In this document: positions 1 through 64,000 of the stretch, piece by piece
How the letters are laid out: the number at the start of each line of letters is the position of its first letter
How positions within the stretch are numbered: position 1 is the stretch's first letter
Source: a virus
Length of the DNA stretch: 64,000 nucleotides
Reading direction: 5' to 3' (one strand)
Virus record (IMG/VR): IMGVR_UViG_3300045988_108221
Span: 4,654 to 68,653 of that record
Notes under the pieces: generated by a model
Told to the model about the DNA's origin: nothing
What the model saw: the letters and a program-made list of their open reading frames with translations, nothing else
The model's database searches: none
Position numbers and translations under genes: made by a program

Positions 1-421
1 CAGTTTTATTGTCAACTTTTAATTTAAAATGTGGCTCACCAGTAAAGGTTAGATTTGGGTTACCAACCAAAATTGTAGACTGTAAAGCCATTGGAGCATA
101 ATTTGTTCGTGGCATTGGTTTGCCCCAGTTACCTAATAGTGCACTCAACACAGAGTCTACGGTGGAGTCGTCACACCAGATGTTATTTTCTAGCAACTTT
201 TGTCGTGCTTGCTCTGCTTTGGCTGTGCCACCGCCTTGCAGACTTGCAAGCCACTCTTGTTCCGTACCAATGAAACCGTTTCGGACGGCAACACGATATG
301 CATCATCGCCATCTCTACCGTTTATACCGTCTTTCCCTGCTTTTCCCTCAAAATTTGGTATAGCAACATTGACCTGTATAGGGTCAACCAAAGAAATTTT
401 TGTAATAGTATCATCTGCCAT
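1..421 (-). CDS. tail fiber protein, N-terminal part (ORF runs off the left edge)
   Basis: ATG at 421 behind CAGGAGA. Translation MADDTITKISLVDPIQ..GKAGKDGINGRDGDDAYRVAVRNGFIGTEQEWLASLQGG has a collagen-like G-X-Y run plus the AY..A..NGF.GTE.EWL.SL motif common in phage fibers. Absent from the ORF track because it has no stop in the window. Confidence 0.6.
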   Translation of the reverse strand, partial: MADDTITKISLVDPIQVNVAIPNFEGKAGKDGINGRDGDDAYRVAVRNGFIGTEQEWLASLQGGGTAKAEQARQKLLENNIWCDDSTVDSVLSALLGNWGKPMPRTNYAPMALQSTILVGNPNLTFTGEPHFKLKVDNKT

Positions 422-442
422 AGTTTGTCTCCTGTAAAAAAT

Positions 443-781
443 TTAATGCATAGAAATGTCATGGATAATCTCAATATCACCCATGCAAACTTTATAGGAC
501 TTATCATCCTTGAGAAGAAACACATCGTATTTACCCTTGCGTATTCGTTCATCAATACCAAGAGTTGTATCATATCCAATTTGTACCAAGACTTGATTGC
601 CACTAATCGAACACATTGCCGTACACAAGACATTATTTTTCATGTCTCTGATTTTACATACCGCAGATGCATCATCTAGTGTAAAATCAGGGTTTTGACT
701 GTTGATGATATACAGACGTTCCCAATCAGCACCAGTATGTAATGTCTCAGGTACATCAATCACATAGTTGATATTAATCAC
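443..781 (-). CDS. hypothetical protein (distal tail module)
   Basis: 112-aa ORF, co-directional, overlaps the upstream gene by 8 nt; no motif recognised. Confidence 0.45.
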   Translation of the reverse strand: MININYVIDVPETLHTGADWERLYIINSQNPDFTLDDASAVCKIRDMKNNVLCTAMCSISGNQVLVQIGYDTTLGIDERIRKGKYDVFLLKDDKSYKVCMGDIEIIHDISMH

Positions 782-1274
782 CTGCCTTTATTATATTTAG
801 TACAACAGTTATCCACCCAGATATTGTATGCTCAAATGATGTGCTATTATTTTTACAATAAGCAATACCATCTGAGTTGATACCAACGAGATAGTCAGAG
901 CCACGATACAATGGGAACTCTGGAGGTTTAACAATCGCACCAACATTTGGAGAATTAAATCTGTCGTCTGCCATTTGGAATGATACGATTGTTGCCCTGT
1001 ATTTAGAACTTGGGTATTCTTCCGTGTAAACGGCATCCCCATGTTTAATTCTAAAGATTAAGGCTTGAGAAGAACCATTTGATGGATTCTGTGGTTCTTC
1101 TGGGTTAATCTCTGGTTGTTCAATCACATAAGGTTTAATCTCGCCGTTTACCAACTGAATTTCCCATGTGTTGTAGAACTGTTCTGTTTCAATGGCGGTT
1201 GTGCCATCTATGTGTACTTCAATTGGTGATGAACATACGCATAAACCAGTGTTGTTGTCAAATATATAGAACAT
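774..1274 (-). CDS. hypothetical protein (tail-tip module)
   Basis: ORF track gives 774..1331. I prefer ATG 1274 (MFYIFDNN..), which lies 5 nt after the stop of the J-like gene and behind GAAAGG. Confidence 0.5.
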   Translation of the reverse strand: MFYIFDNNTGLCVCSSPIEVHIDGTTAIETEQFYNTWEIQLVNGEIKPYVIEQPEINPEEPQNPSNGSSQALIFRIKHGDAVYTEEYPSSKYRATIVSFQMADDRFNSPNVGAIVKPPEFPLYRGSDYLVGINSDGIAYCKNNSTSFEHTISGWITVVLNIIKAGD

Positions 1275-1279
1275 ATGTT

Positions 1280-4200
1280 TTAACCTTTCTTGCCAATCAC
1301 AAGAACATAAAGAACACCTAAAGCAATCCATTCGGTGTCTCTGTCACCACGGTTGCTATAGTGAGTTGTTGTATTCCATGTACTTTCACATACAGCTTTT
1401 CTATTGTTAAGTCCAACAACACAGTTTAAATCTTTAGCTCCGTATTGAGAATAAATCCATGGTTGTTGACCTTGTAGATAAATAGTGCATCTCCCTATTT
1501 TTCGTTTATTGGCTACATCATATCTTTTTCTACCATCGTAATCGCCAGCGTTACTGTTGTATTTTTCTGTAAAATTATACCCAATAGGAACAAATGTACA
1601 TTCGTTAACACTATAGTTGCCAATCGTTGGAACATCTTGACCGTGAGCTACAGTAAGAATTGCATAGTCTATATTCTTAACTTTATAGCCAGAGTTATAT
1701 ATTGAATCAGCACTAATGGTTGAACCTGTAATATTCGCACCACGGATATTGCCATTTGGGTCTACAGAGAATGTTCCGTTGTCATTTTTAATGGTAGAGC
1801 TTACGATTGTACCACTATGGACATCCCCCAAGTTAGCACTAATGGCACTTAAGGAGTCAGCTTTAATTTTGTCAGCAGTTACTGCATTGGCTTGCAACAT
1901 TTTGTCTGTAATAATGTTGTCGTCAAACTTAGCTTGACCTGTAACATGAAGCAATCGACCATCAATCAATGTGCCTGCGGAAGACAAATTGATTTTCGAT
2001 ACCAGCTTGTCGCCTGTCAAGTTCTCTTCCACTTTAAGCTGGATTGCTTTTTCAGTCTGTGTTAACTGAGAGGACATTTCCGCTTTAGCATCGTCAATCT
2101 TCTTTTGTACAGTTGACGAGATACCATTCACGGTTTGAACCATTTGTGTTACACGACCATCAATAGCGTTAACTTGAGTTAGAATCCCATTCTTAGATTG
2201 TGTGATTTCAGACCGTAGTGTGTTTTCTGTATTAGAAATCTTGGTTGTGTTTGCGGTTACATCGTTCTTAATACCATCTACTTTATCACTAAGAGTAGAC
2301 ACAAAATCTTCAATCGTAGTCAACCCAAGAGCTTCTCTATCCAGCATTTCTGCATCAATAGTTGCTTTGACTTGGACTGTTTGCTCAGGAGAGAACTCAC
2401 CGAGTCCAAAGTAGTCTTCAAAGGCTACGGATACGTTATATAAACCGCCATCGCTATTGTAGACAAACAAAGGTTCTTTAGTTCTATAGTCTGTTCCGTC
2501 AATACGAACAACAGCTTCACAGCCTTTTGGTATAGCATTATAGTTTACTCTAAAAGATTGTAAGAATGATTTAATTGTCACGGATGGAGCGGTTGGTTTT
2601 GGTAGATTGTACCCATACTTAGTAGGAGCACTATAGACTTCCTCTGAATTGACTGCATAGACCCAAACAGTACCACTTCGACCAATTCGTGTTAAATCAA
2701 TCTCTCCGCTGATTTCAGATGTCATTAATAACAGATTATTCTCTGTAAGAGATTCAGATGAGCGTACCTCATATCGGTCTATATCAGCGGTTGTTACACG
2801 TTTCCACGAGATAGTTACACTCTCTTTTGTAAATCTAATGGTAACATTCTCTGGTGCAGATGGATTACCAATTTTTGGAACAATCGTATGTGTGTATGTT
2901 ACCATTGACTCTTCGTGTGGTAATTCTTTAGAATCATATGGTATAATTCTGAAATGAACTTTATCGTTTTTGTTTAAGCCAATCACAGGCATTATACCAT
3001 GGCTAACACCATAAACTTTCCAATCACCAAGTACACCATTGCGTTCAATCTGAACAGACACTTGTGAGTATCCATAGTTAACATCGTTTGGCTCTGTAAA
3101 CACAAGCATAGCATCATATGTTGGAATACCATTGACTTTTTGACGGTATACCTGTTCAACAGATACATTTTCTACAGGCTTAACAGTTTCTGGTAACAGA
3201 TTAATTTCTTTAGAATTATCACCTGTTGGAGCGAATACTTTTAAGGATGCACCAAATGCATCGTCGTAGATTGACGGATTGTATTGTTTAGCAGAGATTT
3301 CAAACGTACCGTCTTCTTCTTTCATCTCGACAATACGAACTTGTTGGTTTTCAAACAAGGTTTGTTTTTCGCCGTTTTCATCAATGTATGTTTTTGTGAT
3401 TGTAACGACATCGCCAGCTTCAAGATGAGAAGCCATAAGACCTGTCTTGAATGTGACAGTAATCGGACACAAACGAATAATGTCTCGTGCAATTTTCCCA
3501 AGTCGTAAACATTGCGTTTGTCTGCGGACACCTTTGAACTCAATGTCTTGCTCCACAGGACGACCAATACCAATCGGTGGTGGTAATTGGTTTGTCGCAT
3601 CTTCTACAATTAATTTAACCGCAGTATAATCCAATGCAGGTTCAACATAAGTCAAATTAAACTTGTTTGGACTTTGTTCAATAGATGCTCCTTTATAGGA
3701 TAAAGAGTTTTCAACGATATTGTCGTCATTAAATGCATATACAGGCGTTTCCAATCGTTCACACCGTAGCTTGATTTTATTGTTTGAAAACACAACGAAT
3801 CCAAGGAACGAATTTAATATTGACTGCATATTTTCTAAATGAGATTTTGTCTCATTAAGAATAATATCAAGTTCATATCGCTTTTCTGACTTGGTAACAC
3901 CATATGGGTCATTATATGTAATAACTTCATCGCAGTAGTTCGCAACATCCGTAAATGATTCCATGTCAAGAACATCTGGTGTAATATATTTACCAGCACC
4001 ATAAACATCGTTTGTTAAGTAATCATACAAACATACAGCTGGGTTTTTAGAGTATTCTGTCTTCCCTGTACGCCAATCATATACCTTGCGACCACGAACG
4101 ATAGCTGTAATTGTTGGATTTCCTGCACCCATTTTATCAGTATATCGCAAATCTGCAACCATATACGCAATATTTGGATAACCACCTGTAGTTTTATAAG

Positions 4201-5131
4201 TCGATGGAGCTTCAGCATCGTGTTGTCCATTGTATAAGATAACAGTACTGTCTTTTGCATCTTGCTCGCCGTTCGTGGTGAAGAAAACGTCTTTTTTATA
4301 ACATGGCAATACATCTGTTGTTTGTATTTTGTTTGGTGAGTCTTGACAGATAACAGGGTCAACAAGTTCCCATCCGTCTTTTTGTAAATCAGATAAATAT
4401 GTGTCGCCTAAGATAATTTGGTAGACTTTGCCAAAGGTATTACACGCAAGAGAATACTTGTCGTCAATCTTCGTGTTATCTTCGGTTAAGAAAATGTATG
4501 TTTCCTTACCGTTTGCCTTGAGTACTAACTTAGGGTATTTATTAAAGTCTTTATAGTCAATATCGTCTTGATAAATGGATTGTTGTGATGTAGATGGTAA
4601 TTGTACTAGACCTCTAAAGCCTTTAGACGGTGCAGAACCACCTGTAATTTGAGCGGTTGCATCTTGCCATTTATTGTTTCGGATGCCGAATATATTGACT
4701 TTCCTCGATACAGAGTTACCATCTTTAATAGGCAGTAAATATCCATTGGCAGTTGCACCGAAGAAACCATCAATTTCGCCCTCCCCAACGATAACATGCT
4801 TCAACAGTTTGCGACCGTTAACATCCATATGATGGTATGTTTGTAAACCACCAGCCTTAGACTGACCGTAAATAATTGGGATTGTACCCTCAGATGTTAC
4901 TTGGTTGTTCTTGGAGTCAAACGTAGACTCTGGTGTGCGGTTCTTTTGTTTGTCAAACAGACCACCAATGGCAGAACCGAGAGATAGACCATACATGGCT
5001 GCGGTAAATGCTTTTACACCACCAAGGAACGCCCATGGAGCACCAGCACCGAAACCAAAGGCGATAGCCGCAGCAAGTCCGAGGAACTTACCAACACGAC
5101 CTTTACCGCCTTTTCCTCCGCCTTTACCCAT
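1280..5131 (-). CDS. host-specificity / central tail fiber protein (lambda J-like)
   Basis: 1283 aa, follows the L-like gene. Gly-rich hydrophobic N-terminus, FN3-like segment (PSAPENVTIRFTKESVTISWKRV), coiled-coil and fiber-like C-terminal third. Confidence 0.8.
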   Translation of the reverse strand: MGKGGGKGGKGRVGKFLGLAAAIAFGFGAGAPWAFLGGVKAFTAAMYGLSLGSAIGGLFDKQKNRTPESTFDSKNNQVTSEGTIPIIYGQSKAGGLQTYHHMDVNGRKLLKHVIVGEGEIDGFFGATANGYLLPIKDGNSVSRKVNIFGIRNNKWQDATAQITGGSAPSKGFRGLVQLPSTSQQSIYQDDIDYKDFNKYPKLVLKANGKETYIFLTEDNTKIDDKYSLACNTFGKVYQIILGDTYLSDLQKDGWELVDPVICQDSPNKIQTTDVLPCYKKDVFFTTNGEQDAKDSTVILYNGQHDAEAPSTYKTTGGYPNIAYMVADLRYTDKMGAGNPTITAIVRGRKVYDWRTGKTEYSKNPAVCLYDYLTNDVYGAGKYITPDVLDMESFTDVANYCDEVITYNDPYGVTKSEKRYELDIILNETKSHLENMQSILNSFLGFVVFSNNKIKLRCERLETPVYAFNDDNIVENSLSYKGASIEQSPNKFNLTYVEPALDYTAVKLIVEDATNQLPPPIGIGRPVEQDIEFKGVRRQTQCLRLGKIARDIIRLCPITVTFKTGLMASHLEAGDVVTITKTYIDENGEKQTLFENQQVRIVEMKEEDGTFEISAKQYNPSIYDDAFGASLKVFAPTGDNSKEINLLPETVKPVENVSVEQVYRQKVNGIPTYDAMLVFTEPNDVNYGYSQVSVQIERNGVLGDWKVYGVSHGIMPVIGLNKNDKVHFRIIPYDSKELPHEESMVTYTHTIVPKIGNPSAPENVTIRFTKESVTISWKRVTTADIDRYEVRSSESLTENNLLLMTSEISGEIDLTRIGRSGTVWVYAVNSEEVYSAPTKYGYNLPKPTAPSVTIKSFLQSFRVNYNAIPKGCEAVVRIDGTDYRTKEPLFVYNSDGGLYNVSVAFEDYFGLGEFSPEQTVQVKATIDAEMLDREALGLTTIEDFVSTLSDKVDGIKNDVTANTTKISNTENTLRSEITQSKNGILTQVNAIDGRVTQMVQTVNGISSTVQKKIDDAKAEMSSQLTQTEKAIQLKVEENLTGDKLVSKINLSSAGTLIDGRLLHVTGQAKFDDNIITDKMLQANAVTADKIKADSLSAISANLGDVHSGTIVSSTIKNDNGTFSVDPNGNIRGANITGSTISADSIYNSGYKVKNIDYAILTVAHGQDVPTIGNYSVNECTFVPIGYNFTEKYNSNAGDYDGRKRYDVANKRKIGRCTIYLQGQQPWIYSQYGAKDLNCVVGLNNRKAVCESTWNTTTHYSNRGDRDTEWIALGVLYVLVIGKKG

Positions 5132-5145
5132 ATGTCACCTGCTTT

Positions 5146-5964
5146 CTATGTTCTTACCGTAAATTCAAATGGTACGGACAAGAATCCTGCATATCGTTTT
5201 TGATTGTTATGTCTCTTGCAGTCAGATGGAGTTTTATCACATCCAGCTTGCACCGTACATTGTTTATTTAATAAAAAGTTTGTCGCTTGTAATAGCGGAT
5301 ATTCTAACTTGACAGTCTTATTAGTTATAAAACCAACGATTTTTCTTGCTTCACCCTCAACAATTAATACTCCATTGGTATAATCTTGTTCGGATACAAC
5401 GGCATTTAATGTGACTTCATATCCATTGTTTGTTTGTTGAATGTTTGTAATCGTTGGGTTCATCTGCTTAACAACGGCTTTGCATGATGCATCGCCAAAT
5501 ACAGATGTACAAGAGTATTGCGACCTACGACCGCCACGCACGTTTGGAACATCGCTTGTGACTGTTACCTTAAAGATGCCGTCACTAGATAGTTCTGGTG
5601 AGTCAACTCGCCCCATGAACACAGGTTTAACCAATCGGTTATTCGCAAGTGACTCAGGATATAAGATTCTGTAGATATATATACGACTGCCTGTAAATGG
5701 AATACCCTTGAATAACAGTTGTGTAAATTTGTCGGTCGCATTAGAGATTTCTAACTCGCATGAGTCGATAGAACTATCAACGGTTTTATTAATTTCACCT
5801 CGGCGTATCGGCAACGCCAAGTATGTCTGACCGTTGAATTGTATATTTATATCACATGAGCATAAATATAATGTCATGTTTGGGATATGCACTTCGTATA
5901 ATTCGATGTCAAACACCGAACCGCTTTCCAAAGCATCACGAAATGCAACAGGTAGATTAATCAT
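5146..5964 (-). CDS. minor tail protein L-like (tail tip)
   Basis: 272 aa. The C-terminal Cys cluster GCDKTPSDCKRHNNQKRYAGFLSVP resembles lambda gpL CSKCLSGCKFRNNVGNFGGFLSI. Lies directly upstream of the J-like gene. Confidence 0.65.
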   Translation of the reverse strand: MINLPVAFRDALESGSVFDIELYEVHIPNMTLYLCSCDINIQFNGQTYLALPIRRGEINKTVDSSIDSCELEISNATDKFTQLLFKGIPFTGSRIYIYRILYPESLANNRLVKPVFMGRVDSPELSSDGIFKVTVTSDVPNVRGGRRSQYSCTSVFGDASCKAVVKQMNPTITNIQQTNNGYEVTLNAVVSEQDYTNGVLIVEGEARKIVGFITNKTVKLEYPLLQATNFLLNKQCTVQAGCDKTPSDCKRHNNQKRYAGFLSVPFEFTVRT

Positions 5965-5975
5965 ACATCCTCCTG

Positions 5976-6350
5976 TTAGATTACTTTTTCAATTTGAACG
6001 CTTGCCGTGAAACCAACAGCATTGCCATGAGTACCATTCTCAATAGTAAAATCTCGTAGCACTTTCAGATTAAATTCGTTGGTTGCGAAACGGCAGATTT
6101 GGTCTTTACCAAACTCATCGGTAAACACAAAATGCCTTGTGTTACCACCAACTGTTTCACAAAAGTCTTCAAATATCTTTTGTTGCTCAGTTGTTCCTCG
6201 TAAGCTGATATTCCAAGTTCTTGTCGGTGTTACCGCATTTTGTCGCACTTGTTTTTTACCACTTGCGAATACGACTTCTTGTGTAGCGAACTTTAGACCT
6301 TTTTCAACCTCGAATATATACGGTAAAGGAAACTTTGGTAATTGTGCCAT
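5976..6350 (-). CDS. minor tail protein (gpM-like size and position)
   Basis: 124 aa, lies between the P60-like and L-like genes; assignment rests on synteny only. Confidence 0.4.
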   Translation of the reverse strand: MAQLPKFPLPYIFEVEKGLKFATQEVVFASGKKQVRQNAVTPTRTWNISLRGTTEQQKIFEDFCETVGGNTRHFVFTDEFGKDQICRFATNEFNLKVLRDFTIENGTHGNAVGFTASVQIEKVI

Positions 6351-6769
6351 TAGTTATTCCTTTCTTGACGGAAACCACAATAGAACAATGGTTGCCAATA
6401 ACTGCGTTTAAATACAGCAGATAGAGACTGATTGGTAACACAAGGAACTTGCATCGCCAGTATTTGTCCATTTTGTAGATATACCCCTGTGTGTAAATCT
6501 CCGTCAACATTAAATACAACAACATCTCCATGTTGAAGATTGTCCGCATCTCTGACTTTATCGAAATGTTTCAATAAATATCGCAAGAGTCTCATTTGAT
6601 GGTTCTTGTGAAAATCTTCACAGGACACAGGGTCTTTCTTCCCATCGTCAAAACAATGTGTATATCCATGGTCTTTATACCACATACGGCATATGTCAGC
6701 ACAATGGTATTGACCTTTGGTTTTATCAAAGCCATATTTCAAGCCAAGGTATTTTGTTATGTCTTCCAT
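6350..6769 (-). CDS. NlpC/P60-family tail-associated peptidase (gpK-like)
   Basis: Has YHCADICRMWY (Cys nucleophile context) and GDVVVFNVDGDLHTGVYLQNG (His context), both typical of NlpC/P60. Confidence 0.55.
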   Translation of the reverse strand: MEDITKYLGLKYGFDKTKGQYHCADICRMWYKDHGYTHCFDDGKKDPVSCEDFHKNHQMRLLRYLLKHFDKVRDADNLQHGDVVVFNVDGDLHTGVYLQNGQILAMQVPCVTNQSLSAVFKRSYWQPLFYCGFRQERNN

Positions 6770-6783
6770 ATGACCTCCATAGT

Positions 6784-6815
6784 AAAAACAATAGAGGGGG
6801 TATTCGCCCCTCTAT
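6784..6815 (-). terminator. hairpin plus T-run after the tape measure gene
   Basis: Stem ATAGAGGGG (6791-6799) / CCCCTCTAT (6807-6815), 7-nt loop, followed on the minus strand by TGTTTTT. Confidence 0.55.
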
Positions 6816-6844
6816 CTATAGTATCAAACATTCGACTTTTGTAA
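6810..6844 (-). promoter_or_regulatory. 35-bp late-promoter-like element, copy R3
   Basis: Minus-strand TTACAAAAGTCGAATGTTTGATACTATAGATAGAG. 26 of 35 positions are invariant across all three copies (R1 20786-20820, R2 22723-22757, R3). Confidence 0.5.
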
Positions 6845-6851
6845 CAAGATT

Positions 6852-9800
6852 TTATGCTTGTTTTAATTTCCCAAGAGCAATCAGTTTTTGGTACTTAGAC
6901 AAGAAGTCTTGGTCGGATATTGTTTGTTTAACAAACACAGGTTGAGCGATAGATTGTTGTGAACCAGAACTATTGTTCGCCATATAGTTCATGCCCTTAG
7001 TCATAGCATGAGTATTAGCAACCATTTGATTCATCAATCGGTCTTGCCTTTTAGTTGCATCCGACATAGCACCATTCTTTGTTTCCTCATGTTGCCACTT
7101 AGGTTCAATACCACTTGTTACACCAACACCAAGGTCTTTTGCCGCTTGATTCAATAGTTGACGACCTCGTGCTTTATCTGAGGTTGGGATAATCCATTCC
7201 TTTTTATCACCCTCACCAACACGAACTAATTGGTCTTTGTCAACAGAACCACCGCCAGCGAATTTCAATAGACCAAATTGTTTAGCAAAACCCATGACAG
7301 TACTGAGAGTACCCATCCACTTGTTATTGCCACCACCAGCAATTTTCATGCCAGCGTTGATATATTGAGATACATCGGTTTTACCGTCTTTGTCTTTAGT
7401 TGTCTCAGGTAAGTCTACATTACCTTTTTCACCTTGGACATTACCATAGATTACCGCATCGGTAAATGTCGCTTGTTGCCAAGCAGTACCGTTTTGAGTG
7501 TTAGCCATGAATGTTTCAAAGTTTTTATCAAGGTTTCGTGTAGATTGAGCAGTCAACATTTGATGGTTTAGACTTTCGTCAATACCTCCAATGTTTTTAC
7601 CGTCTTTCCCATCGCCACCCAACACAGGATTGATACCTTTTTGATATTTCTTATCGAATCTCTTTAGTAAGTTCTGTAGCAAACCACCATTACCGTCTTG
7701 GATTTTAAATATCATTTTTAAGGCATCTTCGGCAAGTTGTTTCCACAAGTCTTTCCACACATCTTTAAACTTTTTGCCCTCAAAGATTAATCCGTGGAAT
7801 ACATCGTGTGTTTGTTGCTTGATGTTTTTATTGAGTGCATTGCCTGTTTTCTTGATTTGAACCTCAAGTTTCTTAAGCTCAAGACCAGCCTTGCGAATGT
7901 CAGCTTCGGTATATTCAGAGTCACCACGCTTAAAGGCTGCAACCATATCTTGGTATTTCTTGACTTTAATCATATACTCTTCAACCAAACGATTGACAGT
8001 ACGTACATCAGACACCCAGAAGTTTTCAGATGTTCCTGCAATATCACGGTCTAAATCTTCGTTCTCATGACGGTCTTTCATCATTTGAACGGCTTCGTCA
8101 TAGTCTTTATCACGGTATTTATCTTGAAGACGATGAGTCATAGTTGCTTCATATTTCTTCATCGTTTCTTGAAGACTTTTGACATTGGCTTGAGGATTGA
8201 GTTTTAATAGCTCATCAATCTCTTTTTGCATGCTCTTGATTTTTTCAGTTAAAGATGCCGTTTCTTTTGCAAAATCGGCTTGCTCTTTCGGCTTCATGGC
8301 ATTTTCCATCTCAAGCTGTTCTTTGGCAAGTTTTAGGGCAATGTTTTCAACTTTCTTTTGTTTTTCAATGAGTTTGTTAGCACGATTGTCAGCAGTTTTA
8401 TCCTCATCGCCATAACCATTGTTTGCAAGGGCACGAGCCTTTTGTTGCCGCACCCAGTTATGCTCTTGAGAAGAGCGTTCAACATATTTATCAAAATATG
8501 ATGCATATTCTTCTGGTGTACCATTGACAGATTCACTAAGAACCTTTTGCCAATTACCACGTTCTTTATGTTGCAATTCATACACAAGGAACGCAAGTTG
8601 TGTTTCAAAAGCAGTATAATCAGACTGATTATCTCTTGCGAATTGTTTTAAGTCTTCTAAGCGACTGCCTTGCCATTGAGCAATACCGTACGCACCTGTA
8701 CCGTCTTCCGCCCATGGACGAATATCGTCAAAAGATTCTACTTGTAGATTACCTACGATACCATATGCTTGGTTAACAGAAAACCCTTGTTTTACCAAGA
8801 AATCAATGGCTGCACCAACACGAGTCTCTGCCAAAGGGTTCTTTTGTTTTTTACTTGAGGACTTGCCTTTTTTGCCCTTAGATTCGTCACCTGCTCCATC
8901 TGGTAGTTCGCTTCGTGCATAATCACCTGTGTTACCGCCACCGATAGCACCGCCACCTGCATGACCTGAGTTTGCAGTCATATCCAACTCATTAAGTTTT
9001 TCCGCTTGTTCAACCCTGATATTAGCGATTGCTCGTGCATTAAGTTTTGCGATACTGTCTTGAGCTTCATCTTGCCATTGTTTAGCCATTGATAAAGACT
9101 CTTGAGAGATATTCATTTGGTGTTCGGTTTCAGCCATGCGGTTTTCAAACGCTTGTGCACCTTGTAGGTCTCCCTCTGCTCTTCTTGCTTCGGCTTCGGC
9201 TTTATCTTCTTCAAGTTGTTTCTTGAGGTCTTCAATCCGTGCGTTTGCACGTTTTTCTTTCCATTCGCCAATGATTTGTAACAACTTAGCATAAGCCATT
9301 TGAGCAAGACCAACCCAGCCGATATACTCTTTCAATATAGCCATTCGTCTAATCCAACTGGTTTCTTCGCTTTTGAGAGAGTCTATATTCGCATTGGTTG
9401 CCGCTCTTAATTGATTTGCCGTCTCAGCAATGGCTGCACGTTCGTCTTCGGCTGACTTTTGAAGTTCTTCTTTCTTGCGAGTAATTGCATCTTGTGCTCT
9501 TTGGCTTTGCTCTTCGGCACTATCTGCGGCAAGCACATAAGCAGTCTCTTCTTCACCCAAAATGGCAATAAGTCCTTGTTCTGATTCTTGGACTTGGTTT
9601 TGTAGAGTGATTCGTTCCTGTTCAGATGTTGCTGTGTCTTTTATTTTTTCTTGTAATCGAGAATGGATGGTAATATATTGTTCTGCAACCCCTCTAGCTT
9701 CTTCCATTCTTGCCGCAGTCTCTTCGTATTGTTGAGCTAGCTTTTGGTGTGCTGAATAATCTTCATATAGAGACTTAGTTGTATCTTGTGATGCAGTATA

Positions 9801-11831
9801 AAGGTCGGACAATGTCTCTACAACCATTGCTACAATCATGATGATACCAAGCCATCCGCCAGCAAGTGCTTTTAAACCAGACCCAACACCTTTGATTGCA
9901 CCGCTTGTTGTTGCCATAGCTCGACCAACGCCACTTGTTGCAACAGATGCTTCTTGTGCAGCGACAATATATCCATTTACATGAGTCGTAGCTTCAGTCC
10001 ATAGTCTTGAAACATTCTTAATTACTAATTGGCTGACAGAACCCCATCTGCGTTGAGCAATTAATGCGGCAAGAGTTGCACCAGCTATAACATACATAGA
10101 AGATGGAATAGAGTCAAGCCATTTTAATAAACCCAAGGTGACATCCAATGTGGCTTTAATTGCAGAACCAAGAGTATGACTGCTTGATGTCATTTTCTCC
10201 CATTGAGCAGAAATTTGTTTAAGTTTTGTCTCAATAGTATCTAATTGCATACCAACTTGAGCGTTTGTAAAACCCATAGAAGAAGACGATTGTTTTAATG
10301 CTTCAAGATACTCATTTAAATCTAACATGGCATCTGCTTTATTCCATTGCCATTTACCACCTGAGATAGCCTTTAAAAGACCCTCCATGGACTCTTTTGA
10401 CCCTTGAGCTTTAATCATTAAATCTAATAGAACATCGTCAACTTTACGGAACGATTTTTCACCATTTTCGCCGACCTTATAGACTTCGATACCAAAGTCT
10501 TGCAATGCGGAGATTGCTTTTTTAGAGTGAATAGAACCAAAGATAGACTTTAAGGCATTACCGATTTCACCGCCGTCTGCTTGTGTTTTTCGAGCCATAA
10601 CAGCGACAAGTGCTTGTGCGGAATGAAATGATACACCAACTTCTGCGGCAGATTGAGCCATACGCTTGTTTGCTTCAGATAATGTTTGTGCAGAAACCGT
10701 ATAGTTATGAGCTAATGCAGTCCACGAATCAATAATACGGCTTGAAACACTCACAGCATCGTTTGCATTATGAATTTGGAAACCCCATTGCATGATTGAA
10801 GACTCAAGTGCTTTATTGGCAGATACGATGTCAAACGCATCGGCTACCGCAAGTTTAGTGGCTGCATCTGTTAACGCAAGTACTGTGTTGTTATCTTTGT
10901 ATGCACGACCCCAAAGTTTGGCAGACTCAATCATTTCATGGCTAGTTGTACCATACTTAACGGCAAGTCCTTGTAGTTTGCTTTGCATTTCCTCAAGCTC
11001 ATGCTTAAAGTGTTCCGCTTCTTGCCCAGATAATTGTAGACCATTCACCATATGCGATGGGTCAACTTCCATTAAACTTCGTGCAAAAGCGTTTGTTTGA
11101 CCTGTTCCATGTTTCATTACTTGGGCGAAACCAGCCATATCTTTTTCAACATGTGCCATTTGAGTGAAACTTTGGATAGTTTTATCTAATGCAAACGATG
11201 CGACCATGCGTGTTGCAAGATAACCAAGTCTATGACCTACGTTTTCTGTGTCAATGCCCCATTGTTTTAAAAGACCAATGTTTTCTCTTGTTGCCAAGTT
11301 GACAACTTTTTGTGCTTGATATAGTTTTTGCAATTCAGTATTGAGTGCTCGTGCATTTTGAGCATAAGCCATTGGATTTGTAGCAAAATTTTGTCTATAA
11401 TTTTCTTCCGCTTGTCTCTTTAGGCTCGCAATCTGTCCAGAGAACGATTGTTCTTTAGCCGTCATTGAAGACCGCTGTAATGATTGCCCTAGTTTTTCAA
11501 TGTTTCTTGAAGCATCGGTTACTTCCTTAGAGACATTCTTTGTCATATCACGAACGCTTGCAAACCTAGAGGTTACTTGTCCAAGGGAATTACTGAGAGT
11601 TGCACCGCTTGCAGATGCGGTTTTAAGACTCCTGTCGAGTTGTGCGGCATACTCAGTTAACTTCTTGAATTGGTCTCCACCAGCTTTAACATTAATGGAA
11701 ATATCCTTTACATTCTTGAGTCGTCCAATGGCTTTATCGAGTTCTTGAAGACCCTTGATAACCTTTTGGGTGTCGTCATGGATATTACCATAGTTGACCT
11801 TTATATCATATCCGAATTTCTTATTCGCCAT
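6852..11831 (-). CDS. tape measure protein with internal tail-lysozyme domain
   Basis: 1659 aa, coiled-coil rich, with a hydrophobic central segment. Carries the block AIDFLVKQGFSVNQAYGIVGNLQVESF..GAYGIAQWQGSR. Lies downstream of the frameshifted chaperone pair. Confidence 0.9.
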   Translation of the reverse strand: MANKKFGYDIKVNYGNIHDDTQKVIKGLQELDKAIGRLKNVKDISINVKAGGDQFKKLTEYAAQLDRSLKTASASGATLSNSLGQVTSRFASVRDMTKNVSKEVTDASRNIEKLGQSLQRSSMTAKEQSFSGQIASLKRQAEENYRQNFATNPMAYAQNARALNTELQKLYQAQKVVNLATRENIGLLKQWGIDTENVGHRLGYLATRMVASFALDKTIQSFTQMAHVEKDMAGFAQVMKHGTGQTNAFARSLMEVDPSHMVNGLQLSGQEAEHFKHELEEMQSKLQGLAVKYGTTSHEMIESAKLWGRAYKDNNTVLALTDAATKLAVADAFDIVSANKALESSIMQWGFQIHNANDAVSVSSRIIDSWTALAHNYTVSAQTLSEANKRMAQSAAEVGVSFHSAQALVAVMARKTQADGGEIGNALKSIFGSIHSKKAISALQDFGIEVYKVGENGEKSFRKVDDVLLDLMIKAQGSKESMEGLLKAISGGKWQWNKADAMLDLNEYLEALKQSSSSMGFTNAQVGMQLDTIETKLKQISAQWEKMTSSSHTLGSAIKATLDVTLGLLKWLDSIPSSMYVIAGATLAALIAQRRWGSVSQLVIKNVSRLWTEATTHVNGYIVAAQEASVATSGVGRAMATTSGAIKGVGSGLKALAGGWLGIIMIVAMVVETLSDLYTASQDTTKSLYEDYSAHQKLAQQYEETAARMEEARGVAEQYITIHSRLQEKIKDTATSEQERITLQNQVQESEQGLIAILGEEETAYVLAADSAEEQSQRAQDAITRKKEELQKSAEDERAAIAETANQLRAATNANIDSLKSEETSWIRRMAILKEYIGWVGLAQMAYAKLLQIIGEWKEKRANARIEDLKKQLEEDKAEAEARRAEGDLQGAQAFENRMAETEHQMNISQESLSMAKQWQDEAQDSIAKLNARAIANIRVEQAEKLNELDMTANSGHAGGGAIGGGNTGDYARSELPDGAGDESKGKKGKSSSKKQKNPLAETRVGAAIDFLVKQGFSVNQAYGIVGNLQVESFDDIRPWAEDGTGAYGIAQWQGSRLEDLKQFARDNQSDYTAFETQLAFLVYELQHKERGNWQKVLSESVNGTPEEYASYFDKYVERSSQEHNWVRQQKARALANNGYGDEDKTADNRANKLIEKQKKVENIALKLAKEQLEMENAMKPKEQADFAKETASLTEKIKSMQKEIDELLKLNPQANVKSLQETMKKYEATMTHRLQDKYRDKDYDEAVQMMKDRHENEDLDRDIAGTSENFWVSDVRTVNRLVEEYMIKVKKYQDMVAAFKRGDSEYTEADIRKAGLELKKLEVQIKKTGNALNKNIKQQTHDVFHGLIFEGKKFKDVWKDLWKQLAEDALKMIFKIQDGNGGLLQNLLKRFDKKYQKGINPVLGGDGKDGKNIGGIDESLNHQMLTAQSTRNLDKNFETFMANTQNGTAWQQATFTDAVIYGNVQGEKGNVDLPETTKDKDGKTDVSQYINAGMKIAGGGNNKWMGTLSTVMGFAKQFGLLKFAGGGSVDKDQLVRVGEGDKKEWIIPTSDKARGRQLLNQAAKDLGVGVTSGIEPKWQHEETKNGAMSDATKRQDRLMNQMVANTHAMTKGMNYMANNSSGSQQSIAQPVFVKQTISDQDFLSKYQKLIALGKLKQA

Positions 11832-11845
11832 TTATTTACTCCATT

Positions 11846-12112
11846 CTATTCTGCATATCCAGAACTTAAAAGACCTCGAATGGCATCTGCTCCTGTTACT
11901 GAATTGGAGTCAACAAAAGAGTCTTCCGATGAATCATCTAGTTTATTATTTTCGTTTAATGCAGTAGATAAACCCTCTAGTTCTGGCAAGGTATATTCCA
12001 TTAGACTTGCTTTTGTTTCGCTCGTGTGTTGAACAAGGGATGCGATTACATTGTCGAGTCCGCCATCCCCTGTAGACCCATCATTATCTTTTTTTTTAAA
12101 CCTGAGATACAC
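11846..12112 (-). CDS. tail assembly chaperone, -1 frameshift extension (T part of G-T)
   Basis: This reading frame is -1 relative to 12046..12438 and overlaps it across the A-run. Acidic C-terminal extension. Confidence 0.7.
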   Translation of the reverse strand: MYLRFKKKDNDGSTGDGGLDNVIASLVQHTSETKASLMEYTLPELEGLSTALNENNKLDDSSEDSFVDSNSVTGADAIRGLLSSGYAE

Positions 12113-12438
12113 ATGTATTCATCTAAGATTTCGATACCGCTATCTAAATCAACAACATCCATTACTTCTTTTCTTGGAATGTGTAATGCAAGCTCAAATA
12201 ATTCACACATGGCATTAAATGCCACATAGTCATATTTCACTTTACCATTCTTATCTAGTTCGAATGAACCGTCTTCCTTAGTAATTGGTGTTGGTAAATT
12301 CAAATATAAATACTGGTCATTAATCTTAGACAACAACCGTTCTACTCTTGCATAGTCACCAAGTTTCATTGGATGGATTTGATATTCTTTATCGCCAAGT
12401 TGAACGTATTTACTCTTAGGAATTAATGTGTCTGCCAT
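12046..12438 (-). CDS. tail assembly chaperone (G)
   Basis: 130 aa, sits between the major tail and tape measure genes, ends shortly after the slippery run. Confidence 0.7.
   Translation of the reverse strand: MADTLIPKSKYVQLGDKEYQIHPMKLGDYARVERLLSKINDQYLYLNLPTPITKEDGSFELDKNGKVKYDYVAFNAMCELFELALHIPRKEVMDVVDLDSGIEILDEYMCISGLKKKIMMGLQGMADSTM
12089..12100 (-). promoter_or_regulatory. programmed -1 ribosomal frameshift slippery site
   Basis: Minus strand GGT TTA AAA AAA AAG (9 A in a row). 0 frame reads ..SGLKKKIMMG.., -1 frame reads ..LRFKKKDNDGSTG.. Confidence 0.75.
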
Positions 12439-12455
12439 ATGTTAAATCTCCATAT

Positions 12456-12488
12456 ATAAAAAATAAGGGGCATCATTAAGATGCCCCC
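12456..12488 (-). terminator. rho-independent terminator after the major tail gene
   Basis: GGGGCATC / GATGCCCC stem (12467-12474 / 12480-12487), followed on the minus strand by TTATTTTTT. Confidence 0.75.
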
Positions 12489-12496
12489 ATAAGTTT

Positions 12497-13294
12497 TTAT
12501 TGAATTTCTTGAGTGATTTCCAAGATTTTACCATCGGTACGAGTAGTGTCGTACATTACCTCAAACTCAAGTTGAGGAGCGGACGCCTTTTGGCGTTCGT
12601 GGTCTATATCCATCTTGCCTGTAGCACGTGCACGGAAGATGTGAGTATGAAGAACAACTTTTTTGCCATCGCCCATATCAACTGGGTTAGAAACGTGGCG
12701 GATTTCCACGAATTGAGGAACAGATGTTGCTTTCATTGTTGCACGGCGAGATGTTGTATCAGTACGCAAACCAGATACTTCGATGTATTTATTTGTTACA
12801 GATGCACCTAGCGTGATAGCACCGTTTGCATCAATCGTAAATTGACCTGCGGATGGAGATGCTTTTACATAAACTAAAGTTTCACGTTCGTCTTCCATTT
12901 GCACATCGTTCGCAAGTACAACAATTGTATCTTCTGGAATTACATTGGATACGTTTGGTACAGTAAAGGATGTACCGCTTGCAATCAATGTAGGTTCAAC
13001 AGAGAAAATCAAAGTACCTTTGTTATCGATTTCAGCACCAGCAGTTACACCAAGATAATCAAGGTTGAAACGTGCTTCTGTAAATGATGCAGATACAGAG
13101 GATTCTTTATTCAAGATATAAATAGGTGGCAAGGCATCTGAGCCATACACCTTTTCGTCAGATGAACTAAATGATAGTTTCATTGTTTGAAGCGTGCCTA
13201 GTTTGTAGGCTTCAACTTTGCCGTTTACGACACGTTTCGCCCATGCTTCACCTACACCGTTCAAAACAAAGTTTTTGCCAGTTTGTTGTGCCAT
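12497..13294 (-). CDS. major tail protein
   Basis: Start moved to ATG 13294 (MAQQTGKNFVLNG..) behind CAGGAGAATAC. 265 aa with a strong terminator downstream. Assignment by position. Confidence 0.65.
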   Translation of the reverse strand: MAQQTGKNFVLNGVGEAWAKRVVNGKVEAYKLGTLQTMKLSFSSSDEKVYGSDALPPIYILNKESSVSASFTEARFNLDYLGVTAGAEIDNKGTLIFSVEPTLIASGTSFTVPNVSNVIPEDTIVVLANDVQMEDERETLVYVKASPSAGQFTIDANGAITLGASVTNKYIEVSGLRTDTTSRRATMKATSVPQFVEIRHVSNPVDMGDGKKVVLHTHIFRARATGKMDIDHERQKASAPQLEFEVMYDTTRTDGKILEITQEIQ

Positions 13295-13322
13295 TAAGTA
13301 TTCTCCTGTAATTAAGATGTAA

Positions 13323-13742
13323 TCAAGACCAAGTAAATGGTCTAACTCTAAACATATAACCAATAAGACCTGCTGTGCCTGTAGAGAATGAACCCTCAGC
13401 ATAAACAGACATATCTTCATAATGTTTTTTTAACAATTTGTTCAGGTGGATATATAAGTCATTCATTAGTTTGCGATTGTTACTCCGACCAATAAGTCGA
13501 AACTCAAGCATATTCTTGTTAACCATCCAATTCTTTGTTCCACCTACGGATGGTATGAACGACATAACAAAATAAATATCTTGTTTTTCGTCAACGAGTT
13601 CAGCACCTGCCAACCCTCGTCTCATTTTAGTGTTCCATTCAGTAAGACTCGTTGGGTCTTTTACCCTCAGTAACATAGCCAAGGTTTCATCCTTGCGGAA
13701 TGTATCCCATATTTCGTCTAACAGTTGTACCGTATACTTCAT
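13323..13742 (-). CDS. tail completion / head-tail joining protein (unassigned)
   Basis: Start moved to ATG 13742 (MKYTVQLL..), which overlaps the upstream stop as ATGA. Assignment by synteny only. Confidence 0.4.
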   Translation of the reverse strand: MKYTVQLLDEIWDTFRKDETLAMLLRVKDPTSLTEWNTKMRRGLAGAELVDEKQDIYFVMSFIPSVGGTKNWMVNKNMLEFRLIGRSNNRKLMNDLYIHLNKLLKKHYEDMSVYAEGSFSTGTAGLIGYMFRVRPFTWS

Positions 13743-14347
13743 GCGTTTGCCCCTTTGAAACATCCCTCGATTGAGTCCATTAACCACTCATCGACTGCTT
13801 CATTAATTGCATCTTCAAGTTCAATACACCAATAGAAGACCTCTTCTTCCACAATATGTAGTGGTTCTTGTGGTTCTAGTGGTGGTAATGGTTTTGCCTT
13901 GGGGTTCTTCCGTGGTAGCGGTTTCTCAAGGTTTTTCCCATATAATTTACCACTAGATTTTGTATCCTTTCCACCTCTTTCAGGGGAATGGATAATATCT
14001 CCTTTGTCACGACCTGTGATTGCATTTCCATTAGCTGTCCTAGCGTTGTTGAACCACGAGGAGTTCATGTAATCTGAGACATCTGGGTTGCCTAGGTCTC
14101 CAATTTCTGCACTCGTGTTTGTCACCATAAGTGAACCTGAGCCATACTCAAGGATAAAAGCACCAAGACCCTCAAAATCTAAACCAAGTCTAACCATGTT
14201 TTTGCTTGGTGTATATCGTCTAAGTGTTATATCGTGAGCAGTATATTCACCTTGGTCTGTCGCACTCCATCGTTGCTGGATGCGTTCTGTTAAAGCGAAT
14301 ACATGGTCTTCGACAACCTTAGAGACTACATCTTGGATTGTTTCCAT
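13739..14347 (-). CDS. head-tail joining protein (unassigned)
   Basis: 202-aa ORF in the connector block; no motif recognised. Confidence 0.4.
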   Translation of the reverse strand: METIQDVVSKVVEDHVFALTERIQQRWSATDQGEYTAHDITLRRYTPSKNMVRLGLDFEGLGAFILEYGSGSLMVTNTSAEIGDLGNPDVSDYMNSSWFNNARTANGNAITGRDKGDIIHSPERGGKDTKSSGKLYGKNLEKPLPRKNPKAKPLPPLEPQEPLHIVEEEVFYWCIELEDAINEAVDEWLMDSIEGCFKGANA

Positions 14348-14349
14348 GG

Positions 14350-14937
14350 TTAGCCACGCTCATCTGGTGAGCATTGCACATACAAGAATGGAGCAAAATC
14401 GAACTTGTTGATTACATCAATTTGTAAGAACTGCCCATTGATTTCGATTCTATCAAGTAGTGCCACACCAGTATCTTTGGGTAAAATAAAACGCTTGGTT
14501 GTAGTTGGTAACAAACCATAGTCAAATATATGCATTTTGGCAGAAACATCTTCGTATACACACTTAAGATTTTTCACTTTAAGTGTAGCGGTGGTGCCTG
14601 CCGTGTTACCATATTCGTCTAGTTGATTGTCAACACTATAGATATTTACTGTGGTATTAGTTGTGTAAAACTCACCTTTGTCTCCCTTGAATGAGTTTGT
14701 TTTTGCGACCAAGAACAGCGTATCGCCATTCTTGCGTTCGCAGATGTCTCCACACTCAAGTGCAGAGTCAGACATTAGATTTCCCCATCTGACATTATTC
14801 ACAAGAAACCGTTTTGTACCACGACCGATTCGAGTAAAAAGTACAAACTCAGGCTTCTTGCCATCACATTTTATAGTCTCTCTCCATGATGCGAACATCC
14901 GAGTACAGTCAAACTTAGGCGTATATTTTTCTCTCAT
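14350..14937 (-). CDS. head-tail joining protein (unassigned)
   Basis: 195-aa ORF in the connector block. Confidence 0.4.
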   Translation of the reverse strand: MREKYTPKFDCTRMFASWRETIKCDGKKPEFVLFTRIGRGTKRFLVNNVRWGNLMSDSALECGDICERKNGDTLFLVAKTNSFKGDKGEFYTTNTTVNIYSVDNQLDEYGNTAGTTATLKVKNLKCVYEDVSAKMHIFDYGLLPTTTKRFILPKDTGVALLDRIEINGQFLQIDVINKFDFAPFLYVQCSPDERG

Positions 14938-14949
14938 ATATACCTCCGT

Positions 14950-15522
14950 TTAGAACCTGTAGCGAGACAATAGAGACTTAATCTCATTCGTAAACAAATT
15001 AGGGTCAGCAAGGGAAAATCTAGCATCAAGTGTAGTCATTGAGTCTAATGCAGTAAAGGTTGATACCTGAGATATATTCATGGCAAGCATAGCACATGCA
15101 GTTTTTACTTCTTCTGGGATTCCATCATACCCATACTTGTATGTGACCTTGTAATATCTTGCACCACGCAAGAAGATTTTTGAATATGACATTTTATTGG
15201 CATTATTTAGTAGATAAACGTATTTACTGCCGTCAAAATCGTACAGATATGGCTCTATTTCAACACCAACTTCATTTACATCTCGTGTATGAACACCTTG
15301 GATAGACTCAATCTCTAATACAGGGTCATTCTTAAGTATCAGAATACCCTTGCGGTTCGGATGAACAACTTCGATTGCCCTGTTTTGTGAGAACTTTGAT
15401 TGACCATTGTTCGTTCCAACATAGGCATCAATCATTGTCGATGCGAAGCGAACATGAGTCTCATCAAAGGGAATAATCGTTGCATATTCGTCAATCTCAT
15501 TTGGTTCTAAGTACATCGACAT
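14950..15522 (-). CDS. head-tail connector protein (gp6-like position)
   Basis: Start moved to ATG 15522 (MSMYLEPNEIDEYA..) behind CAGGAGAG. Confidence 0.4.
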   Translation of the reverse strand: MSMYLEPNEIDEYATIIPFDETHVRFASTMIDAYVGTNNGQSKFSQNRAIEVVHPNRKGILILKNDPVLEIESIQGVHTRDVNEVGVEIEPYLYDFDGSKYVYLLNNANKMSYSKIFLRGARYYKVTYKYGYDGIPEEVKTACAMLAMNISQVSTFTALDSMTTLDARFSLADPNLFTNEIKSLLSRYRF

Positions 15523-15535
15523 ATTGACTCTCCTG

Positions 15536-15745
15536 TTATTCAGCTTCCGTTTCTTCTTTGTTTTTGGACTGTTTAGTGTCCAATGGTTTAACAACTTTGC
15601 CAGCTTTTTTATCCACAGGCTCTAGTACGGCTTCATTCAAAGCGTATTCTTCCTCGGAAACCTCAAAGCGACCGTTGTCAGATTCAATGATGCGACCACA
15701 CAGATAAATGCGTTTTGCATCACTATCTTTTAATGTTACTAACAT
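15536..15745 (-). CDS. small hypothetical protein
   Basis: Start moved to ATG 15745 (MLVTLKDSDAKR..) behind GGAGA; 69 aa. Confidence 0.4.
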   Translation of the reverse strand: MLVTLKDSDAKRIYLCGRIIESDNGRFEVSEEEYALNEAVLEPVDKKAGKVVKPLDTKQSKNKEETEAE

Positions 15746-15771
15746 ATGTATCTCCATTCGGTTAAAACATT

Positions 15772-15791
15772 GGGGTGTCAAAAGACACCCC
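15772..15791 (-). terminator. hairpin after the major capsid gene (attenuator/terminator)
   Basis: GGGGTGTC aaaa GACACCCC, followed on the minus strand by AATGTTTT. Confidence 0.5.
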
Positions 15792-15819
15792 TGTGATTAA
15801 TCGTTTGAATTATAGCTGA

Positions 15820-16842
15820 TTACGCTTCAACAAAATCAACTTTGAAGTGAGCACCTGCATCTGCACCTTTAGCAACAACTGCGTCAAACATTACTGCAAC
15901 GTACTCGTCTAATAAGTCTTTAGTGTCGCCCATTTTGAATACACGAGCTTCAGAATCACCAACCCAATGACGTTCGATTAAGTTTTCGTTTACAACATAC
16001 AATGTATGTTTTTTGTTAGATGGGTCAAATGGGATATAGTTGTCTGGAATCAATGGTAAATAGCCAGCTTGTGTACGGATAGTATTCACAATGAAACCAT
16101 TGCCTAAATCAACTTTATCAGCAGATTGGTCTACGCTGAAGTTAGGACGGCGAAGTTCTGCACGGCTTAAGTAATCAATAGTCAATGGGTTCGCATAGAT
16201 AGCTGTAGGCATCCCTACAAACTTAGTAGATGCCAAGTTTTGAGCCATTTTCGTGCGAATAGTATCTGTTACAAAATCACCAGAAGCAGTTGCAAAGCTA
16301 TAAGGGTTAGCCACAGTTACAGAGTCTGTAATTTGTGTTGCCAAACCGCAGTATTCAGTTGCAGTAGAGTCTTCAGTAGAAGTTGCATTACCTGTCCAAA
16401 TACCTTTATTGGATGTTTGATATAAATCAACAAGCATATCTGCCATGTCTTTATTTAACATTTGTTTAGCAAGTTCATCGCCTTGTTGAGCAACAATATC
16501 TTGGTCGAATAAAGAGTATTTAATACCAGAAGTGATTGCTTTAATGAACAATGCACGTTCTTTACGACCATAGTCTTCATCGTAAGTACCTGTAACACCG
16601 TATTTACCAGAGTCACCTGTGCGAGCATCTACGAATTTTGCGTTGTGTGCAATCTTAGTTTGTTCCCAATATCTAGATGGGTGACCTGTCGCCATTACGG
16701 ATTTGATACGGTCACGGATTGTTACTTGACGATTCAACAAGTCAAGCATATCTTTTTGGAACTTAGGAAGTTCGATATAGTGAGATTGATTGTAGTCTGC
16801 AACGGCTGCTGCAGAGATAAAACCTGTTTTTGTTACTGCCAT
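15820..16842 (-). CDS. major capsid protein
   Basis: 340 aa, downstream of the scaffold gene with a hairpin after it. Size and position are typical of an HK97-fold capsid. Confidence 0.75.
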   Translation of the reverse strand: MAVTKTGFISAAAVADYNQSHYIELPKFQKDMLDLLNRQVTIRDRIKSVMATGHPSRYWEQTKIAHNAKFVDARTGDSGKYGVTGTYDEDYGRKERALFIKAITSGIKYSLFDQDIVAQQGDELAKQMLNKDMADMLVDLYQTSNKGIWTGNATSTEDSTATEYCGLATQITDSVTVANPYSFATASGDFVTDTIRTKMAQNLASTKFVGMPTAIYANPLTIDYLSRAELRRPNFSVDQSADKVDLGNGFIVNTIRTQAGYLPLIPDNYIPFDPSNKKHTLYVVNENLIERHWVGDSEARVFKMGDTKDLLDEYVAVMFDAVVAKGADAGAHFKVDFVEA

Positions 16843-16887
16843 ATTATGTAGTCTCCTGTTATGAATAGTACTTAAATATCGTCTGTA

Positions 16888-17790
16888 TTATAATACAGAG
16901 TTAACCATATCTGCGAAGTCTGTGAAGTTTTCTTTCTTGCCAGCTTCTAATTTTGCTTTTGTTTCAAGATTTTTAACATCGGAAACAACAGTTGTTTCTT
17001 TTGCGGATGCTTCGATTTCTGCATCTTTGTCAGCAACAGCTTTTTCCAATTCAGCGATTTTCGCATCTTTTTCAGCGATTGTTACATCTTTAGCAGAACA
17101 TTCAGCAGTCAAGCGTTCAACTTCTGCTTTTGCAGTTGCCAATTCTTGAGCTTCAACTTTTGCTTGTTCAGCTTTTGCATTAGCTTCTAATTGAGCCTTG
17201 ATTGTTTCTTCAATAAGGTTTTGAATTTCGTGTTTTTCCATTTGTTTTCCTTTCGCTGCCTTTGCAGCAATTTCAGCAATATAAGTGTTTTGGTATGCGG
17301 CTGCATTTTTAAACAACATAGCAACACCAGTAAATTCGACATCTGCCATTTCAATATAGTCTTCGTGTTCGTGAAGATTGAACATGGCTTCCACGGAGAA
17401 CCCAAGGGAGTCAACGGTCTTTTTAATGAAGTCTGCAATATCTGGGAAGTCGTTTTTATACATGATGCCTGTAAACTTTAGCTCATCACCATCAACCCAA
17501 CACTTTTCGACAACACCAATTTTATTTCTTCGATTGTGAGCAGTCATGAGTTCATCTGGGAATAGCCATGGGTCATAATCACAATTAATACCCATAAGGT
17601 TCATCGTGGATGCACATTTTTCAGCTTCATCAGAAGACAATACTACTGGTCTGTCAACACCATTGGGCGTATAATCAGACGGTGTGTTCAAAAACATACA
17701 AGTACCTGTAAAACGCATTGCATTTGAGTGTAAATTATCAAGGGTTACACTAATTGCATTAGCTTGCAAGGATACCTTTTGCTTATTCAC
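16888..17790 (-). CDS. scaffolding protein (possibly protease-scaffold fusion)
   Basis: C-terminal A/K/E-rich coiled coil (AKAEQAKVEAQELATAKAEVERL..). Lies between the portal and capsid genes. Confidence 0.6.
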   Translation of the reverse strand: MNKQKVSLQANAISVTLDNLHSNAMRFTGTCMFLNTPSDYTPNGVDRPVVLSSDEAEKCASTMNLMGINCDYDPWLFPDELMTAHNRRNKIGVVEKCWVDGDELKFTGIMYKNDFPDIADFIKKTVDSLGFSVEAMFNLHEHEDYIEMADVEFTGVAMLFKNAAAYQNTYIAEIAAKAAKGKQMEKHEIQNLIEETIKAQLEANAKAEQAKVEAQELATAKAEVERLTAECSAKDVTIAEKDAKIAELEKAVADKDAEIEASAKETTVVSDVKNLETKAKLEAGKKENFTDFADMVNSVL

Positions 17791-19087
17791 TATCTGTCTC
17801 TCCTTTCTCCGTAGATTTCTCTAAAGGAACATCTTGTGGGGTGGATATCACTCGTTGTTCAATTAGAGATGATTTATATTCATCGAGCAGTTGATTGCCC
17901 TTTTGAATATCAGGGAGTTCAATACCAAGAACACCATTTAGTTCTTGACGAGCTTCGTTGATTGTGATAACATTACCATCAACAAGTTTTCTAACTCGTT
18001 CAACGGCATCGGCTTGTTGAGCCTTAGTAGGAGTAAACACAAAACGGAACTCAATTTTGCCACCATAACCAAGTCTATCAACGACATATTTATTGATGGC
18101 ACGTTCAAATATTTTCGCCCATGGCTTAATTGTGTATTCCAGCATCTCGTTGTCTTTTTCCGATGATGTTGAACGGTCATTTGAGATTGCAACCCCAAGT
18201 CGTTCTGGTGGAATGTTAAAGCATGTGGCAATAATTTGTAACAACAGCTTTTGCCAATTTAGAGATGCTGACTCGTCACCAATAGGAGACACTTGTTTTG
18301 CATCTAATTGTGTTGTACCAACGATTGCTACAGCAGATTGACCTTGGATTTCACTTTCGATATACACTCGAACTTTCTCGATTTCCTCTTGAGATGCGTT
18401 TGCACCAAGATTAATCAAATACTTTGGCATCGCATTAGAAGAAATATCATTTGCATACTCTTGTACCTCAGATAGATACTTGATGTGTCGATAGGCTTGT
18501 TCTAATGGTGAATAACCAAACTCATCATAAGTCAGTTTCGTGCGTTGTAACATTGCGATTTTATCACATTTATACCACTCCTGAACACCATTGGCGTTCT
18601 GCATGTATCTTGGCTGGTTTAAATCGCCAGACCAATTTGTGACAACTTCAATCGTTTGAGCATCAATAGGGAATAAATACAAAGGTCTATCCCTTTTAAC
18701 AACCTTTTGTTCAAAGAACGCAAGGTCTAACACAATTAAATCTTCAAATAATTTGCCAATGAAGTCATGGTAATCGTCCACAGGGTTAGGTTGTTTAACA
18801 ATCTCAGTTACTTTGCGAATTGCTTTTTTATTTTCGTTATCATCAATAGAAACAACCTCCCATGGCAATGCTAGGATGCCCTCTCGAATTTGATTAATAG
18901 CACTTCTAGCAATAGGTGTTTTTGCCATGTTTCGTAACGCATCGACACTCAACTTAGTTTCCGTGTTTTTGCGTTTCTTATTACCCCAACGACCAAACCA
19001 TGTTTGTGTTACATTGGCAATAGTATCTCGTGTAACGAAAGCACTCATCCATGCGTAAATTTTTTCTCGTAGGTTCATCGTTTCCAA
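17783..19087 (-). CDS. portal protein
   Basis: 434 aa, immediately downstream of and overlapping TerL; acidic C-terminus. Confidence 0.8.
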   Translation of the reverse strand: METMNLREKIYAWMSAFVTRDTIANVTQTWFGRWGNKKRKNTETKLSVDALRNMAKTPIARSAINQIREGILALPWEVVSIDDNENKKAIRKVTEIVKQPNPVDDYHDFIGKLFEDLIVLDLAFFEQKVVKRDRPLYLFPIDAQTIEVVTNWSGDLNQPRYMQNANGVQEWYKCDKIAMLQRTKLTYDEFGYSPLEQAYRHIKYLSEVQEYANDISSNAMPKYLINLGANASQEEIEKVRVYIESEIQGQSAVAIVGTTQLDAKQVSPIGDESASLNWQKLLLQIIATCFNIPPERLGVAISNDRSTSSEKDNEMLEYTIKPWAKIFERAINKYVVDRLGYGGKIEFRFVFTPTKAQQADAVERVRKLVDGNVITINEARQELNGVLGIELPDIQKGNQLLDEYKSSLIEQRVISTPQDVPLEKSTEKGETDSE

Positions 19088-20763
19088 CCTTTCATGAATG
19101 ATAGTGTGTCCATTCGTTTCTTACGAATTGTACCCATCGCACCAACATTGATAGTCGATGAGTTTTCTAAGAATTTAGATATACACCGTTCTAAACAGTC
19201 AGGTGCATCATCGTGGTCTTTTGGAAAGTTCTTAAGTTGACTTTCGAGAACACGATGGTTTTTGTTAAACTTGATGTATCCCTGCTTTATCTTTGGTGCA
19301 AGCGAGCGTATTCTAGTACCCTTGTTGTCGCTCGCTGTACTACGAGCAGAAATCCAGTTTACATACAGACCCATATCAACGGCGGTCTGCTGTAAAGTCT
19401 TAGAGAAGAACTCTTGGAATACGTTCTCTTCGACAATAAAACCGTCTAAACGACCATTATACTTGTCGAGATACAACAGTATATCATTAATAATAATATC
19501 TGGTGACCTGCGTTCAATGTCGGCTTCTAACACATAGAAATAATTATCTACGCCACGACCGACAAATATAATCGCAGAATAATCAGATGTTCGTGATTTA
19601 CCCATAGATAAATCGACAGATGCATATATCTGTTTCATCTTAGGTAAATTCGTTTCGTCATAATAGTTAGCCTTAATCCACGACTCTTTAAACACTCGAC
19701 TCGCTTCTGTCATAGGGTTGTTTTGATACTCTGAGTTGAACGCTTCATCGTCTTGCATACGCAAAATCATGAGTTCTTGATACCAGTTATCACGAGACAA
19801 TCTCATCTTCTCTTCGTATGAACAATCCATGTGTTCAAATAAACCAAAGTTACGACCCTCCCACATTATTTTGACACCGTCCATCATTTCATCTCGATGT
19901 TCCTCAAAATAATCGGCTGCGTTCTTTGCCGCATCTGGGTCTGACAAGTCGTTAAAGATTTCTTCCCAAACAGTCCAACAAGGACTTTCGGAAAACGTGT
20001 ATACAGCTTTATATATTGAACGATTCCAGTTATTAAATTTGGAGTCGGTCAACACTTTATATAGTAATGATTCATAATGCAATACCGAACCAACATACAA
20101 AAATACAGTTCGAGGATTGCCAATCGGCATCAATACTTTCATGAACCAATCATATAATTTCTTGCGTTGGTTTTCTGTTTCTACTGCTTCGTCATTCTCA
20201 AGGTCGTCCAAGATAACAACTTCTGGTCGAATATTGTTATAACTTGAACCACGTAAAGATTGACCGCTTGACTTTGCAAACACTTGGATTTTGTTCTTTG
20301 TGACAATCTTGTCGCTTGCCCATGTCTTATCACCTTTAAGAAGACCAAAGTCTTTTTTCAAACGTTCATTATCTTCTAGTTCGTCTTTTATCGTTTGAAT
20401 GAACTCCTTGGCTTGTTCAAAGGTATCAGATATAATCAGTATGTTCTTACGATAGCCATACACGATTAACCATATAGGGAACACGACCGAGATAATACGG
20501 CTCTTACCGTGACCTCGTGGTGCCGCACGAACAAATTTGTTATGCAAGTTATCAAAGTGCAGTATCATATTTTCTGCATCCCTAAACATCGAATGATGAA
20601 AGTCGCAGAATGGAGTAGAGAATATATGGGGGAAATATGTCTTGGCGAAGTGTTCCAAGTTTGTAGCACCAATATCTTTGTCAGTTGGTGTGTTATCACT
20701 TGGCTCTGTTGTCGCTCGAGATGCCCCTAGTAGCGTGTCTAAAATATTTTCAGCCATTAACAC
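19075..20763 (-). CDS. terL: terminase large subunit
   Basis: Walker A-like APRGHGKS, Walker B-like VVILDDLEND, C-terminal nuclease-type acidic motifs; 562 aa. Confidence 0.9.
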   Translation of the reverse strand: MLMAENILDTLLGASRATTEPSDNTPTDKDIGATNLEHFAKTYFPHIFSTPFCDFHHSMFRDAENMILHFDNLHNKFVRAAPRGHGKSRIISVVFPIWLIVYGYRKNILIISDTFEQAKEFIQTIKDELEDNERLKKDFGLLKGDKTWASDKIVTKNKIQVFAKSSGQSLRGSSYNNIRPEVVILDDLENDEAVETENQRKKLYDWFMKVLMPIGNPRTVFLYVGSVLHYESLLYKVLTDSKFNNWNRSIYKAVYTFSESPCWTVWEEIFNDLSDPDAAKNAADYFEEHRDEMMDGVKIMWEGRNFGLFEHMDCSYEEKMRLSRDNWYQELMILRMQDDEAFNSEYQNNPMTEASRVFKESWIKANYYDETNLPKMKQIYASVDLSMGKSRTSDYSAIIFVGRGVDNYFYVLEADIERRSPDIIINDILLYLDKYNGRLDGFIVEENVFQEFFSKTLQQTAVDMGLYVNWISARSTASDNKGTRIRSLAPKIKQGYIKFNKNHRVLESQLKNFPKDHDDAPDCLERCISKFLENSSTINVGAMGTIRKKRMDTLSFMKGWKR

Positions 20764-20785
20764 ACCTCCTTACAGAAAATTCGTT

Positions 20786-20820
20786 CTCTATATATAGTAT
20801 AAAACACTTTAATTTTGTAA
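20786..20820 (-). promoter_or_regulatory. 35-bp late-promoter-like element, copy R1
   Basis: Minus-strand TTACAAAATTAAAGTGTTTTATACTATATATAGAG, about 20 nt upstream of the terL SD. Confidence 0.55.
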
Positions 20821-20840
20821 CACTTTTTTGAGAAAAATTA

Positions 20841-21449
20841 TCAATTTTGTTGGATTTTTGCATAATTTGCCAATAAAATCTTATTATCTTTCATTTGTTC
20901 ACGCACTTTATTCGCCAAAGCAGGGTCTTCTTTATTGATAATATCCATAATCTCAACGATAATAGAGTTCATAGCTTGGAATGTATAAATTTTCTCTGCG
21001 ACTGTTTGCATATCCTTTAAGATAGACTGTTTTCTTGCGATATACTTCTCTTGGTCTAACATTAGGTCTTTCATACGTTTGTAGACAACATCGGCATCCG
21101 AAGAACCAGTCGCTTGTTGACATTGCAAGTCGTCTATGAACAGTTGTATCATCTCGATTTGTGTCTCAACCATATCAAGTAAGTTCTTTTGTTGGTTATA
21201 GGTGTTAACCACTTCAGTTTCTTCCGATGGTTGCATCTCTTGTACCAAGTTTGTGCGACACCAATCACCGACCATCTTAGGCGTAATCAAGATATTCTGT
21301 AGCTCGCCCTTATGTTCTTTATTTAGTTGTCGAGCGATTGCCGTATAAGATTTACCAGCGTTTCGCCAATCGGTTACATAGTCGCCAAGACCGAAAAAGT
21401 CAATGCGGTTCTCATAACCCTTTTTACGCTTTAATGCGACTTCATTCAT
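20841..21449 (-). CDS. terS: terminase small subunit (putative)
   Basis: 202 aa directly upstream of terL. N-terminal HTH-like SYTAIARQLNKEHKG, coiled-coil rest. Confidence 0.55.
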   Translation of the reverse strand: MNEVALKRKKGYENRIDFFGLGDYVTDWRNAGKSYTAIARQLNKEHKGELQNILITPKMVGDWCRTNLVQEMQPSEETEVVNTYNQQKNLLDMVETQIEMIQLFIDDLQCQQATGSSDADVVYKRMKDLMLDQEKYIARKQSILKDMQTVAEKIYTFQAMNSIIVEIMDIINKEDPALANKVREQMKDNKILLANYAKIQQN

Positions 21450-21484
21450 AATATCAAATTCTCCAAAAATATTTCAAAAAGTTG

Positions 21485-21513
21485 TTGACATAATATATCC
21501 TGTAATGTATCAT
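21485..21513 (+). promoter_or_regulatory. sigma70-type promoter for the recombinase cassette
   Basis: TTGACA (21485-21490), 17-nt spacer, TATCAT (21508-21513). Confidence 0.65.
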
Positions 21514-21553
21514 ATAAGTAGAAATCATGGAAACACACAGGAGGAAACATATC

Positions 21554-22084
21554 ATGGCTAATACAACAGAACCAATTAGAAATCTATCAAAAGTCCAAGA
21601 AATGAAACAAGCACTAGGGAATGACCGAGATAAAATGTTGTTCACTCTTGGCATTAACTCTGGTCTCCGCATCAGCGACCTTGTCGGTCTCACAGTCGAT
21701 GATGTTAAACCAGAGATGGAATTGTATGAACAAAAGACAGGTAAGTTCAAACGGTTTATGTTATCTAAAGAGGTCTACGCATTGTTATGCGAATACGCAA
21801 GCCGATGCAAGCATTGGTTATTTCCAAGTCGCTCTGGTGACGGACATATCTCGACCGTACAAGCGTGGAGGAAAATCAAAGCTGCATCCGTGAAATGTGG
21901 TTTAGATAACATCGGTACGCACTCGATGCGTAAAACATTTGGATACCATGCGTATCGCAAAGGTGTACCGATTGCGTACCTTATGCAAGTCTTTAATCAT
22001 TCCTCGGAAGCAATCACAATGCGATACATTGGTATCACAACAGAGGAATTAAATACTAAAGTGTATGCCATTATGGCTTTATAA
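21554..22084 (+). CDS. minimal tyrosine recombinase (catalytic domain only)
   Basis: Start at ATG 21554 behind AGGAGG. Catalytic signature present: GLRISD (Arg), KTGKFK (Lys), HSMRKT (H..R), NHSSEAITMRY (His, Tyr). Only about 25 aa precede the catalytic domain. Confidence 0.8.
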   Translation: MANTTEPIRNLSKVQEMKQALGNDRDKMLFTLGINSGLRISDLVGLTVDDVKPEMELYEQKTGKFKRFMLSKEVYALLCEYASRCKHWLFPSRSGDGHISTVQAWRKIKAASVKCGLDNIGTHSMRKTFGYHAYRKGVPIAYLMQVFNHSSEAITMRYIGITTEELNTKVYAIMAL

Positions 22085-22099
22085 CAGGAGGAATCACTT

Positions 22100-22354
22100 A
22101 TGATTGCAATTATTTTATTATTACTATTGGTTACCGCAGTTAGTCTTGCGATTGCATTGGTTGTCGGATGGGTAACATCTCCACGCACCGCAGGTATTCT
22201 GTATATTGTTGTCGCTGGCATGTATGGAGCATCCACCGTAAGCAATATCGCTGACGGAACTGTCAAGTTTGGTGACTCTTGGTTGGCTTTTGCAATTTGT
22301 GCAATTTTTGTCTACCTTGGATTGCGATTTATTGCTGAGTTCCCAGAGTATTAA
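22100..22354 (+). CDS. small integral membrane protein (about 3 TM)
   Basis: AGGAGG SD. Hydrophobic segments MIAIILLLLLVTAVSLAIALVVGW.., ILYIVVAGMYG.., WLAFAICAIFVYLGL. Confidence 0.6.
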   Translation: MIAIILLLLLVTAVSLAIALVVGWVTSPRTAGILYIVVAGMYGASTVSNIADGTVKFGDSWLAFAICAIFVYLGLRFIAEFPEY

Positions 22355-22371
22355 TCACAAAGTCTTTTAAA

Positions 22372-22422
22372 GGGCATACATAGGTTTATATCTTAGGATA
22401 TATTCTTATGTATGCCCTTTTT
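22372..22422 (+). terminator. terminator of the plus-strand cassette
   Basis: 11-bp stem GGGCATACATA / TATGTATGCCC (22372-22382 / 22407-22417) followed by TTTTT. The 24-nt loop carries an operator-like box. Confidence 0.65.
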
Positions 22423-22722
22423 GTGTTTCTTGGGTTACATCTGTATGTTTCATTTGTAGTCTCACACGTATGTTAACAGGTTTGGTCTCAAACACAATAT
22501 CTGACTATAAGGCAAACACGTTAGTGTTTATTGTCGAAGACAATCTTATAGGTTTAATACTTATGTATTCTTTAGAGTATTCCTTATAGATTGCTTCGCA
22601 ATATTCCTTACGGAATGTCTTTCAAGTCGGTTTCTTAAGTTTGGGGTAAAACCTTTTTCAAAAGCTGTTTCTTAAAACTCTTTCAAGAACGCACTTGCTT
22701 TCAAACCATAAGTTAAAACTCT

Positions 22723-22757
22723 CTCTACTTATAGGGTAAAACATTTGATTTTTGTAA
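22723..22757 (-). promoter_or_regulatory. 35-bp late-promoter-like element, copy R2
   Basis: Minus-strand TTACAAAAATCAAATGTTTTACCCTATAAGTAGAG. Points toward terS through the antisense strand of the recombinase cassette. Confidence 0.5.
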
Positions 22758-22939
22758 CACTTTTTTCTTAAAATTGGATAAATATTTTATTTTACATGGT
22801 AAAATTTACCCCTCAAAAATGCCACTCAGCTCAGTAAATATCTGTGTTTCAAGACTTGAAAAAATTTTTTCCAGTTTATGAGTAAAAAATGCCCCATAAG
22901 TCTTAAATCTATAAAATGCGATACAGGATTTTTAACTCG

Positions 22940-23234
22940 CATGGTACTAGGCTGGTGTCACACTCCTATGGTAGTGCTTGGGTTGGACGGCATCTGACCC
23001 ACATGGGATAAAATCGAACGAATGTACGTTGGTAAACACAACCATAGTATCGTGATGAATTTTCACAAGCACAACACTAGGGTCGTGATTTTGGATGGAA
23101 AATAGTTTGGCTGCGGCCTGTAGTTAGTCTGACTAAAAATAAAGCAATCACCATCCTATGATGGTGATTAACTATGTTGAAAAATATTGTCCAAACGATA
23201 CACAGTCCTAGTATTGCATCTCCCTAGTACCATG
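22940..23234. repeat. 12-bp perfect inverted repeat CATGGTACTAGG flanking a 271-bp segment
   Basis: CATGGTACTAGG at 22940-22951 and its reverse complement at 23223-23234. Part of a TACTAGG motif family (22945, 23207 inverted, 23223 inverted, 23257, 23293, 23744). Confidence 0.7.
23134..23169 (-). terminator. hairpin plus T-run in ORF-free DNA
   Basis: 10-bp stem AATCACCATC / GATGGTGATT (23146-23155 / 23160-23169), followed on the minus strand by GCTTTATTTTT. Confidence 0.45.
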
Positions 23235-23718
23235 TCACAAACTTATAATAACGCTATACTAGGAAAACATACATCAAAAAACATAATCATCATACTAGGG
23301 TTTACATATTATAGAAAATCATAAGTTACCTTGTATGCAACCCTAAAAATTTCTACAAAAATTTTAAACGATTGTATATTCGATAGACAACTCAAATTGG
23401 AAAATACGATTGTTCCATATGATGTTTCATATCTTAGACAATCTATTGAAACGATTGTTTTATCGATAGTATTTGCGATTGTTTTCTACATATGTTATGT
23501 GTTTAAATGTATGAAACCATAGATAAAACATGGGTTTGTAGACCATTGTATGGTGTGTTTTGTATATAGCCATTGTTTGTACTGGGGTATGTTTCTTATG
23601 TGTGGACTTAGGTATGCTCTTGGGTTTGTTATGATTATACCGCCCCCAGCTGAGAATGGTTCTCCCTTTTGGATATTGAAAATTTTCGATACGCTTAGGG
23701 GTGTCTCATTGGTTCATA

Positions 23719-23732
23719 TGAACATATGTTCA
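23719..23732. promoter_or_regulatory. 14-bp perfect palindrome TGAACATATGTTCA (GAAC-N4-GTTC core)
   Basis: Read directly; flanked by further CATATG half-sites (23715-23740). Confidence 0.6.
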
Positions 23733-24377
23733 CATATGCACCATACTAGGGTTAGTCAATCAATCGAATAGTATCAATGTAATAGAATATCTAATTGCTT
23801 ACATTCATTATCACTTGTATTCTCAATATGTAGATGTCATATATTGAAAACTATCGATATATATGTTTGTACATAGAGTATTCGTTCATGTATCAACTAA
23901 CGGTTTACAGTTGGGTAACATATGAGTAGATACTCATGTATGCACTATATGCATTATACCTATGATTTTAAGTAATGTTTAATATTGGTCTTGGCTGGCG
24001 GTGGTTGTAAAATTGTATTTTACACAATGTTTTTTATTTGGGTACATCAATAAGGGTTCAAAATTCTGTAGTATCACTCGCCTAAGTCAATGCCATTGTA
24101 CACCCTACGTACACTACCAAAGTACAACCACATCACAATACAATACGTTTATACATCTGTTACATACATGAGTAATACATATGTATAAAACAAATAAAAA
24201 TACAACGATATACAACGATTGTATATAACAGATATATTTACCGTTGTATGCTCATTTGTATTCGTTGCATATGTTTATATTCGAACGAGATTAAACGCAC
24301 CGTATAACTCAAATAAATCAATCGTTTATTCTCATTTAGTCGTGCGTATTGATAACGCCTGCGTTATGTGTAGCATA

Positions 24378-24391
24378 TGAACATACGTTCA
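24378..24391. promoter_or_regulatory. palindrome TGAACATACGTTCA (GAAC-N4-GTTC core)
   Basis: Read directly; one mismatch from the 23719 copy. Confidence 0.55.
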
Positions 24392-24440
24392 TATGTTATG
24401 TTTGTATGAATGGTTGTTTATATATTGAATATAAATATAA

Positions 24441-24465
24441 GCGGTACAGAAATGATCTGTACCGC
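24441..24465 (-). terminator. GCGGTAC-stem hairpin after gene 24476..24736
   Basis: 10-bp stem GCGGTACAGA / TCTGTACCGC with a 5-nt loop. The downstream T-run on the minus strand is weak. Confidence 0.45.
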
Positions 24466-24475
24466 TTGTTATTGT

Positions 24476-24736
24476 TTACATATAACATTCAACAAGACTT
24501 TGCACGGTATCTTTATTTACAGTATCAAGGCTATCCAAATATGTGCTATTTGTATGTATAGCTATTAACTTATTTTTATAGCCTTTTTTACTAATAATTT
24601 TAAATCTAATTAAATAGTTCCATCCTTCCATATCGTTAAAATATAGGAATTTTACTGATGTACATTTAATGTTATCAATTAAATGTAGATTTCTTTGTAA
24701 AAAGTCAAATAATGCATTATATGTATATGTTTTCAT
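24476..24736 (-). CDS. hypothetical protein (AT-rich cassette)
   Basis: Start moved to ATG 24736 (MKTYTYNALFDF..) behind AAGGGG; 86 aa. Confidence 0.5.
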   Translation of the reverse strand: MKTYTYNALFDFLQRNLHLIDNIKCTSVKFLYFNDMEGWNYLIRFKIISKKGYKNKLIAIHTNSTYLDSLDTVNKDTVQSLVECYM

Positions 24737-24753
24737 TTTAATAACCCCTTTTC

Positions 24754-24945
24754 TTAACATTCCCAATAATCAACAATATCATTATGGGCAGTAATTAAAT
24801 CAATCATGTGAAAATATAAATATTCTTTTGAACATTCCCATAACTCATTAGAATTATTATTAATAGTTGCCACATCATGAGCGTGATTTATTGCATAATC
24901 GATGTACACCATGGATATATACGTTATGAGACTGCCAAAATACAT
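24754..24945 (-). CDS. hypothetical protein (AT-rich cassette)
   Basis: 63-aa ORF; no convincing SD seen. Confidence 0.3.
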   Translation of the reverse strand: MYFGSLITYISMVYIDYAINHAHDVATINNNSNELWECSKEYLYFHMIDLITAHNDIVDYWEC

Positions 24946-24972
24946 ATGGTCTAAAAACGCTATATTTGCTTT

Positions 24973-25176
24973 CTAAGGCGTTTTATATGTTTTACATACA
25001 ATCATAAGCGAATGTTTTTACACGCACCCTATAGCGTAAAATAACGAATGTTTTATTGAGAAATGTTCTCAAAATATATGGATGCCTACGCTGGTGTTCT
25101 CATTTAGGATTTCTAATTGAGAATTGCTGCTTAAGGTGTACACGCAAGAAAAAGCGGTATCTATAAGGATACCGCC
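24973..25176. repeat. non-coding repeat module, copy A
   Basis: Aligns block by block with 28637-28810: TACAATCATAA, ATAACG, TTATTGAGAA, ACGCTGG, TTCTCATTT, TCTAATTGAGAAT, then a GGCGGTAT-stem hairpin. Confidence 0.65.
25146..25176 (-). terminator. rho-independent terminator after gene 25184..25495
   Basis: GCGGTATC / GATACCGC stem (25154-25161 / 25168-25175), followed on the minus strand by TTTTTC. Confidence 0.7.
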
Positions 25177-25183
25177 GTATAAA

Positions 25184-25495
25184 CTATAATTCATTTAGAG
25201 TGTTTTTGTAAACCGTGTATAATTCATGTTCAAGGAACGGCAACCATCTCCATTTATCCGCTTTGTCTAAAATCCTTTCATTGATAAACACAATTTCAGA
25301 TATAACATAAGCACGATAATTCATAGTATTTTCGTGTTCCTCTTTTACCCTACTAGGGTTATAACCGTAACACTCGGCATCTCGTAAGAAATTTAATAAT
25401 TTACCTTTATCTTTTGTAGGCTTGCCACTTGTAGCATAATTAGATACTACGTTCAATATAGCTTTTTTCGTGTATTCGTTTTTGATAGTAAACAT
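25184..25495 (-). CDS. hypothetical protein (AT-rich cassette)
   Basis: 103-aa ORF with a terminator directly downstream. Confidence 0.5.
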   Translation of the reverse strand: MFTIKNEYTKKAILNVVSNYATSGKPTKDKGKLLNFLRDAECYGYNPSRVKEEHENTMNYRAYVISEIVFINERILDKADKWRWLPFLEHELYTVYKNTLNEL

Positions 25496-25525
25496 TATTA
25501 TATTACCTCTTTTTATTCCTTTCGT

Positions 25526-25915
25526 TTATACGATATAACTACTTGCAACGGCGAGCCGTTCGCCGTCAATCATAATCTGAACACCTTTATATAAGTTAAT
25601 AGGTAGTAAATATCTTTGATGTGTATAACTATAAATATGCTCGTTTTCATAAATCAAAAATTGCCCTTGATTATTCTGTAATTTAACTTTATATAAATCA
25701 AACTTGATATAATACCGCCGTAAAACACGATTATTTTTATCAAGTAAGATATAAAACTCTTTGCCTTCGCTATCACATGGATAATAAGTGATAGCGTTAT
25801 CTATTTTATATAGTGTACCATTGTTATATAATCGGTTGCGTTTTTCTATTGTGATAGGTTTAAACTCTACCCACTTTAAACCATAATACACTTTTATGTT
25901 TTCTACTGTTTTCAT
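25526..25915 (-). CDS. hypothetical protein (AT-rich cassette)
   Basis: 129 aa; GGAGGG SD. Confidence 0.55.
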   Translation of the reverse strand: MKTVENIKVYYGLKWVEFKPITIEKRNRLYNNGTLYKIDNAITYYPCDSEGKEFYILLDKNNRVLRRYYIKFDLYKVKLQNNQGQFLIYENEHIYSYTHQRYLLPINLYKGVQIMIDGERLAVASSYIV

Positions 25916-25997
25916 GTGTTCCCTCCGATGTGATCACTTATGATTATATTCCACGGTTAAACACAAACGGTATAACCGTGGTTAAAAAATTCTTATG

Positions 25998-26066
25998 TTA
26001 TAATGTTTGATTGTTTTTCGTGCGTTGAATAAACACGATAATTAAACTTAATAAAACTAAAGCCAT
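25998..26066 (-). CDS. possible 22-aa hydrophobic peptide
   Basis: AAAGGGGA SD, then MALVLLSLIIVFIQRTKNNQTL. Below the ORF-track cutoff. Confidence 0.3.
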   Translation of the reverse strand: MALVLLSLIIVFIQRTKNNQTL

Positions 26067-26098
26067 ATAAATATGTTCCCCTTTCGATTGATAAGCAA

Positions 26099-26401
26099 CT
26101 ATAGATATAACTCATCAAGATAATATAGCAAATCAAGATATCTATTGAGAGACTTTATAAAGTCATTCAAATTGTTGTATTCCTTATGTGTTCCCTTAAC
26201 AGTAATAAAACAATAATTATTACCTTGCACAAATATATGTATATCGTAGTCATGATATAATAACGTATGTATTTTATCGTATTCTACATAGCTATAAAAC
26301 ATATAACTTTCTGCATATGTGATAATTTCATAATCTTTTGACATATCAAATATAAATGCATTTAGGTTTATAATCTTATGTATATTATCTTTTGTTTTCA
26401 T
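26099..26401 (-). CDS. hypothetical protein (AT-rich cassette)
   Basis: 100 aa; AGGGGTG SD. Confidence 0.55.
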   Translation of the reverse strand: MKTKDNIHKIINLNAFIFDMSKDYEIITYAESYMFYSYVEYDKIHTLLYHDYDIHIFVQGNNYCFITVKGTHKEYNNLNDFIKSLNRYLDLLYYLDELYL

Positions 26402-26411
26402 ATTTTCACCC

Positions 26412-26771
26412 CTAACAATAAACTACAAATGGACTATACATATCTGTGTATGCAACACATGATTCACAACAAATATTTCTAAATGTTTTTTCATAGTCAA
26501 TCGATATCCAATACGGTAAATCACCATATAAACCACTTTCATAAAAATATAAGTCTATATAATTATAAATATCTGTATAATACCAACAATCACCATTTTT
26601 AATATATTCGCTTGACTCGTCAATATTCAAATCTTGACTTAAAATGTCAAGCATATCCATTTCATATTCTGAAAATTCGTTGATACACTCAAGAAAATCA
26701 TGCAATCCATCAAGTGTTCCTAACTCGTTTTTATATTGTCGTGCATATTGTAACAATGTTATAAATTCCAT
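26412..26771 (-). CDS. ArdA-like antirestriction protein (C-terminal domains only)
   Basis: YNYIDLYFYESGLYGDLPYWISIDYEKTFRN parallels the Tn916 ArdA segment YDVARYYIEETGALGEVPASLQNYIDYQAYGRD (from memory). Acidic; lacks the ArdA N-terminal domain. Confidence 0.4.
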   Translation of the reverse strand: MEFITLLQYARQYKNELGTLDGLHDFLECINEFSEYEMDMLDILSQDLNIDESSEYIKNGDCWYYTDIYNYIDLYFYESGLYGDLPYWISIDYEKTFRNICCESCVAYTDMYSPFVVYC

Positions 26772-26782
26772 GTTGTACCTCT

Positions 26783-27367
26783 TTAACCGTTAATTTCTGT
26801 AATAAGTCCGATATCTTCACCGTCAATAGTAAAATAGTATTGACTACAATAATTTATTAATTCCTTTGTATCTAATAAGTCATTATGGTTATTATGATAA
26901 TGTTCTATAATTAATTCTATATCTTTATCAAAATCATAAAAACTTTGTTGTAATTTTCTCCATTCGTTCGCAAGTTGTAAACATTCGCTATCAGATAATA
27001 AAAGATAATTCTCTAACTTAAAGCCGTTAACATCAAATATTTGATATTTTACGTTTTCGCCGTTTATGTCTGCATTAGGTAAAACAAAACGAATAAGCAA
27101 TGATAATTTTTTATTATCGTTTATAAACATTTCTAAAGCATCACCATAATAGCTATATTTATAAAGACATTGATAATGAGTAGTAATATTATATTCTTTT
27201 TCTTGTACATTAGATAATAATATCATATCAATAAGTTCGTCAATCATTCCATTATGAATGATATTATCAAGCATATTTTTCTTTATTTTATTTTGTACAT
27301 CAATAGATAATTCATTATATTCATATATATTAATTGTCTTTGTTTCTGTTTTTGTAATTGTTTTCAT
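26783..27367 (-). CDS. hypothetical protein (AT-rich cassette)
   Basis: Start moved to ATG 27367 (MKTITKTETKTINIYEYNELS..) behind AAGAGG; 194 aa. Confidence 0.5.
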   Translation of the reverse strand: MKTITKTETKTINIYEYNELSIDVQNKIKKNMLDNIIHNGMIDELIDMILLSNVQEKEYNITTHYQCLYKYSYYGDALEMFINDNKKLSLLIRFVLPNADINGENVKYQIFDVNGFKLENYLLLSDSECLQLANEWRKLQQSFYDFDKDIELIIEHYHNNHNDLLDTKELINYCSQYYFTIDGEDIGLITEING

Positions 27368-27368
27368 T

Positions 27369-27635
27369 TTAACCTCTTTCAATAATCATATATAATTCTT
27401 CATTATTTACTTTTTCAATGTGTAACGGCGAAAATTTTCGAATAAATCTATTTAAGTATTTAGATGTGGTATGAGAATATTTTTCTCTATCTTGATACAT
27501 TACATCATTTTTACTATCATATACGGCAATCAAAGTATTATAACTTTGAAAAGCTGTTAGATTTAAACAGATATTAATAATAAATTGATTGGGAACCGTG
27601 TTACCCTTACTACTTAACATATTTTGTACTAACAT
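27369..27635 (-). CDS. conserved phage/plasmid protein of unknown function
   Basis: The pattern NQFII....FQSYNTLIA....YSHTTSKYLNRFI recalls a widespread unnamed phage/plasmid family (memory only). Confidence 0.5.
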   Translation of the reverse strand: MLVQNMLSSKGNTVPNQFIINICLNLTAFQSYNTLIAVYDSKNDVMYQDREKYSHTTSKYLNRFIRKFSPLHIEKVNNEELYMIIERG

Positions 27636-27748
27636 AATTTTTGCCCTTTCATTCGTTCCAATACGGTATATACTCTATTCATACCGTACACCATAGCCAC
27701 AGTAAACACCATAGCCAAAACATTTTTTAAAATCATAGATAATTCCAT
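27629..27748 (-). CDS. possible 39-aa membrane peptide
   Basis: MELSMILKNVLAMVFTVAMVYGMNRVYTVLERMKGQKLC. Stop overlaps the next start (ATGTTAG). First ORF after promoter 27900-27928. Confidence 0.35.
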   Translation of the reverse strand: MELSMILKNVLAMVFTVAMVYGMNRVYTVLERMKGQKLC

Positions 27749-27899
27749 AGGCTACACCCTTTCGATTAAATATATAACCTTTTCTATGGTCTTATTGTAC
27801 CGCTTAGTAGGTGCAATGTACAATAGTTTTTATCTATGGTTGCCATAGTTTTAAGCTATGGCGGTACACCATTGAATACCGCTATACAATAGATATATA

Positions 27900-27928
27900 T
27901 AAATACCACAAAAACACGAATTTGTCAA
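27900..27928 (-). promoter_or_regulatory. sigma70-type promoter for cassette 27748->25184
   Basis: Minus-strand TTGACA (27928-27923), 17-nt spacer ending in TGG, then TATTTA. Confidence 0.55.
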
Positions 27929-28259
27929 ATTTTAGCAAAAACCAAGCGTAAATGAGAATGTCTCTCAATAAAACGTTTAAATATTTGCGTTCTAAGGTCT
28001 GTCTAAAGTCTCCGCCTTATGATTGTATGCAAAAAGTCAAAAACGCCGTACAACGCAAATAAATCAATTCTAGAGGTATTGTCTAAATGAGAATGACGGT
28101 GGTATCTTTTGTATGCATACATAAGTTATGAATTTGTTTGTCTACAATAGACACCGTTGTATATCGAATGTTTTCTATATGTTATTAACAAATATAATCA
28201 TTATTGACTAATAGCTAAAATTTTCGATATGGTTTACGCAGGCGGTGGTCGTGCAATAT

Positions 28260-28457
28260 GGTTGTATGCAATCGAATTTCACGCAACGGTTTTTCATCTG
28301 AATATATGTTCATATGTTCACACATCGGTTATATGAATAAGTTTTCATATGAACATACATTCATTTGAAAACATATGAATATATGCTCATGTATTCATTT
28401 ATTGAACACATGAAAGTATGTTCAATTATTCATATGTTATAATCGGTTGTATGCAAT
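28260..28457. repeat. CATATG-palindrome array bracketed by 13-bp direct repeats
   Basis: GGTTGTATGCAAT at 28260-28272 and 28445-28457. Between them are 4 CATATG sites (28311, 28346, 28372, 28431) inside TTCATATGAA / GAACATA..TTC-type palindromes. Confidence 0.7.
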
Positions 28458-28636
28458 TTAATTGTGGTATCTCGCAGGATTTACCGTATTGAGAATATTT
28501 CTCATTTAAGCTGCGGTATATTGTGATGTCTTCTATAGGCGTACACATTCATATGTTTTGTACATAAAAACAAACAAACGCAAAAACACGCAAAAAGTCA
28601 TATATCATAAAATCGTGTATTTTCGCTTGTATGCTC

Positions 28637-28810
28637 GTTTAGGTGTTTTATGTACAATCATAAACGGAACATCTGAAAACTGCCGTATAACTCAAATAAC
28701 GCAACTTTTATTTGAGAACAATTATCAAATACGCTGGCTTTTCTCATTTGTAGTATCTAATTGAGAATACGATGGTAAAACAAAAGGCGGTATACCTTAA
28801 GTATACCGCC
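28637..28810. repeat. non-coding repeat module, copy B
   Basis: Paralog of 24973-25176 (see that entry). Confidence 0.65.
28777..28810 (-). terminator. rho-independent terminator
   Basis: 10-bp stem GGCGGTATAC / GTATACCGCC (28786-28795 / 28801-28810), followed on the minus strand by TTTTGTTTT. Confidence 0.75.
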
Positions 28811-28816
28811 AATGGT

Positions 28817-28918
28817 TTATAGGTCTTCTAGTCCCTCTTCTAAGTCTTTTTTATAATCTTCATCTACGTTATCAAGTAGCGCCTTAATATATTCTTGTTC
28901 AACGATAAAATAAAACAT
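28817..28918 (-). CDS. possible 33-aa acidic peptide
   Basis: MFYFIVEQEYIKALLDNVDEDYKKDLEEGLEDL, with GGAGGA 10 nt upstream and a terminator directly downstream. Confidence 0.35.
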   Translation of the reverse strand: MFYFIVEQEYIKALLDNVDEDYKKDLEEGLEDL

Positions 28919-28987
28919 AAGTTGATCATCCTCCGTTATTATTAAGTGCTTAAAGCGTTGGCGGTACATAAGTACCGCCGTTAGTGT

Positions 28988-29281
28988 TTATCTGAGTGGC
29001 TTTTCATCGTGTAGTATGATTTTGGCAACTCGCCAATTATATTGGCTTAAGTTTACCATGTATTCACTACCGCTTTTTGTACTACCGATTAGGCTTGAAT
29101 GTTTTTCGCCATCAAAATAATCACAAATTGTGGTGGTTTGATAGATACGCTCATTCAATGGATACACTTTAGACCAATTAGATTTACTATATTCAATCTC
29201 AATCAAATAAGGCTTTTTTAATAAATATCTGTGTTCCTCTAGGTAGTCAACTAATTTTGATAAACTAGAAAATTCTTTCAT
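28988..29281 (-). CDS. hypothetical protein (AT-rich cassette)
   Basis: Start moved to ATG 29281 (MKEFSSLSKLVDYLEE..) behind GAAAGGGG; 97 aa. Confidence 0.55.
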   Translation of the reverse strand: MKEFSSLSKLVDYLEEHRYLLKKPYLIEIEYSKSNWSKVYPLNERIYQTTTICDYFDGEKHSSLIGSTKSGSEYMVNLSQYNWRVAKIILHDEKPLR

Positions 29282-29486
29282 GAGTTTTACCCCTTTCAAT
29301 ATAAAATTATAAAAGACCTACGAAAGACATTTATCATCTTTCGTTACACTCATTATACACCTAGAGGGGCAATCTGCATAATAGAAAAAATCTATGGATA
29401 GTCATAACTTTAAGCTATGGCGGATAACCGCACTCCGCAGGATTTATCCATACAATTCTATTGTGTACAACTGAATTTTACGCCGT

Positions 29487-29600
29487 CATATGAATATGTG
29501 CTCATATGTTCATGTATCGTTACATGAATGTCTGTTCATATGAACAACTGTTCAGATGACAACACATGAACGAATGTTCATATGTTCAAACGCTCATATG
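29487..29600. repeat. second CATATG-palindrome array
   Basis: 5 CATATG sites in 114 bp (29487, 29503, 29537, 29579, 29595). GAAC-N4-GTTC cores at 29542-29553 and 29568-29579. Flanks resemble those of the 28260-28457 array (CAATCGAATT..). Confidence 0.7.
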
Positions 29601-29785
29601 ATTGAATACAATCGAATTGCATGAGACTATATCGAAAGTTTTCACGCTTTAATCATCTAAAGTATTCGAACTGATTGAAAAAATTCGATTAGTTGCAGGA
29701 TTTTCGATATACTGCACATCGAAAATTTTCGACCTTTAGTATACTAAAGTTTTCGATTAGATGGAAAATTTTGAATATATTAAAG

Positions 29786-29799
29786 TGAACAAATGTTCG
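29786..29799. promoter_or_regulatory. palindrome TGAACAAATGTTCG (GAAC-N4-GTTC core)
   Basis: Read directly. Confidence 0.5.
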
Positions 29800-29859
29800 C
29801 TGGTTGCAGGCGGTCTCGCAGGTCGTGGCGAGCACATGGGCGGTCAATATGTAATGCCT

Positions 29860-30400
29860 TGAAAAAACACACATATGTATTAATATATGAGCGTATATAT
29901 GTATAAAAATAGGGGTGAGATATATATGTATATATACATATATAAAATACCGTGGACATATACATATAAATATATACAAATGTAAAAATCCGTGGACAAT
30001 ATCATATATATAAACAATAAAAACCACCGCAGAATTGATTTAAATCGTTTATACGGTGTGTTTATATCCACGGTGGTATATTTGTATACCACATATGTGA
30101 AAACCACCGTACAATGCAAATAAATGAATTTCATGAGATGATGTGGTCGTATGAACATATGTTCAATCATGGGTATTGCCACGTGGTATCATGGAAGATT
30201 AAAAACAAACAAATGTTCGGTTGTTTTTCTCTTAGGCAGCATCCGTGGTTCGTCAATAGAATACCCCATGAACACACCATAATACACACCAATAGATAAA
30301 CACATATATCATCGACACATATATACGTTTGTTTAATACCACGATATATATAAATAAAAAAATACCACCGCATAAAACGTGGACACATAACGAACGTATA
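29860..30400. repeat. AT-rich (ATATAC/TATATA) block with short iterons; origin-like
   Basis: CCGTGGACA at 29950 and 29990, ACGTGGACA at 30377. ACCACCGY at 30023, 30103, 30364 and inverted at 30070. TATATA/ATATAC runs between them. Confidence 0.5.
30152..30165. promoter_or_regulatory. second perfect copy of TGAACATATGTTCA
   Basis: Identical to 23719-23732. Confidence 0.6.
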
Positions 30401-30608
30401 ATGTATAAGCAATATATGCTGCGGATGCACGATTGTTTCATGCAGGTGTTCGCCATGATTTTTATGCTGTGGTATTTATAATAGACAACAGGTAGTACAC
30501 GCATAAATGTTAGCTGTATTTAAAATGGTGGTATGATTACCTGTGTGCTGTGTTTGGGATGCATCACACAATGTTGGTGTATACATGCACTCATCTGTTG
30601 TCATTTAT

Positions 30609-30638
30609 AGAATAACACAAGACGGTTTGTGTTGTCAA
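30609..30638 (-). promoter_or_regulatory. sigma70-type promoter firing into the ORF-free island
   Basis: Minus-strand TTGACA (30638-30633), 18-nt spacer, TATTCT. Preceded by an A-tract-rich stretch (30650-30710). Confidence 0.45.
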
Positions 30639-30717
30639 TAACCAATGTGTTTTTCTTGGGTTTTATTTTTTGAAATCTTGTTTTTTATTTTTTGGTTTTT
30701 AATTTTTTGGATTTAGG

Positions 30718-31137
30718 TCATTGGTTTTTGGTTATGCCACATAACTCTTGGATGGGAAATTCATAGTTCTGTAGACATGATACACCAATATTATTCGTTG
30801 ACTCGTTGACAAAAACATAGATTGTATTTTTTACATATATCGTCTTTTCTGTAAATCTAGTGACTACGCCGATATAAACATGTTTATCATTAGACCGTGC
30901 AATAGCTGTATCGCCATCTCTGAGATAGCCGTATTTAGTATTTAGCGTAGTAACAGTCGGTAAATCTTCCACAGATTCATCCACAGACTTCCCATTGAAC
31001 AACATCGTGCCAGTCGGAATGAAATTTGAAACCTGAGATTCAGGCTTTAAAAACAATGACTTTAAATATTCGATGTTCTGTGGTGTCACTTCCAGTTTTA
31101 ATTTTAATGTTCCCATAGAGTCGTTTTTGGTTTTCAT
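30718..31137 (-). CDS. hypothetical protein
   Basis: 139 aa; GGAGA SD; start overlaps the upstream stop. Confidence 0.55.
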   Translation of the reverse strand: MKTKNDSMGTLKLKLEVTPQNIEYLKSLFLKPESQVSNFIPTGTMLFNGKSVDESVEDLPTVTTLNTKYGYLRDGDTAIARSNDKHVYIGVVTRFTEKTIYVKNTIYVFVNESTNNIGVSCLQNYEFPIQELCGITKNQ

Positions 31138-31379
31138 TAATTATCTCCTATTGGTTCATCGGTTTTCACCAAGTAAATTGTAATGGCATTTGCCCTAGAG
31201 AGATTTAACGCAAATGCATCTATTGATTCTTCCCGTTCGTTGTCAAACAGATAACATACTTGACCTACAAAAGTGTCAGATAATAAGCTTGTCTTTAGCT
31301 CTTGCAAAGTCTTTGTTGACTTGTATGTGATTGTTCGTCTGCCACTACTGTAATCGGCATGGATGCGATATATATTCAT
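31137..31379 (-). CDS. hypothetical protein
   Basis: 80-aa ORF in a packed operon. Confidence 0.5.
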   Translation of the reverse strand: MNIYRIHADYSSGRRTITYKSTKTLQELKTSLLSDTFVGQVCYLFDNEREESIDAFALNLSRANAITIYLVKTDEPIGDN

Positions 31380-32123
31380 TTAGACCTCCTGCACGATTTT
31401 AAACCACTCTTTGTAAAAGTTGTCATGGACTGCTGCAATAAATACTTTTTCTTCAAAAGCAGATGTAGTCACACTTTCAACTGTAACTTGTTTTGTTTTT
31501 GTCGGAGGAGTTGTTTCAATATTGGCATACAACACTTCTGCTTCGACTTCAACTTTAGTACCACTTGGTAATAACGCTGATAATTCATCCACAGTAAAGT
31601 CTGTAGTATGATACCATTTGTCTGCTTGTAGAGCAACTCCATGAATTAATTCCAAGTTTTTATCTGTGGCAAACCATCCGCCGTAGCAATCAACACCATC
31701 GTGTTCAACATTACATTCAAAGCCATTGGTTGCATTATCTAGTTGTACGACATAACCCTCTGAGAAGTCAACACCACTCATTGGTAAGCGAACAATAGTG
31801 CCTGTAAAGTCGTTATATTTTACGATTACACGGTCGCCAATATTAAACTTAGACTTTGGTTGCTCCTGTGGTTCATCTGGGTCAACCGTTGGCTGTTCTT
31901 GCGTATAATCAAAAGATTTAATCTGATGTGGATACGTTGGCTGTTCTTGGGTTTCCATCCGTTGTTGCTCCAAAACTTCCACCAGCTTATCTGCATGACG
32001 TTTGATATTCATGGCACAACCAAAGTTTTGTCCTTGAATGGCAAACTTAATGATTGTTCCTTTTAAGAATGAAATAAACTCATCTTTTGTTAGATTTTCT
32101 TCGATAATGTCTAATGTTTTCAT
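31380..32123 (-). CDS. hypothetical protein, DUF3310-like N-terminus (weak)
   Basis: Start moved to ATG 32123 (MKTLDIIEENLTKDEFISFLKGTIIKFAIQ..) behind CAGGAGAA. N-terminus loosely resembles DUF3310. Confidence 0.5.
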   Translation of the reverse strand: MKTLDIIEENLTKDEFISFLKGTIIKFAIQGQNFGCAMNIKRHADKLVEVLEQQRMETQEQPTYPHQIKSFDYTQEQPTVDPDEPQEQPKSKFNIGDRVIVKYNDFTGTIVRLPMSGVDFSEGYVVQLDNATNGFECNVEHDGVDCYGGWFATDKNLELIHGVALQADKWYHTTDFTVDELSALLPSGTKVEVEAEVLYANIETTPPTKTKQVTVESVTTSAFEEKVFIAAVHDNFYKEWFKIVQEV

Positions 32124-32136
32124 ATGTTTTCTCCTG

Positions 32137-32451
32137 TTAGTCAATTTGAGTATATATTATTTTATATCCATCATTAATACATTTCTTAATCTGACATAAC
32201 TGCTCTACTTGGTCATGGAATATTAATGGGTCTCTTGGGTTAGATAATGGACTGCGAGTTAATGTTCCATCTTCGTGAGACTCCAACAAACGTGAAACCA
32301 AAGAGCCATCAATAATGTATTCCTCGTTTGGTTGAAAATTACGGAGATTATCTCTGAAAAACCCTCCGACATTTCTGTTGTAGATGCTAAAGTGTGCCAC
32401 AGGAATGACTCTATTGTTTGCAAACACATAAAACTCGTTGTATATGCCCAT
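32137..32451 (-). CDS. hypothetical protein
   Basis: 104-aa ORF; start overlaps the upstream stop (TAATG). Confidence 0.5.
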   Translation of the reverse strand: MGIYNEFYVFANNRVIPVAHFSIYNRNVGGFFRDNLRNFQPNEEYIIDGSLVSRLLESHEDGTLTRSPLSNPRDPLIFHDQVEQLCQIKKCINDGYKIIYTQID

Positions 32452-32588
32452 TAGTAATCCTCCTGTTTCTCTACCAGTAGATATTCAATGTCTGCAAAAG
32501 CCAATAACTGTAGAAAATACATAGGGTCTTCTTTTGTATATAATTCTTGGGTTTGTTTATTGGCTTGTCTAAAGGTGATTTTATGCAT
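32451..32588 (-). CDS. small hypothetical protein (45 aa)
   Basis: CAGGAGG SD, then MHKITFRQANKQTQELYTKEDPMYFLQLLAFADIEYLLVEKQEDY. Below the ORF-track cutoff. Confidence 0.45.
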   Translation of the reverse strand: MHKITFRQANKQTQELYTKEDPMYFLQLLAFADIEYLLVEKQEDY

Positions 32589-32604
32589 TAGAATACCTCC
32601 TGTG

Positions 32605-32922
32605 TTATAGAAATGCTTGTCGTGTCACGGCAAAAGTCAGTAAAATTGTCACAATAACAGTTATAACAACTAGTTCCATTGGCATATACCGAGTGCCATA
32701 CTCAAAGCCACCAATGACATGAACTGCTTTTTGTCGAATTGCTGCACTCGCCCATTTTTTATCAAACTTTTGACATGAAATCTCCCATCTGGCAGAACAT
32801 AACTCGTCTGTTGTTTTTTCTAACTTGCGTTGTAACTGCTCAATATAACTGTCTTTGGCGACAATCACTTGGTTCTGTTCTTCGATTGTTTTATGTAGTT
32901 GTTGTGTGTCCAAGTTAATCAA
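32605..32922 (-). CDS. hypothetical protein with C-terminal TM segment
   Basis: Coiled-coil N-terminal half, then MELVVITVIVTILLTFAV. Confidence 0.5.
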   Translation of the reverse strand: MINLDTQQLHKTIEEQNQVIVAKDSYIEQLQRKLEKTTDELCSARWEISCQKFDKKWASAAIRQKAVHVIGGFEYGTRYMPMELVVITVIVTILLTFAVTRQAFL

Positions 32923-33259
32923 TCTCCTGTTCTAAATGGGTTTCAAACAATTTTAAGAACTGAAGCTCTGCATCCAAGTCGTCAACTTGCTCGGTATCAT
33001 ACATCACTTGGTCTTCTAAAGTTAAGAACGAGAGTCCATATGCATATCTTGTAAGTTCACCACTATTACGAATAAACATTAAGTTTGTATACGGTCGTTG
33101 CTCACCGAATAAAGACATATTATGAGTATACACAATCATGTGACCTTGTGGCAACGTTACAGAATATACAGAATACATTTGCTTGTGTACATCCCCAATA
33201 TAGCTGTAGATGTTTTCAACTGTTTTGTCGATTTGTTTTAATAATTGTTTGCGTTTCAA
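32915..33259 (-). CDS. hypothetical protein
   Basis: 114-aa ORF. Confidence 0.5.
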   Translation of the reverse strand: MKRKQLLKQIDKTVENIYSYIGDVHKQMYSVYSVTLPQGHMIVYTHNMSLFGEQRPYTNLMFIRNSGELTRYAYGLSFLTLEDQVMYDTEQVDDLDAELQFLKLFETHLEQEID

Positions 33260-33282
33260 TGGTTTTTCCTCCTGCTATTGAA

Positions 33283-33816
33283 TTAAACTTTCAACTTAAA
33301 AATTGTGTTTTTATGCTCAAATGCACGAATTAATTGATATTCATATGTGTTGATAATGGTTTGTCTTGCATTTTGTAATATGTTCCCTAGAGTCTCAAAT
33401 TGCTCTACCGTGTATTCTTGAGTGCCATCAAGAAAATACATATTAGTGAGTAATCCTTGATGCAATAAAACTTTATCTTTTCTAACCTCCAGTCGATAGC
33501 CGTCTCGTAAGTATATTGTATCACATAACTTTAATATCGCCAACAAGTTATCTGAGTCAAACTTAACAGAAACACTTGGTTGTCCATTAGACCAGCTTGG
33601 TTGCACGGTTGTTACAATTAAATCTGGCACATTATCAGACCAGAACTGATTGCGACCTAAAGTAATACCATGGAGTCTCATGGGTAATGTCTTTGGTATG
33701 ATAACATCTGCACCATATTGATTGATACTGCTATAGATGATTTGTTGAGACATATATTCATCGAAAATATCTATCTCAGGCTGTACAGGGTCTAATCTTA
33801 AGTACGTTACTTCCAA
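33283..33816 (-). CDS. hypothetical protein
   Basis: 177 aa; TTG start 8 nt after AGGAGG. Confidence 0.5.
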   Translation of the reverse strand: MEVTYLRLDPVQPEIDIFDEYMSQQIIYSSINQYGADVIIPKTLPMRLHGITLGRNQFWSDNVPDLIVTTVQPSWSNGQPSVSVKFDSDNLLAILKLCDTIYLRDGYRLEVRKDKVLLHQGLLTNMYFLDGTQEYTVEQFETLGNILQNARQTIINTYEYQLIRAFEHKNTIFKLKV

Positions 33817-33818
33817 GG

Positions 33819-34238
33819 TTATTCCTCCTGCCTTTCTTGTGGTTTCTCATGTTTATCAGCAAGCGTTAAGCACTTGTCGCATACGCCCTGTAGCTGTTTC
33901 TTAACCAGTGTCACCGCTTGGTCTAATTCCTTGATTACTTGCTTAACGCACTTCAAGTCTTCTTTTGTTAATCGGTCAGTATCTGCATTTGGCAATAACA
34001 AAATGATGTCTTTGATTGTCTTGATTTGTTTCCACTCGACAACCTGTTGTTGCAATGCTTCAAAAGATAACGTATGTTCACCAACAGCATTTAAAATCTC
34101 TTGATACATTGAGTATCGTAAATGGTTTAAAACCACATTATCTTCTTTGTGAGAATTGATGTTATCTGCCATGCGGTCAATATATAACGTAAGCGGATAA
34201 CCTGCCATAGAATTTACTAAGATGTCTTTATTATTCAT
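33819..34238 (-). CDS. hypothetical protein
   Basis: 139-aa ORF. Confidence 0.5.
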   Translation of the reverse strand: MNNKDILVNSMAGYPLTLYIDRMADNINSHKEDNVVLNHLRYSMYQEILNAVGEHTLSFEALQQQVVEWKQIKTIKDIILLLPNADTDRLTKEDLKCVKQVIKELDQAVTLVKKQLQGVCDKCLTLADKHEKPQERQEE

Positions 34239-34253
34239 TCCAACCTCCGTTTT

Positions 34254-34520
34254 TTATTCGTTATCAATTTCTTGTTGTCTTTGCTCGGCGTATAACCGAC
34301 TGTAATATTTTTGTTTACACGTTGTTGTACAAAACCGTTGATTGTGACTTTTGGGTATAAACCAACGGTCACAACAATCGCATTGTTTCATATGTTTTCT
34401 TCGTTCGGCTTCTCGCTTATAAAACCCAATAAGAAAATCATGTGGTACTGCTGGGTGAGGTCTGCCGTCAAAACAAGATTTCCCCTGTAGAAATTCTGGT
34501 AATTTAGACATAGATTCCAC
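34254..34520 (-). CDS. Cys-rich zinc-ribbon-like protein
   Basis: CDCCDRWFIPKSHNQRFCTTTCKQKYY. Confidence 0.45.
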   Translation of the reverse strand: MESMSKLPEFLQGKSCFDGRPHPAVPHDFLIGFYKREAERRKHMKQCDCCDRWFIPKSHNQRFCTTTCKQKYYSRLYAEQRQQEIDNE

Positions 34521-34526
34521 CTCCGA

Positions 34527-34841
34527 TTATAACTCAAATGTTTTACGTTGAGTCGCTTTAGAACCACGGTTTTGAACCAATGCTGCTTCATAGTTAGAGA
34601 TAAATGCTCGTAGATTAATGTATACATAACCCTTGCCTGTTGCAACAGCATCTTCCATAAGCTGATGAGTCAAGGTGTTAAACATTTTAGACAACATAAC
34701 TGCATCAATTTCAGATACAGGTACGTTAATTGTCATGTTTGACAATTCGTTGTCCAAAATGATAATCTTAGATTGCTTCGCATCGAATGTAAAAGTTTTA
34801 ACGAATGTTGTATTTGTATCTAAAGATAACTTAAATAGCAT
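34527..34841 (-). CDS. hypothetical protein
   Basis: 104-aa ORF. Confidence 0.5.
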   Translation of the reverse strand: MLFKLSLDTNTTFVKTFTFDAKQSKIIILDNELSNMTINVPVSEIDAVMLSKMFNTLTHQLMEDAVATGKGYVYINLRAFISNYEAALVQNRGSKATQRKTFEL

Positions 34842-34843
34842 GA

Positions 34844-35059
34844 TTATTTCTCCTGTTCATTTAATTCATTTCTAATAATGTCACGCACCATTGCACAATA
34901 CCATGCACAGTATGGGTCGTGTAATAATTTGGCTTGTTCTTGCCATAATTCTTGTAATTGTTCTTTGGTCTTCTTTGGCTGTTGTGCCCGTTTTAATAAC
35001 TTGCGACCAGCTTTAATTGACTTGGTTATTCTTTTTAGCTCTTTTTCTGTTGGTTGCAC
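34844..35059 (-). CDS. hypothetical protein
   Basis: 71-aa basic ORF. Confidence 0.45.
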   Translation of the reverse strand: MQPTEKELKRITKSIKAGRKLLKRAQQPKKTKEQLQELWQEQAKLLHDPYCAWYCAMVRDIIRNELNEQEK

Positions 35060-35060
35060 G

Positions 35061-35261
35061 TTAGACCACCACCAAGTTTTCTTCCAAAGCTACACTCAAG
35101 GCAAATGCTGCACTATCGCAATCCCATTTAATGGCGTTACCAATTAATGTTCTTGCCGATTGTTGTTCTTGCGGTGTCAAGCGGATGCCGTCTTGAGTTG
35201 ACTGTTTGATTGTCCGAACTCGTTCATCGCAATTTCTTCTGATTTCATTTCTTGGGTTCAT
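35061..35261 (-). CDS. hypothetical protein
   Basis: 66 aa; first ORF after promoter 35343-35371. Confidence 0.45.
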   Translation of the reverse strand: MNPRNEIRRNCDERVRTIKQSTQDGIRLTPQEQQSARTLIGNAIKWDCDSAAFALSVALEENLVVV

Positions 35262-35342
35262 ATAATGTTTCCTACCTTTCGTTAATAATAAAACCCCAGA
35301 CTGTTTAATGTCTAACAGGTGTTTTCCTTACCTGTTGATTAC

Positions 35343-35371
35343 ATTATATCAGTTGGGGTTTTTCGTGTCAA
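35343..35371 (-). promoter_or_regulatory. consensus sigma70 promoter
   Basis: Minus-strand TTGACA (35371-35366), 17-nt spacer, TATAAT (35348-35343). Confidence 0.7.
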
Positions 35372-35406
35372 CAACTTTTTTACAAAATTTCGACTTTTTT
35401 ATTTTA

Positions 35407-35832
35407 TTATTGTTTTAACGTGTATTTGTTCATTACATCAGCTATAGATACCCATTGATAACCTGCTCCGATGTGTGAATACACTTGAATAAATACCGTG
35501 TCAATATCTTTATCCACACGCATGTCGCAACCAATCAAACGAGCGTTCTTATCTCGGTCAAACACATGCTTGTTCATGTATTGTACTGCGGCTAACACTT
35601 GTTTGTCGATGTCCAGGTATTTCCTCTTGGCATCTTCCATGGCTGTAAACAGTTGTTTTACATCATAGTGACCAATATATGTATACTCATCTGTAATGGC
35701 ATAGATTGAGTCAAAAGAGCCATCGTCATACATTACATAAAGTTCTCCATCCGTATCTATACGAAAGATAATGATTGTATATCCACAATCATCAATATAC
35801 ATATCTCCGACTGTTGGCGTATGTTTATCCAT
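35407..35832 (-). CDS. hypothetical protein
   Basis: 141-aa ORF. Confidence 0.5.
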   Translation of the reverse strand: MDKHTPTVGDMYIDDCGYTIIIFRIDTDGELYVMYDDGSFDSIYAITDEYTYIGHYDVKQLFTAMEDAKRKYLDIDKQVLAAVQYMNKHVFDRDKNARLIGCDMRVDKDIDTVFIQVYSHIGAGYQWVSIADVMNKYTLKQ

Positions 35833-36142
35833 TAGCGTTGACCTCCTGTTGTAATGTACAATAAAATTGTTCCAAGAACTGGTCTATTTGATTGATTTCA
35901 CATATGGTATAAACATTATATTCGTGGTCGATAATACCATCTGGGTGGTCTTCCCAAGAACATTCATATACAACTCGACCATCTTTCAATCGTATAACAA
36001 ATGCTGCGTACATAATTGTAAGTGTTGCGTATTCATCATATGCGATTTCTTTGTTGATAACGATTGAGAATTGTTTATCGGTATAATCATATGTAAAACC
36101 ATTGGCTGACACAAGATTAAACATATTTTTGATGTCAAACAT
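35825..36142 (-). CDS. hypothetical protein
   Basis: 105-aa ORF with overlapping junctions. Confidence 0.5.
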   Translation of the reverse strand: MFDIKNMFNLVSANGFTYDYTDKQFSIVINKEIAYDEYATLTIMYAAFVIRLKDGRVVYECSWEDHPDGIIDHEYNVYTICEINQIDQFLEQFYCTLQQEVNANG

Positions 36143-36419
36143 TGTACTTATGCATCCTTTCTTTGAGTGTTATTAATAACAAATTCAGATTGGTATGCTC
36201 GTAAAGTGTAATGTATCGACCAAGGATGTCTCTCTTTTGTATCGTTGATGTCGAGAAACAATCACCTGCCACCATATAGATTACACGATATGTCTTGAGT
36301 GTTTCTTTATATATTAATACAGGTTTGTCTTCCCAAAGGAATACATCCCCAATGGATAACTCGTGTTCATTATTAGACAATTTGTTGTCTCTATTAAAAA
36401 ACTTACAAATCTTCTTCAT
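36135..36419 (-). CDS. hypothetical protein
   Basis: 94-aa ORF. Confidence 0.5.
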   Translation of the reverse strand: MKKICKFFNRDNKLSNNEHELSIGDVFLWEDKPVLIYKETLKTYRVIYMVAGDCFSTSTIQKRDILGRYITLYEHTNLNLLLITLKERMHKYNV

Positions 36420-36633
36420 AGTCTTCCTCGTAATCTGGTTCTTCTTCTTCGATGTAAGAAATCGTCACTTCTTCGACTTGACCATCAACATCGTATTGGC
36501 AAATGGTTGTATTGATGTCGAAACAGTCGGTTAAATCAGATGCAATCTCGTAGGCTTCTTCTTCACTAGAAGCGGTAATCCGTGCTTCACCATAGAATGT
36601 GCCACTATAAGTAATATTATAGACTTTATCCAT
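36403..36633 (-). CDS. highly acidic small protein (DNA-mimic candidate)
   Basis: 76 aa with 24 D/E and only 2 K/R. C-terminus IEEEEPDYEEDYEEDL. Confidence 0.5.
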   Translation of the reverse strand: MDKVYNITYSGTFYGEARITASSEEEAYEIASDLTDCFDINTTICQYDVDGQVEEVTISYIEEEEPDYEEDYEEDL

Positions 36634-36871
36634 TGTTATTCTCCCCCATACCTATTAAACCAACAACCAACAAACAAATGATAAACGCAAGTGTAATCTT
36701 TAGTGTGAACCAAAGAACAGTCCATGCCATCGCCATAGTTACGCCTGCGATACCAATAAGTGCTAGAACGAACGCAATCGAAACAGCAATCCATGATAAT
36801 TTTGTGATAATACCAAGGACAACGATTGCAACCGCAAGGATTGCACCTATAATAGCAGTCAATAGTTTCAT
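36626..36871 (-). CDS. small multi-pass membrane protein
   Basis: Start moved to ATG 36871 (MKLLTAIIGAILAVAIVVLGII..) behind GGAG. 81 aa, almost entirely hydrophobic. Confidence 0.5.
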   Translation of the reverse strand: MKLLTAIIGAILAVAIVVLGIITKLSWIAVSIAFVLALIGIAGVTMAMAWTVLWFTLKITLAFIICLLVVGLIGMGENNNG

Positions 36872-36875
36872 ATGT

Positions 36876-37049
36876 TTAACTCCATTGTTTAATAATGCGT
36901 TTAGACGGTATATACCAAACATGACCGTTAATTTCGGCTTGCACCAAATAGAAATCATCTGTCGGATTATACAGCTTGATTTCACCGACCAATTTTTGGT
37001 CTTTATCGTTTAAAAACTCCACGATTGTACCATCTTTAATTGTTTCCAT
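36876..37049 (-). CDS. small hypothetical protein (57 aa)
   Basis: AAGGAG SD inside the thyX 3' end, then METIKDGTIVEFLNDKDQKLVGEIKLYNPTDDFYLVQAEINGHVWYIPSKRIIKQWS. Below the ORF-track cutoff. Confidence 0.45.
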   Translation of the reverse strand: METIKDGTIVEFLNDKDQKLVGEIKLYNPTDDFYLVQAEINGHVWYIPSKRIIKQWS

Positions 37050-37698
37050 TTTCTAGCTCCTTGCGGACAGGTGTCTTTGGTTTCTTTTTATGTGTTGTAA
37101 AGTCGCAAGATACCTCTTTGCAGGACTCACACATCCCAAGCGTTTGTAAATTCACCAAAGATGGATACAAGTAATTCAAGCGTTCAAAAATCGCTCGTGC
37201 CACTTGTTGGTGTTCCATGGATGCTCTCTTGCAGAGACGCTTTGGCAAGTACTCCATCCATGTACGCAAAGAACCGCTCACAGTCATTGTCACGTTGGTT
37301 GCTAATGGTAACACATAGGATGCAACTTGGTATGGAACGCCTGCATCAACCAAACGGCGGTATTCTAAGATTTGGTTCTCAATTAATTTATTCATGAGTT
37401 GACCCATGTCGTCTGTAATCTCTGGGTGTTCTGTGGAATCAAACCATGTGGCATCGCCAAAGTCTGTTCCTCGTGTAGATTTCACAGTAAAAGACAAGTG
37501 TCTGTGTCGTGTGATTTGTGCAAGGCATTTCTGTGACATTTCAATATCAAATGTTACAAGGGTATGTTCCAATAGTGACAAATGTCCACTTTTGATGGCT
37601 CTCACTAGTGCATCCTCGGTTAGCTCCTTACCATAACATTGACCCATAGCATGAGTCGCTGTATTGAGTGGTGTGTAATTCTGTAGTTCTACATGCAT
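37036..37698 (-). CDS. thyX: flavin-dependent thymidylate synthase
   Basis: ThyX signature RHRHLSFTVKSTR (RHR..S....S.R); 220 aa. Confidence 0.85.
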   Translation of the reverse strand: MHVELQNYTPLNTATHAMGQCYGKELTEDALVRAIKSGHLSLLEHTLVTFDIEMSQKCLAQITRHRHLSFTVKSTRGTDFGDATWFDSTEHPEITDDMGQLMNKLIENQILEYRRLVDAGVPYQVASYVLPLATNVTMTVSGSLRTWMEYLPKRLCKRASMEHQQVARAIFERLNYLYPSLVNLQTLGMCESCKEVSCDFTTHKKKPKTPVRKELENGNN

Positions 37699-37710
37699 AA
37701 AAGACCTCCG

Positions 37711-38046
37711 TTAAAACATTTTGAGTGTAAACCATGTTGCCATTATAATGTTGAAAATCGTAAGACCAAAACACCATGCTTTAAGCCATAAGACAGAACG
37801 CTTGTTTTTCTGTACTTCACAGTTAATCGCACGAAACTTCAGTCTATTATCAATATTCGTATCTCGAATAATCAGGATGGTATCATCTAGCGTTTTTTGC
37901 AACTCTCTGATACTTCGTGTGTTTGATAACGACCGTTGGTTAGCTGCGGTTTGACCGCTAACAAGTAAATCAATGGCATGAGTTCGCTGCTTAACTTTAG
38001 CTTCCATCTGTAAGCATTTGGTTTTTATCTTCTGTATTAAGTTCAT
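37711..38046 (-). CDS. coiled-coil protein with C-terminal TM anchor
   Basis: C-terminus WLKAWCFGLTIFNIIMATWFTL. Confidence 0.5.
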   Translation of the reverse strand: MNLIQKIKTKCLQMEAKVKQRTHAIDLLVSGQTAANQRSLSNTRSIRELQKTLDDTILIIRDTNIDNRLKFRAINCEVQKNKRSVLWLKAWCFGLTIFNIIMATWFTLKMF

Positions 38047-38058
38047 TAAGACCTCCTG

Positions 38059-38490
38059 TTAATGCATTTGTGTTAAACCATATATAAACGTGCCACCTGT
38101 GATTACAATGACCGCAATTAAATACCAAAAGATACGTTTATACATTTTAACCATTTCGGCTCTTAACAAGATAACATCGGATGAAAGACTATCGAGTCGC
38201 TCTTGTTGATACTTTACAACTGTCGACAATTTGTCGGTAATACTATTTATTTGCTCAAATAGTGATTGTTGTGCTTTAAATGTTTCTGCGACTTTCTTGA
38301 GTTGTTCTTGTTGCGTTTGTAGTGATGTGGAAAGCACCTCGATTTGTTTGTGGTGTTCATCTATGGTACTAGAGTACTCTCCTAGCTGGAGGGTCGTGGT
38401 TTGTAATACCTCGTTATTTTTGCCAACATTCTTTGCCAATGTTCCCATCGTTTCGTGTGTACGTTGGTAAGCATCCATTAGTTCTGCCAT
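38059..38490 (-). CDS. coiled-coil protein with C-terminal TM anchor
   Basis: C-terminus IFWYLIAVIVITGGTFIYGL. Confidence 0.5.
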   Translation of the reverse strand: MAELMDAYQRTHETMGTLAKNVGKNNEVLQTTTLQLGEYSSTIDEHHKQIEVLSTSLQTQQEQLKKVAETFKAQQSLFEQINSITDKLSTVVKYQQERLDSLSSDVILLRAEMVKMYKRIFWYLIAVIVITGGTFIYGLTQMH

Positions 38491-38493
38491 GTG

Positions 38494-38706
38494 TTATTTC
38501 TCCTGTGTTATATGATAAAAACAATAGTGTGACCCATAGTCAACCGTGATACCCAATGGATTATGCATGATGCGGTAATATGGTGGTGTAAAGCCATTGT
38601 GATGCCACCATTCTTTAATTGCTTGCAACGCATCAGCTTCGGTCTCAAATAAACCATGGTGTTTCATTTCGTATGTTCGTGTATCTTGCCACTCAAGTCT
38701 ATACAT
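38494..38706 (-). CDS. hypothetical protein
   Basis: Start moved to ATG 38706 (MYRLEWQDTRTYEM..) behind GGAGA; TAATG overlap with the upstream stop. Confidence 0.45.
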   Translation of the reverse strand: MYRLEWQDTRTYEMKHHGLFETEADALQAIKEWWHHNGFTPPYYRIMHNPLGITVDYGSHYCFYHITQEK

Positions 38707-39212
38707 TAGTCTATCTCCACAAGTTTTTGTAAATATAAGCAATTCGGCAATAATGTTGACAACTGAATATCGTCTGTATGACCGACTTGTCTATAGCCTG
38801 TGAATACAATCATGTCTTGCCAATACACATGGTTATTCGGTCGGAAATATACGCCTGTTGGTCTATATTGACAACCATTGACTCTAAGGGTGATACCTCG
38901 GTCAAATGTGTTCCTCAAGAATACAAACTTTTGTTTGGCAATCTCTTGTTGCTCTTTAATGTAAGTCTGTAGTTGAAATCGCACACTTCCATTAGCAATA
39001 TTATATAAGTCAATTTCTAATGGTTTATTGCTGAGATACTTCTTGCGAGATACCAAGTCATGTATGTTTTTGAACACTAATTCGTTACGGCGGATGTCGT
39101 AACAAATGCAATACTTTGGGTCGATGCAGATGTTTTGAACAAACATATATATATTTCGTATTGCATCCTTATAGTTGTGTCGGTCGGTAATTAAGTCTCC
39201 ATACACAAACAT
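38706..39212 (-). CDS. hypothetical protein
   Basis: 168-aa ORF. Confidence 0.5.
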   Translation of the reverse strand: MFVYGDLITDRHNYKDAIRNIYMFVQNICIDPKYCICYDIRRNELVFKNIHDLVSRKKYLSNKPLEIDLYNIANGSVRFQLQTYIKEQQEIAKQKFVFLRNTFDRGITLRVNGCQYRPTGVYFRPNNHVYWQDMIVFTGYRQVGHTDDIQLSTLLPNCLYLQKLVEID

Positions 39213-39214
39213 TG

Positions 39215-39571
39215 TTACACCTGCTTTCTGCGATACTCAGTAATAGTTGTAAGTTCTGGGTACACTTCATACCACTCAAAATCAAATCTTTCGATGGTGT
39301 GAATGTCTTCTGAGAATTGCAAACAATGGTATTTATTTGTTTGAACATTGTGATAAATCTCTTTATGAACTAAGTGTTCGCCACCAAAGACTTCTTTTTC
39401 TTTAACCAACTCATAGTTGCCAAAAGAACAAAACACAATGTTTTCAACAATTTCAGTAATATATTGGTTTGGGTTTTCCAACCAATGAATACATACTAAG
39501 TCCATATCTTCGATAGACAAACCGTCAACACCATAGTCTGCGTAATGTTGTAACGCTTGCTCAGTTGTCAT
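39215..39571 (-). CDS. hypothetical protein
   Basis: 118-aa ORF. Confidence 0.5.
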   Translation of the reverse strand: MTTEQALQHYADYGVDGLSIEDMDLVCIHWLENPNQYITEIVENIVFCSFGNYELVKEKEVFGGEHLVHKEIYHNVQTNKYHCLQFSEDIHTIERFDFEWYEVYPELTTITEYRRKQV

Positions 39572-40262
39572 TTGTTTCCTCCTGTGTATTTAAAATCCGT
39601 TGCTTGGCAACATCGAAGTATAATGGGTCTAACTCAATACCAATGAAATCTCGACCCAACTCAACGGCTGCAACACCTGTTGTACCAGAACCCATAAATG
39701 GGTCAACAATAGTATATTCCTGTGGCAGAATACCTACGATGTTTTTCATTACTTGTAATGGCATCTGACATGGATGCACAGTTTTTTCTGCTGAGGTATT
39801 CTTAACGATATTAATATTCCACCAATCGTAAATCGGTGTGCCTTTAGAACCATTTGCTATTAGCTGTTTAATTCGTTTATCATTTGGGTTTTTGTACGGT
39901 TGTAACACTTGCTTGAAATCAGGCATTACACCAAAGAACGCAATATCACGATGTTGCTTGCGATTGTTTGTGTTATATACCCATGATACTACACGAGTTG
40001 GTGGCATGTCAATATCAATCGCAAGCTGATACAACTGTTCTGGATAGTGAATAACCACGGATGGATGCGATGGAGAAAATACCATAGATAACATATATCG
40101 GTATGCATCATCATCCATTTTATCGTGGTATTTGTCGTAATGATACCCAATGTTGAACGGAGGGTCTGACACGATGATGTACGGCTTGCTTTCTTCTTGC
40201 AGTTGGGTTTCTATTGATTGTAATATGTTTCGACAATCGTTGTGGTATAAATCAATCTTCAT
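39561..40262 (-). CDS. DNA N6-adenine / N4-cytosine methyltransferase
   Basis: Motif IV VSDPPFN and motif I VDPFMGSGTTGVAAVELGRDFIGIELD (beta-class order). Start taken at MKIDLYHNDC (40262). Confidence 0.8.
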   Translation of the reverse strand: MKIDLYHNDCRNILQSIETQLQEESKPYIIVSDPPFNIGYHYDKYHDKMDDDAYRYMLSMVFSPSHPSVVIHYPEQLYQLAIDIDMPPTRVVSWVYNTNNRKQHRDIAFFGVMPDFKQVLQPYKNPNDKRIKQLIANGSKGTPIYDWWNINIVKNTSAEKTVHPCQMPLQVMKNIVGILPQEYTIVDPFMGSGTTGVAAVELGRDFIGIELDPLYFDVAKQRILNTQEETNDN

Positions 40263-40650
40263 AGTCTTCCTCAAATAACATTTTTGCGATTTCTTCGTCA
40301 TAACTGAAGCCAAGTAGTCGCAGGATACTATCTTTATCCTTTTCAGTAAATGCTCTGTGACCGTTCAATTTCAAAGACATATTTGTGAGACTCATCCCAA
40401 TTCTTGATGCAGCCTTGCTGACACTTAAATTTCGGTCTTTTAACATACCTCGTAACATTGTATATCGCTCTTGGTATCGTGTTCCAATGTCTACTTTGAG
40501 TCGTGCGAGATATGTTTTGACATCTTCAATATCTTTAAAAGTGTCGTCTTCTAACACCTTTTGCAATTTTGACAGTAACACCGATGTTTCTTCAAACTTT
40601 TTGTAATCTTCTTCAATGACGATACCATTAATTCTTACATGTGTTTTCAT
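40252..40650 (-). CDS. HTH (XRE-like) DNA-binding protein
   Basis: Start moved to ATG 40650 behind GGAGGA. C-terminal LSVSKAASRIGMSLTNMSLKLNGHRAFT helix-turn-helix. Confidence 0.55.
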   Translation of the reverse strand: MKTHVRINGIVIEEDYKKFEETSVLLSKLQKVLEDDTFKDIEDVKTYLARLKVDIGTRYQERYTMLRGMLKDRNLSVSKAASRIGMSLTNMSLKLNGHRAFTEKDKDSILRLLGFSYDEEIAKMLFEEDYED

Positions 40651-40667
40651 ATATTCCTCCAATAATT

Positions 40668-40686
40668 TGGGGCGGAAGAACCGCCC
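40668..40686 (-). terminator. GC-rich hairpin directly after the adhesin gene
   Basis: GGGGCGG aagaa CCGCCCC. The downstream T-run is weak, so possibly only an attenuator. Confidence 0.4.
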
Positions 40687-40695
40687 CATTTATTA

Positions 40696-42126
40696 TTATT
40701 TACTTAATAGATTTTCTAGCATTTCTACACGCTCTTTTAAGTCTTTTAACTCATCTCGTTTAACATTCGTTGTTTTACCAACTTTAAAGTTAACAGATGC
40801 ATTAGTCACCTTGGCAGAGCCAAAAGATTGTCCAACGTAGAACATTACATTTTCATTCGGAGCGTAGAACGCACCCAATGCACCAGCGTTTGCATTTTTG
40901 TAATGACCGAAGCCAGCACTAAAAGACAGTTTGTTGTTCACATCGAAACCATCCCAATGTAATGCACTCAAGGCAGATACAGATGCAATCGCTTTGTTTG
41001 TGCCACGTTCTAATTGATTGATTTTATTATCGAAGTTACCAAACATTTGTTGACTTTGATTTTCCAAAGTAATAATTCGGTTTTCATGGTTCATAGACAA
41101 TTGTTTTAACGCTGAAATATCGCCTGTGTGAGCGTTTTGGATGTCTCGTAATGTATTTACTTGTGCACTAACATTTGTGATGGATTGATGGTTCTCATTA
41201 ATTAATGCGGTATTAGAACGAATGTCTGCTGTATTGGTTCGCACTTGTTTTTGGGTTTCGACAATCGCATCTGCATTAGTGGCTACATATGTATGCAACT
41301 CATCAATGGCATCTTTGTTTGTTTTGATGTTGATTCCATTAGTATTGATTTCATCAATAGCTGCATGCAACTGAGAACCATTGACTGCATCTATAGAGTC
41401 AGAATCAATACGTCCAGCGGCTACATTCGTAATAGTTCGTTCCTTGCCTGTGTCGCCAATAGATATAGTACCTGCTGGGACAACACCAGCAAATGTATGC
41501 GTTTTGCCATTAATTACGGAAGAAGAAGTACCAATTACTACACTAGCTTTCGCATTATGTCCGATTGCTACGGATTCATCTTGGGTTACAGAAGCATCGT
41601 TACCAATAGCAATACCATAGTTAGCATGGTTGATTGTGCTAGATTTGCCTAAAATAATTCCGTGATAACTGTCTTGTAGTATATTTCTATTGCCAAGCAA
41701 TACATCGCCTGTAGAGTTGCCTGTGTGATTTTCCACATTATTAAAAGCACCGATTAGAACAGAATCCTTTGTAGCACCATGGTTAATATTGCCAATGTTA
41801 ACTGCATCATTCCCATCTGTAGTAAGTCCATAACCAATAGCTATGGAGGTCGTACTATTGGCATGAACTCCATTACCGATAGCAATAGTATTAATATTGT
41901 GTGCACCAACTCCATTGCCGATTGCGATGGCATTTGTGTTAGCAGTAACACCGTTGCCAAGACCAATGCTATTATTGCTTGTGTTGATTACTCCGTTACC
42001 AACTGCAACACTATTATCTTGAGCAGCAATAACACCATTGCCAAACTCCACTGGGTTTGCAAACACGCCCATAGTTGCCATTGCTAATACTGCGGATAAA
42101 ATTGTTGTTTTCATTTTGTTGTTCAT
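40696..42126 (-). CDS. trimeric autotransporter adhesin (YadA-like)
   Basis: Signal peptide MNNKMKTTILSAVLAMATMGVFA. About 12 head repeats of the S.A.G.G / NS.AIG type. Neck ERTITNVAAGRIDSDSIDAVNGSQLHA, about 120-aa coiled-coil stalk. C-terminal anchor ALSALHWDG..LSFSAGFGHYKNANAGALGAFYAPNENVMFYVGQSFG. Confidence 0.85.
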   Translation of the reverse strand: MNNKMKTTILSAVLAMATMGVFANPVEFGNGVIAAQDNSVAVGNGVINTSNNSIGLGNGVTANTNAIAIGNGVGAHNINTIAIGNGVHANSTTSIAIGYGLTTDGNDAVNIGNINHGATKDSVLIGAFNNVENHTGNSTGDVLLGNRNILQDSYHGIILGKSSTINHANYGIAIGNDASVTQDESVAIGHNAKASVVIGTSSSVINGKTHTFAGVVPAGTISIGDTGKERTITNVAAGRIDSDSIDAVNGSQLHAAIDEINTNGINIKTNKDAIDELHTYVATNADAIVETQKQVRTNTADIRSNTALINENHQSITNVSAQVNTLRDIQNAHTGDISALKQLSMNHENRIITLENQSQQMFGNFDNKINQLERGTNKAIASVSALSALHWDGFDVNNKLSFSAGFGHYKNANAGALGAFYAPNENVMFYVGQSFGSAKVTNASVNFKVGKTTNVKRDELKDLKERVEMLENLLSK

Positions 42127-42147
42127 TGTGTTTCTCCTGTGTTTTAA

Positions 42148-42405
42148 TTACAAAGTTTTGTTTAATTGTTTAAAATAATCCAATACGTCTTCTTTTGTTT
42201 TCTTTTTAATTAGATTAATGTCCGTGGTTGTCCAATCGGCACTTGTGAGACACTTAGCATCAATAGATTTTAACCGTTTATGCCATTGGTCGGTACAAAC
42301 GTAAATCACACCTCGTTTCATCCGTAGACATTGCGATGTGTTCCAATGGTGTCTTCGAATGCCCTTGCCGTTTGACATCAATTCGTATGCTTCGTGGAAT
42401 CGCAT
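42148..42405 (-). CDS. DUF2829 / Tad2-like protein
   Basis: Start moved to ATG 42405 behind AAAGGAGA. MRFHEAYELMSNGKGIRRHHW fits the DUF2829 N-terminal pattern F.EA...M..GK.IRR..W. Also has the C-terminal ..ADW.. motif; 85 aa. Confidence 0.5.
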   Translation of the reverse strand: MRFHEAYELMSNGKGIRRHHWNTSQCLRMKRGVIYVCTDQWHKRLKSIDAKCLTSADWTTTDINLIKKKTKEDVLDYFKQLNKTL

Positions 42406-42578
42406 TTGCAACTCTTCTCCTTTCTTGGGAATAAACATAAGACTACAACACTTAATAGCATTGCCCCAAGCCATTCTTGGTTATTGAATATAAATGTTTG
42501 AATGAATGAACCACCCATCAGTAATAAACATGAGATGTCAATCATTCGTCTAATGTCAAGAATTAATTGTTTGTCCAT
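42378..42578 (-). CDS. small membrane protein
   Basis: CAGGAGG SD; two hydrophobic segments; 66 aa. Confidence 0.5.
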   Translation of the reverse strand: MDKQLILDIRRMIDISCLLLMGGSFIQTFIFNNQEWLGAMLLSVVVLCLFPRKEKSCKCDSTKHTN

Positions 42579-42888
42579 TTTCTTCCTCCTGTTGCTTTAA
42601 TTCTTTACGACCAATCTTTTGTAAAAATTTCCATGCTCTAAACATTGACACATAATCAAGGTTTATGTATGTACGGTTCTTTGGATGCTTTGGACAAGCC
42701 AAGTATATCCAATGTTCATCTGCTGACCGCAAGTGCTGAAGTATTGGTATTGGCTTTGTTTTGCACTTATAACAGCCATCTGTTTTTTGACACCTGTCTA
42801 ACACATCGTCAAACCCATCGCCATAATCAATGAAATACTCTCGTTTTTTCGGTAGCTTGCGACCACCGCCAAATCCTGTACTTGCCAT
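42556..42888 (-). CDS. Cys-rich (zinc-finger-like) protein
   Basis: CQKTDGCYKC ... LACPKH; AGGTGA SD; first gene after promoter 42911-42939. Confidence 0.5.
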   Translation of the reverse strand: MASTGFGGGRKLPKKREYFIDYGDGFDDVLDRCQKTDGCYKCKTKPIPILQHLRSADEHWIYLACPKHPKNRTYINLDYVSMFRAWKFLQKIGRKELKQQEEENGQTINS

Positions 42889-42910
42889 ATCTCACCTGCT
42901 TTCTAATAAG

Positions 42911-42939
42911 ATAATACCATATAAATATACTTATGTCAA
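42911..42939 (-). promoter_or_regulatory. sigma70-type promoter of the operon containing the Tad2-like and adhesin genes
   Basis: Minus-strand TTGACA (42939-42934), 17-nt spacer, TATTAT. Confidence 0.6.
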
Positions 42940-42974
42940 TAACTTATTTTTAATAAGTGTAAGATTTTTACATA

Positions 42975-43004
42975 TAAAAAAAAGAGACCAACTATGTGGT
43001 CTCT
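42975..43004 (-). terminator. rho-independent terminator
   Basis: AGAGACCA actatg TGGTCTCT, followed on the minus strand by a run of 8 T (plus-strand A-run 42976-42983). Confidence 0.8.
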
Positions 43005-43010
43005 TATGTA

Positions 43011-43472
43011 CTATTTGTTTGTATTATCTGCTAATTTTATATAATTATATTCAACTATAGCATTTGTGCTTGTAGACCATGAAGACTGTCCAGATGCGTA
43101 TACAAAATATGCTCCATCTTCATACTTAGCAAAATAACGAGGTTTCCAATTTTGTGTGTTATCATCTCTGACTAACACAGGCGTGTCAACAGGCACCTTA
43201 GACCAATCGACAGTATCAATGTGGTCTTCAATCGCAATATAATTTCTGTCGGTTAATAAGTCTTTAGCGACCAACGTGGGAAAATATGAGACAAACGGAT
43301 ATTTTTCTCCATCGCAATACATAAATGTTGCATCACGAAAAACAGGCTCTTGTTTTGATAACATGTGAATACCTCTATCTGGATTGTAAAACACATATTT
43401 AAACCCAAGTTTATAACATTCCTTAAACCAAGCCTGTAAACCGTCTTGTGTTAAATATTTTGATTGTAACAT
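43011..43472 (-). CDS. hypothetical protein
   Basis: 153-aa ORF with a terminator downstream. Confidence 0.55.
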   Translation of the reverse strand: MLQSKYLTQDGLQAWFKECYKLGFKYVFYNPDRGIHMLSKQEPVFRDATFMYCDGEKYPFVSYFPTLVAKDLLTDRNYIAIEDHIDTVDWSKVPVDTPVLVRDDNTQNWKPRYFAKYEDGAYFVYASGQSSWSTSTNAIVEYNYIKLADNTNK

Positions 43473-43484
43473 GTGTACCTCCTG

Positions 43485-43961
43485 TTACCTACTAACCCAT
43501 TTCATGCAGCCAATGCGTAAATATCGCAAGTATTCTTCCTCAGACATTTCCTTATAATTTTTGCGGACTTTTGCTCGTTTAGCATACTTATCAACGCAAT
43601 AAAGATTACCTCGGAAATCACATGTATCAATCTCATCTATTAATATTAAGCCTGCACCGACTTCATTTAACTTATTATCGACAAATTGTCGATGTTTCTC
43701 ATACACATCTATTGGCATGGCGTAATAGAAATACTTGACATGCTCACAGTCGTGATACCTTTTCTTGTTAAAGTCTCGCTTAAAGTCCTCAATATTGGTC
43801 TTAGCTTCAACTTCTGTTAAGAACCGTTGAGTGTGTTTGAAGTATATAAAATCAGCTTCATATTCGCTGCGGTTGTCTCCAAACATTAATACATTGGGAA
43901 TACATATGTATTTTAAATACAGATGACACCCTAGTGCTTGGACAATGTCATATTCCGTCAT
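43485..43961 (-). CDS. PD-(D/E)XK nuclease, MmcB-like
   Basis: EYEADFIYF ... LTEVEAKT (D...E.K arrangement); 158 aa. Confidence 0.45.
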   Translation of the reverse strand: MTEYDIVQALGCHLYLKYICIPNVLMFGDNRSEYEADFIYFKHTQRFLTEVEAKTNIEDFKRDFNKKRYHDCEHVKYFYYAMPIDVYEKHRQFVDNKLNEVGAGLILIDEIDTCDFRGNLYCVDKYAKRAKVRKNYKEMSEEEYLRYLRIGCMKWVSR

Positions 43962-44260
43962 TGTACCTCCAATTCAGAAATCGCCTGTAGATATTCCAGT
44001 ACTGCATCAAGACAAACATTGGTAACATCTCCATCTGGCAACAGCTTAGTATCATAATAAATCACGCCGTCTCTCAATAGTTCTAAACAAAAGACATCAT
44101 TGTCTTCGGTATACTCAAATTGAATAACGGCAACATCATATCCATTGTCAAATGCAAACCACCACATTTGCCTTTCTTCATACATAATGTTTTTTGGTAA
44201 AATAGTCGTGTATTTAAAGCCGTTGTGTTCTTGCAATTCTTTTATAATTGTTTTGTCCAT
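43958..44260 (-). CDS. hypothetical protein
   Basis: 100 aa; first gene after promoter 44299-44327. Confidence 0.5.
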   Translation of the reverse strand: MDKTIIKELQEHNGFKYTTILPKNIMYEERQMWWFAFDNGYDVAVIQFEYTEDNDVFCLELLRDGVIYYDTKLLPDGDVTNVCLDAVLEYLQAISELEVQ

Positions 44261-44298
44261 AATTCCTCCTGTGTAAAAAACAATTTGTTTACATCATT

Positions 44299-44327
44299 AT
44301 GATACCATGGATATATACGTATGTCAA
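44299..44327 (-). promoter_or_regulatory. sigma70-type promoter
   Basis: Minus-strand TTGACA (44327-44322), 17-nt spacer, TATCAT. Confidence 0.6.
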
Positions 44328-44334
44328 CAACCAA

Positions 44335-44365
44335 ATAAAAAAAGACGGAAGAAATTAATCTTCCG
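44335..44365 (-). terminator. rho-independent terminator overlapping the 3' end of 44355..44540
   Basis: CGGAAGA / TCTTCCG stem, followed on the minus strand by TCTTTTTTT. Confidence 0.65.
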
Positions 44366-44540
44366 CCATACGATAATGCCATAATGCACAATCGTCTATT
44401 TCACAAGCCTGTACTTCCGCAAGTGTACCACAACAACACTCTCGACATTTCTTATGAATTGCTTCGAGCGGTGTCTTTGGTTTTGATGGCTTGCGTTTTC
44501 GTTTGGCTGTTTTATTGTTTGGTTTCTTTGGCATGTTCAA
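44355..44540 (-). CDS. small basic Cys-rich zinc-binding protein
   Basis: Lys/Arg-rich N-terminus, then CRECCCGTLAEVQACEIDDCALWHYR, a pattern common in small phage proteins. Confidence 0.5.
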   Translation of the reverse strand: MNMPKKPNNKTAKRKRKPSKPKTPLEAIHKKCRECCCGTLAEVQACEIDDCALWHYRMAED

Positions 44541-45354
44541 CTGCCTTTCGCAAGTGTTCTAATTCAAGAACACGGTCGATGTGGTCGTGTACTCTCATTT
44601 GTTTTTTATTGCGTTCTCCACTAAGCTCAACAATGGATGTACCACAATCGTTTGGGCGATAACCCTTGTCTGCGGAATAACCGCCCCAACCAAGGAATGA
44701 ACCTGTTTGGACATCCAAGTGTTCAATTAAAGACCAAGCCTTGGCAATACGGTTTGGTTCTGCCACCATGGTGCGTTCATACGTTGTCTTATGTAGATGC
44801 TCGTAGAACGTAATATCGGTATGTAGCCATTCCATTTTATCAGGTTTCTTTGAATTGTGCCATGTGCCAATAACATACAAGTTTTTATTGACATTAAAGA
44901 ATACCGATGCCATACCATGGTAGAATGGAACGCCCAACAGTTCAGCTAACATTTGCTCTGGGATTAAACGGTTATGTTTCAACGCTCGTTCATATCCATG
45001 GTTGCCACTTCGGCAGAACAAAATACGGTCTTTAATCGGTTCTAACAAGCGATATGCCGTAAGAACTTGGTCTCCACCGTGCTCAGATTGTTCAAATACC
45101 GATGATGCGGACGATGTGGTTGCATTATCCGTAGAGTCACCACCGATAATCAAATACAGATTGTCAATCGTTTTGACTTGAGAAATGAACTTCTCAAAGG
45201 CTTCACGATTGTGATAGATGTTACCGACATGGATATCAGATATGTCAGCAATATATGCTCGTTCCGACTCCACTCGAACATCCAATTTATTTACATTTAA
45301 GGACTGTTCAGCAATATTCAAATTCGTTTCTCCATATCTTTCAAACGTGTACAT
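44512..45354 (-). CDS. calcineurin-like metallophosphoesterase
   Basis: DISDIHVGN, GGDSTDN and GNHGYE motifs in canonical order. Confidence 0.75.
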   Translation of the reverse strand: MYTFERYGETNLNIAEQSLNVNKLDVRVESERAYIADISDIHVGNIYHNREAFEKFISQVKTIDNLYLIIGGDSTDNATTSSASSVFEQSEHGGDQVLTAYRLLEPIKDRILFCRSGNHGYERALKHNRLIPEQMLAELLGVPFYHGMASVFFNVNKNLYVIGTWHNSKKPDKMEWLHTDITFYEHLHKTTYERTMVAEPNRIAKAWSLIEHLDVQTGSFLGWGGYSADKGYRPNDCGTSIVELSGERNKKQMRVHDHIDRVLELEHLRKAVEHAKETKQ

Positions 45355-45971
45355 TGGTTGCCACAGAAATTACAAATGGTTTGGTTATCACCGAATGACC
45401 CATCCAGATATTCAACCGCTTTACAAGTAGTCATAGGTCTTTGTTCTCCAGCATATTTGTACATGCGTTTAAATGTTTGTCTTGCAGAGTCAAACGGATA
45501 GTTAACCTTGATGGTTGGTGTCTTTGCTTCGTAATGTCTAATACTTGGTCTCAAGACATCCTCATCAAGAACACCATTGTCAATTAAGTCTTTAAGTACT
45601 GCTTGAGCAATACCCAATGACTTCTTGAGTCTTCTTGAGGTCAACATTTTGTATTCACCAAATTGTTTGGCAATGTCGCTAACTTTCATTCGTAAGCCAT
45701 AACGCATCATAAGTCGTTTCATACAACTACTACCGACTTCTTTTCTAAGTCGCAAGAACGCATACATCAACTCTTTGATTTCTTCTTGTTCAATCAAGAT
45801 GTCCTCTGGTGAGCGTTCGTAATCAAAATCCCTGTAACGTTTCATCTTGCGTACCAATTTCTTTGATATTCGCTCTTGGTCGAACTCTTTAAAAGACATA
45901 CGGTTATCAAACTCGTGTATCTTAAAGAGTTCATCCGAATTAGAGCAAAAGAACTCCATTAATTTATTCAT
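45318..45971 (-). CDS. sigma-factor region-4-like / HTH transcription regulator (putative)
   Basis: RLMMRYGLRMKVSDIAKQFGEYKMLTSRRLKKSLGIAQAVLKDL resembles sigma70 region 4. C-terminal CNFCGNQC. Confidence 0.35.
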   Translation of the reverse strand: MNKLMEFFCSNSDELFKIHEFDNRMSFKEFDQERISKKLVRKMKRYRDFDYERSPEDILIEQEEIKELMYAFLRLRKEVGSSCMKRLMMRYGLRMKVSDIAKQFGEYKMLTSRRLKKSLGIAQAVLKDLIDNGVLDEDVLRPSIRHYEAKTPTIKVNYPFDSARQTFKRMYKYAGEQRPMTTCKAVEYLDGSFGDNQTICNFCGNQCTRLKDMEKRI

Positions 45972-46288
45972 GCGACCACCGTATATCTACTATCAACACC
46001 AATAATTTTCTTTGACCGTTCTCCGATTGATTGGCAACGGTCTGTCCGAAAATCACATTGTACGATTGTACCAACATTTCTACCGTTGTACGTTATCTTG
46101 CGATATTTACCCTTTGTGCGTTTCTTTTCTTGCTTTTCTGTTTCCTCGTCTTCACGCAAGAAGATTACCTCTGGTGAAATCGAATATAAATACTGTTGGA
46201 TTATCTCCCTGTGTTCACCGTATATTGATACTCGATATAACTCCCCATTCTTAAACATATCCACTAAAAACATATATCTTTTAAACAT
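45968..46288 (-). CDS. hypothetical protein
   Basis: 106-aa ORF. Confidence 0.5.
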   Translation of the reverse strand: MFKRYMFLVDMFKNGELYRVSIYGEHREIIQQYLYSISPEVIFLREDEETEKQEKKRTKGKYRKITYNGRNVGTIVQCDFRTDRCQSIGERSKKIIGVDSRYTVVA

Positions 46289-46306
46289 GGATGTGTTTCC
46301 CCTGTG

Positions 46307-46807
46307 TTATTTATTTGTTGACCCTGTGCCACCTGTGCGTTGGTCTGTTGTATTGTCGTAATCAGCCAAGAAATATTTTGTGAACACACCTTGCACGATA
46401 CGTTCTCCAGCTTCGATGGTTTGGGTTTCATCACCATAGTTATATAAAACCACCATGATTTCACCCTCGTTATCTGGATTGTTATAATAATCAGCATCAA
46501 TAACTGATGCACTAGTCGCCAGCATTAATTGGCGTTTAATACCCAAAGATGAACGCACTCGCAAGTCCAAGTATTCGTCTGGTGGCATATACGCTTTAAT
46601 ACCTGTTTTAATTAATACCGATTGTTTTGGTTCGATTGTATAGTCGTCATAAGCGTGGATGTCATAACCAGCACTATGGATTGACCCTCGTTTTGGCAAT
46701 TTAACAGGTGTTTCCATTCTACTTACGACCTCAAAACCTCGTACTCGCTTTGTTGCAGGTTTAAAGCCATGTATCTTTCGTATTGCATTTAATGTATTTT
46801 TTGACAT
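46307..46807 (-). CDS. dut: dUTP diphosphatase
   Basis: SAGYDIHA, VIDADYYN and C-terminal RTGGTGSTNK motifs. Confidence 0.85.
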   Translation of the reverse strand: MSKNTLNAIRKIHGFKPATKRVRGFEVVSRMETPVKLPKRGSIHSAGYDIHAYDDYTIEPKQSVLIKTGIKAYMPPDEYLDLRVRSSLGIKRQLMLATSASVIDADYYNNPDNEGEIMVVLYNYGDETQTIEAGERIVQGVFTKYFLADYDNTTDQRTGGTGSTNK

Positions 46808-46823
46808 AATTCTCCTCTAAAGG

Positions 46824-47156
46824 TTACACTAAGACTTCAACAGTAATATACTGTCGTCCAAATTCAATGGCATCTTCGTATGATGGCATCCAAATGTCAA
46901 TAGCATTTGAATAACCACCACCGAATCTATCTTTTACAACATACGTTCGACCATTAATAACCACTCGTGTGCCAAACGGTAAGTCGTCACTTGCGATTGC
47001 ACCATCGTGTGTCCATTCACCGTTTGCCATTGTGCCGTGGTCTGCATATGCGGATACCTCAGCTTGCATTTGATATGCTTGTGATGGCATTAAGCCACTC
47101 AGGAATAATACAAATGCAAGCAAACCCAGTCGTAACATATCTAAGCGTTTTTTCAT
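46824..47156 (-). CDS. secreted 3D-domain (MltA/RlpA-like DPBB) protein
   Basis: Start moved to ATG 47156 (signal peptide MKKRLDMLRLGLLAFVLFLSGLMPSQA). Contains GTMANGEW..IASDDLPFGTRVVINGRTYVVKDRFGGG..IDIWM. Confidence 0.6.
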   Translation of the reverse strand: MKKRLDMLRLGLLAFVLFLSGLMPSQAYQMQAEVSAYADHGTMANGEWTHDGAIASDDLPFGTRVVINGRTYVVKDRFGGGYSNAIDIWMPSYEDAIEFGRQYITVEVLV

Positions 47157-47160
47157 ATAT

Positions 47161-47271
47161 CTATCTCCTGTTGTCGTAATATTCAATAATTTGTTTAATC
47201 CATAAAAAGCACACATAGATAAAACCAACAAACATTAGTGTGGCAATTATCTTATGCAGTAATACTAACAT
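47161..47271 (-). CDS. possible 36-aa membrane peptide
   Basis: MLVLLHKIIATLMFVGFIYVCFLWIKQIIEYYDNRR, immediately upstream of the 3D-domain gene. Confidence 0.3.
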   Translation of the reverse strand: MLVLLHKIIATLMFVGFIYVCFLWIKQIIEYYDNRR

Positions 47272-47273
47272 AA

Positions 47274-47834
47274 TTAAACAGTCCATGATTGCACCGCATC
47301 TATTGTGTGATTTAATTCGTCAACGATACTGTCTTGTGCTTGATACCCAAGTTGCATAGACCAAATTAAACCAATAGTCAATGTATAATCGTTTAATAAA
47401 GCACCAGACACAATCTTGTTGACCTTAGATTGATTATCTTCGTCTAGTCGATATACAGCAATCGTATTTTCTTTTTCGACTTCATCAAAATCTGCAACAC
47501 AGTATTCTTCTTCGATGTCGCCTAATTTGTTAACAAATGCATGTACGATAATGTCACCATGGAACACAGTAAAGGCTTCATCAATCACACCCAAATCACA
47601 CAGGCATTTATCCAATGCTTCACCATTCAAGAACGCTTGACGTGCAATCTCGTTTGTATCCTCGTCTACATCGCCAGTTAAATACACAAGCCAATGCGGA
47701 TGCAATTTACGAATGTCTTCACATGATGGTGAGTCTGTGGATGTCAAGCAATAGGACTGACCGTTGAACCACAACAGTTGTTCTCCCCATAGTTTATTTA
47801 AACCATCTGTGTTTATTAATTTTTGTTCTAACAT
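47274..47834 (-). CDS. hypothetical protein
   Basis: 186-aa ORF. Confidence 0.5.
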   Translation of the reverse strand: MLEQKLINTDGLNKLWGEQLLWFNGQSYCLTSTDSPSCEDIRKLHPHWLVYLTGDVDEDTNEIARQAFLNGEALDKCLCDLGVIDEAFTVFHGDIIVHAFVNKLGDIEEEYCVADFDEVEKENTIAVYRLDEDNQSKVNKIVSGALLNDYTLTIGLIWSMQLGYQAQDSIVDELNHTIDAVQSWTV

Positions 47835-47849
47835 AAGTATTGTCTCCTA

Positions 47850-48269
47850 TTATGGTGTAATGTCATAAACTTTAAACTCGATGCGTGGATGCTCGCTATA
47901 GCGTTTTCTACAGATTACATCGCACACTTGGTTATCATCATGCCATACGATGCCACTCAATGCATCCATGACACCTTTTAATACGTTATCAACATCTGGT
48001 TTTTTAGTCGGTAGAATTAAGCCTGACTTCATATCTTCACGGTCTTTCTTGCGACCACCAGATGGTATTTTACGGTAAATATCAAGTTCAAACAGTAATG
48101 GCACTTCCGTTACATCTTTTGGATGTTCGATTGAGTCTTTAATCAGTTGTTTATAAGCCTTTGACTTCGGAGGGTCATATGCTCTTACGAAACGACCTCG
48201 TCCGCATAGGCGTGGACGACCTTGTGGAACAGGTTCTCCCATTACTGTTGCTGAATAAATTAATTTCAA
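47850..48269 (-). CDS. rusA: RusA-family Holliday junction resolvase
   Basis: GEPVPQGRPR near the N-terminus and PDVDNVLKGVMDALSGIVWHDDNQV. Confidence 0.8.
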   Translation of the reverse strand: MKLIYSATVMGEPVPQGRPRLCGRGRFVRAYDPPKSKAYKQLIKDSIEHPKDVTEVPLLFELDIYRKIPSGGRKKDREDMKSGLILPTKKPDVDNVLKGVMDALSGIVWHDDNQVCDVICRKRYSEHPRIEFKVYDITP

Positions 48270-48272
48270 GTA

Positions 48273-48455
48273 CTAAACCTCCGCTTTATCATACAATCGA
48301 CATAATGCATCTGTAATATCATCGCAAGCCTTGTCTACGAGATGAACAGCTTCTTGTTTTGACAGGTCAGATTCTAACATTCGTCTTCGGACTTCTGCCT
48401 TTAGTTCATTAGTTCTATAATCAATAATCGCAAGCATGTGTAATTCTTTTACCAT
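48273..48455 (-). CDS. hypothetical protein
   Basis: 60-aa ORF. Confidence 0.4.
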   Translation of the reverse strand: MVKELHMLAIIDYRTNELKAEVRRRMLESDLSKQEAVHLVDKACDDITDALCRLYDKAEV

Positions 48456-48458
48456 AGT

Positions 48459-49085
48459 CTATTCTCCGATTGTAGCTTTGATTTTATCAACTTGTTCTTT
48501 TAAATGATTTATGTCTTTAGAGTTATTAATCACGAAGTCACATTGAGATTTTAAATCATCAACAGATGTTTCTGACACATCGTTAAGTCTCGTTTCATTG
48601 CATGACCCATCTCTTTTCTTCATTCGTTTAATACGTTCTTTTTTGTTCGCTGAAATAAAGATTGCGACATTGAACGCTGGGTCTCCAACTTGTAGCTCTT
48701 TTAACATATCAAGCTCATTTTGATAACGACAATCAGTAACAATATATCGACTTGGTTTATCTACCAGTAGTTGATTCTTTAAGACAACAATCCAAAAGTC
48801 TTTAAACAATGACCGCAAACCATTGCCAAGTGCTTGTAGATGTTTCCGTTGTTTGCCATCTAAGACGGTTTTCTCAATCGTTTGTACCACAGGTAGAATA
48901 CCTTGTAATTCTTCGATTGAATATCCACTCAGGTCTGACAAATATTTCATGCCTGCATCTACACCATCAGATTGAATAATGGATACCATTTCTTTGATTG
49001 CATCTGCGTAGGCATACTGTGGAATATCATTAAACATTTCAGCAACAGTATCTTTACCAACGCCAGCACGACCAATTAATATCAT
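48459..49085 (-). CDS. deoxynucleoside monophosphate kinase-like P-loop protein
   Basis: P-loop GRAGVGKDT at the N-terminus; 208 aa; size and layout match phage dNMP kinases. Confidence 0.6.
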   Translation of the reverse strand: MILIGRAGVGKDTVAEMFNDIPQYAYADAIKEMVSIIQSDGVDAGMKYLSDLSGYSIEELQGILPVVQTIEKTVLDGKQRKHLQALGNGLRSLFKDFWIVVLKNQLLVDKPSRYIVTDCRYQNELDMLKELQVGDPAFNVAIFISANKKERIKRMKKRDGSCNETRLNDVSETSVDDLKSQCDFVINNSKDINHLKEQVDKIKATIGE

Positions 49086-49393
49086 TCGACTACCTCCGTT
49101 GTTCCAACGTCTTCGCTACAGGTCACAGGTTCAGCATCGAAGTTAAAGCTAAAGATTTTCTGTAAACGCTCTTGTGTGATATATTTCGTATGTTTGTTTT
49201 TATCTGGAAAATACAGTCTCACTCGTGGTGCTAAATAGCCAGCTTGACTGCGTTCACCATGCAGTTTCGTACAAATGTAAAACTCGTCACCAACACGCAA
49301 GTCATTGACAAACGCTGTTCTCGATTGTCGGTGAATTGCAGTCACTCGGTAACGGTCAACAGTACGAAACTCTTGAGTTTTTATGTTTAACAT
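49082..49393 (-). CDS. hypothetical protein
   Basis: Start taken at ATG 49393 (MLNIKTQEF..), TAATG overlap with the nuclease stop. Confidence 0.45.
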   Translation of the reverse strand: MLNIKTQEFRTVDRYRVTAIHRQSRTAFVNDLRVGDEFYICTKLHGERSQAGYLAPRVRLYFPDKNKHTKYITQERLQKIFSFNFDAEPVTCSEDVGTTEVVE

Positions 49394-50265
49394 TACTTTT
49401 TTATCCTTTCTTGATAATATGGACAACAATATGATACACTACAATAGTCTTTACATTTGCGACCCATTGGATATGTCTTGGACACCCATCGGTCTTTTGC
49501 AGAACACTCTCGTGGTAATTCTTGTTTGGCGATGGCATTTACCAAGGCATCCTTTTTGTATAACGCATAATCAAGCAACCTCTGGTCGTTCATCTTGGGT
49601 AGCTGTATTAGATAACATTGTTTATCTAAATTGAATGTCTTGATTGTATTAATTGGCTCTTTGATAATCACTTGTAAGAACATGTCATTGATTGGTATAC
49701 CATGCTTATTTAACAGTATTCTATATAAATTTTGTTGCTTGCAGTAATCTCCATAATGGTGTAAACCATCGTATACCCATTGTTGTCGCATCTCGGTTTC
49801 ACCCTTGCGTTTACCACGAGTGATTGTATATGGTCTCCACAATGGTCTTCCGCCCATCATTGTCGCACACTTGTATGCACCAACGACTTTGTAATCATAC
49901 AAGGTATGATGCTCTAAGTCAATACAGTCCATCTGACCTGTGAGACCTTGATAATTCAACCGAAACTCACCTGCGTAATTCTGCGGTAGACAATTCTCAA
50001 GAATACCATGCACGGATGTACCGACTGTCGCAGCAATCGAAGAGAATGGGTTGATTGTCTCTGGGTTGTTTGCCTTGAGATACATGTATAATGTTGGAGA
50101 CAATACCTCGGTGACTGAGAAGTGGTCTCTATTTAAATTCCTGAGACGACTTGCATTTACAAGCAAAGGTTTTGCAAGACACCGTTGCCCCATTCGACAT
50201 TCTTTCATACAGTCTTTAACCAGTATGGTTTTGCCGTCAGGGCACAGAAAGGAGTTTTCTTTCAT
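49393..50265 (-). CDS. PD-(D/E)XK nuclease with Cys cluster (Cas4/RecB-like exonuclease)
   Basis: N-terminal Cys residues, core MDCIDLE..LYDYKV, C-terminal CKDYCSVSYCCPYY. Confidence 0.6.
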   Translation of the reverse strand: MKENSFLCPDGKTILVKDCMKECRMGQRCLAKPLLVNASRLRNLNRDHFSVTEVLSPTLYMYLKANNPETINPFSSIAATVGTSVHGILENCLPQNYAGEFRLNYQGLTGQMDCIDLEHHTLYDYKVVGAYKCATMMGGRPLWRPYTITRGKRKGETEMRQQWVYDGLHHYGDYCKQQNLYRILLNKHGIPINDMFLQVIIKEPINTIKTFNLDKQCYLIQLPKMNDQRLLDYALYKKDALVNAIAKQELPRECSAKDRWVSKTYPMGRKCKDYCSVSYCCPYYQERIKK

Positions 50266-50291
50266 ATATTCACCTGCTTTCGTATATACTT

Positions 50292-50320
50292 ATTATACAG
50301 TATTTTTCTATGTTTGTCAA
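50292..50320 (-). promoter_or_regulatory. consensus sigma70 promoter
   Basis: Minus-strand TTGACA (50320-50315), 17-nt spacer, TATAAT (50297-50292). Confidence 0.75.
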
Positions 50321-50346
50321 CAAATTTGCCACCCCTTTATAAACAC

Positions 50347-50393
50347 AAAAAAAAGACCCAAGCGTGAAAGGAGGGAAAACGCTTGGGTCTTTT
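50347..50393 (-). terminator. strong (bidirectional-type) terminator ending the tRNA operon
   Basis: 11-bp stem AGACCCAAGCG / CGCTTGGGTCT. A8 on one side gives T8 on the minus strand; TTTT on the other side. Confidence 0.8.
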
Positions 50394-50517
50394 ACATAGT
50401 ACACTATGTTTAACGTGCTAGTGTGAACACTAAAGATGAAGATGATGGTTTGTAGAGGATTGCAAGTGTTTACATCTCTTGCGTGATGCTGTTATGTACA
50501 TAACAGAAGTAGACGTG

Positions 50518-50592
50518 TGCACTCAGCAAGACTCGAACTTGCATAACGAAAAAGATGATGAGAACCGTTGTTTTACATTAAACTATGAGTGC
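50518..50592 (-). ncRNA. tRNA-like element with aberrant 15-nt anticodon-position loop
   Basis: 7-bp acceptor GCACTCA/TGAGTGC, D arm GTTT-aatgta-AAAC, canonical T arm GCAAG-TTCGAGT-CTTGC. The stem AACGG/TCGTT encloses TTCTCATCATCTTTT. No encoded CCA. Confidence 0.4.
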
Positions 50593-50747
50593 ATGAGCGA
50601 CTTGGGTTTTACCCCAAGTCAGTTAGGAGGAAAAATCATGCGTACCTCTTGGACTATTACCCAAGACATACGATGTATGCCAGCCGAATGGCAAACCCTT
50701 GAGTAAACCATTCGGTGATACAATGGCGTACCATATGCATCTGGCTC

Positions 50748-50837
50748 TGGAGGAAAGTGTGGGATTTGAACCCACGGAACATTTCTGTTCGACAGTTTTC
50801 AAGACTGTTGCATTAAACCAAACTCTGCCAACTTTCC
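50748..50837 (-). tRNA. tRNA-Ser (anticodon UGA), type II, CCA encoded
   Basis: Hand-folded. Acceptor GGAAAGT/ACTTTCC. Anticodon arm ACAGT-CTTGAAA-ACTGT. Long variable arm GAACA-gaaa-TGTTC. T arm GTGGG-TTCAAAT-CCCAC. 3' end TCCA. Confidence 0.85.
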
Positions 50838-50934
50838 ATGTGAGTCGGCTGACAAAACAGCGTACGTCCGTTCTGTCTCTAACGGCAAGCCAGCTCATAC
50901 CGACCACCTTATTAGCTAGATAAGATGGATTTAA

Positions 50935-51026
50935 TGGAGGATGGTACAGGATTTGAACCTGTGGTCGTTTTAATGAACGACATCTCTTTAGCAAAGAGAC
51001 TCAATAAACCACTCTGACAACCACCC
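50935..51026 (-). tRNA. tRNA-Ser (anticodon GCU), type II, CCA encoded
   Basis: Hand-folded. Acceptor GGGTGGT/ACCATCC (G3-U70 wobble). Anticodon arm TCTCT-TTGCTAA-AGAGA. Variable arm GTCGTT-cattaa-AACGAC. T arm ACAGG-TTCAAAT-CCTGT. 3' end TCCA. Confidence 0.85.
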
Positions 51027-51445
51027 ATGTCTACCGCCACACAATCCTTGTTGTGTCATTCAACCACCGAAAGATTGCAATCTCGATGTCTTATGTTCGT
51101 ATACGTCTATACTCATCGGCGGTAGGAGCTATAGCGTACCTGTTGTAGCTTGACAGGCTCAAGCGAGTTTTAACGTCTTCACAATGACGGCGGTCAATAT
51201 AGAGCGGACTCTACATTTTTACACATGATGTTATCGTCTTGTCTGACGGTGTAATTATGAGATTACACACCCCTGTTAGTTTTATCAAGGCTATCAGAAA
51301 CTTGTTTTTGATGTTTGTTTGTCGCACATCAACCAAGCGACCTGTCTTTTACATCTATAGTGATGGTTTACAGTTGTCTCTGTCATGATTCTCGCTACAT
51401 GCAACGCTCACTTTTGACACGGTAGGTAGCACCGTTTATGCTATT

Positions 51446-51505
51446 TGGGTCTCTTGGGAATCGAACCCAAGGTCAAGTATACTCGATTGCTTCCTGCAAC
51501 GACCC
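51446..51505 (-). ncRNA. 60-nt mini tRNA-like element (acceptor plus T arm only)
   Basis: GGGTCGT...TTGGG-TTCGATT-CCCAA-GAGACCC-A. A canonical T arm and an acceptor with one mismatch. The D and anticodon arms are replaced by a tetraloop hairpin TCGAG-tata-CTTGA. Confidence 0.35.
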
Positions 51506-51588
51506 ATGTGTGTCAACGGATGTTACTCCGTTGACTATGTTAAGAAAGGAGGTGGACTAAGTAGGAACACAAACCTTAGTACACTATT

Positions 51589-51617
51589 ATAATAACATCT
51601 CCAACAGTACATGTCAA
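51589..51617 (-). promoter_or_regulatory. sigma70-type promoter of the tRNA operon
   Basis: Minus-strand TTGACA (51617-51612), 17-nt spacer, TATTAT. Confidence 0.6.
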
Positions 51618-51641
51618 GTATTTATTTTAGATTTTTACGAT

Positions 51642-52802
51642 TTATGAGAAATAATTAATCTCTGATAGATGAGATGTTTTCTCGTCATACTTGAATTGGA
51701 ATATATTGGCTGGCCCTCGTAATTTTCTACGAGTCTTACCAATTTTAACATATGTATGGTTCTTGACTTTTTCTCTTTCGTCAAAATCAAGTTGCGTATC
51801 GGTGATATATGGTCGCCACAACAACAAAATAATATCTGCAATGGCTTTTAACGCATTAGAACCCTTGATGTACCTCAATATTGGTTCATATGGTTTCTTA
51901 CTTTTTTCTTTCCCAAAGGTATTTTGAGATTCCTCGTTGAACTGGCAAAGCATAAACAAAATCAAGTTGAACTTTTTAACGTATTCTTTCATCTTGTTTG
52001 CATTTTTGGACAACACAGGAATGTCGTCAATATCAGGTATCAAGTGGAAATGGTCGAACACAACAAAATCCACAGGGAAATCGTTAGCATAACAAACCTC
52101 TGTAATCTTCTCAAGGTCTTCAATGGTTTTATTCGGCTCGTCAACAAAACGTACACGCTTGTCTAGCACAGCAGACACTTTTGAGTAAATCTCGATACCT
52201 GACTCCGTCTGCAACATCTCAAATAATTCGTCTTCTTCAACCCCAAGAATTTCCTTGACGATTTCAGCCAAGAATTGACCTCTTGGCATTTCCAAGGAGA
52301 AAATTAAGACATTATCATTAGAGTCCATTAATCGATGTGCAGCAACCTTGGCTGCAAAGAATGATTTACCTTGGTTGGTGTATGCACCAAGCAATACGAT
52401 TTCTCTACGTTTAACACCATTGATTGCAAAATCCAAGGATGGAAAACCAAGAGGAACACCCTCTTGACCGATGAATGTCTTCATGTCCTCAAACGAGTCA
52501 TTAAACCCATGGACTTTTTCCCAAAGTTCTTCACTATTGGAAGCAGTCACATCGAGATAATTTTTGACATCTTCAATGGAACGCTCCCATCGTTTTGCCA
52601 GCATGGTGGCAATATCGGCAAGCACCATTTTGTCTGTTACCGACTTGCAGAACCGAGATGCTTTTTTATATTGGTCTTCTTTTCTTGGGTATTCTTCCAA
52701 AAGAACATTCAAACATGTAATATCTAATGGTTCAGTCTCAAGAGAGCCAATGTCAATATTTTGGACTAACAAGTCGTTGTAATCTTTACATTGTTTCTCC
52801 AT
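51642..52802 (-). CDS. dnaB: DnaB-family replicative helicase
   Basis: Walker A GAYTNQGKSFFAAKVA, Walker B-like DFVVFDHFH, RecA-type C-terminal domain; 386 aa. Confidence 0.8.
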   Translation of the reverse strand: MEKQCKDYNDLLVQNIDIGSLETEPLDITCLNVLLEEYPRKEDQYKKASRFCKSVTDKMVLADIATMLAKRWERSIEDVKNYLDVTASNSEELWEKVHGFNDSFEDMKTFIGQEGVPLGFPSLDFAINGVKRREIVLLGAYTNQGKSFFAAKVAAHRLMDSNDNVLIFSLEMPRGQFLAEIVKEILGVEEDELFEMLQTESGIEIYSKVSAVLDKRVRFVDEPNKTIEDLEKITEVCYANDFPVDFVVFDHFHLIPDIDDIPVLSKNANKMKEYVKKFNLILFMLCQFNEESQNTFGKEKSKKPYEPILRYIKGSNALKAIADIILLLWRPYITDTQLDFDEREKVKNHTYVKIGKTRRKLRGPANIFQFKYDEKTSHLSEINYFS

Positions 52803-53065
52803 TAGTCCTCCGATAACGTAATCACGGTATTGGATTTCTTATGGTATTCATCAACATAATACTCATTGGTATTACCATTAAATGTTACTTCCCAGTATGT
52901 ATGGTCGTAATCATCATGTGTTGACATAACCAATGCTTTGTGGTTTTTCAATGTTTTTGAGAACCATACAATATTTAAGGACTCGAATACTTCATCGATT
53001 TTATTGTCTTCGACATACATAGTATACCATACGGCTTCAATACAATTATCAATAAATTTGCCCAT
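52802..53065 (-). CDS. hypothetical protein
   Basis: Start moved to ATG 53065 (MGKFIDNCIEAVWY..) behind CAGGAGG; 87 aa. Confidence 0.5.
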   Translation of the reverse strand: MGKFIDNCIEAVWYTMYVEDNKIDEVFESLNIVWFSKTLKNHKALVMSTHDDYDHTYWEVTFNGNTNEYYVDEYHKKSNTVITLSED

Positions 53066-53162
53066 GTAACCTCCTGTGGTGTTCAATAATGTTCTTCCCA
53101 AGTTCGTAAACAATCGGTATAGACACGGAATTACCAGCTTGTTTATATAACTGTGCGTTCGA

Positions 53163-53951
53163 TTATATCTTCGCACAGGTTTCAAATTGTTCATCAGTAA
53201 ACCCCTGTAATCGCCAAAACTCCCTTGGGGTCAACTTGCGTATTACATTAGGATTTTTCGACAATAAAATCTTTGGTTCAATACCACCACCCTTGACACA
53301 CGTCAAAGTCGGTGATAAGCCATGTGGTGAATATATACGACCTCGTTGTGGATTGCCACCAAAAGATGTTGTCTTGATTATATTTCCGACTTGAATAATA
53401 GATTGTTCGCTTTGGTCTGGTCGGTATAATACTTCGGATGGACATTCGTTTCCAAGGTGTCCGATAACGAACAACCTTTCACGGTTTTGCGGAAGTCCAA
53501 AGTCTTTTGTGTTGTACACACGCCATGCGATACTGTACCCTGCTTTGTCCATTTCAGACAAAACGCCGTAAAATCCCCATCCGTTATCAATTGACAAGAG
53601 GTTTTTAACATTCTCAATAAGCAACCATTTGGGTTTATGTTTTGTTTCATTCAATAACCTCGTGACTTCGTAAAATAAACCGCTTCGTGTGTTTCCCATG
53701 CCGTCTTTCAGTCCAGCAATGGAAACATCTTGACATGGGAAACCGAAGCACCATAAGTCTGCATACGGCATCTCTGTACCGTTTAATGCACGAACATCTG
53801 GTGAAAACCAAAGATTATCCGTTGGGTATAACGCACGGTATGATTCTTGTGCGTATTTATCTTGTTCGCACCAACCAACGCACTTCATGCCAGCCTTGGT
53901 TAAGCCATAATGAAAACCGCCAATGCCAGCGAATAAATCAATGAATTTCAT
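53163..53951 (-). CDS. dcm: DNA (cytosine-5) methyltransferase
   Basis: Motif I FIDLFAGIGGF, motif IV GFPCQDVS, motif VI LLIENVKNLL, QNRERLF. Confidence 0.9.
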   Translation of the reverse strand: MKFIDLFAGIGGFHYGLTKAGMKCVGWCEQDKYAQESYRALYPTDNLWFSPDVRALNGTEMPYADLWCFGFPCQDVSIAGLKDGMGNTRSGLFYEVTRLLNETKHKPKWLLIENVKNLLSIDNGWGFYGVLSEMDKAGYSIAWRVYNTKDFGLPQNRERLFVIGHLGNECPSEVLYRPDQSEQSIIQVGNIIKTTSFGGNPQRGRIYSPHGLSPTLTCVKGGGIEPKILLSKNPNVIRKLTPREFWRLQGFTDEQFETCAKI

Positions 53952-53965
53952 GTAGACCTCCTGTG

Positions 53966-54313
53966 TTATATTTTTACCGTGTATAACTTTGGTCGTATCT
54001 CATAACCAATACCACCGTCTGCATCTCGAATAAACCGAACGTCTACCAAGTGAGAAATGGCACTCATGGGTAGATTACGCAATTCTTCTTCGGTATCTCT
54101 AGCAGCAAGATGCCAAAGTATTACCGTTTCCAAACTGGTTAAAATATTTTTACAAAACGCATTTGTAACCCATTGTATCATATCTAAGCGTGGTTCGTCA
54201 ACGTATCTTTTTGACTTAATGTTTTGGTCTACAGATGGCATCACATAATTTGTCTTCAACACGGTCAATATCTTTTGTTCTAATGTCATTGAATCATCCT
54301 TAGTGTCTAACAT
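53966..54313 (-). CDS. hypothetical protein
   Basis: 115-aa ORF. Confidence 0.5.
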   Translation of the reverse strand: MLDTKDDSMTLEQKILTVLKTNYVMPSVDQNIKSKRYVDEPRLDMIQWVTNAFCKNILTSLETVILWHLAARDTEEELRNLPMSAISHLVDVRFIRDADGGIGYEIRPKLYTVKI

Positions 54314-54774
54314 GAGATATCTTCTATTTGATAGAATGTATCATGTAAAATAAGTCTGCCATCTGCTTGCATCTCATAATGACCTAGTTTGAAATAAGCA
54401 TTATCATATGTACGACTAAAGCCACCAAGTTGTTCATAACGATTATTTAACGCACAGAACTTTAAAAACATTTCTTGTTGTCCTGTGGTAAACTTACGAA
54501 GAACTTCTGGATACTTCTCAGGCTCATCTAAGAAATCATAAAAGTCTACGCTATTGAAGCCGATGGTTTCATGAAAGACTTCATCTAAATGCTGTTCATC
54601 ATATTGCCCTAAAGCCATAGAGATAATATCGTATTCTTCATTATCTGCTTTTTCTTTAAGAATCAACTCAGACCACTTATGTTTGGCTGCACTTAGATGA
54701 AAAAACATATATTCAGGACTTTCGATATAATCTTCGTATTCTCCTGAGCATAACGCCAAAATGTAAACATCCAT
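54307..54774 (-). CDS. hypothetical acidic protein
   Basis: 155-aa ORF. Confidence 0.5.
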   Translation of the reverse strand: MDVYILALCSGEYEDYIESPEYMFFHLSAAKHKWSELILKEKADNEEYDIISMALGQYDEQHLDEVFHETIGFNSVDFYDFLDEPEKYPEVLRKFTTGQQEMFLKFCALNNRYEQLGGFSRTYDNAYFKLGHYEMQADGRLILHDTFYQIEDISC

Positions 54775-54788
54775 TATTAAACCACCTC

Positions 54789-55337
54789 CTAATCGTTATG
54801 TTGTTTACCTGTGTACCATTCTTGATGTTCGCTATTGTCGTTTTCAATATGGATTACGATGTCGTTATTAAACAGATATGTCAACAAACCTTCTTTGGTT
54901 TGAAACATATTTTTGTCCACGACATTCCAAGATTGATGGTCAACATATGCATCGACCTTACTAGAGTCACCGTATTCTTCTGGTAGATTGACAACAATAT
55001 CTAATTCGTTTAACCATTGGATTACTTGTTTGAAAAATGGGTCTTCTTTAATAACACCCCAAGTTTTATACTGGTAGACGGACGACATAAGGTAACTTAG
55101 CTTTTCTGCTGGAGAAGATAACACATCAAATCCCCAACCGTATTCATCAAAGTACAAAGGCATATACGAATACATTTCATATTCCTTTGGCTTCTTTGTT
55201 AGATGCAATTCTTTTGTGGCGAAACACAAGTCGTCTTTTGGTTTGTAATTGTAATCACGCAAGACCGTGTTTTTGTATGCCAACGAATGTGCAGAACTAG
55301 AGTTTGTTTCAAAAACTCCGTTGCGTATTAATTTCAT
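54789..55337 (-). CDS. FETNSSS.HS-motif protein, paralog 1
   Basis: Start moved to ATG 55337 behind TAGGAGG: MKLIRNGVFETNSSSAHSLAY.. Shares N-terminal, central (DPFF.QVIQWL) and C-terminal (MFQTKE.L..YLFNNDIVI) blocks with 55643..56137. Confidence 0.6.
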   Translation of the reverse strand: MKLIRNGVFETNSSSAHSLAYKNTVLRDYNYKPKDDLCFATKELHLTKKPKEYEMYSYMPLYFDEYGWGFDVLSSPAEKLSYLMSSVYQYKTWGVIKEDPFFKQVIQWLNELDIVVNLPEEYGDSSKVDAYVDHQSWNVVDKNMFQTKEGLLTYLFNNDIVIHIENDNSEHQEWYTGKQHND

Positions 55338-55347
55338 TTGTTTCCTC

Positions 55348-55629
55348 CTATTTGGCAACCCAATAATCAACAGTTTTCACCTTATGCTCGACTTCGATAA
55401 AACGAATAAGATGTCTTTTCTTGTTATTGTATTCTTCGTAACATTCTAACATATAATAACGACCATTAGACCCCATGTATATATCTTGAACCTTAGCATA
55501 AAGACTATCGAAGTATAACACAATATGTTTAACTCGGTCTAAACATGACGGCATCATGTCAACATCACAACGAATACCAACTTGGGATTCCAATAGACAT
55601 TCCAATGAATGTTGGTCTTGTGAATCCAT
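55348..55629 (-). CDS. hypothetical protein
   Basis: 93-aa ORF between the two paralogs. Confidence 0.5.
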   Translation of the reverse strand: MDSQDQHSLECLLESQVGIRCDVDMMPSCLDRVKHIVLYFDSLYAKVQDIYMGSNGRYYMLECYEEYNNKKRHLIRFIEVEHKVKTVDYWVAK

Positions 55630-55642
55630 TAGTACTCCTCCC

Positions 55643-56137
55643 TTAGTACTCTGCCATTACCTCATATTGGCGAACATCAATCACGATATTATTATCAAAC
55701 AAATATTTGTATAAATCTTCTTTGGTTTTAAACATTTCTTGCTTAACAACACCATTGGTAGGAACTGATTCAACAATGTCGTCTACATCGTACCCAATTT
55801 CTTCTAAATAGATTCCGATGTCAGATAACCATTGTTTTATCTGTAGATAAAATGGGTCACCAAACACTTCGTCAACCAAAGATTCGCTATAGATTTCCAT
55901 TAGTAAAAACCATAGTTTATCTTGTGGTGTTGACAATGTTTGTTCTTTCCATACATAATCCGTAAAGTGGACTTCCCAAGACTGGTCGTTAAACATCGGA
56001 GTAAAACCAAGAACCCCAAACTGTTGTGTAATTGTTTGTGTTTGTGGCGGTTTAGCCAATTGTAATCTTGCGACATATGCCATAGAATGACAAGAAGAAC
56101 TGTTGGTTTCAAATACGCCTACTCGCTTAAGAATCAT
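55643..56137 (-). CDS. FETNSSS.HS-motif protein, paralog 2
   Basis: Start moved to ATG 56137 behind CAGGAGG: MILKRVGVFETNSSSCHSMAY.. ..DPFYLQIKQWL.. ..MFKTKEDLYKYLFDNNIVI. Confidence 0.6.
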   Translation of the reverse strand: MILKRVGVFETNSSSCHSMAYVARLQLAKPPQTQTITQQFGVLGFTPMFNDQSWEVHFTDYVWKEQTLSTPQDKLWFLLMEIYSESLVDEVFGDPFYLQIKQWLSDIGIYLEEIGYDVDDIVESVPTNGVVKQEMFKTKEDLYKYLFDNNIVIDVRQYEVMAEY

Positions 56138-57041
56138 GCGACACCTCCTGTGATTCGCAAAAATGAAAATACGAACGTAAATCAGTTTCATCAAAACGTT
56201 TGATGTTATTCCGTGTTCGGCTGGATGGAGCAAAATATTGTTCCACCGCATTGATATACATGGAATGTTCGCCTTGGTAAAACGATTTGTATTCCTCATC
56301 TGTTATCTTACCACGGATTTCCAATTGTTGCAACCCCAAGTTATCAAAAGATACAATGTCAAAAATTTCTGTGAGTTGCATTATATTGGATTTCCATTGT
56401 TTGTGTTCTGGTGTGTTTAAATCAACTTTACCACGGTTAAACCCAAAGTCTTTTTCACCCAAGATTAGTAACTTACGGTACTTCACAGATAGCTCTTTTA
56501 CATCGTCAAAATCATCAATACCATTAATCACATGGATAACAGTATGTGGATATTCTGCAATCCAATCTGGTAGCGATAAACAACCCTGTAACGAACGATA
56601 CGAGATACCAAGACCATATACATATGGCATCATCTCTTTAAGCCGTGTGTCGCCATATTGCAAAATATAACGCTCGTTCATTGTAATGTTGACAACCAAA
56701 CCAAGTTTCCATAAATTCTTGACGAACTGCATTAAGTCGTCTGTAATTTGATTGACACCTAGGGCAATTTCTGTCCCACGTGGTAATTTTGCGTCCATCA
56801 ATACCTGTTGCAGAATACCATAATGACATTCTACTCCGCTAACCAATGCAGATTCGTGACAAAATGCACAAGTAGATTTCTGCGTTTCCACGTTATAACC
56901 ATATGGACATTGTGTAGAAACACGAATATCAATATTGAGTGGTGTCTGTAGTGTTAGCGGTTCGTTGTCTGGGTATTCAATAATGCGTGTGCCATCTCGT
57001 AAGTCAAGCCACACGCTTGCGTTTCCGTTTGTATACTTCAT
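56127..57041 (-). CDS. Cys-motif enzyme-like protein (possible non-canonical radical-SAM/Fe-S)
   Basis: 304 aa with STQCPYGYNVETQKSTCAFCHES (C-x12-C-x2-C with an aromatic residue between the last two Cys). Function not recognised. Confidence 0.3.
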   Translation of the reverse strand: MKYTNGNASVWLDLRDGTRIIEYPDNEPLTLQTPLNIDIRVSTQCPYGYNVETQKSTCAFCHESALVSGVECHYGILQQVLMDAKLPRGTEIALGVNQITDDLMQFVKNLWKLGLVVNITMNERYILQYGDTRLKEMMPYVYGLGISYRSLQGCLSLPDWIAEYPHTVIHVINGIDDFDDVKELSVKYRKLLILGEKDFGFNRGKVDLNTPEHKQWKSNIMQLTEIFDIVSFDNLGLQQLEIRGKITDEEYKSFYQGEHSMYINAVEQYFAPSSRTRNNIKRFDETDLRSYFHFCESQEVSHDS

Positions 57042-57060
57042 GATTTCCTCCTGTAATAAA

Positions 57061-57315
57061 TCAACCGATGTACTTATCGTTAATCTCTAATAAGCTGTGT
57101 GGTGTAACATCAAAGTCATAACCTTTGTATTTAACCAACACCATGGCAACCAACGCAGTCACCATTCGGCATACACTCAGGATGCCAAAGATGCCAATCG
57201 TTAATGCAATTAGCGTTGGTTGTTGCATATTTAACACCAATAGTAAAATCACATATAGTGTCCAATACAGAACACGAAAGGTAAATACTGGGTGTTGTTC
57301 AATTAGTTTTTTCAT
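57061..57315 (-). CDS. small membrane protein (2-3 TM)
   Basis: FRVLYWTLYVILLLVLN.., LIALTIGIFGILSVCRMVTALVAMVLV. Confidence 0.5.
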   Translation of the reverse strand: MKKLIEQHPVFTFRVLYWTLYVILLLVLNMQQPTLIALTIGIFGILSVCRMVTALVAMVLVKYKGYDFDVTPHSLLEINDKYIG

Positions 57316-58040
57316 TTGTTTCTCTCCTGTTGTTTAATGTAGTCACCCCATTGTTTAGCCATTGCATCTGCCATACCCTTGAAAGTCTTAGAGCGTAAAC
57401 GTCTGCGTTCTTCGGCAGTCTTTGTTTCGGTTAATGCATCTGAAATCCACTTTTGCATCCGTTTGCCGCTTTTAAAAGTAAGTGTCTCACCCTCGTCTAC
57501 GACATTCGTAGGTTCTAATAATGGCAACCCTTTCAGCCATAAACATGTTGTTTTTCGTGCTTGGTCTCCAAACATAAATGGTTGAACGATTTGGTCTGGC
57601 TTGCGGTATCTCGTTGACATAACACCAACAGGGTTTTCTACCGCAATATAGTCAATGTTTGCATCCATAAGAGCCATAAAGAAGTTTGCACCATCTTCTT
57701 GGTCTTTCTTACGATTTGGAAACTTTGGATGTGGTCTGCGTTGTTCAATCGGTAGATGTTTGTCCTCAGGATGATAATACCATTTTGCACCACTAGATGT
57801 CAAGTATGTACATGGTGGATGTGCAATCATTAAATCCCATTTGTCAACCATAACTCGTGTACCATCTTGTGTTATACCACCGTTATTCCTAATGACTTCT
57901 AGTGCATCACCCATAATGTGCCACTCAGGATATCCACCAGAGCACTCCACCAAGTCACAACTGTAGGCGTTAAACCCAAGTTCCCTAAAAGCCTTACAAA
58001 CGGTTTGAGACTCCTCGCATGCAATTAATACGTTAATCAA
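57312..58040 (-). CDS. C5-methyltransferase-like protein (short phage type)
   Basis: TTG start 7 nt after GGAGG. N-terminus MINVLIACEESQTVCKAFRELGFNAYSCDL and IAHPPCTYLT (Pro-Cys catalytic context), as in short phage proteins annotated as DNA cytosine methyltransferase. Confidence 0.5.
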   Translation of the reverse strand: MINVLIACEESQTVCKAFRELGFNAYSCDLVECSGGYPEWHIMGDALEVIRNNGGITQDGTRVMVDKWDLMIAHPPCTYLTSSGAKWYYHPEDKHLPIEQRRPHPKFPNRKKDQEDGANFFMALMDANIDYIAVENPVGVMSTRYRKPDQIVQPFMFGDQARKTTCLWLKGLPLLEPTNVVDEGETLTFKSGKRMQKWISDALTETKTAEERRRLRSKTFKGMADAMAKQWGDYIKQQERNK

Positions 58041-58207
58041 AATTCAACCTCCTGTACCCATTCTCCCAAGTAATCAAAAACTGTTCCATTCAGCACATCT
58101 AAAGAAAAGTACTTCTTACCGTCTTTCACAATGGCTTTATCTTCGCAATAAGCGGTTATATCGTTTGAACCGAATAAATCTTCATAAGATACGACTTTTA
58201 TTTTCAT
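58037..58207 (-). CDS. small hypothetical protein (56 aa)
   Basis: CAGGAGG SD, then MKIKVVSYEDLFGSNDITAYCEDKAIVKDGKKYFSLDVLNGTVFDYLGEWVQEVEF. Below the ORF-track cutoff. Confidence 0.45.
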   Translation of the reverse strand: MKIKVVSYEDLFGSNDITAYCEDKAIVKDGKKYFSLDVLNGTVFDYLGEWVQEVEF

Positions 58208-59124
58208 TCTTCAACCTCCTGTTTGGGATATTTAACAACACGCACGTTTAATTCTGGTGCGTACTTATTGATGTCTTCTCGTGTCTTTAACAATGCCTTA
58301 CGCCCTGTTGCATCACACTCTGGATTGTCAACAGCCAATGCAAAGGTAATATCGCCATTATATCTCTTTTGTAACTCCCATAGTAAACCAATTTGGTCTT
58401 TTGTCAAACGACCACCAAGATAACCAACGCATGGTACGCCTTGTTGATGTGCTGACATAACATCGAGATAACCCTCGGCAACATGCAGTATACCATTTGG
58501 TTTTAACATTTTGATGGCACGATGGTAATTAAACAGCAGTTGTCGTTTAATGAATACATCGTCTTCTCTTGTGTTCTTGTACTTTGGTTCGTTGGTTTCT
58601 TCGAGCCGTCTTTTGGAAAACCCAACTATACGACCATAGGCATCTTGAATTGGGATAACAATACCAGATGATTGCACTCCTAAGAAACCACCAGCATCAT
58701 AACCAATTAGAAATTCTTCCAAAGTCTCATTATTGATGCCACGCTTAATATTCATATATTCACGAACGGCATCAACGGCTTTATGATACTTCATGGCAAC
58801 CTTGGTGTTTTGTCCTACGATGCTTTTCTGCTTTTGGTACGTTGGGTCGTCTGTTGATACCTCGTACTTTTCTGCCAAGGCTTCTACCGCTTGATAGAAC
58901 GGAAGACCCTCTACTTCGGCATAGAAACCGATGGCATCGCCAGATGAACCACATCGGTGACAATAATATCTGTCGCCCAAGATGCAAAACTCTGTTGGGT
59001 TATCACCATGACAAATCGGACAGGTTCCTCGTGGTACTTTGCCACCGTTTCGTGATAACGTGGTGTATTCTTCCACAAGTTCTTGTATGTCGATTTTATA
59101 CTTAAGTGTTGAGATTGTGTTCAT
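58204..59124 (-). CDS. dnaG: DNA primase (DnaG-type)
   Basis: CHC2 zinc finger CPICHGDNPTEFCILGDRYYCHRCGSSGD. TOPRIM AEGYLDVMSAH and DNPECDATG. Confidence 0.85.
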   Translation of the reverse strand: MNTISTLKYKIDIQELVEEYTTLSRNGGKVPRGTCPICHGDNPTEFCILGDRYYCHRCGSSGDAIGFYAEVEGLPFYQAVEALAEKYEVSTDDPTYQKQKSIVGQNTKVAMKYHKAVDAVREYMNIKRGINNETLEEFLIGYDAGGFLGVQSSGIVIPIQDAYGRIVGFSKRRLEETNEPKYKNTREDDVFIKRQLLFNYHRAIKMLKPNGILHVAEGYLDVMSAHQQGVPCVGYLGGRLTKDQIGLLWELQKRYNGDITFALAVDNPECDATGRKALLKTREDINKYAPELNVRVVKYPKQEVEE

Positions 59125-59734
59125 ACCAATTATATTCCTCCTGTAGTTTTTTAATTAATGTATTCATCTCATAATCTATTGTATCATCAAAACAACACTT
59201 TAGCAAGTACAATGTGTTTACTAGCTCTCTAACAGGAACTGGCTTGTTGTCTCTGACTTCTATAAGCGGTAGATATTCACTAATTGGTTCAACGTGTGTA
59301 ATGAATTTAGGCTCAATAGTACAGTTGCGAACCACTCTTTCACGGTCAACCAAATACAGTTCTTCAAACGGACTGTATGGGTTTTCTATGGTTTCCATAA
59401 CGCTCAATAATTGTTTGTACGATGTTTCAATACTATTAGTAATTTCCTTAGCGTTGTCAAATGAACCTTTAATTGTTGCTCTGCGTTTGTTTATGAATTG
59501 CGACACAGGCATTTGTTTATGTGTCATGGCAGATTTTTCACTAAGATAGCAAAAGTCTTTATGTCTAAGGGATGTCAAGTATTCTCCATTAGATAGAATC
59601 AATAAACCGTCATTTGTTGGTTGTATTGTTTGATACCCATGTTCGTAAATCAACTCCATCAACTTTATTAAATTCTTGCGTATATCTAAGGAATACAATA
59701 AATGAAAGTATCTCAAGTTATCTTCAATCTTCAT
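59102..59734 (-). CDS. hypothetical protein
   Basis: 210-aa ORF in the replication module. Confidence 0.5.
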   Translation of the reverse strand: MKIEDNLRYFHLLYSLDIRKNLIKLMELIYEHGYQTIQPTNDGLLILSNGEYLTSLRHKDFCYLSEKSAMTHKQMPVSQFINKRRATIKGSFDNAKEITNSIETSYKQLLSVMETIENPYSPFEELYLVDRERVVRNCTIEPKFITHVEPISEYLPLIEVRDNKPVPVRELVNTLYLLKCCFDDTIDYEMNTLIKKLQEEYNWYEHNLNT

Positions 59735-59735
59735 G

Positions 59736-60170
59736 TTACCCCCAATAGTTTAAATCTGACATTTCCCATATCTCAAGCTCTGTCTCTGGATATGGCTTAC
59801 GGATAATAAAGATAAACGTTTCGTTCTTACCATAGTCAAAAATGAACAAGTATGAACGCTTGTCTCTTTGATATGAGCCAAAACCAATATGTTCAACATT
59901 CCAATTTCTTGCAAAAGGTTTTTGTTCTTCTTCAAATACAACCCTGAGTGCATTACCAACTAACTGATAGTCAAAAGGCTTATGAGTATCTGCAATAGAC
60001 TCAAGTTTAAGAAACACTTCTTCTTTATCAGTAGTTTTTACTTTTGCCAGATATTTATGGCTGTTAAGTCGTGACATAAATGTATTTAGGTTGACATCTT
60101 CGATTTTTCTCTTAGGTGTTGGTTTCTTTTTATTGACAACCAAGAAACCTAGTTGGTTAACCCTACGCAT
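59736..60170 (-). CDS. hypothetical protein
   Basis: 144-aa ORF; start uncertain (weak SD). Confidence 0.45.
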   Translation of the reverse strand: MRRVNQLGFLVVNKKKPTPKRKIEDVNLNTFMSRLNSHKYLAKVKTTDKEEVFLKLESIADTHKPFDYQLVGNALRVVFEEEQKPFARNWNVEHIGFGSYQRDKRSYLFIFDYGKNETFIFIIRKPYPETELEIWEMSDLNYWG

Positions 60171-60501
60171 TGTCGTCTAGCCATTTATTAATGTCAAACT
60201 GTTTGCGTTCTCTGACAGTTTTATTTGTATTGGCTTTTGCGAACTGTACTGCATTTAACTCGTTTGCTTTAATGAACAGGTCGGTTAAAGACATTTCTTT
60301 GTATTCCAACGAGTTCATGTATTTATGCAATTTCAACATAGAGTTTTCGTCAATCTGCATAAAGAATGAGCGAACTTTAAAGAACTCAGATGTTGGTTTG
60401 TTATTCTTGAACGCACCATTTTTGGTACACTTCTTAAAGTATTGCATGGCAAGTGTCCATGCTTTTTTCTTTGGTTCTTGTTGTTCAAAGTCTGTTGCCA
60501 T
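60163..60501 (-). CDS. hypothetical protein
   Basis: Start moved to ATG 60501 (MATDFEQQEPKKKAW..) behind CAGGAGG; 112 aa. Confidence 0.5.
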   Translation of the reverse strand: MATDFEQQEPKKKAWTLAMQYFKKCTKNGAFKNNKPTSEFFKVRSFFMQIDENSMLKLHKYMNSLEYKEMSLTDLFIKANELNAVQFAKANTNKTVRERKQFDINKWLDDNA

Positions 60502-60655
60502 GTTTTGTTCCTCCTGTCGGTCTAATAGTTTGTTTCTGACTTGTTGTACCATCATTATATCACACCTGTATTACCAAGTCAAGAAAGTTTTGTCTGACTA
60601 AGAAAAATACAATCGGCTTGCCGATTATTGCGAAGCAATTCATATGGTTTGTCGT

Positions 60656-60696
60656 ATAACTTATGTATTCGAACGTAGTGAGAATACATAAGTTAT
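60656..60696. repeat. 15-bp perfect inverted repeat (hairpin) built on the ACTTATGTATTC box
   Basis: ATAACTTATGTATTC (60656-60670), 11-nt loop, GAATACATAAGTTAT (60682-60696). Confidence 0.7.
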
Positions 60697-61012
60697 CAAA
60701 CAAGTATTCCACTACTGTATGAATACCTTAAGTAGAAAAACAGAGAGTGAAAACATATGTATAGGGAACTTGTGTATTAAGACCATTGTTTTAAATCAAA
60801 GGTATGAATAACCAATGTATTCATACCAATGTTTTAATCCAAAAGTATTCAAACACAAGTATACTTATGTATTAATTCTAAGGTATATTCTTATGTATTA
60901 ATACTAAGGTTTGATAGGGTATCACAAAAGTTTAAATTTGTCAAGGATAAATCTCACACTTTTACATAAAATTTTAGACAAAAATACAACATTGTTTGAA
61001 CGCCAAAATACC

Positions 61013-61050
61013 CAAGCCGTATTTGACTTGGGTTGATTTTGGTTCTCAAT
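61013..61050 (-). terminator. terminator-like hairpin after ssb
   Basis: ACCCAAG / CTTGGGT stem (61020-61026 / 61037-61043), followed on the minus strand by ATTTTGG. Confidence 0.5.
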
Positions 61051-61062
61051 ATTTGGTTTTAA

Positions 61063-61662
61063 TTAAAATGGAATGTCTTCAGAGTTATCAAATGTTTCTG
61101 CCATTGGAGAGCCACCAAAGGACTGAACACTATCGGATGCAGAACCACCGAACGCACCACCAGAGCCACCTGTGATTAAGTCGATAACTTGAATACCTTT
61201 GAGTTTTAAAGACACACCGTACATAGATGGTGTTTCATATGGTTTAGCACCAAGCCACAATGCAACTTTAGAGCCTTTCCAAATTTGTGTTTTAGTGTCC
61301 ATTGGTTTTTTGTTACCATCGACTAATTGGATGATGTTTTCATGAACATTACCGTTTTTGTCTGTAAACTCAGTCTTGGTAGTTGCCTTGAGTTGCCATC
61401 CGTACTCCTTAGATTTAGTTAATGGGAACTTAGGACGGTCAACTTCTTTTTCTTCATCAACTCTAGCATCGTGAGTGTCGGAGTTTTCCCAAATGTCCAT
61501 CAACTGTTTTTGTAATGCTTTGGCATCTGACTCTTCAAGTTTAATGGTAATAGTATATTTATTTTGACCCATGTAATCGTCAACGACACCATTAATCTTG
61601 CAGAACACAGACTCACCAACTGGAGTCATTACATCAATGATTTTTTCGACTGTTTTTGCCAT
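61063..61662 (-). CDS. ssb: single-stranded DNA-binding protein
   Basis: Start moved to ATG 61662 (MAKTVEKIIDV..). Gly-rich tail GGSGGAFGGSASD.. ends in the acidic tip FDNSEDIPF. Confidence 0.7.
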   Translation of the reverse strand: MAKTVEKIIDVMTPVGESVFCKINGVVDDYMGQNKYTITIKLEESDAKALQKQLMDIWENSDTHDARVDEEKEVDRPKFPLTKSKEYGWQLKATTKTEFTDKNGNVHENIIQLVDGNKKPMDTKTQIWKGSKVALWLGAKPYETPSMYGVSLKLKGIQVIDLITGGSGGAFGGSASDSVQSFGGSPMAETFDNSEDIPF

Positions 61663-61713
61663 ATGCTTTTGTCCTCTTTTGTAAAAAAAACTTTGCGGTA
61701 TAACTTTCCGCAC

Positions 61714-61742
61714 TTGTATTGTCGCACAATGTGTGGTATACT
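61714..61742 (+). promoter_or_regulatory. promoter for dnaE (extended -10)
   Basis: TTGTAT (61714-61719), 17-nt spacer ending TGG, TATACT (61737-61742). Confidence 0.55.
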
Positions 61743-61794
61743 GTCAATAGGGTAAATGAAAATTTTTACAATAGCAATTGTAACAGGAGGCAAT

Positions 61795-64000
61795 ATGTCA
61801 GATAATTTTATTCACACACATCTACACTCGCAGTTTTCAAACTATGGGATGAAAGATGCAATCAGTTCCGTAGATGGTATTATCCAGCGTGTACACGAAT
61901 TGGGGCAACGTGGATTTGCACTCACAGACCACAATGGCTGTTCTGGGTTGATTGATACGTATGTACATCTGCAGAAATATAACAAGAAACATGGCACGAG
62001 TTTAAAGTTGTTGATGGGGTCAGAGCTGTATTATACATATGATGTAACCATTAAAGACAAATCGTATTCACATATATTATTCCTTGCGAAGAACCAAGTT
62101 GGTCTTGAGAACTTATTCGGGTTAACAACGGAAGCCCACCAGCATTATTATTATAAGTCAAGATGTGACTTGGATATGATACGCAAATACTCCGATGGCT
62201 TAATCTGTACATCGGCTTGCATGGGTGGATGGTTAAAAGGTGATAATCGTGAATCATTAATTCCACAGTTCAAAGACATCTTCGGTGATGACTTGTATTT
62301 TGAAATCCATACGTATCAGCATGAAGACCAAAAACGGTTCAATGCGATGGTTGCAGAAATGGGTGCAAAATATGATGTACCATTGATTGCCGCTTGTGAT
62401 TCTCATTATGTCTATGAAGAAGATTATGCTTTACATAAGGCGTTCCGTGGTCGTTCACAAGATGATGACGAAGACCAATACTATGGTTCAAACGATTTCT
62501 TTATACAATCGGAAACACAAGTGTTTGACCGACTTGAACCACAATTTGGTAAAGATATGGTTCAAACAATGATTGGCAATACAAATGTTATTTTTGACAA
62601 GTGTAATACACAGATTGATTTCAACCTTGATGTGTACCCAAAGTTTGTTAAAGATGGTGATGTCAAGCCTGTGTTTTTAGATGCGTTACGCCAGGGATAT
62701 AAGAAGAAAATCATCGGCAAGGTAACACCAGAATTTAAGAAACGTGTCGACGAGCGTGTGTTGCACGAGATTGATATTTTGGAACAAGTTGGGTATATGG
62801 ACTACTTGTTGATTACCAAAGACTTACTCGATGCTTGTCGTAAGCGTGGAATCCCTGTTTCAAGCGTGGGGCGTGGTTCTGTTGGAGGATGTGAGTGTGC
62901 ATATTTACTCGATATTGTCGGTTTGGATGCTATTAAAAATAACTTGTATTTTGAACGGTTTGCAAATCCAAACCGTGTATCTCCAGCCGACATCGACAAC
63001 GATTGCTCTAAGACAAGACGTGGAGAAGTCATTCAATATCTCGAAGAAAAATATAAATATGTATACCAATGTCGTACATTTTCATACATGAAAGCATCTG
63101 GTGCCTTAAAAGAAGCCGCACGTTGTTTAAACATAGACCATACAATTGCAGATGCCTACTCAAAGAAAATCAAGGGCGTATCGTTCGATGATGATGAAGA
63201 CTATTACGATAACGACCTAGAGTATGCCAAACTTGACCATGTAAACGATGGTAAACATCCAGAGATGTTCTCTCTAGCAAAACAGTTGGTCGGTATTATG
63301 ACTGGCTTTGGTAAACACGCATCGGCAGTCATTGTTTCAAACCAAGATATTACCAAGTATTGTTCTTTAGAAATGCAAAAAGATTCTAAAACAAAAGAAG
63401 AAACATTTGTGGCATCCACAAACTTTAAACATTTAGAGTCTATGGGTTTTCTAAAAGAGGATATTCTTGGTCTTAGAACCTTGGATGTAATTGACGATTG
63501 TGTAACGATGGCTGGTGTCAAAGAAACACTTGACTTAATTAATTTACCTTGGAATGATGAAAAGACTTTACAGTTATTGCGAAAAGGTGATACATTGGGT
63601 GTGTTTCAAATGAAATCACCGGGAATGATTAAGGTTCTTAAAGATATTGCTCCAAGGTCTTTTGTCGATTTGATTTCTGTAGTTGCCTTGTATCGACCAG
63701 CGTGTATTCTCGGTGGTACATTACAGGAGTTCATTGACCGAAGAAATGGTAAACCGTTTGAATACTTGGATGAACGACTAAAAGGTGTACTTTCGGAAAC
63801 ATATGGTATTATGTTATACCAAGAAGACATCATGAAAGTAGTTCAAGTTATTGGTGGCTACAGTATGGCAGAAGCTGATACGGTTCGTAGAGCCATCGGT
63901 AAAAAAGACCATGATTTAATGCAACAAATCACAGGTGAATTTATTGAACGTGCAAAATCCACAGGTACAGACCCAGAGGTGGCACAACAGATTTTAGATA
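61795..64000 (+). CDS. dnaE: DNA polymerase III alpha subunit (DnaE-type), 5' part; runs off the right edge
   Basis: AGGAGG SD. PHP domain FIHTHLHSQFS..DHNGCSG, palm GRGSVGGCECAYLLDIVGLD..YFERFANPNRVSPADIDND. Absent from the ORF track because it has no stop in the window. Confidence 0.9.
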   Translation, partial: MSDNFIHTHLHSQFSNYGMKDAISSVDGIIQRVHELGQRGFALTDHNGCSGLIDTYVHLQKYNKKHGTSLKLLMGSELYYTYDVTIKDKSYSHILFLAKNQVGLENLFGLTTEAHQHYYYKSRCDLDMIRKYSDGLICTSACMGGWLKGDNRESLIPQFKDIFGDDLYFEIHTYQHEDQKRFNAMVAEMGAKYDVPLIAACDSHYVYEEDYALHKAFRGRSQDDDEDQYYGSNDFFIQSETQVFDRLEPQFGKDMVQTMIGNTNVIFDKCNTQIDFNLDVYPKFVKDGDVKPVFLDALRQGYKKKIIGKVTPEFKKRVDERVLHEIDILEQVGYMDYLLITKDLLDACRKRGIPVSSVGRGSVGGCECAYLLDIVGLDAIKNNLYFERFANPNRVSPADIDNDCSKTRRGEVIQYLEEKYKYVYQCRTFSYMKASGALKEAARCLNIDHTIADAYSKKIKGVSFDDDEDYYDNDLEYAKLDHVNDGKHPEMFSLAKQLVGIMTGFGKHASAVIVSNQDITKYCSLEMQKDSKTKEETFVASTNFKHLESMGFLKEDILGLRTLDVIDDCVTMAGVKETLDLINLPWNDEKTLQLLRKGDTLGVFQMKSPGMIKVLKDIAPRSFVDLISVVALYRPACILGGTLQEFIDRRNGKPFEYLDERLKGVLSETYGIMLYQEDIMKVVQVIGGYSMAEADTVRRAIGKKDHDLMQQITGEFIERAKSTGTDPEVAQQILD

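Follow-up and report, generated by a model that had tools for sequence, protein, structure and literature searches.

We analysed a window of 64,000 nucleotides from the IMG/VR virus record IMGVR_UViG_3300045988_108221, which together with positions 11289 to 15135 of contig L136 makes up the complete phage genome. The large terminase gene terL (19075..20763, minus strand) follows a minus-strand gene for a 202-aa protein (20841..21449) with a weak N-terminal helix-turn-helix (HTH) motif (HTH_38, weak), a putative small terminase (TerS) assigned solely by its position upstream of terL. Further upstream lies a plus-strand operon (21527..22354) that comprises a small tyrosine recombinase of 185 aa (21527-22084; phrog_216, 1.8e-54) and an 84-aa membrane protein (22100-22354) and has its own sigma70-like promoter at 21485-21513; the same layout was found in a Megasphaera phage contig. 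At the other end of the late region, the gene for an NlpC/P60 tail-tip protein (6350..6769, minus strand) is followed downstream by genes for a tail assembly protein and a J-like central fibre (1280-5131).

Three copies of a late-region element

An earlier note on this DNA had described a 35-bp element present three times on the minus strand, and both the positions and the sequences quoted there were confirmed (cores at 20786-20820 for R1, 22723-22757 for R2 and 6810-6844 for R3). A search with the degenerate consensus, allowing up to three mismatches, returned exactly these sites and nothing else, and 100 dinucleotide-preserving shuffles gave no match with the same consensus and three allowed mismatches. 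A 46-nt weight matrix, built from 17 variants of the element in relatives, scored R1 (20785..20830) at 64.0 bits, R2 (22722..22767) at 64.7 bits and R3 (6809..6854) at 63.3 bits. The next-best site in the window reached -12 bits and the best sites in shuffled sequence -7 to -15 bits; because of this gap between 63-65 and -12 bits, further weak copies are absent. The claim that the element is restricted to the late region also held, as the weight-matrix scan found no copy in the 40-kb early region, and the 3.85 kb of the genome outside the window (seen in L136) did not contain a fourth one. The conserved block exceeds 35 bp: it extends about 10 nt farther upstream (AAAA..GTG) and 1 to 2 nt farther downstream, with about 26 invariant positions in the element.

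All three elements are intergenic and oriented like the genes, 22 to 40 nt ahead of start codons (R1 and R3) or ahead of non-coding RNA. R1 had been placed just upstream of terL, which is the first gene past it, and indeed its end is separated from the terL start codon by 22 nt. R3 lies between the tape measure and tail-tip genes as described, 7 nt past the tape-measure stop codon and 40 nt before the NlpC/P60 gene. R2 is located at the boundary of the early and late regions. It had been proposed as the nearest element for terS, and going upstream from the putative terS it is indeed the first copy encountered; the stretch directly downstream of R2, however, is non-coding for about 360 nt and gives way to the antisense recombinase operon. 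R2 is thus not simply a terS promoter.

The 3′ end of R3 overlaps a hairpin with a T-run at 6790..6816 (minus strand; GATAGAGGGG-N7-CCCCCTCTATT), which was detected by a terminator scan, folds with -17.4 kcal/mol (z -3.3) and has a stem common to two lineages of related phages while the loop varies. This hairpin resembles a terminator that would stop read-through from the tape measure. If transcription began at R3, the RNA would either miss the 5′ arm or have the hairpin at its very 5′ terminus. The suggestion that every element could be an intrinsic terminator was rejected, since R3 is the only one that overlaps a G+C-rich hairpin with a T-run. The terminator scan also marked two internal terminator-like hairpins on the minus strand in the unit behind R1, at 12466..12488 and at 15772..15791, the latter after a 340-aa gene (15820-16842).

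The leader behind R2 (22362..22721, minus strand) would be transcribed if R2 is a promoter. It contains several hairpins with GNRA- and UUCG-type loops and ends in a 24-bp hairpin at 22369-22420 (-24.9 kcal/mol, z -8.3). Between lineages the leader shows compensatory changes, with eight pairs altered on both sides. Read in the R2 direction, the lineage 2 form of the hairpin behind R2 carries a proper T-run. No Rfam match above noise was obtained for 22300-24500, and covariance models did not assign the leader to a known RNA family, including ROOL (RF03087). ROOL was found only in the Megasphaera relative, where one copy of the element lies 60 nt upstream of the ROOL RNA gene (215 bits), followed by tRNAs. 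This copy therefore has a promoter-like placement that involves no protein-coding gene.

Lineage-specific boxes on a weak sigma70-type skeleton

A homologous element occupies the same three genome positions in about 35 related IMG/VR contigs of about 68 kb, and full-length related contigs contained three exact matches apiece. For R3, 34 syntenic copies were collected; R1 and R2 also have syntenic copies in relatives. The element was further detected at both positions open to examination in a prophage of Veillonella sp. 3310 (IMGVR_UViG_2868227546_000002 = NZ_RQVJ01000003) and in the Megasphaera phage contig (UQHB01000008). All lineages share the 3′ half, yAyTATAnnT(A)GAG. The 5′ box is lineage specific: lineage 1 has GTTACAAAA and lineage 2 AACTT, with the same swap at all three sites; the Veillonella prophage has GTTGAC and the Megasphaera contig GCAACAAAA at this place. 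No DNA-level relative of the window was found among GenBank phages, and the TerL protein shared only 33 to 36% identity with those of GenBank phages, the matches being Mu-like terminases. Phages of Veillonella and Megasphaera are common in the mouth and gut of humans; a literature search found no study devoted to how their genes are controlled.

The element had been said to differ clearly from sigma70 promoters, and this was not supported in that form. In every lineage, one fixed register shows a -35-like hexamer and, after a spacer of 16 bp, a -10-like nAyTAT. In R1, GTTACA is followed after 16 bp by TACTAT, with a predicted start near TAGAG; R3 has the same hexamer and spacer and an extended -10 (TGaTACTAT), and R2 combines GTTACA after 16 bp with CCCTAT, the weakest -10 of the three, in which the key A is missing. 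GTTACA matches TTGACA at 4/6 positions in all three window copies, TACTAT scores 4/6 (R1 and R3) and CCCTAT 2/6 (R2). The copies thus reach 8/12 (R1), 6/12 (R2) and 8/12 (R3), all below the scan threshold of 9/12. Elsewhere the -35 matches amount to 2-4/6 in lineage 2, 3/6 in the Megasphaera contig and 5-6/6 in the Veillonella prophage, which has a perfect TTGACA and reads TTGACA-16-CATTAT. The spacer measures 16 bp in 12/12 variants, and an extended -10 TG is present in 4/12 (R3 and three others). The -35 box of the element may also permit a reading of the clostridial TcdR/BotR-like type. The existence of TTGACA-17-TATAAT promoters in the early region was confirmed for the minus strand; examples are a full match (12/12) at 50320-50292 and sites with 11/12 at 60582, 51617 and 44327. 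Early genes are thus under canonical sigma70 promoters, and therefore served by a host enzyme of ordinary specificity.

The proposal of a distinct promoter class consequently survives in part. Position, orientation and joint switching of the 5′ box are promoter-like and phage specific, but a weak sigma70-type skeleton is hidden in the element. On sequence grounds, R1, R2 and R3 are predicted to be active as promoters. Because of the sigma70-like register, the extended -10 TG and the TTGACA of the prophage, a host sigma70 holoenzyme with an activator is at least as likely to use them as a new sigma factor.

Candidate specificity factors

The only open reading frames (ORFs) of more than 500 aa in the complete genome encode the tape measure, the J-like fibre, TerL and a DnaE-like polymerase. 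No RNA polymerase gene was detected by Pfam in the reviewed early ORFs and the 3.85 kb outside the window or by Pfam or PHROGs in most of the larger late genes, and reading of the elements by a phage RNA polymerase was rejected, as none is encoded. Lineage 2 and a sub-lineage carry TGACACTATA, which resembles the SP6 core GACACTATAG, and the long invariant block ends at the start site as in T7/SP6-type promoters; since the complete genome is devoid of an RNA polymerase gene, this likeness is superficial. Pfam sigma families were not found among the reviewed ORFs of at least 55 aa between 24.4 and 64 kb, Sigma70_r2 had no match in the reviewed ORFs and a recognisable complete sigma factor is absent. 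Among the ORFs reviewed across the genome, Pfam likewise revealed no protein like gp55 or AsiA. A complete phage sigma of the SPO1 gp28/gp34 type was rejected, as none of the reviewed ORFs combines regions 2 and 4.

The earlier note had named the minus-strand gene at 45318..45971 as a candidate for the specificity factor. Its 217-aa product has an HTH of the sigma-70 region 4 or LuxR type (approximately residues 57-131), and its C-terminal domain contains four conserved cysteines (C183, C200, C203 and C207). It is still the best candidate, given that its family matches sigma-70 region 4 and that its predicted recognition helix switches with the 5′ box; as a sigma factor it falls short, since region 2 is missing and the alignment covers only positions 69-159 of the 165-position model TIGR02937. 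Because it is without sigma region 2, the 217-aa protein is not a complete sigma factor. Among 53 family members, 26 matched Sigma70_r4 and 25 Sigma70_r4_2 (best E 7.5e-10), some at the curated cut-off. TIGR02937 was matched by 42/53 and PRK06930, "positive control sigma-like factor", by 19/53, the PRK06930 matches all being below the curated cut-offs. The window protein alone gave E 0.013 against TIGR02937; Pfam returned no significant match (KorB, 0.003), PHROGs nothing useful and a profile search of solved-structure sequences YlxM alone, at E 0.14. An AlphaFold model was confident for residues 57-143, and the best local Foldseek matches of this part were -35-binding domains of sigma factors, with E values of 0.3 to 3 that are not significant. 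The N-terminus is not conserved in the family and is absent from some members.

The type of the predicted recognition helix (EYKMLTSRRLKK in the window protein) tracked the type of 5′ box in 22/22 contigs. The helix EYKM[LM]TSRRLKK pairs with GTTACAAAA (9 contigs in which both were readable) and LSYTYVC[AS]KYK with AACTT (12 contigs), with zero exceptions. Between lineages 1 and 2 the protein is 44% identical while flanking genes are 80 to 92% identical; within a sub-lineage that has retained the box, identity stands at 73% and the helix is essentially unchanged. The association of protein and box is a correlation, because a single evolutionary split underlies all contigs. Other early proteins also diverge strongly between the lineages, among them an 88-aa zinc-finger protein (34254-34520) and several small ORFs at 24 to 44 kb. 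The 217-aa gene lies 22.5 kb upstream of R2. A metallophosphoesterase gene accompanies it without exception, a pairing that could hint at a different function of the protein. Homologues were not found within 10 kb of terL in the Veillonella prophage and Megasphaera lineages. One family search for the regulator reached lineages 1 and 2 only and another no viral contig; contigs with more distant family members were short and carried early genes only.

Discussion

The three copies most likely represent late promoters of an uncultured Veillonella phage. More specifically, we give about an even chance to the reading that R1, R2 and R3 serve a Veillonella siphovirus of about 68 kb as late promoters that depend on an activator of the Ltr/LtrA kind, with the 217-aa protein as the best activator candidate. 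From the comparisons above we infer where transcription would start, that an activator would be needed and which protein would bind. Each promoter would consist of a weak sigma70-type skeleton with a start in or right past TAGAG, embedded in a lineage-specific block that has an A-tract near -45, AAAA past the -35, a spacer containing TGTTT, and TAGAG where transcription would begin. Alone, the host RNA polymerase would use R1, R2 and R3 poorly, and a phage protein from the early region would bind the lineage-specific 5′ box around -35 and thereby switch them on. The best candidate for this protein is the product of 45318-45971, with its sigma-region-4-like HTH and four-cysteine domain. Transcription from R2 would yield the structured RNA of about 360 nt, and read-through would cross the recombinase operon in antisense orientation and continue into terS. 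The unit of R1 would span terL, the head and tail genes and the tape measure, and R3 would allow re-initiation at the terminator after the tape measure for expression of the tail-tip and lysis genes.

This kind of control is already known in phages and would be seen here in an unstudied group. Late activators of Gram-positive phages form the Ltr superfamily, which comprises RinA, ArpU, LtrA (Sigma70_r4), LtrB (DUF1492) and LtrC (PMC3753634, PMC3152322), and LtrA proteins activate terS promoters (PMC3753634). The phage described here resembles these systems in having a protein with a sigma-region-4-like DNA-binding domain, in its Firmicutes host (in the broad sense) and in the predicted targets of the protein, which are promoters of packaging and morphogenesis genes; two members of the 217-aa family also matched DUF1492 weakly. 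However, Ltr proteins have about 130 aa, in contrast to 217 aa and a conserved C-terminal four-cysteine domain here. Their genes lie directly upstream of terS, whereas the 217-aa gene is situated in the middle of the replication module (45.3-46.0 kb, with terS at 20.8-21.4 kb), and they have one target compared to three in this phage, one of which leads into non-coding RNA. Membership at the sequence level is absent, as the window protein has no Pfam or PHROG match. The NCBIfam model PRK06930, weakly matched by 19/53 members, represents Xpf of Bacillus subtilis PBSX, likewise a sigma-like phage or prophage protein, which is required for late gene expression; Xpf is described as sigma-like over its whole length, whereas the 217-aa family aligns to the region 4 part alone. 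In T4 middle promoters, a MotA box at -30 is combined with a sigma70 -10 element through sigma appropriation, and promoters of phage Mu depend on Mor or C. These share with R1 to R3, as read here, a usable -10-like element, a poor -35, a phage box that replaces or overlaps the -35 and timing by an early protein, but the conserved block in our elements also spans the spacer and the start site. No homologue of MotA, AsiA, Mor or C was found in the phage.

We considered four other explanations, given here in falling order of probability. The 217-aa protein could be a module consisting only of sigma region 4 that sits on the beta flap, replaces host region 4 and reads the phage -35 box, while host sigma region 2, or an unrecognised sigma2-like partner from the phage, reads yAyTATAnnTAGAG (compare sigma appropriation by T4 MotA/AsiA, or a split sigma such as T4 gp55/gp33). 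The homology of the family is specifically to sigma factors and goes beyond generic HTH proteins, as the TIGR02937 and PRK06930 matches indicate, and the variable box occupies exactly the position of the -35 hexamer, 16 bp from the -10-like hexamer. The conserved TATAnnTA can moreover be likened to the T4 late motif TATAAATA. The missing region 2, the unconserved and partly absent N-terminus and the failure of Pfam to detect a gp55-like or AsiA-like protein in the reviewed ORFs make this reading unlikely. The same low probability applies to its wider form, in which a free-standing module at the -35 would provide a portable lineage-specific -35 code and the promoter class would also drive ROOL and the new RNA of about 360 nt late in infection.

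Less probable is that R1 to R3 are ordinary host sigma70 promoters that do without a phage factor. Their conservation would then reflect tuning of strength by a UP-like A-tract, an extended -10 and the start context, and late timing would result from the order of genome entry or from template copy number. The sigma70-like register across lineages, the consensus-like prophage variant, the TG in a third of the variants and the upstream A-tracts all fit this view. The window copies, however, match the consensus less well than the early promoters of the same genome (11-12/12), their invariant positions far exceed what sigma70 requires, the 5′ box switched jointly at three sites between lineages that presumably infect the same genus and the motif is missing from the early region.

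An improbable further option is that a Q-like antiterminator is loaded at the elements, with the 217-aa protein binding the box inside the promoter and joining RNA polymerase there for read-through of downstream hairpins. Terminator-like hairpins are indeed present downstream: R3 has one at +1 to +30, R2 one at about +300 to +350 (with its T-run in lineage 2) and the R1 unit two, at 15.78 and 12.47 kb. As in the lambdoid PR′-QBE-tR′ arrangement, a regulator site would lie inside a late promoter, and the R2 leader runs for a few hundred nucleotides to a strong end hairpin. Q proteins resemble the 217-aa protein in size (about 200 aa) and in their Cys-rich character, and 8/53 family members weakly matched the Pfam family Phage_antitermQ (best E 5e-4). 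In the one member with a visible position, this match covered only the shared HTH segment and was weak (E 0.034), so that similarity to Q proteins is at the HTH level; no Q structure was among the 50 fold matches listed, and Q systems use one strong constitutive promoter, unlike the three weak ones here.

Very improbable, finally, is that the elements are no promoters at all, being either sites for the adjacent small tyrosine recombinase, whose gene R2 and R1 flank as direct repeats, or signals for termination or RNA processing. In every lineage examined, the recombinase operon and terS do lie between R2 and R1, and R3 does overlap a hairpin, but a repeat scan of the R2 region found no inverted arms inside the element, no copy has by eye the dyad and central spacer typical of tyrosine-recombinase cores, R3 is 14 kb from the recombinase gene, recombination between R1 and R2 as direct repeats would delete terS, a homologous copy precedes the ROOL RNA gene, R1 and R2 are hairpin free, and what is conserved is the sequence, not the structure, of a block situated upstream of the R3 hairpin.

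If R1, R2 and R3 are activator-dependent late promoters, the two lineages represent a natural specificity swap, in which two versions of the 5′ box each come with their own recognition helix. This natural swap makes the protein-DNA code of the sigma-region-4-like domain directly testable. The promoter motif also provides a means of annotating late operons across this group of phages. The ROOL RNA and the new structured RNA, which lie beside packaging genes and are apparently under late-phase control, offer a lead on when these RNAs are made.

The three elements and their genome

Three 35-nt minus-strand elements, R1 (20786-20820), R2 (22723-22757) and R3 (6810-6844), had been proposed as late promoters in an earlier note on this DNA, and sequence extraction confirmed their coordinates and sequences. 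A consensus search with at most three mismatches returned only R1, R2 and R3, and no hit in shuffled sequence. A 46-nt weight matrix derived from 17 variants in relatives scored them at 63 to 65 bits over the 64 kb; the next best site (-12 bits) fell inside the shuffled-sequence range. Thus, exactly three copies are present and degenerate ones are absent. The conserved block was found to reach about 10 nt farther 5′ (AAAA..GTG) than the 35 bp described before.

Nearly all genes of the window lie on the minus strand. The late region (about 22.7 kb down to position 1) holds a putative terS gene as well as terL and the portal and head-tail adaptor genes. The tail proteins encoded there are a tape measure (1659 aa), an NlpC/P60 tail-tip protein, an assembly protein and a J-like fibre. 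The early region (about 24.4 to 64 kb) encodes a primase, a DnaB-type helicase, two methylases, RusA, dUTPase, ThyX and a YadA-like adhesin. The latter (40696-42126, minus strand; 476 aa, 81% identical in lineage 2) is a trimeric autotransporter with head, stalk and membrane-anchor domains. On the plus strand, transcribed divergently from the rest of the early genes, a DnaE-like DNA polymerase III alpha gene starts at about 61.76 kb and is cut by the end of the window (about 61756-64000), for which reason it is absent from the ORF list; in the related contig L136 its product has 1051 aa. A minus-strand ORF at 42148-42474 gave a weak, subthreshold Pfam match to a Thoeris anti-defence Tad2-like domain (E 0.006), and one gene of the related contig L178 matched this family faintly. 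Two tRNA-Ser genes (50748-51026, minus strand) were found, as well as a plus-strand tRNA-Lys (27797-27871) inside a stretch of very low G+C (24400-28000; 26-30% versus 38% elsewhere), whose small ORFs have no homologues within the available parts of lineage 2. Between the early and late regions, about 1.7 kb (22770-24470) is devoid of convincing genes and dense in short repeats, both direct and inverted (such as CGATTGT..ATCGATA, CATACTAGGGT and CATATGAACATATG); it may be an origin or packaging region.

No close relative was found among GenBank phages, and IMG/VR yielded about 35 related contigs of 65 to 72 kb. Mapping of L136 onto the window placed only 3.85 kb of the genome outside it, comprising tail fibre, amidase and small lysis-type proteins and the remainder of the polymerase gene. 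Lineage 1, to which the window belongs, comprises contigs with terL 98-99% identical and a sub-lineage at 92-93%; in lineage 2, terL is 90% identical. More distant relatives are a prophage of Veillonella sp. 3310 (terL 64% identical) and the uncultured Megasphaera contig UQHB01000008 (L146; 55%). Judging from these last two relatives, the host lineage is Veillonellaceae; a G+C content of 38%, strong Shine-Dalgarno sequences and a gene for an outer-membrane adhesin are consistent with such a host.

A candidate regulator

Pfam was run on reviewed early-region ORFs of at least 55 aa and on the ORFs of the missing 3.85 kb, and Pfam or PHROGs on most larger late genes. Neither an RNA polymerase gene nor a sigma region 2 protein was found among the screened ORFs of the window and the missing 3.85 kb; apart from the tape measure, J-like fibre, terL and DnaE-like polymerase, no ORF exceeds 500 aa. 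Because this screen yielded no RNA polymerase gene, the likeness between TGACACTATA and the core of the SP6 promoter was rejected as coincidental.

The gene at 45318-45971 (minus strand), which the earlier note had called sigma-region-4-like, encodes a 217-aa protein that alone has no significant match in Pfam or PHROGs. An exhaustive profile search placed it in a family of proteins of about 200 aa (74 representative clusters), whose shared features are a PE(D/E)IL motif, a four-helix helix-turn-helix (HTH) and a C-terminal region with four invariant cysteines. When 53 members were scanned singly, every model match was confined to the HTH part: TIGR02937 (sigma-70 family) in 42, Sigma70_r4 in 26, Sigma70_r4_2 in 25, the "Positive control sigma-like factor" PRK06930 in 19 and GerE in 10. 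The label therefore holds at the family level. In the AlphaFold model, residues 57-143 are confident; the top-ranked local fold matches of the model are to -35-binding domains of ECF sigma factors, with target-relative TM scores of 0.6 to 0.7 and E-values that are not significant. That the protein takes the place of host sigma region 4, through sigma appropriation or a split sigma, is a rival reading that we regard as unlikely. In the window and its relatives, a gene of 230 to 280 aa invariably follows the candidate regulator gene directly or overlaps it with its own start; here this is a metallophosphoesterase gene (44512-45354, minus strand; PHROG "DNA repair exonuclease"). The persistence of this pairing in distant family members hints that the two are functionally linked.

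A sigma70-like register and lineage-specific boxes

The elements had been described as clearly unlike sigma70 promoters. Their hexamers are indeed weak compared with the early promoters, but a weak sigma70-type register recurs in every variant: a -35-like hexamer, a 16-bp spacer and a -10-like hexamer, nAyTAT. It reads GTTACA-16-TACTAT in R1 and R3 (set by hand for R1, where the script had matched an earlier TTATA), GTTACA-16-CCCTAT in R2, TTAACT, GTAACT or ACAACT-16-CACTAT in lineage 2, TTGACA-16-CATTAT and TTGACG-16-CACTAT in the Veillonella prophage, and GCAACA-16-GATTAT in the Megasphaera contig. An extended -10 TG (TGaYACTAT) occurs in 4 of 12 variants, including R3. The window copies match at 8/12, 6/12 and 8/12, below the scan threshold of 9/12, versus 11-12/12 for early-region minus-strand promoters. 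The predicted transcription start falls in TAGAG or directly after it. From the sigma70-type skeleton, transcription would be carried out by host RNA polymerase with its primary sigma; the approximately 26 invariant positions combined with weak hexamers suggest that this enzyme needs assistance at R1, R2 and R3.

Lineage 1 and its sub-lineage carry AAAA..GTTACAAAAnnnnAnTGTTTnnnnCTATAnnTAGAG at all three syntenic positions, and lineage 2 carries nnAACTT-N10-TTTT-N2-CACTATAnnTGAG at the same three. The Veillonella prophage has AAACTTTTnGTTGAC-N9-CTTTTTTACAyTATATATGA at the R2 and R1 equivalents, and the Megasphaera contig has two copies of AAAAACGCGCAACAAAATnGCACTTTTAGGGATTATATATAGAGGG. The 3′ half and the spacing are kept across all four lineages; the 5′ box is lineage specific and identical at every site within one genome. 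Such a pattern would be expected if the box were read by a factor evolving with the phage. It would not be expected of sites read solely by a conserved host protein, and we think it rather improbable that these are plain host promoters for which a phage factor is unneeded.

The 217-aa protein is 44% identical between lineages 1 and 2, versus 80-92% for its immediate neighbours, and 73% identical between lineage 1 and the sub-lineage sharing its box. The predicted recognition helix is GEYKM[LM]TSRRLKK in every contig of lineage 1 and its sub-lineage and GLSYTYVC[AS]KYK throughout lineage 2. Helix and box agreed in type in each of the 21 contigs in which both were readable (9 and 12); the stored locus of a 22nd ends short of the element. 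As the match reflects one evolutionary event, it is a correlation and not proof, and other early proteins are likewise strongly diverged between the two lineages. One of them is an 88-aa protein (34254-34520, minus strand) with a zinc-finger motif (CxxC-x14-FCxxxC), for which lineages 1 and 2 align at 37% identity over 40 aa; it could also be a lineage-specific regulator, though as a candidate it is weaker than the 217-aa protein.

Sequences downstream of the elements

R1 lies just upstream of terL, as first noted, with 22 nt between its end and the start codon; its unit contains two internal terminator-like hairpins. R3, correctly placed between the tape measure and tail-tip genes, starts 7 nt past the stop codon of the tape measure gene. 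A strong hairpin with a T-run after it takes its 5′ arm from the final bases of R3; its loop varies, and its stem is conserved in both lineages. Read-through transcription from upstream would end at this hairpin, and a transcript begun at R3 would be without the full stem. Such an arrangement would be an economical way to stop and restart.

The assignment of R2 to terS stood only in part: it is the nearest copy upstream, but a putative noncoding RNA stretch and a convergent operon intervene before terS is reached. No credible ORF was found in the approximately 360 nt directly after R2 (22362-22721, minus strand). This stretch has several hairpins that show compensatory changes between lineages (8 pairs altered on both sides) and carry loops of the GNRA or UUCG type; at its end is a 24-bp hairpin (22369-22420), which in lineage 2 is followed by a T-run when read from R2. 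Rfam has no match to the stretch, which is a possible new noncoding RNA or structured leader of the phage. The convergent plus-strand operon (21527-22354) encodes a 185-aa tyrosine recombinase and an 84-aa membrane protein and has its own near-consensus promoter (21485-21513). The Megasphaera contig has the same layout, with a 199-aa recombinase. There, the R1-equivalent copy (about 8152-8192) precedes, by 60 nt, a ROOL RNA (RF03087, 215 bits) that, with three tRNAs, occupies 8252-8840 between the terS-position gene and terL, which suggests that this RNA is coexpressed with the late packaging genes.

An element at promoter distance before RNA genes provides independent support for promoter function. 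Loading sites for a Q-like antiterminator, a reading to which we assign a small probability, would suit the hairpins that follow the elements and the weak matches of the HTH to Phage_antitermQ. It is very improbable that the elements serve instead as recombinase or processing sites.

Discussion

We give roughly an even chance to the reading that R1 to R3 are activator-dependent late promoters, in which the 217-aa HTH protein would bind a phage-specific box, located around -35, that accompanies a weak sigma70-type core. The Ltr late activators act in this manner, and LtrA, one of their families, is likewise sigma70_r4-like (PMC3753634).

That a dedicated phage regulator can serve late promoters is already well known. 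What sets this case apart is the architecture of the protein, which combines a sigma-4-like HTH and a four-cysteine domain within 217 aa; the position of its gene in the middle of the replication module, always overlapping a metallophosphoesterase gene; the presence of three targets instead of one; the natural two-state specificity swap; and the connection to structured RNAs.

Follow-up and report, generated by a model that had tools for sequence, protein, structure and literature searches.

The window analysed here is a 64,000-nt stretch of an uncultured siphovirus with a genome of about 68-70 kb. Between 22.4 and 30.7 kb, small AT-rich genes alternate with four ORF-free islands (Table 1), and this region is best read as the phage's hyperplastic accessory-gene array. 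The tyrosine recombinase gene next to it adjoins the terminase genes and runs against the direction of all other genes. Its product consists of an Xer-like catalytic domain only, which aligns with the catalytic domains of XerC/XerD and keeps the R..HxxR..H..Y positions, and it scores below every NCBIfam cut-off. The hairpin that follows (alifold z-scores of -10 to -11, both strands) closes the plus-strand pair formed by the recombinase gene and an 84-aa gene, and bounds island 1. GC content is 26-27% in the cassette genes at 24476-27748, 33% in those at 28817-29299, 33% in the islands and 38% in the remaining window. Among relatives embedded in a genome, the nearest is a Veillonella sp. 3310 prophage. 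The host is probably Veillonella, an assignment made because a single relative, with 64% TerL identity, sits within a 232-kb Veillonella contig.

Table 1. Features of the array and its flank (window coordinates).
Feature	Position	Strand	Details
Tyrosine recombinase, 185 aa	21527..22084	+	Pfam Phage_integrase 9e-24
Bidirectional terminator hairpin	22369..22420	.	inverted repeat I15, 24-nt arms, 88% complementary
Island 1, 2-kb ORF-free stretch	22423..24440	.	79-84% nucleotide identity to relatives
Terminator hairpin plus T-run, island 1	23145..23170	-	
Single-copy conserved core	23614..23793	-	conserved across 26 sequences
Block B copy 1	24225..24465	-	nhmmer E = 6e-21 plus alignment; copy nearest the recombinase gene; terminator 24439-24467; O1 24377-24392; IR-1 palindrome 24328-24356; box 2 24300-24316
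Two small cassette ORFs (96 aa, 63 aa)	24476..24945	-	no Pfam, PADLOC or NCBIfam match
Block B copy 2 (B2)	24952..25177	-	nhmmer E = 1e-38; terminator 25153-25176; IR-1 25097-25123; IR-2 (TTGAGAAATGTTCTCAA) 25056-25072
Seven AT-rich orphan cassette genes (103, 129, 100, 119, 199, 88, 39 aa)	25184..27748	-	
Island 2	27749..28776	.	holds B3, O1 array, start of block B4
Promoter-like site, island 2	27794-27822	-	
CTATGG/CCATAG palindromes, island 2	27832-27864		
Block B3, island 2	27859-28072	+	inverted, degenerate
Promoter-like site, island 2	27900-27928	-	
O1 array, island 2	28295-28440		5 sites
Block B copy 4 (B4)	28608..28811	-	nhmmer E = 3e-48; terminator 28786-28810; IR-1 28741-28767; box 2' 28683-28699
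Two cassette ORFs (50 aa, 103 aa)	28817..29299	-	
Island 3, proposed entry control region	29282..30717	.	features below read along minus strand
Phased A-tracts, island 3	30640-30717		
Promoter, island 3	30609-30638	-	TTGACA-18-TATTCT
GGTGGTAT repeats, island 3			after the 30609-30638 promoter on minus strand
O1 site, island 3	30151-30166		
B5 box-2 palindrome, island 3	30031-30132		
(TA)n-rich segment, island 3	29870-30010		with CCGTGGAC repeats
LexA-box-like site, island 3	29786-29799		TGAACAAATGTTCG
TTTTCGAT repeats, island 3	29640-29770		
O1 array, island 3	29487-29605		4 sites
CCATAG motif, island 3	29390-29423		
Leader hairpin, island 3	29320-29344		

An earlier note on this DNA described terminator-rich, non-coding, ORF-poor stretches alternating with small AT-rich genes, and that description is supported; the islands are real, but the edges it gave them are only approximate. 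By four tests, the roughly 5 kb of island DNA is truly non-coding. Of the island DNA, 18% lies in minus-strand ORFs of 60 aa or more, compared with 92% of the remaining window. Each small ORF of island 1 is interrupted in relatives, and the ORFs of this island show no third-codon-position excess. The relatives' proteins gave no match to the islands beyond the level produced by DNA identity alone, and long ORFs were not restored under alternative genetic codes (TGA, TAG or TAA recoded). The translations of island 3 ORFs are low-complexity and rich in Y/I/C/H, with an amino-acid identity to the relative L028 of only 40-52% where the DNA is 77% identical, compared with 80% for the flanking real gene. 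No intact ORFs cross the islands in relatives, and the islands are therefore not assembly frameshifts.

The islands are also not random spacer, as had been proposed from their recurring blocks. They share 55 direct and 48 inverted 12-mers (3.6 ± 2.4 and 4.6 ± 2.7, respectively, in dinucleotide shuffles), a repeat content roughly 15 times the level in shuffled sequence, and two coding control stretches were at background. The segments 24973-25176 and 28637-28810 align with 128 identical positions and a score of 153, against 44 ± 9 for shuffles. All the motifs listed in the earlier note were located where it had placed them, with one reservation on a single copy: CCGTAYAAYNCAAATAA at 24300, 28046, 28683 and 30107, all on the plus strand; TTCTCATTT at 24329, 25097, 28499 and 28741 (plus) and at 27950 and 28085 (minus); the palindrome TCGAAAATTTTCGA at 29719; TTTAAGCTATGGCGG at 27850 and 29409; and GGCGGTGGTYGT at 23997 and 28241. 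AAAATTTTCGATA is present at 23679 and 28217, but its copy at 29701 amounts only to ATTTTCGATA. That list did not include the palindrome CATATGAACATATGTTCATATG, which is the dominant repeat family. The terminators placed at about 23134, 25146 and 28777 are genuine minus-strand hairpin plus T-run sites, and the region holds 12 terminator-like sites where 3.6 ± 2.1 are expected. The promoters named at 27900 (TTGACA-17-TATTTA) and 30609 are likewise present on the minus strand, but the region has no more sigma-70 matches overall than chance would give (67 vs. 69 expected).

The basic unit of the islands is a module of about 220 nt, block B, of which iterated nhmmer searches collected 41 full-length copies in 33 sequences, with 3-6 copies per genome. 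All but one of these (40/41) lie in gene orientation, and in 37 of the 40 the start lies 4-22 nt past the stop codon of an ORF of 50-200 aa; copies 2 and 4 start 7 nt and 6 nt past the stop codons of a 103-aa and a 50-aa ORF, respectively. Each module begins with an intrinsic terminator, whose stem varies in sequence while pairing is kept, continues with the palindromes IR-1 (10-11-bp inverted arms, spacer of about 5-7 bp) and IR-2, built on the half-site TTCTCAWTT, and then carries an inverted pair of box 2, a 24-nt asymmetric box (CCGTAYAACGCAAATAAATCAATT). A scan of 2.9 million IMG/VR contigs found exact box 2 in none outside this phage group. Block B ends just upstream of the promoter region of the next gene; no canonical promoter could be placed inside it, and many copies are followed, about 16 nt past the block end, by a sigma-70-like TTGCGT-17-TACAAT.

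Another motif, the 16-mer O1, has seven matches with at most one mismatch, all within islands (0.43 expected), and in its arrays in islands 2 and 3 the sites are set at the same intervals, about 35, 16 and 26 nt. The GAAC-N4-GTTC core of the B. subtilis LexA consensus CGAACATATGTTCG, which may differ from that of the host, is found in the O1 sites and at 29786-29799. One GAAC-N4-GTTC box stays in place in three lineages despite a differing upstream flank. A tRNA-Lys called by ARAGORN in island 2 (27797-27871) is spurious.

The seven orphan genes at 25184..27748 (GC 27%) had no Pfam, PADLOC or NCBIfam match and a single PHROG hit, of unknown function, and are patchily present among relatives. 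The earlier note asked which are conserved, the blocks or the intervening genes, and it is the blocks: of 23 more distant relatives, 10-13 carry those at 24950-25130, 27950-28100 and 28700-28800, versus 0-10 for the genes between them, several of which occur in none. Conservation of the blocks is thus wider than that of the AT-rich orphan genes. One block type follows differing gene families (13, 19 and 1), and the ORFs upstream of TerL in 21 genomes fall into 138 clusters with 80 singletons, counts that come from mechanical calls and include some spurious ORFs. The 63-aa ORF is what remains of a member of a 93-aa family after 5' truncation (residues 14-62 are 71% identical to residues 44-92 of L010:5196-5477); it abuts B2 without a ribosome-binding site, and its truncation falls exactly on the edge of a block. 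In eight pairs of block copies the similarity changes sharply at one point and, judged by this pattern, such chimeric blocks record recombination between copies. From just these eight recombinant pairs, we infer that the blocks may serve as recombination linkers.

Island 1 aligns over its whole length in six close relatives, and in more distant relatives its place is taken by some 2 kb of ORF-poor DNA. The stem of its terminator reads CACCAT/ATGGTG in the window and CATCTC/GAGATG, at about the same place, in the distant group, where the alignment is weak. The conserved core has four strings that do not vary, GTATTCTATT, ATCGAAAA, TCCAAAAGGG and GGGGGCGG, and includes a palindrome, TGAGAA-N3-TTCTC, at 23651-23664. 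Its pattern CCAAAAGGG-N14-CTGGGGGCGG has one match in each of 23 IMG/VR contig stretches, and all of these contigs were also found as relatives of the phage. Across the 26 sequences there was no RNA covariation support for the core (consensus energy of -6.5 kcal/mol, one covarying pair). It is more likely a unique DNA site than a transcription signal, and is a candidate cis-acting site for packaging, a terminus or an origin.

On balance, we lean towards reading the ORF-free DNA as a cis-regulatory and recombination scaffold of the accessory-gene array. The terminator of block B would insulate each cassette, and the palindromes and boxes would be putative operator-type sites at which phage or host DNA-binding proteins might tune the next promoter. 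Because the module is repeated within each genome, homologous recombination between its copies could add, remove, swap or truncate the intervening orphan genes. Two compound control regions would bracket the array: island 3 as its entry, with a strong predicted promoter, phased A-tracts, an AT-rich repeat segment, GAAC-N4-GTTC palindromes and a four-site array, and island 1 as its exit, beside the Xer-like and terminase genes and carrying the single-copy core. The 185-aa recombinase is a candidate trans-acting factor. Some observations are counterpoints to the scaffold reading. A terminator-promoter unit needs about 100 nt and block B has 220 nt; promoter and terminator logic alone leaves islands of 1.4 and 2 kb unexplained; and sigma-70 matches are, as noted, at expectation.

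It is possible, although unlikely, that the large islands are mainly cis-acting replication or packaging DNA, with an origin and iterons in island 3 and a pac, cos or terminus site in the core of island 1; this could coexist with a regulatory role of block B. The (TA)n-rich segment of island 3 is flanked by CCGTGGAC and TTTTCGAT repeats and O1, and there is a single copy of the core in each genome. In Sporosarcina phage Lietuvens a homologue of the small recombinase stands between TerL and the genome end, a 437-bp terminal repeat, and in Bacillus phage PK2 one stands beside TerL. However, DnaA boxes are not enriched (23 vs. 27 expected), the helicase, primase and SSB genes are 20-30 kb distant, and contig ends miss the core, several falling on a repeated block. 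The Mu-like TerL also suggests headful packaging, in which pac is usually within or beside terS.

More doubtful is a two-tier switch like that of SPbeta, with the recombinase-fold protein encoded at 21527-22084 binding box 2 (or IR-1/IR-2) as a regulator and host LexA binding GAAC-N4-GTTC; if true, it would tie expression of the array to the lysogenic state and DNA damage. As a phage-group-specific, asymmetric intergenic repeat, box 2 resembles SPBRE (PMC10516654) and the 26-bp SroF box, both of them targets of an integrase-fold repressor. The L028 orthologue of the site at 29786-29799 is a perfect CGAACAGATGTTCG, and the recombinase gene runs against all others and has its own terminator, as is often so in prophage-expressed genes. 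However, MrpR and SroF combine a core-binding with a catalytic domain and have lost catalysis, whereas the protein here is a catalytic domain alone with its catalytic residues kept, and its homologues elsewhere are linked to terminase genes rather than to repeats. No GAAC-N4-GTTC site occurs in the 21.6 kb of L032, the relative that is a Veillonella prophage, such sites in the upstream region of the 90%-TerL group are all degenerate, and a literature search for the host LexA motif gave nothing usable.

That the islands encode antisense or leader RNAs with mutually pairing, partly inverted blocks, along the lines of phages P4 and P1, whose immunity is RNA-based, seems improbable. The earlier note took at least parts of the islands to be probably transcribed without coding. 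Blocks do occur in both orientations, and inverted B3 faces B4 across a 540-nt ORF-free segment, so that convergent transcription is possible; locally stable hairpins are numerous (alifold z-scores as low as -7), and there is one compensatory change at about 22590-22605 (ATTCC/GGAAT to ACTCC/GGAGT). However, the hairpin signal is equally strong on both strands, the pattern that DNA palindromes would give, and no conserved RNA structure or tRNA, and no strand-specific or covarying structure, was found in the islands. No Rfam family matched them at gathering thresholds or at E < 1, the best-conserved core folds weakly, and the tRNA-like call is not conserved.

It is very improbable that the array is an integron- or lox-like system in which the adjacent tyrosine recombinase cuts IR-1 to excise, insert or invert cassettes. 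A repeat with imperfect inverted repeats inside it does follow each cassette gene within 4-22 nt, a tyrosine recombinase gene stands at one end of the array, and the chimeric block at L015 6129-6341 has its junction at IR-1. However, the change-points are scattered (model positions 82, 140-142, 160, 170-175 and 190-196); the crossovers do not cluster at one site and therefore do not point to exchange of the integron type. With 26.6 bits, the recombinase is far below the integron-integrase cut-off of 265, and it is without the N-terminal domain; it is convergent with the cassettes where integrons are divergent, and among relatives no segment was found in opposite orientations. Decayed coding sequence, assembly error or recoded genes, to which the one truncated cassette ORF might point, are hardly credible, given that more than 20 independently assembled contigs have the ORF-free architecture in common, that recoding yields no long ORFs and that no relative's protein matches the islands beyond the DNA-identity effect.

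We return to the proposed scaffold of an accessory-gene array and to its precedents. The earlier note saw a likeness to regions of large lytic phages that are injected first or serve host takeover. This likeness is not supported: the phage is a siphovirus of about 68-70 kb with a relative inside a Veillonella contig, and nothing indicates that the 22.4-30.7 kb region is the first to enter the cell. The PeSL cassettes of T4 (PMC2839356, PMC4122927) offer a precedent for the cassette scaffold, although the block B array is larger and richer, and the SPBRE operators of SPbeta (PMC10516654) offer one for repeated operator sites; both are closer to what is found here than first-injected regions.

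The region upstream of the gene for the terminase large subunit (TerL) is most fittingly seen as an array of accessory genes that conserved non-coding control modules hold together. Its ORF-poor parts comprise three islands and one further short stretch, and the earlier note's impression that these are assembled from recurring blocks holds up well. The four stretches share 55 direct and 48 inverted 12-mers versus 3.6 and 4.6 expected, two coding stretches that served as controls both being at background, and the two long blocks that had been paired by eye align with 128 identities and a score of 153, against 44 ± 9 for shuffles. All of the listed motifs were found where they had been placed or a few bases off. 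Counting minus-strand ORFs of 60 aa or more, coverage is 18% in the islands compared to 92% in the remaining window, and the small genes between the islands are indeed AT-rich, with a GC content of 26-27% in most and 33% in the pair at 28817-29299 (islands, 33%; rest of the window, 38%). The transcription signals claimed for the islands fared less evenly: terminator-like sites are in excess (12 vs. 3.6 ± 2.1 expected), but promoter-like sites as a class are not (67 vs. 69 expected).

One recurring module, block B, was defined by iterated nhmmer searches from the seed 28600-28815 and is approximately 220 nt long. In gene orientation its first element is a predicted intrinsic terminator, GGCGGTA...TACCGCC with a T-run; such a terminator opens every copy, the stem sequences differing while their pairing is kept. 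An insert with CATATGAA..TTCA comes next in some copies only, followed by two palindromes, IR-1 (ATTCTCAATTA-N7-TAAATGAGAAT) and IR-2 (TTGAGAAT-N2/3-TTCTCAAT), and finally by an inverted pair of a 24-nt asymmetric box, the second arm of which, CCGTAYAACGCAAATAAATCAATT, we refer to as box 2. The window and 32 related loci contain 49 copies of box 2 and 41 full-length copies of block B, with 3-6 blocks per genome. All but one of the 41 blocks lie in gene orientation, and 37 of these 40 begin 4-22 nt past the stop codon of an ORF of 50-200 aa. No canonical promoter was found within block B. A sigma-70-like sequence (TTGCGT-17-TACAAT) lies about 16 nt past the block end in many copies of the more distant group of relatives, and the next gene starts 240-350 nt further on, behind a GAAAGGA-type ribosome-binding site.

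Features of the window discussed in the text, in order of position
Feature	Position (nt)	Strand or orientation	Remarks
TerL gene	19075-20763
Xer-like recombinase gene	21527-22084	+	185 aa
Island 1	22423-24440		ORF-poor
Core	23614-23793		180 nt, in island 1
Block B1	24465-24225	gene orientation	nhmmer
63-aa ORF	24754-24945	-
Short ORF-poor stretch	24946-25145
Block B2	25177-24952	gene orientation	nhmmer
119-aa cassette gene	26412-26771	-
Island 2	27749-28776		ORF-poor
CTATGG/CCATAG palindrome	27832-27864		upstream of a promoter-like site
Block B3	27859-28072	inverted	degenerate 5' part
Block B4	28811-28608	gene orientation	nhmmer
Island 3	29282-30717		ORF-poor
CTATGG/CCATAG palindrome	29390-29423		upstream of a promoter-like site
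LexA-box-like site	29786-29799		TGAACAAATGTTCG; related to O1
Block B5	30031-30132		box-2 palindrome alone
Promoter-like site of island 3	30609-30638		TTGACA-18-TATTCT
tRNA-Ser genes (anticodons tga, gct)	50748-50837, 50935-51026	-	ARAGORN and Rfam agree

The earlier note had proposed asking whether the blocks or the genes between them are conserved in relatives, and BLAST coverage peaks on the non-coding blocks. Among 23 more distant loci, 23600-23700 is covered in 17, 24950-25130 in 13, 27950-28100 in 10-12 and 28700-28800 in 11; the genes between blocks are covered in 0-10, several of them in none. Gene content of the array is patchy across 21 genomes. ORF calls upstream of TerL in these genomes, which were mechanical and include some spurious ORFs, fell into 138 clusters, 80 of them singletons, and one block type follows gene family 13, 19 or 1 depending on the genome. 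The cassette proteins, as we call the products of these small genes, had no match in Pfam, PADLOC or NCBIfam, and PHROGs returned one family of unknown function (for an 88-aa gene) and one marginal match. A homologue search with a cassette protein returned only the query itself, and a profile of ORF family 1 found nothing credible among PDB sequences. The cassette region of a Veillonella prophage relative (L032, 4455-5048, plus strand) encodes a 197-aa protein with the motif HNHPSGDP, read from the translation, of the RadC/JAB-domain type, which hints that the cassettes may include genes of an anti-defence type.

The blocks themselves bear marks of exchange. In eight pairs of block copies, a small sample, identity switches sharply from 88% or more to 70% or less, and the change-points are scattered over positions 82-196 of the block B model. 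Such scatter speaks for homologous exchange and against cutting at a single site, and for the same reason we rejected an integron-like site-specific exchange at IR-1. The 63-aa ORF adjoining block B2 is a 5'-truncated member of a 93-aa family, of which the C-terminal two thirds remain (71% identity, residues 14-62 vs. 44-92). It is joined directly to the block end, lacks a ribosome-binding site and probably represents a dead remnant left by deletion. Seventeen of 31 IMG/VR contigs end less than 10 kb upstream of TerL, and two (L021 and L029) end exactly at the start of the block B copy nearest the recombinase gene, which fits assembly breaks at repeats or in strain-variable DNA. As we read them, the blocks recombine, would terminate transcription and probably regulate as well.

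By four tests, the islands are non-coding. Six close relatives can be aligned with island 1 over its whole length (79-84% identity), and every one of its small ORFs is interrupted by stops or frameshifts in them. Such breaks, together with an architecture common to more than 20 independent assemblies, mean that the absence of ORFs is not an assembly artefact, the explanation that the earlier note had set against its own. Two small conserved island ORFs (73-aa family 8 of the distant group, and a 41-aa ORF at 22947-23072) were rejected as genes, since their variable sites by codon position (12/11/9 and 8/7/5) have no third-position excess, in contrast to 5/2/54 in the gene at the TerS position and 39/27/68 in one cassette gene. 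An alternative genetic code was dismissed because recoding TGA, TAG or TAA gives no long ORFs. Decayed genes were likewise discounted: in tblastn searches with the relatives' upstream ORFs, similarity to the islands is explained by DNA identity alone. The "proteins" of relatives that match the islands are low-complexity translations, rich in Y, I, C and H, of ACATATAT-type DNA, and their ORFs break in the window. The ORFs of island 3 have 40-52% amino-acid identity to the relative L028 at 77% DNA identity, compared to 80% for the real gene that flanks them. Phage genomes are usually more than 90% coding; about 7% of this one is conserved non-coding DNA, stabler than the genes that it separates.

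Structured RNA does not appear to account for the islands either. A long structured RNA was rejected, because sliding RNAalifold analysis of the seven-way island-1 alignment gave local hairpins with similar z-scores on both strands. Rfam 15 has no family match in the region, the matches at E 0.15-1 being miRNA-like hairpin models, and the only matches above gathering thresholds in the whole window are two tRNA-Ser genes, both in a short intergenic stretch within the replication module. ARAGORN called a tRNA-Lys(ttt) at 27797-27871 (plus strand), with a 7-bp acceptor stem and an ACCA end, which we rejected because it has no RF00005 match even at E < 10. Its stem is broken in L001 and reduced to a simple hairpin in L028; the element is a composite of GGCGGTAC-type terminator half-hairpins, and a promoter-like site overlaps it.

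Among the other motif families of the islands, the strongest is O1, an extended GAAC-N4-GTTC palindrome (CATATGAACATATGTTCATATG). Perfect GAAC-N4-GTTC sites number six in the 4.7 kb of islands versus two in the other 56 kb, and the O1 16-mer with at most one mismatch has seven matches, all in islands, versus 0.43 expected. The O1 arrays of islands 2 and 3 have common spacings of about 35, 16 and 26 nt. The core of O1 is identical to that of the Bacillus subtilis LexA consensus CGAACATATGTTCG, a consensus that may not be the host's, and our search of the literature for a Veillonella LexA motif found nothing usable. The related LexA-box-like site of island 3 keeps its position in L028 (CGAACAGATGTTCG) and L010 (AGAACAAATGTTCT) despite a differing upstream flank. 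In the relatives whose TerL is about 90% identical, the upstream region has only degenerate GAAC-N4-GTTC sites, and the Veillonella prophage has none. We treat the link of these sites to LexA as a lead rather than as a result. Further repeat families in the islands are TTTTCGAT, GGTGGTAT, CCGTGGAC, ACTAGGG and TTGTATGC.

The two largest islands are compound. Island 3 starts, in gene direction, with phased A-tracts and then the best promoter match of the region; the 1.3 kb from there to the first gene contain, in order, the box-2 palindrome, a segment rich in (TA)n, the LexA-like site, TTTTCGAT repeats and the O1 array. Of the features expected of a replication origin, short repeats (possible iterons) and a (TA)n-rich stretch are present in island 3, DnaA boxes are not enriched, and the distance to the replication genes is 20-30 kb. 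Island 1 is bounded on one side by the last cassette terminator and on the other by a bidirectional terminator at the end of two plus-strand genes, and an ORF-poor stretch of about 2 kb occupies the same position in distant groups, including the Veillonella prophage. Within island 1, the core is conserved in 26 sequences, without RNA covariation, and its pattern has one match in each of 23 IMG/VR stretches, all of this phage group. Being single-copy and conserved, the core resembles a unique DNA site (packaging, terminus or origin) more than it does a promoter. In IMG/VR the exact box 2 is likewise confined to this group, and with both patterns so restricted we rejected a widespread MITE-like element. 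Box 2, IR-1/IR-2, O1 and the core are well-defined motif families and offer targets for binding and reporter assays.

On its gene complement and relatives, the phage is a siphovirus not yet in culture, and its lineage includes a Veillonella prophage. Nearly all of its genes in the window lie on the minus strand, and besides TerL those that can be recognized include a portal protein, a tape-measure protein with a lysozyme domain (in a structural module of siphovirus type), a DnaB-like helicase, a DnaG-like primase, an SSB-like protein, ThyX, a dNMP kinase and two DNA methyltransferases. The assignment rests on the lack of DNA similarity between the region and cultured phages in near or distant search modes, on a divergent TerL (33-36% identity to Mu-like terminases), and on the single match among 185,579 species genomes, a relative with 64% TerL identity within a 232-kb contig of Veillonella sp. 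3310. From this relationship we infer Veillonella to be the host. IMG/VR has 31 related loci; their contigs reach about 73 kb, and most of the larger contigs measure 64-73 kb. The 119-aa cassette protein has an exact record ("MAG TPA: hypothetical protein [Caudoviricetes sp.]") on contigs as long as 68,735 nt, and therefore the full genome is approximately 68-70 kb. The sole other irregular stretch of the window, 60000-64000, has several ORF strand switches and a change of sign in GC skew, and may be a regulatory or lysogeny module; no Pfam match was obtained among the ORFs tested there.

The Xer-like protein encoded next to the array consists of a catalytic domain only, in which R, HxxR, H and Y are kept in alignment with XerC/XerD, and its gene, on the plus strand, is convergent with the minus-strand cassettes. 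Many phages of Streptococcus, Bacillus and Clostridium, including many Streptococcus Javan prophages, encode homologues with about 45% identity. Those of Bacillus phage PK2 (L067, 6989-7522) and Sporosarcina phage Lietuvens (L068, 6998-7546) are likewise about 180 aa and limited to the catalytic domain, and in both phages the gene is divergent and adjoins TerL; the order in Lietuvens is terminal repeat, ORF1, int, TerL. Because this synteny with TerL recurs, the recombinase appears tied to the packaging module, which favours packaging or late functions over integration as its role. Just past the homologue in Lietuvens (L068, 7630-7700), ATTTTTCGATACGG and the similar ATTTTTGATATGG resemble the core string GAAAATTTTCGATACG. 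A TTTTCGATACG-like string stands beside the recombinase homologue in Lietuvens; it is absent in PK2, and TTTTCGATA is weakly enriched in the window (4 matches vs. 1.1 expected), so that the resemblance is possibly a coincidence. The PK2 GenBank record (L067, 8490-8543) opens with over 50 consecutive C residues (G on the record strand), which look like a sequencing or assembly artefact.

Several known systems resemble parts of this arrangement. The ORF-poor, repeat-rich terminal regions of T5 and the host-takeover module of SPO1, which stand for the analogy drawn in the earlier note, are dense in promoters, terminators, repeats and small genes, like the window region, but their terminal location, first-step DNA transfer and strictly lytic lifestyle find no support in this phage. 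Integrons (attC/IntI) share with the array small, mostly orphan genes of one orientation, each followed directly by a repeat with imperfect inverted repeats, and a tyrosine recombinase gene at one end. However, the window protein, at 185 aa, scores 26.6 bits against the IntI model TIGR02249 (cut-off 265), its gene is convergent with the cassettes whereas an integron integrase is divergent and its cassettes use a common promoter, the exchanges described above have no fixed crossover point, and the cassettes here apparently have promoters and terminators of their own.

A closer parallel in regulation is found in Bacillus phage SPbeta, in which the integrase-fold repressor MrpR/YopR/SroF acts on SPBRE operators, a box repeated in about ten intergenic regions, and LexA controls its antirepressor (PMC10516654; bioRxiv 10.1101/2025.11.27.690993). 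In both systems, about ten intergenic regions carry copies of an asymmetric box (15-26 bp) peculiar to the phage, the phage encodes a protein of tyrosine-recombinase fold, and LexA boxes (here, LexA-like) belong to the putative circuit. MrpR/SroF, however, has core-binding and catalytic domains and has lost the catalytic residues, whereas the protein here is a catalytic domain alone with those residues kept, its binding to the boxes is hypothetical, and the boxes sit within larger modules behind terminators. LexA (Cheo/SOS) boxes with the consensus already given occur in Firmicute prophages, including SPbeta (PMC8270828). The window sites resemble them in the GAAC-N4-GTTC core, the AT-rich spacer and their place in non-coding DNA of a phage of temperate lineage, but most are flanked by T/A rather than C/G, extend to CATATG...CATATG and form arrays of four or five at fixed spacing instead of one or two over a promoter. 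Boxes of the same kind are present in GIL01. It is conceivable, though we think it improbable, that the Xer-like protein is the trans-acting partner of the boxes and the GAAC-N4-GTTC arrays are sites for host LexA, the region being a hub that couples swappable orphan genes to prophage state and DNA damage. In that case the protein would either regulate, as the recombinase-fold protein MrpR/SroF does, or be a recombinase of low specificity, the orphan genes might serve in anti-defence, and the control architecture would be one not known from any Negativicutes phage.

The nearest likeness to the accessory-gene array as a whole is with the PeSL cassettes in the hyperplastic regions of T4-type phages (Arbiol et al. 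2010, PMC2839356; Comeau et al. 2014, PMC4122927). In both, repeated composite units (terminator/promoter in PeSLs, terminator and putative promoter here) stand amid small, mostly orphan genes in a plastic region, a stem-loop acts as an intrinsic terminator (predicted for block B), and related phages differ by insertions, deletions and replacements that arise through recombination of the repeats, as seen here in the recombinant block pairs and in the gene truncated at a block edge. PeSLs are several times shorter than block B. They also lack its four palindrome half-sites and inverted pair of 24-nt boxes, and they carry a strong sigma-70-like early promoter, whereas the putative promoter here follows the block end in many copies. 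Nothing in PeSL systems corresponds to the two extra ORF-free islands (1.4 and 2 kb), and the phage is a siphovirus related to a prophage rather than a T4-like myovirus. To our knowledge, little is known of the phage biology of Veillonella, a human commensal of the oral cavity and gut. If the modules are terminator-operator-promoter units and recombination linkers, they would extend the PeSL principle beyond T4-like phages and offer a concrete way into the shuffling and control of orphan accessory genes among the phages of this genus. By this analogy, the array would be the PeSL principle enlarged and elaborated in another phage lineage, with compound islands added.

Follow-up and report, generated by a model that had tools for sequence, protein, structure and literature searches.

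In Firmicutes, LexA acts through the Cheo box, CGAACRNRYGTTYC, whose optimum in Bacillus is CGAACATATGTTCG, and LexA-controlled phages include GIL01. Master repressors of other phages, such as C1 of P1, gp71 of mycobacteriophage L5 with its 'stoperators', and MrpR of SPbeta with its SPBRE sites, recognize many copies of a short motif distributed genome-wide in intergenic regions between transcription units, possibly acting by promoter occlusion or as roadblocks. The Omega (RHH) heptad arrays of pSM19035 and the ParR/parC iterons are contiguous short repeats bound by one dimer per repeat. ArsR/SmtB-family repressors recognize a 12-2-12 repeat, AATACCTGAACA-GA-TGTTCAAGTATT, which occurs once or twice close to the start site and is cooperatively bound (PMC8790569). 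The 29-bp operator of the TetR-family protein RolR in Corynebacterium glutamicum consists of TGAAC-N4-GTTCA overlapped by TTCAT-N2-ATGAA, and is occupied by a pair of homodimers (PMC9210681).

A family of palindromes with features of each of these systems is present in the window, the whole 64,000-nt stretch of phage DNA that was analyzed. The initial annotation described it as GAAC-N4-GTTC boxes, and every coordinate that it gave was correct, including both copies of the perfect 14-bp palindrome TGAACATATGTTCA (23719-23732 and 30152-30165); the copies at 28307 and 28350/28351 that it called half-degenerate are real and belong to an array of 5-7 sites at 28299-28424. The bare core is enriched, with eight copies in the window compared with 0.66 +/- 0.77 in 100 dinucleotide shuffles (maximum 3). 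The reported confinement to non-coding islands holds for six of these eight (23720, 24379, 29542, 29568, 29787, and 30153, all exact and with an AT-rich spacer), which lie in the islands at 22355-30717; the other two (6967 and 11442) are inside the tape-measure gene and have A/G/T flanks. Confinement is complete for the stricter form TGAAY-N4-RTTCA, with 8/8 copies of the window in the islands, and for the 15 sites that score at least 14 bits with a symmetric PWM, all of which fall in 4.6 kb of truly non-coding island DNA; the top score elsewhere was 12.1 bits. The non-coding status of the box-bearing tracts is evident from their + strand ORFs, which are broken by stop codons in relatives, as for the ORF at 23550-23771 (interrupted in 21 of 25 relative loci).

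The conserved unit is longer than the GAAC core, CATA-TGAAY-N4-RTTCA-TATG, and reaches CATATG on both sides. T precedes 43 of 50 half-sites and C precedes 3 of 50. Sites overlap in lattices with a spacing of 8 or 16 bp and are grouped into arrays of 5-7; the spacings are quantised both in the phage family (8 bp, 35 cases; 16 bp, 7; 27 bp, 12) and in unrelated loci (16 bp, 19; 8 bp, 10). Where overlapping sites are 8 bp apart, simultaneous occupancy of all of them is impossible. Half-sites vary independently (88 pair-breaking changes and 6 compensatory ones, with 5.7 expected), and perfect palindromes make up only 10 of 67 distinct sites, which argues for recognition by a protein dimer and not for a hairpin. 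Such a dimeric, sequence-specific DNA-binding protein would read two TGAAY half-sites, and the boxes are frames of an 8/16-bp-phased lattice of CAnnTG-WW repeats instead of isolated SOS boxes; this lattice could accommodate a single dimer, two dimers at a distance of 16 bp, or, in the two long arrays described below (A and B), a cooperative oligomer.

In clade I of the relatives, the N4 spacer is more variable (identity 0.66-0.79) than the half-sites (0.80-0.89). Half-site conservation does not exceed that of the non-coding DNA around the boxes (0.81) and so gives no evidence of selection on the half-sites. This background-level conservation would suit boxes that have no dedicated function and are decaying copies of modules spread by duplication together with cassettes, their operator likeness being incidental; many copies are indeed degenerate, clade II holds degenerate versions only, and the window itself contains a decayed orthologue of one box (AGAGTATTCGTTCA, 23875-23888, 10 bits). 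However, the tandem unit is also found in ~11 unrelated phage lineages with GC contents from 0.33 to 0.65, and an AT-rich 30-mer cannot persist by drift in GC-rich genomes. The strictly quantised spacing, the near-invariant T flank, and a placement relative to promoters that is the same as in cellular operators likewise make an absence of function very improbable.

Two of the three readings offered by the initial annotation treat the boxes as Cheo-type operators of host LexA, which would either place the island promoters under SOS control or itself be titrated. The six exact cores with AT-rich spacers accord with this, and the two TGAACATATGTTCA sites differ from the Bacillus optimum CGAACATATGTTCG only at the outermost positions. 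The host probably belongs to the Negativicutes among the Firmicutes, with Veillonella as the probable genus, and some of the boxes overlap a promoter spacer or a start site. The flanks nevertheless carry T/A where the Cheo box has C/G, and the CATATG extension, the 8/16-bp lattices, and the arrays of 5-7 sites are not LexA-like. In relatives, letters critical for LexA drift, with TGAAC becoming TGAGC, TGTAC, and TGCAC; the AA of GAAC carries just 0.36-0.48 bits clade-wide. True CGAAC-N4-GTTCG pairs do exist in one lineage (L046/L047), immediately next to T-flanked ones, and this coexistence implies separate specificities for the two. Unlike LexA-controlled phages such as GIL01, the present phage has no lysogeny module or SOS logic, and its genes are those of a virulent phage. 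No boxes are present in the temperate Veillonella relative, for which a link to SOS would be most sensible. We regard LexA binding as unlikely.

A closer counterpart was found in cells. A metagenome scan returned more than 119 cellular loci or contigs in which the phage's tandem unit directly follows TTGACA-N17-TAnnnT and sits over the transcription start. The next gene encodes an ArsR/SmtB-family protein in 39 of 119, starting directly behind the unit, and a TetR-family protein in 23 of 119, with the start codon inside the unit. The same tandem unit is the operator of cellular ArsR/SmtB and TetR regulators, which also speaks against the LexA assignment (PMC8790569; PMC9210681). The 12-2-12 operators of the SmtB, ZiaR, AztR/AzuR, and CzrA type share with the phage sites the core TGAACA-NN-TGTTCA (that is, TGAAC-N4-GTTCA), T/A flanks, AT-rich outer arms, and an arrangement of 1-2 copies at or over the start that permits cooperative or multimeric binding (PMC8790569). 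The interleaved lattice of the RolR operator recurs as GTTCATATGAAC in arrays A and B. We favor, with a probability of roughly 0.55, the interpretation that the boxes are orphan operator arrays gating the promoters of regulatory modules that are repeated within a hypervariable cassette island. By both sequence and geometry, the sites fall in the TGAACA-N2-TGTTCA operator class (ArsR/SmtB 12-2-12, of winged-helix repressors, and RolR-like TetR) and not with the CGAAC-type Cheo box.

The phage nevertheless departs from each model. No ArsR/SmtB or TetR regulator gene lies beside the boxes in any of the ~11 phage lineages, and the present genome encodes neither type; its arrays contain 5-7 overlapping sites compared with the one or two of ArsR/SmtB operators, exceed the RolR operator in length, and are not linked to metal-resistance genes. 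As with the sites of P1 C1, L5 gp71, and SPbeta MrpR, there are many intergenic copies of a short motif that might act by occlusion or roadblock. Those motifs are genome-wide and have known repressor genes, whereas the present sites are palindromic, lattice-clustered, confined to an 8-kb island, and not accompanied by a recognisable repressor gene. The Omega and ParR arrays are similar in their direct or inverted repeats of fixed short period, suited to cooperative binding and placed upstream of promoters, but they have periods of 7 or 10-11 bp, compared with 8 bp here, and no RHH protein was identified in the present phage.

Boxes occur at operator positions of sigma-70-type promoters. These promoters are consensus matches only, and the region shows no enrichment of sigma-70-like sites (58 found compared with 65 expected). 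At 24349-24391 (+ strand), TTGATA (24349-24354), a 16-nt spacer, and TAGCAT (24371-24376) are followed by box TGAACATACGTTCA (24378-24391), which covers the predicted transcription start, the layout of cellular ArsR/TetR promoters. The clade I counterpart of the decayed box at 23875 is a perfect TGAACAwrTGTTCA; it lies within the spacer of TTGACA-N16-TATGTA, a conserved promoter facing TerS. The perfect box at 23719-23732, flanked by CATA and CATATG, is ~85 nt upstream (minus direction) of a universally conserved -10 block. Occupied boxes would occlude or roadblock overlapping promoters, two of which are visible (TTGATA-N16-TAGCAT followed by the box at 24378, and TTGACA-box-TATGTA at the 23875 position), so that occupancy would gate transcription of the island and of downstream genes.

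The long arrays are embedded in non-coding modules that are conserved across relatives and that also hold promoters and three further palindrome families. Array A (28299-28424; starts at 28299, 28307, 28334 (weak), 28350, 28376, 28384 (weak), and 28411, in an 8/26/35-bp lattice) lies in module A (28180-28520), which comprises TAAAATTTTCGA, TTGTATGCAA (28262-28271), the array, a second TTGTATGCAA (28447-28456), CGCAGGATTTACC, and TTGAGAAtatTTCTCA, and is kept in relatives. Array B (29491-29596; starts at 29491, 29499, 29525, 29541, 29567, 29575, and 29583) includes a tandem 16-bp pair, 29525/29541, which is the pattern of the other phages and of cellular operators. It lies in the second module copy, module B (29400-29800), together with TTTTCGA iterons (29701-29760) and box TGAACAAATGTTCG (29786-29799), and this copy precedes, in the minus direction, two small genes between the arrays (cassette 2, 28817-29299, minus strand). 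Cassette block 1 (24476-27751, minus strand) contains eight small genes of unknown function; they have strong Shine-Dalgarno sites and differ among relatives in a mosaic pattern. Among them, an 88-aa PF26096 protein (27369-27635, minus strand), always encoded 0.5-1.5 kb downstream of an array, is the best-conserved small neighbour; its confidently predicted fold is non-HTH and had no PDB match. Each accessory-gene cassette is preceded by one module copy, and single boxes head the route to the packaging operon. With 190-690 nt between them and the cassette start codons downstream, arrays A and B are too distant for simple occlusion of the cassette promoters.

The island is abutted by the gene of a 185-aa tyrosine recombinase (21527-22084, + strand), which is divergent from TerS. 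The protein consists of a catalytic domain alone and retains the complete R-K-H-R-H-Y set. The recombinase gene has its own promoter, TTGACA-N17-TATCAT at 21485-21513, which indicates that the host uses sigma-70-type promoters. The enzyme is a candidate alternative binder: the boxes could be its recombination sites, the 22-bp unit being two inverted 8-bp arms that enclose a 6-bp crossover region (CATATGAA-CATACG-TTCATATG), and cassettes being added, deleted, or shuffled as in shufflons or integrons. It is catalytically complete, conserved in all relatives, and, apart from TerS and methylases, the sole recognisable site-specific DNA-binding protein of the genome. A diverged enzyme (54% identity, L032) goes with different repeats, and a homologue occurs in another box-bearing lineage (L038/L093), but in most others no recombinase is found near the boxes. 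The island is mosaic, and one relative (L028) has a single array and no cassette 2, but homologous exchange between repeated modules explains the junctions equally well; no inverted gene-bearing segment separates any two relatives, and the cassette genes all have one orientation. Many contigs break in the island, several of them 42-117 nt from a box, although any multi-copy inverted repeat is expected to break contigs. Since palindromic 6-bp spacers, 8-bp overlaps, and independent half-site drift are atypical of core sites, and cells use this sequence as a genuine operator, we consider a recombination role quite unlikely.

Downstream of the island, the packaging/late operon begins with a putative small terminase gene, TerS (20841-21449, minus strand), whose product has a weak N-terminal HTH. 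In six of the ~11 lineages, representing three TerL families, tandem boxes lie 0.16-2.7 kb upstream of TerS/TerL, and in L034, L049, and L053 they are within 0-41 nt of a contig end, followed by TerL. Boxes might accordingly be packaging sites, bound by a winged-HTH TerS in a cos/pac region, or might mark genome ends, and TerS candidates do carry N-terminal HTH motifs. Yet the contig ends of relatives fall at different boxes, and a single recognition site cannot account for the boxes of the window, which occupy at least six separate locations across 6.5 kb and reach as far as 9.4 kb from terS. Moreover, the same sites are shared by lineages whose TerS proteins are not related. Late-operon promoters are also located upstream of terS; in the GC-rich lineage, boxes lie just upstream of a TTGGAA-N16-TATAAT promoter facing TerS (read by eye). 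A packaging function is thus quite improbable.

If the boxes are orphan operators, their binder would be encoded by the phage or by its host. The absence of a lexA or cI-like gene, reported initially for the window, extends to the 3.8 kb of genome beyond it, and no ArsR, TetR, LexA, or XRE-type protein is encoded in the whole phage genome. Searches with Pfam, PHROGs, and NCBIfam identified no binder in the window, in the 3.8 kb outside, or near the boxes of other phages, and additional HMMs built from box-adjacent cellular ArsR and TetR proteins had no matches in the same regions. The general idea of the initial annotation, protein-bound operators that control the island cassettes, holds up, and its suggestion of a repressor with GAAC-N4-GTTC-like specificity comes near to the reading favored here, but a phage repressor gene was not recognised. 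We tentatively consider that the binder may be an unrecognised phage-encoded protein, at somewhat less than even odds; a host one-component repressor of the ArsR/SmtB or TetR type is a more doubtful possibility. A Veillonella prophage relative with an orthologous recombinase carries different repeat families at the same place, which suggests phage-specific binders.

The positions at which the initial annotation had placed GAAC-N4-GTTC palindromes are confirmed, and the abundance of the motif lies far above chance: the core occurs eight times in the window, compared to 0.66 expected from shuffled sequence (shuffle maximum, 3), and the perfect 14-mer TGAACATATGTTCA is found twice, at 23719 and 30152. 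The proposed confinement to non-coding islands holds for the flanked form TGAAY-N4-RTTCA, with 8/8 copies inside 22355-30717, but not for the bare core, two copies of which (6967 and 11442) lie in the tape-measure gene with other flanks. With a symmetric position weight matrix (PWM), all 15 sites scoring at least 14 bits were in the islands, while the top score elsewhere in the 64 kb was 12.1 bits; the exact core is present in six of these strong sites. The full conserved unit, CATA-TGAAY-N4-RTTCA-TATG, exceeds the length of a Cheo box. When GAAY-N4-RTTC cores were counted without PWM bias across the islands of the window and of 26 related loci, T preceded the core on its 5′ side in 43 of 50 half-sites; the remainder had C (3), A (3), or G (1).

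These boxes belong to a siphovirus-like phage with a genome of ~68 kb, most of which the window covers; no close phage relative was found in GenBank. Nearly all genes are on the minus strand, including those for tail and tape-measure proteins, portal, large terminase subunit (TerL; 19075-20763, minus strand), and putative small terminase subunit (TerS; 20841-21449, minus strand), with replication genes further right. The gene set also includes ThyX, dUTPase, dNMP kinase, Dcm-like and CcrM-like methylases, RusA, DnaB, and primase, and ORF translations from the 3.8 kb outside the window comprise a tail-fiber end, lysis proteins, and a DnaE-type polymerase. From its gene content the phage looks virulent, and no integrase-type lysogeny module, repressor, or anti-repressor was found in it. 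The likely host is Veillonella or a related Negativicute, judging from a TerL with 64% identity encoded on a 232-kb Veillonella sp. contig, a GC content of 38%, and strong Shine-Dalgarno sites. The tracts holding the boxes (22355-24475, 27752-28816, and 29300-30717) separate two blocks of small minus-strand genes (24476-27751 and 28817-29299), hereafter cassettes, and are truly non-coding, as in relatives stop codons break up the plus-strand ORFs in them; conservation at the protein level is seen for the cassette genes. Comparison of 31 related IMG/VR contigs showed the island to be a mosaic of shuffled cassettes. Cassette terminators at 24441-24466, 25153-25176, 28786-28810, and 28959-28980 have a common stem, GGCGGTAY...RTACCGCC, and cassettes seem to travel as units with promoter modules and terminators.

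CAnnTG hexamers alternating with AA or TT make up a lattice of which the sites are frames, and half-sites consequently reappear at 8-bp intervals, either in alternating or in the same orientation. Neighboring sites are spaced in sharply quantized steps of 8 bp (35 cases), 16 bp (7), and 27 bp (12), followed by 35 and 43 bp, and array A (28299-28424) and array B (29491-29596) contain five to seven overlapping sites apiece. Half-sites drift independently, with 88 pair-breaking changes and 6 compensatory ones (5.7 expected), and just 10 among 67 distinct sites are perfect palindromes. Hence the palindromes are not kept as hairpins, and selection for a hairpin or cruciform was rejected given this lack of compensatory covariation; the sole Rfam matches, at the gathering threshold and at E ≤1, were to tRNAs elsewhere and, over array A, to chance miRNA-like hairpins. 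Independent half-site variation is the pattern that would be expected of a dimeric protein.

Among relatives, the box family is retained in clades whose TerL shows 89% identity or more; its members invariably lie upstream of TerL, with structural genes almost free of them. GAAC is often swapped for GAGC, GTAC, GCAC, or GAAT (half-sites: TGAAC, 55; TGAAT, 25; TGAGC, 10; TGTAC, 7; and others), and the information content of the clade-wide logo is 0.36-0.48 bits for the two A's of GAAC compared to 1.35-1.42 bits for the outer TG/CA. The motif is common to clades I and III of the relatives, while in clade II every copy is degenerate, so a motif switch between clades is not clear-cut evidence of co-evolution. 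Variation among close relatives is greatest in the N4 spacer (identity 0.66-0.79), and conservation of the half-sites (0.80-0.89) only equals that of the surrounding non-coding DNA (0.81). That the boxes have no function is nevertheless regarded as very unlikely.

Both arrays are embedded in a non-coding module conserved across relatives, made up of a TCGAAAATTTTCGA-type palindrome, a TTGTATRCAA palindrome flanking the array on both sides, CGCAGGATTTAYC, and a TTGAGAA-N3-TTCTCA palindrome. Two copies of the module occur in the window, each ahead of a cassette in the direction of transcription; in relative L028 there is just one, and the cassette that lies between arrays A and B is missing. Three families of elements are restricted to the islands: the TCGAAAATTTTCGA-type palindromes/iterons (23676-23691, 28211-28229, and 29701-29760), TTGTATRCAA (28262-28271, 28447-28456, 29461-29470, and 29600-29609), and TTGAGAA-N3..-TTCTCAA (25060-25085, 28487-28512, and 28741-28768). 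The islands appear dense in protein-binding sites of several specificities.

Canonical promoters are in use by the host, as the TTGACA-N17-TATCAT of the phage's recombinase gene shows. Box 24378 directly follows TTGATA-N16-TAGCAT, abutting the predicted TAGCAT −10, and would thus cover the transcription start; the orthologue of a second box (23875, decayed in the window) lies, in relatives, exactly between the two elements of a conserved promoter, TTGACA-N16-TATGTA, that points toward TerS. Judged by sequence, both occupy operator positions. A sigma-70 promoter scan showed no enrichment (58 found, 65 expected), so the promoter assignments depend on individual conserved cases. The distance from arrays A and B to the cassette start codons is 190-690 nt. 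In the best-supported reading, to which we give a probability of roughly 0.55, the boxes serve a dimeric repressor as operator arrays, and its binding would gate the promoters of the repeated island modules. The boxes are a real feature with a revised interpretation; dispersed phage operators are already known, and the variant here is new.

The initial annotation had likewise suggested operators, with a LexA-like core. Its operator reading is kept, whereas assignment to LexA/Cheo is not supported: the C/G flank of the Firmicute LexA/Cheo core (CGAAC...GTTCG) is rare in the islands, where T predominates. Rather than single or paired sites at damage-inducible promoters, there are arrays of overlapping sites at 8/16/27 bp, and, in contrast to a LexA-controlled phage switch, the temperate relative L032 (a Veillonella prophage) is boxless and the window phage has no lysogeny or anti-repressor module. 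Host LexA is an improbable binder. A GAAC-N4-GTTC match alone should not be taken to identify a LexA site, since ArsR/SmtB and some TetR operators share this core.

That wider distribution emerged from scans for the tandem unit TGAAY-N4-RTTCA-TA-TGAAY-N4-RTTCA. Among 2.9 million viral contigs, 19 stretches contain it, compared to a chance expectation that we ourselves estimate at about one or fewer; they represent ~11 independent lineages (GC 0.33-0.65), and in six phage lineages with three TerL families the unit is 0.16-2.7 kb upstream of TerS/TerL. In one of the viral lineages (L046/L047), canonical CGAAC-N4-GTTCG pairs adjoin T-flanked pairs. These ~165-kb phages (GC 0.39-0.40, partly from the dataset of the window's relatives, and also represented by metagenome loci L086 and L114) have two CGAAC-N4-GTTCG and two TGAAT-N4-GTTCA boxes beside a bidirectional terminator, a natural side-by-side of the box types; the canonical boxes are just ahead of the T-flanked pair in L046 (~130-160 and 193-222) and just after it in L047 (~780-810 and 738-767). 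A metagenome-wide scan yielded at least 119 loci, with the unit typically straight after TTGACA-N17-TAnnnT. Among the 119 cellular loci listed, the gene beginning behind the unit encodes an ArsR/SmtB-family regulator in 39 (several subfamilies) and a TetR-family regulator in 23; a regulator gene is at the operator in 62 of these 119 loci versus 0 of the ~11 phage lineages, and the phage boxes are, by this comparison of sequences, orphan sites.

In the literature, operators of ArsR/SmtB proteins are 12-2-12 repeats built on TGAACA-NN-TGTTCA, among them AATACCTGAACA-GA-TGTTCAAGTATT; one or two copies occur at the start site, where binding is cooperative (PMC8790569). In the case of the TetR protein RolR, two dimers together bind TGAAC-N4-GTTCA and the TTCAT-N2-ATGAA that overlaps it (PMC9210681). 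Because cellular scan and literature agree, the motif is a common operator type of winged-helix/HTH repressors whose core coincides with the Cheo core. The window sites, CATA-TGAACA-TA-TGTTCA-TATG, resemble the 12-2-12 operators as imperfect inverted repeats with a 6-2-6 core, and the ArsR-linked cellular sites were themselves retrieved using the phage pattern. As to placement, box 24378 abuts a predicted −10 and the 23875-type box is in a promoter spacer in relatives, but arrays A and B are larger and far from the cassette start codons. No cognate ArsR/SmtB gene lies beside the operator in the phage. Both overlapping palindromes of the RolR type are present, for example in TGAATGTCTGTTCATATGAACAACTGTTCA at 29525-29554, but the phage has no TetR-family regulator gene.

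The absence of a lexA or cI-like gene, noted earlier from the sequence, was upheld by Pfam, PHROGs, NCBIfam, custom HMMs, and ORF reading of the 3.8 kb outside the window. The three databases revealed neither an HTH regulator nor a LexA or S24 protein in any window ORF, and LexA, cI, XRE, ArsR, or TetR genes were likewise not found in the window or, by ORF reading, in the 3.8 kb outside. An HMM built from the 39 box-adjacent ArsR-like proteins gave no credible match in the window, relatives, or other phage loci (its only match, at E 0.025, was a frame running across the L028 box array itself), and one from the 23 box-adjacent TetR proteins gave no match at E <10 in any phage frame. All-against-all BLAST revealed no protein family common to the box-bearing phage lineages. 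A cryptic regulator among the island plus-strand ORFs was rejected because coding is not conserved. The best-conserved cassette protein, an 88-aa PF26096 member (27369-27635, minus strand), sits 0.5-1.5 kb downstream of an array in relatives and has invariant NQFI, QSY, and TTSKY motifs; its relatives number more than 100, mostly on 63-72-kb contigs of the phage family. Its predicted structure is a confident (pLDDT 91), beta-rich fold without significant PDB match, and this model, lacking DNA-binding features, argues against it as the binder. The ARG box of ArgR is TGAAT-N4-ATTCA; ArgR, parS, and IHF were set aside as presumably misfitting in spacing or half-site. Literature searches on Veillonella LexA, Veillonella phages, and the exact motif found nothing directly relevant.

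If the boxes are operators, a phage protein of unrecognized type is a plausible binder, at somewhat below even odds; in its favor are the size of the arrays, the general habit of phages, and the motif switch in L032. Only this distant prophage has different repeats: it encodes an orthologous recombinase (54% identity) and no boxes, and beside the recombinase gene a 1.2-kb non-coding tract (6930-8160) is packed with CTATAGAT (at least 12 copies) and GGGTATAT (7 copies), which differ in motif but occupy the same place as the boxes in the window. A host repressor of ArsR/SmtB or TetR type is a more tentative candidate, favored by identity with cellular operators, in GC-rich phages too, and by the orphan status of the sites; a host-encoded ArsR/SmtB regulator may be the binder.

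The only recognizable site-specific DNA-binding proteins of the phage are TerS, the two methylases, and the 185-aa tyrosine recombinase (21485-22084, plus strand), which consists of a catalytic domain only and carries the full R-K-H-R-H-Y set. Its gene adjoins the island, runs opposite to almost every other gene, diverges from TerS behind its textbook promoter, and is kept in all relatives including the Veillonella prophage; its role in an apparently virulent phage is puzzling. The boxes could be its sites, since the unit parses formally as 8-6-8 (e.g., CATATGAA-CATACG-TTCATATG at 24374-24395) and one cassette indel is bounded by arrays. However, no inversion of a gene-bearing segment was seen among 31 relatives and homologous exchange between repeated modules explains the indel equally well; recombination sites are considered very unlikely. 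Among box-bearing lineages the recombinase recurs only in L038/L093. Equally unlikely are packaging (cos/pac) sites: boxes lie upstream of terminase genes in six lineages, but instead of a unique site the window has at least six separate box locations, up to 9.4 kb from terS.

Under the preferred operator reading, what stands out is the missing binder and the recurrence of the arrangement upstream of terminase genes in unrelated phages. Were these truly regulator-less operators, there would be two possibilities: the unknown genes conceal a novel family of small DNA-binding proteins of phage origin, or the timing of late genes and cassettes is routinely left by phages to a borrowed sensor-repressor of the host (metal, small-molecule, or SOS). 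A specific form of the latter, which we consider doubtful, is that several unrelated phage lineages, including the present probable Veillonella phage, bear orphan operators of a host one-component repressor at the head of the packaging/late operon and before hypervariable cassettes, where a host stress or metal sensor would gate phage genes, or be titrated by replicating DNA, with no phage regulator; the sensor would be of ArsR/SmtB metal-sensor type or, less likely, LexA. The cassettes are hypervariable small genes of a kind often encoding counter-defense, and knowledge of their switch would be useful to the phage biology of the human oral and gut microbiome, for which the tandem unit upstream of terminase in six unrelated lineages is a concrete, testable handle.

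Several other elements were observed. Outside the island, one ORF within 31000-60000 (position approximate) matches a Tad2-like (Thoeris anti-defense) domain (E 1.3e-4), and a GANTC-type CcrM-like and a Dcm-like methyltransferase are encoded; these sequence matches point to counter-defense beyond the island too. Read on the minus strand, the non-coding block ATCGAAAATTTTCAATA-TCCAAAAGGGAGAACCATTCTCAnCTGGGGGCGGTATAAT (23612-23692) is kept in every relative and has a perfect −10 element with a GAGAA-N3-TTCTC palindrome at the −35 position, which is a symmetric GATAA-N3-TTATC in some relatives and is swapped for a box-resembling GTACATATGTTC in L011/L012. It could be a late promoter with an activator or repressor site or, given the GC-rich GGGGGCGG, a cos-like element. 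The minus-strand stretch 23140-23630 is ORF-free from a conserved −10 (23639-23634) to an intrinsic terminator (23170-23145), which suggests a non-coding transcript of ~470 nt; it would contain ACAATCG iterons (23363-23481), and Rfam has no match for the stretch. On the plus strand, the promoter-plus-box at 24349-24391 faces a bidirectional terminator (24437-24469) and would therefore yield only an ORF-less RNA of ~90 nt (24383-24480), possibly a small regulatory RNA. A tRNA-Lys (UUU) with encoded CCA called by ARAGORN at 27797-27871 (plus strand) is probably not a tRNA, as Rfam misses it even at E ≤1; the element belongs to the repeated module, has a second partial copy at 29395-29460, and in L028 its "acceptor" pairs locally as a simple hairpin. 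Finally, many contigs of the phage family (L001-L029) end inside the island, several of them 42-117 nt from a box, and the unrelated contigs L034, L049, and L053 start 0-41 nt from their box pair; these ends are likely assembly breaks at multi-copy inverted repeats, though they may be true DNA ends or structural heterogeneity.
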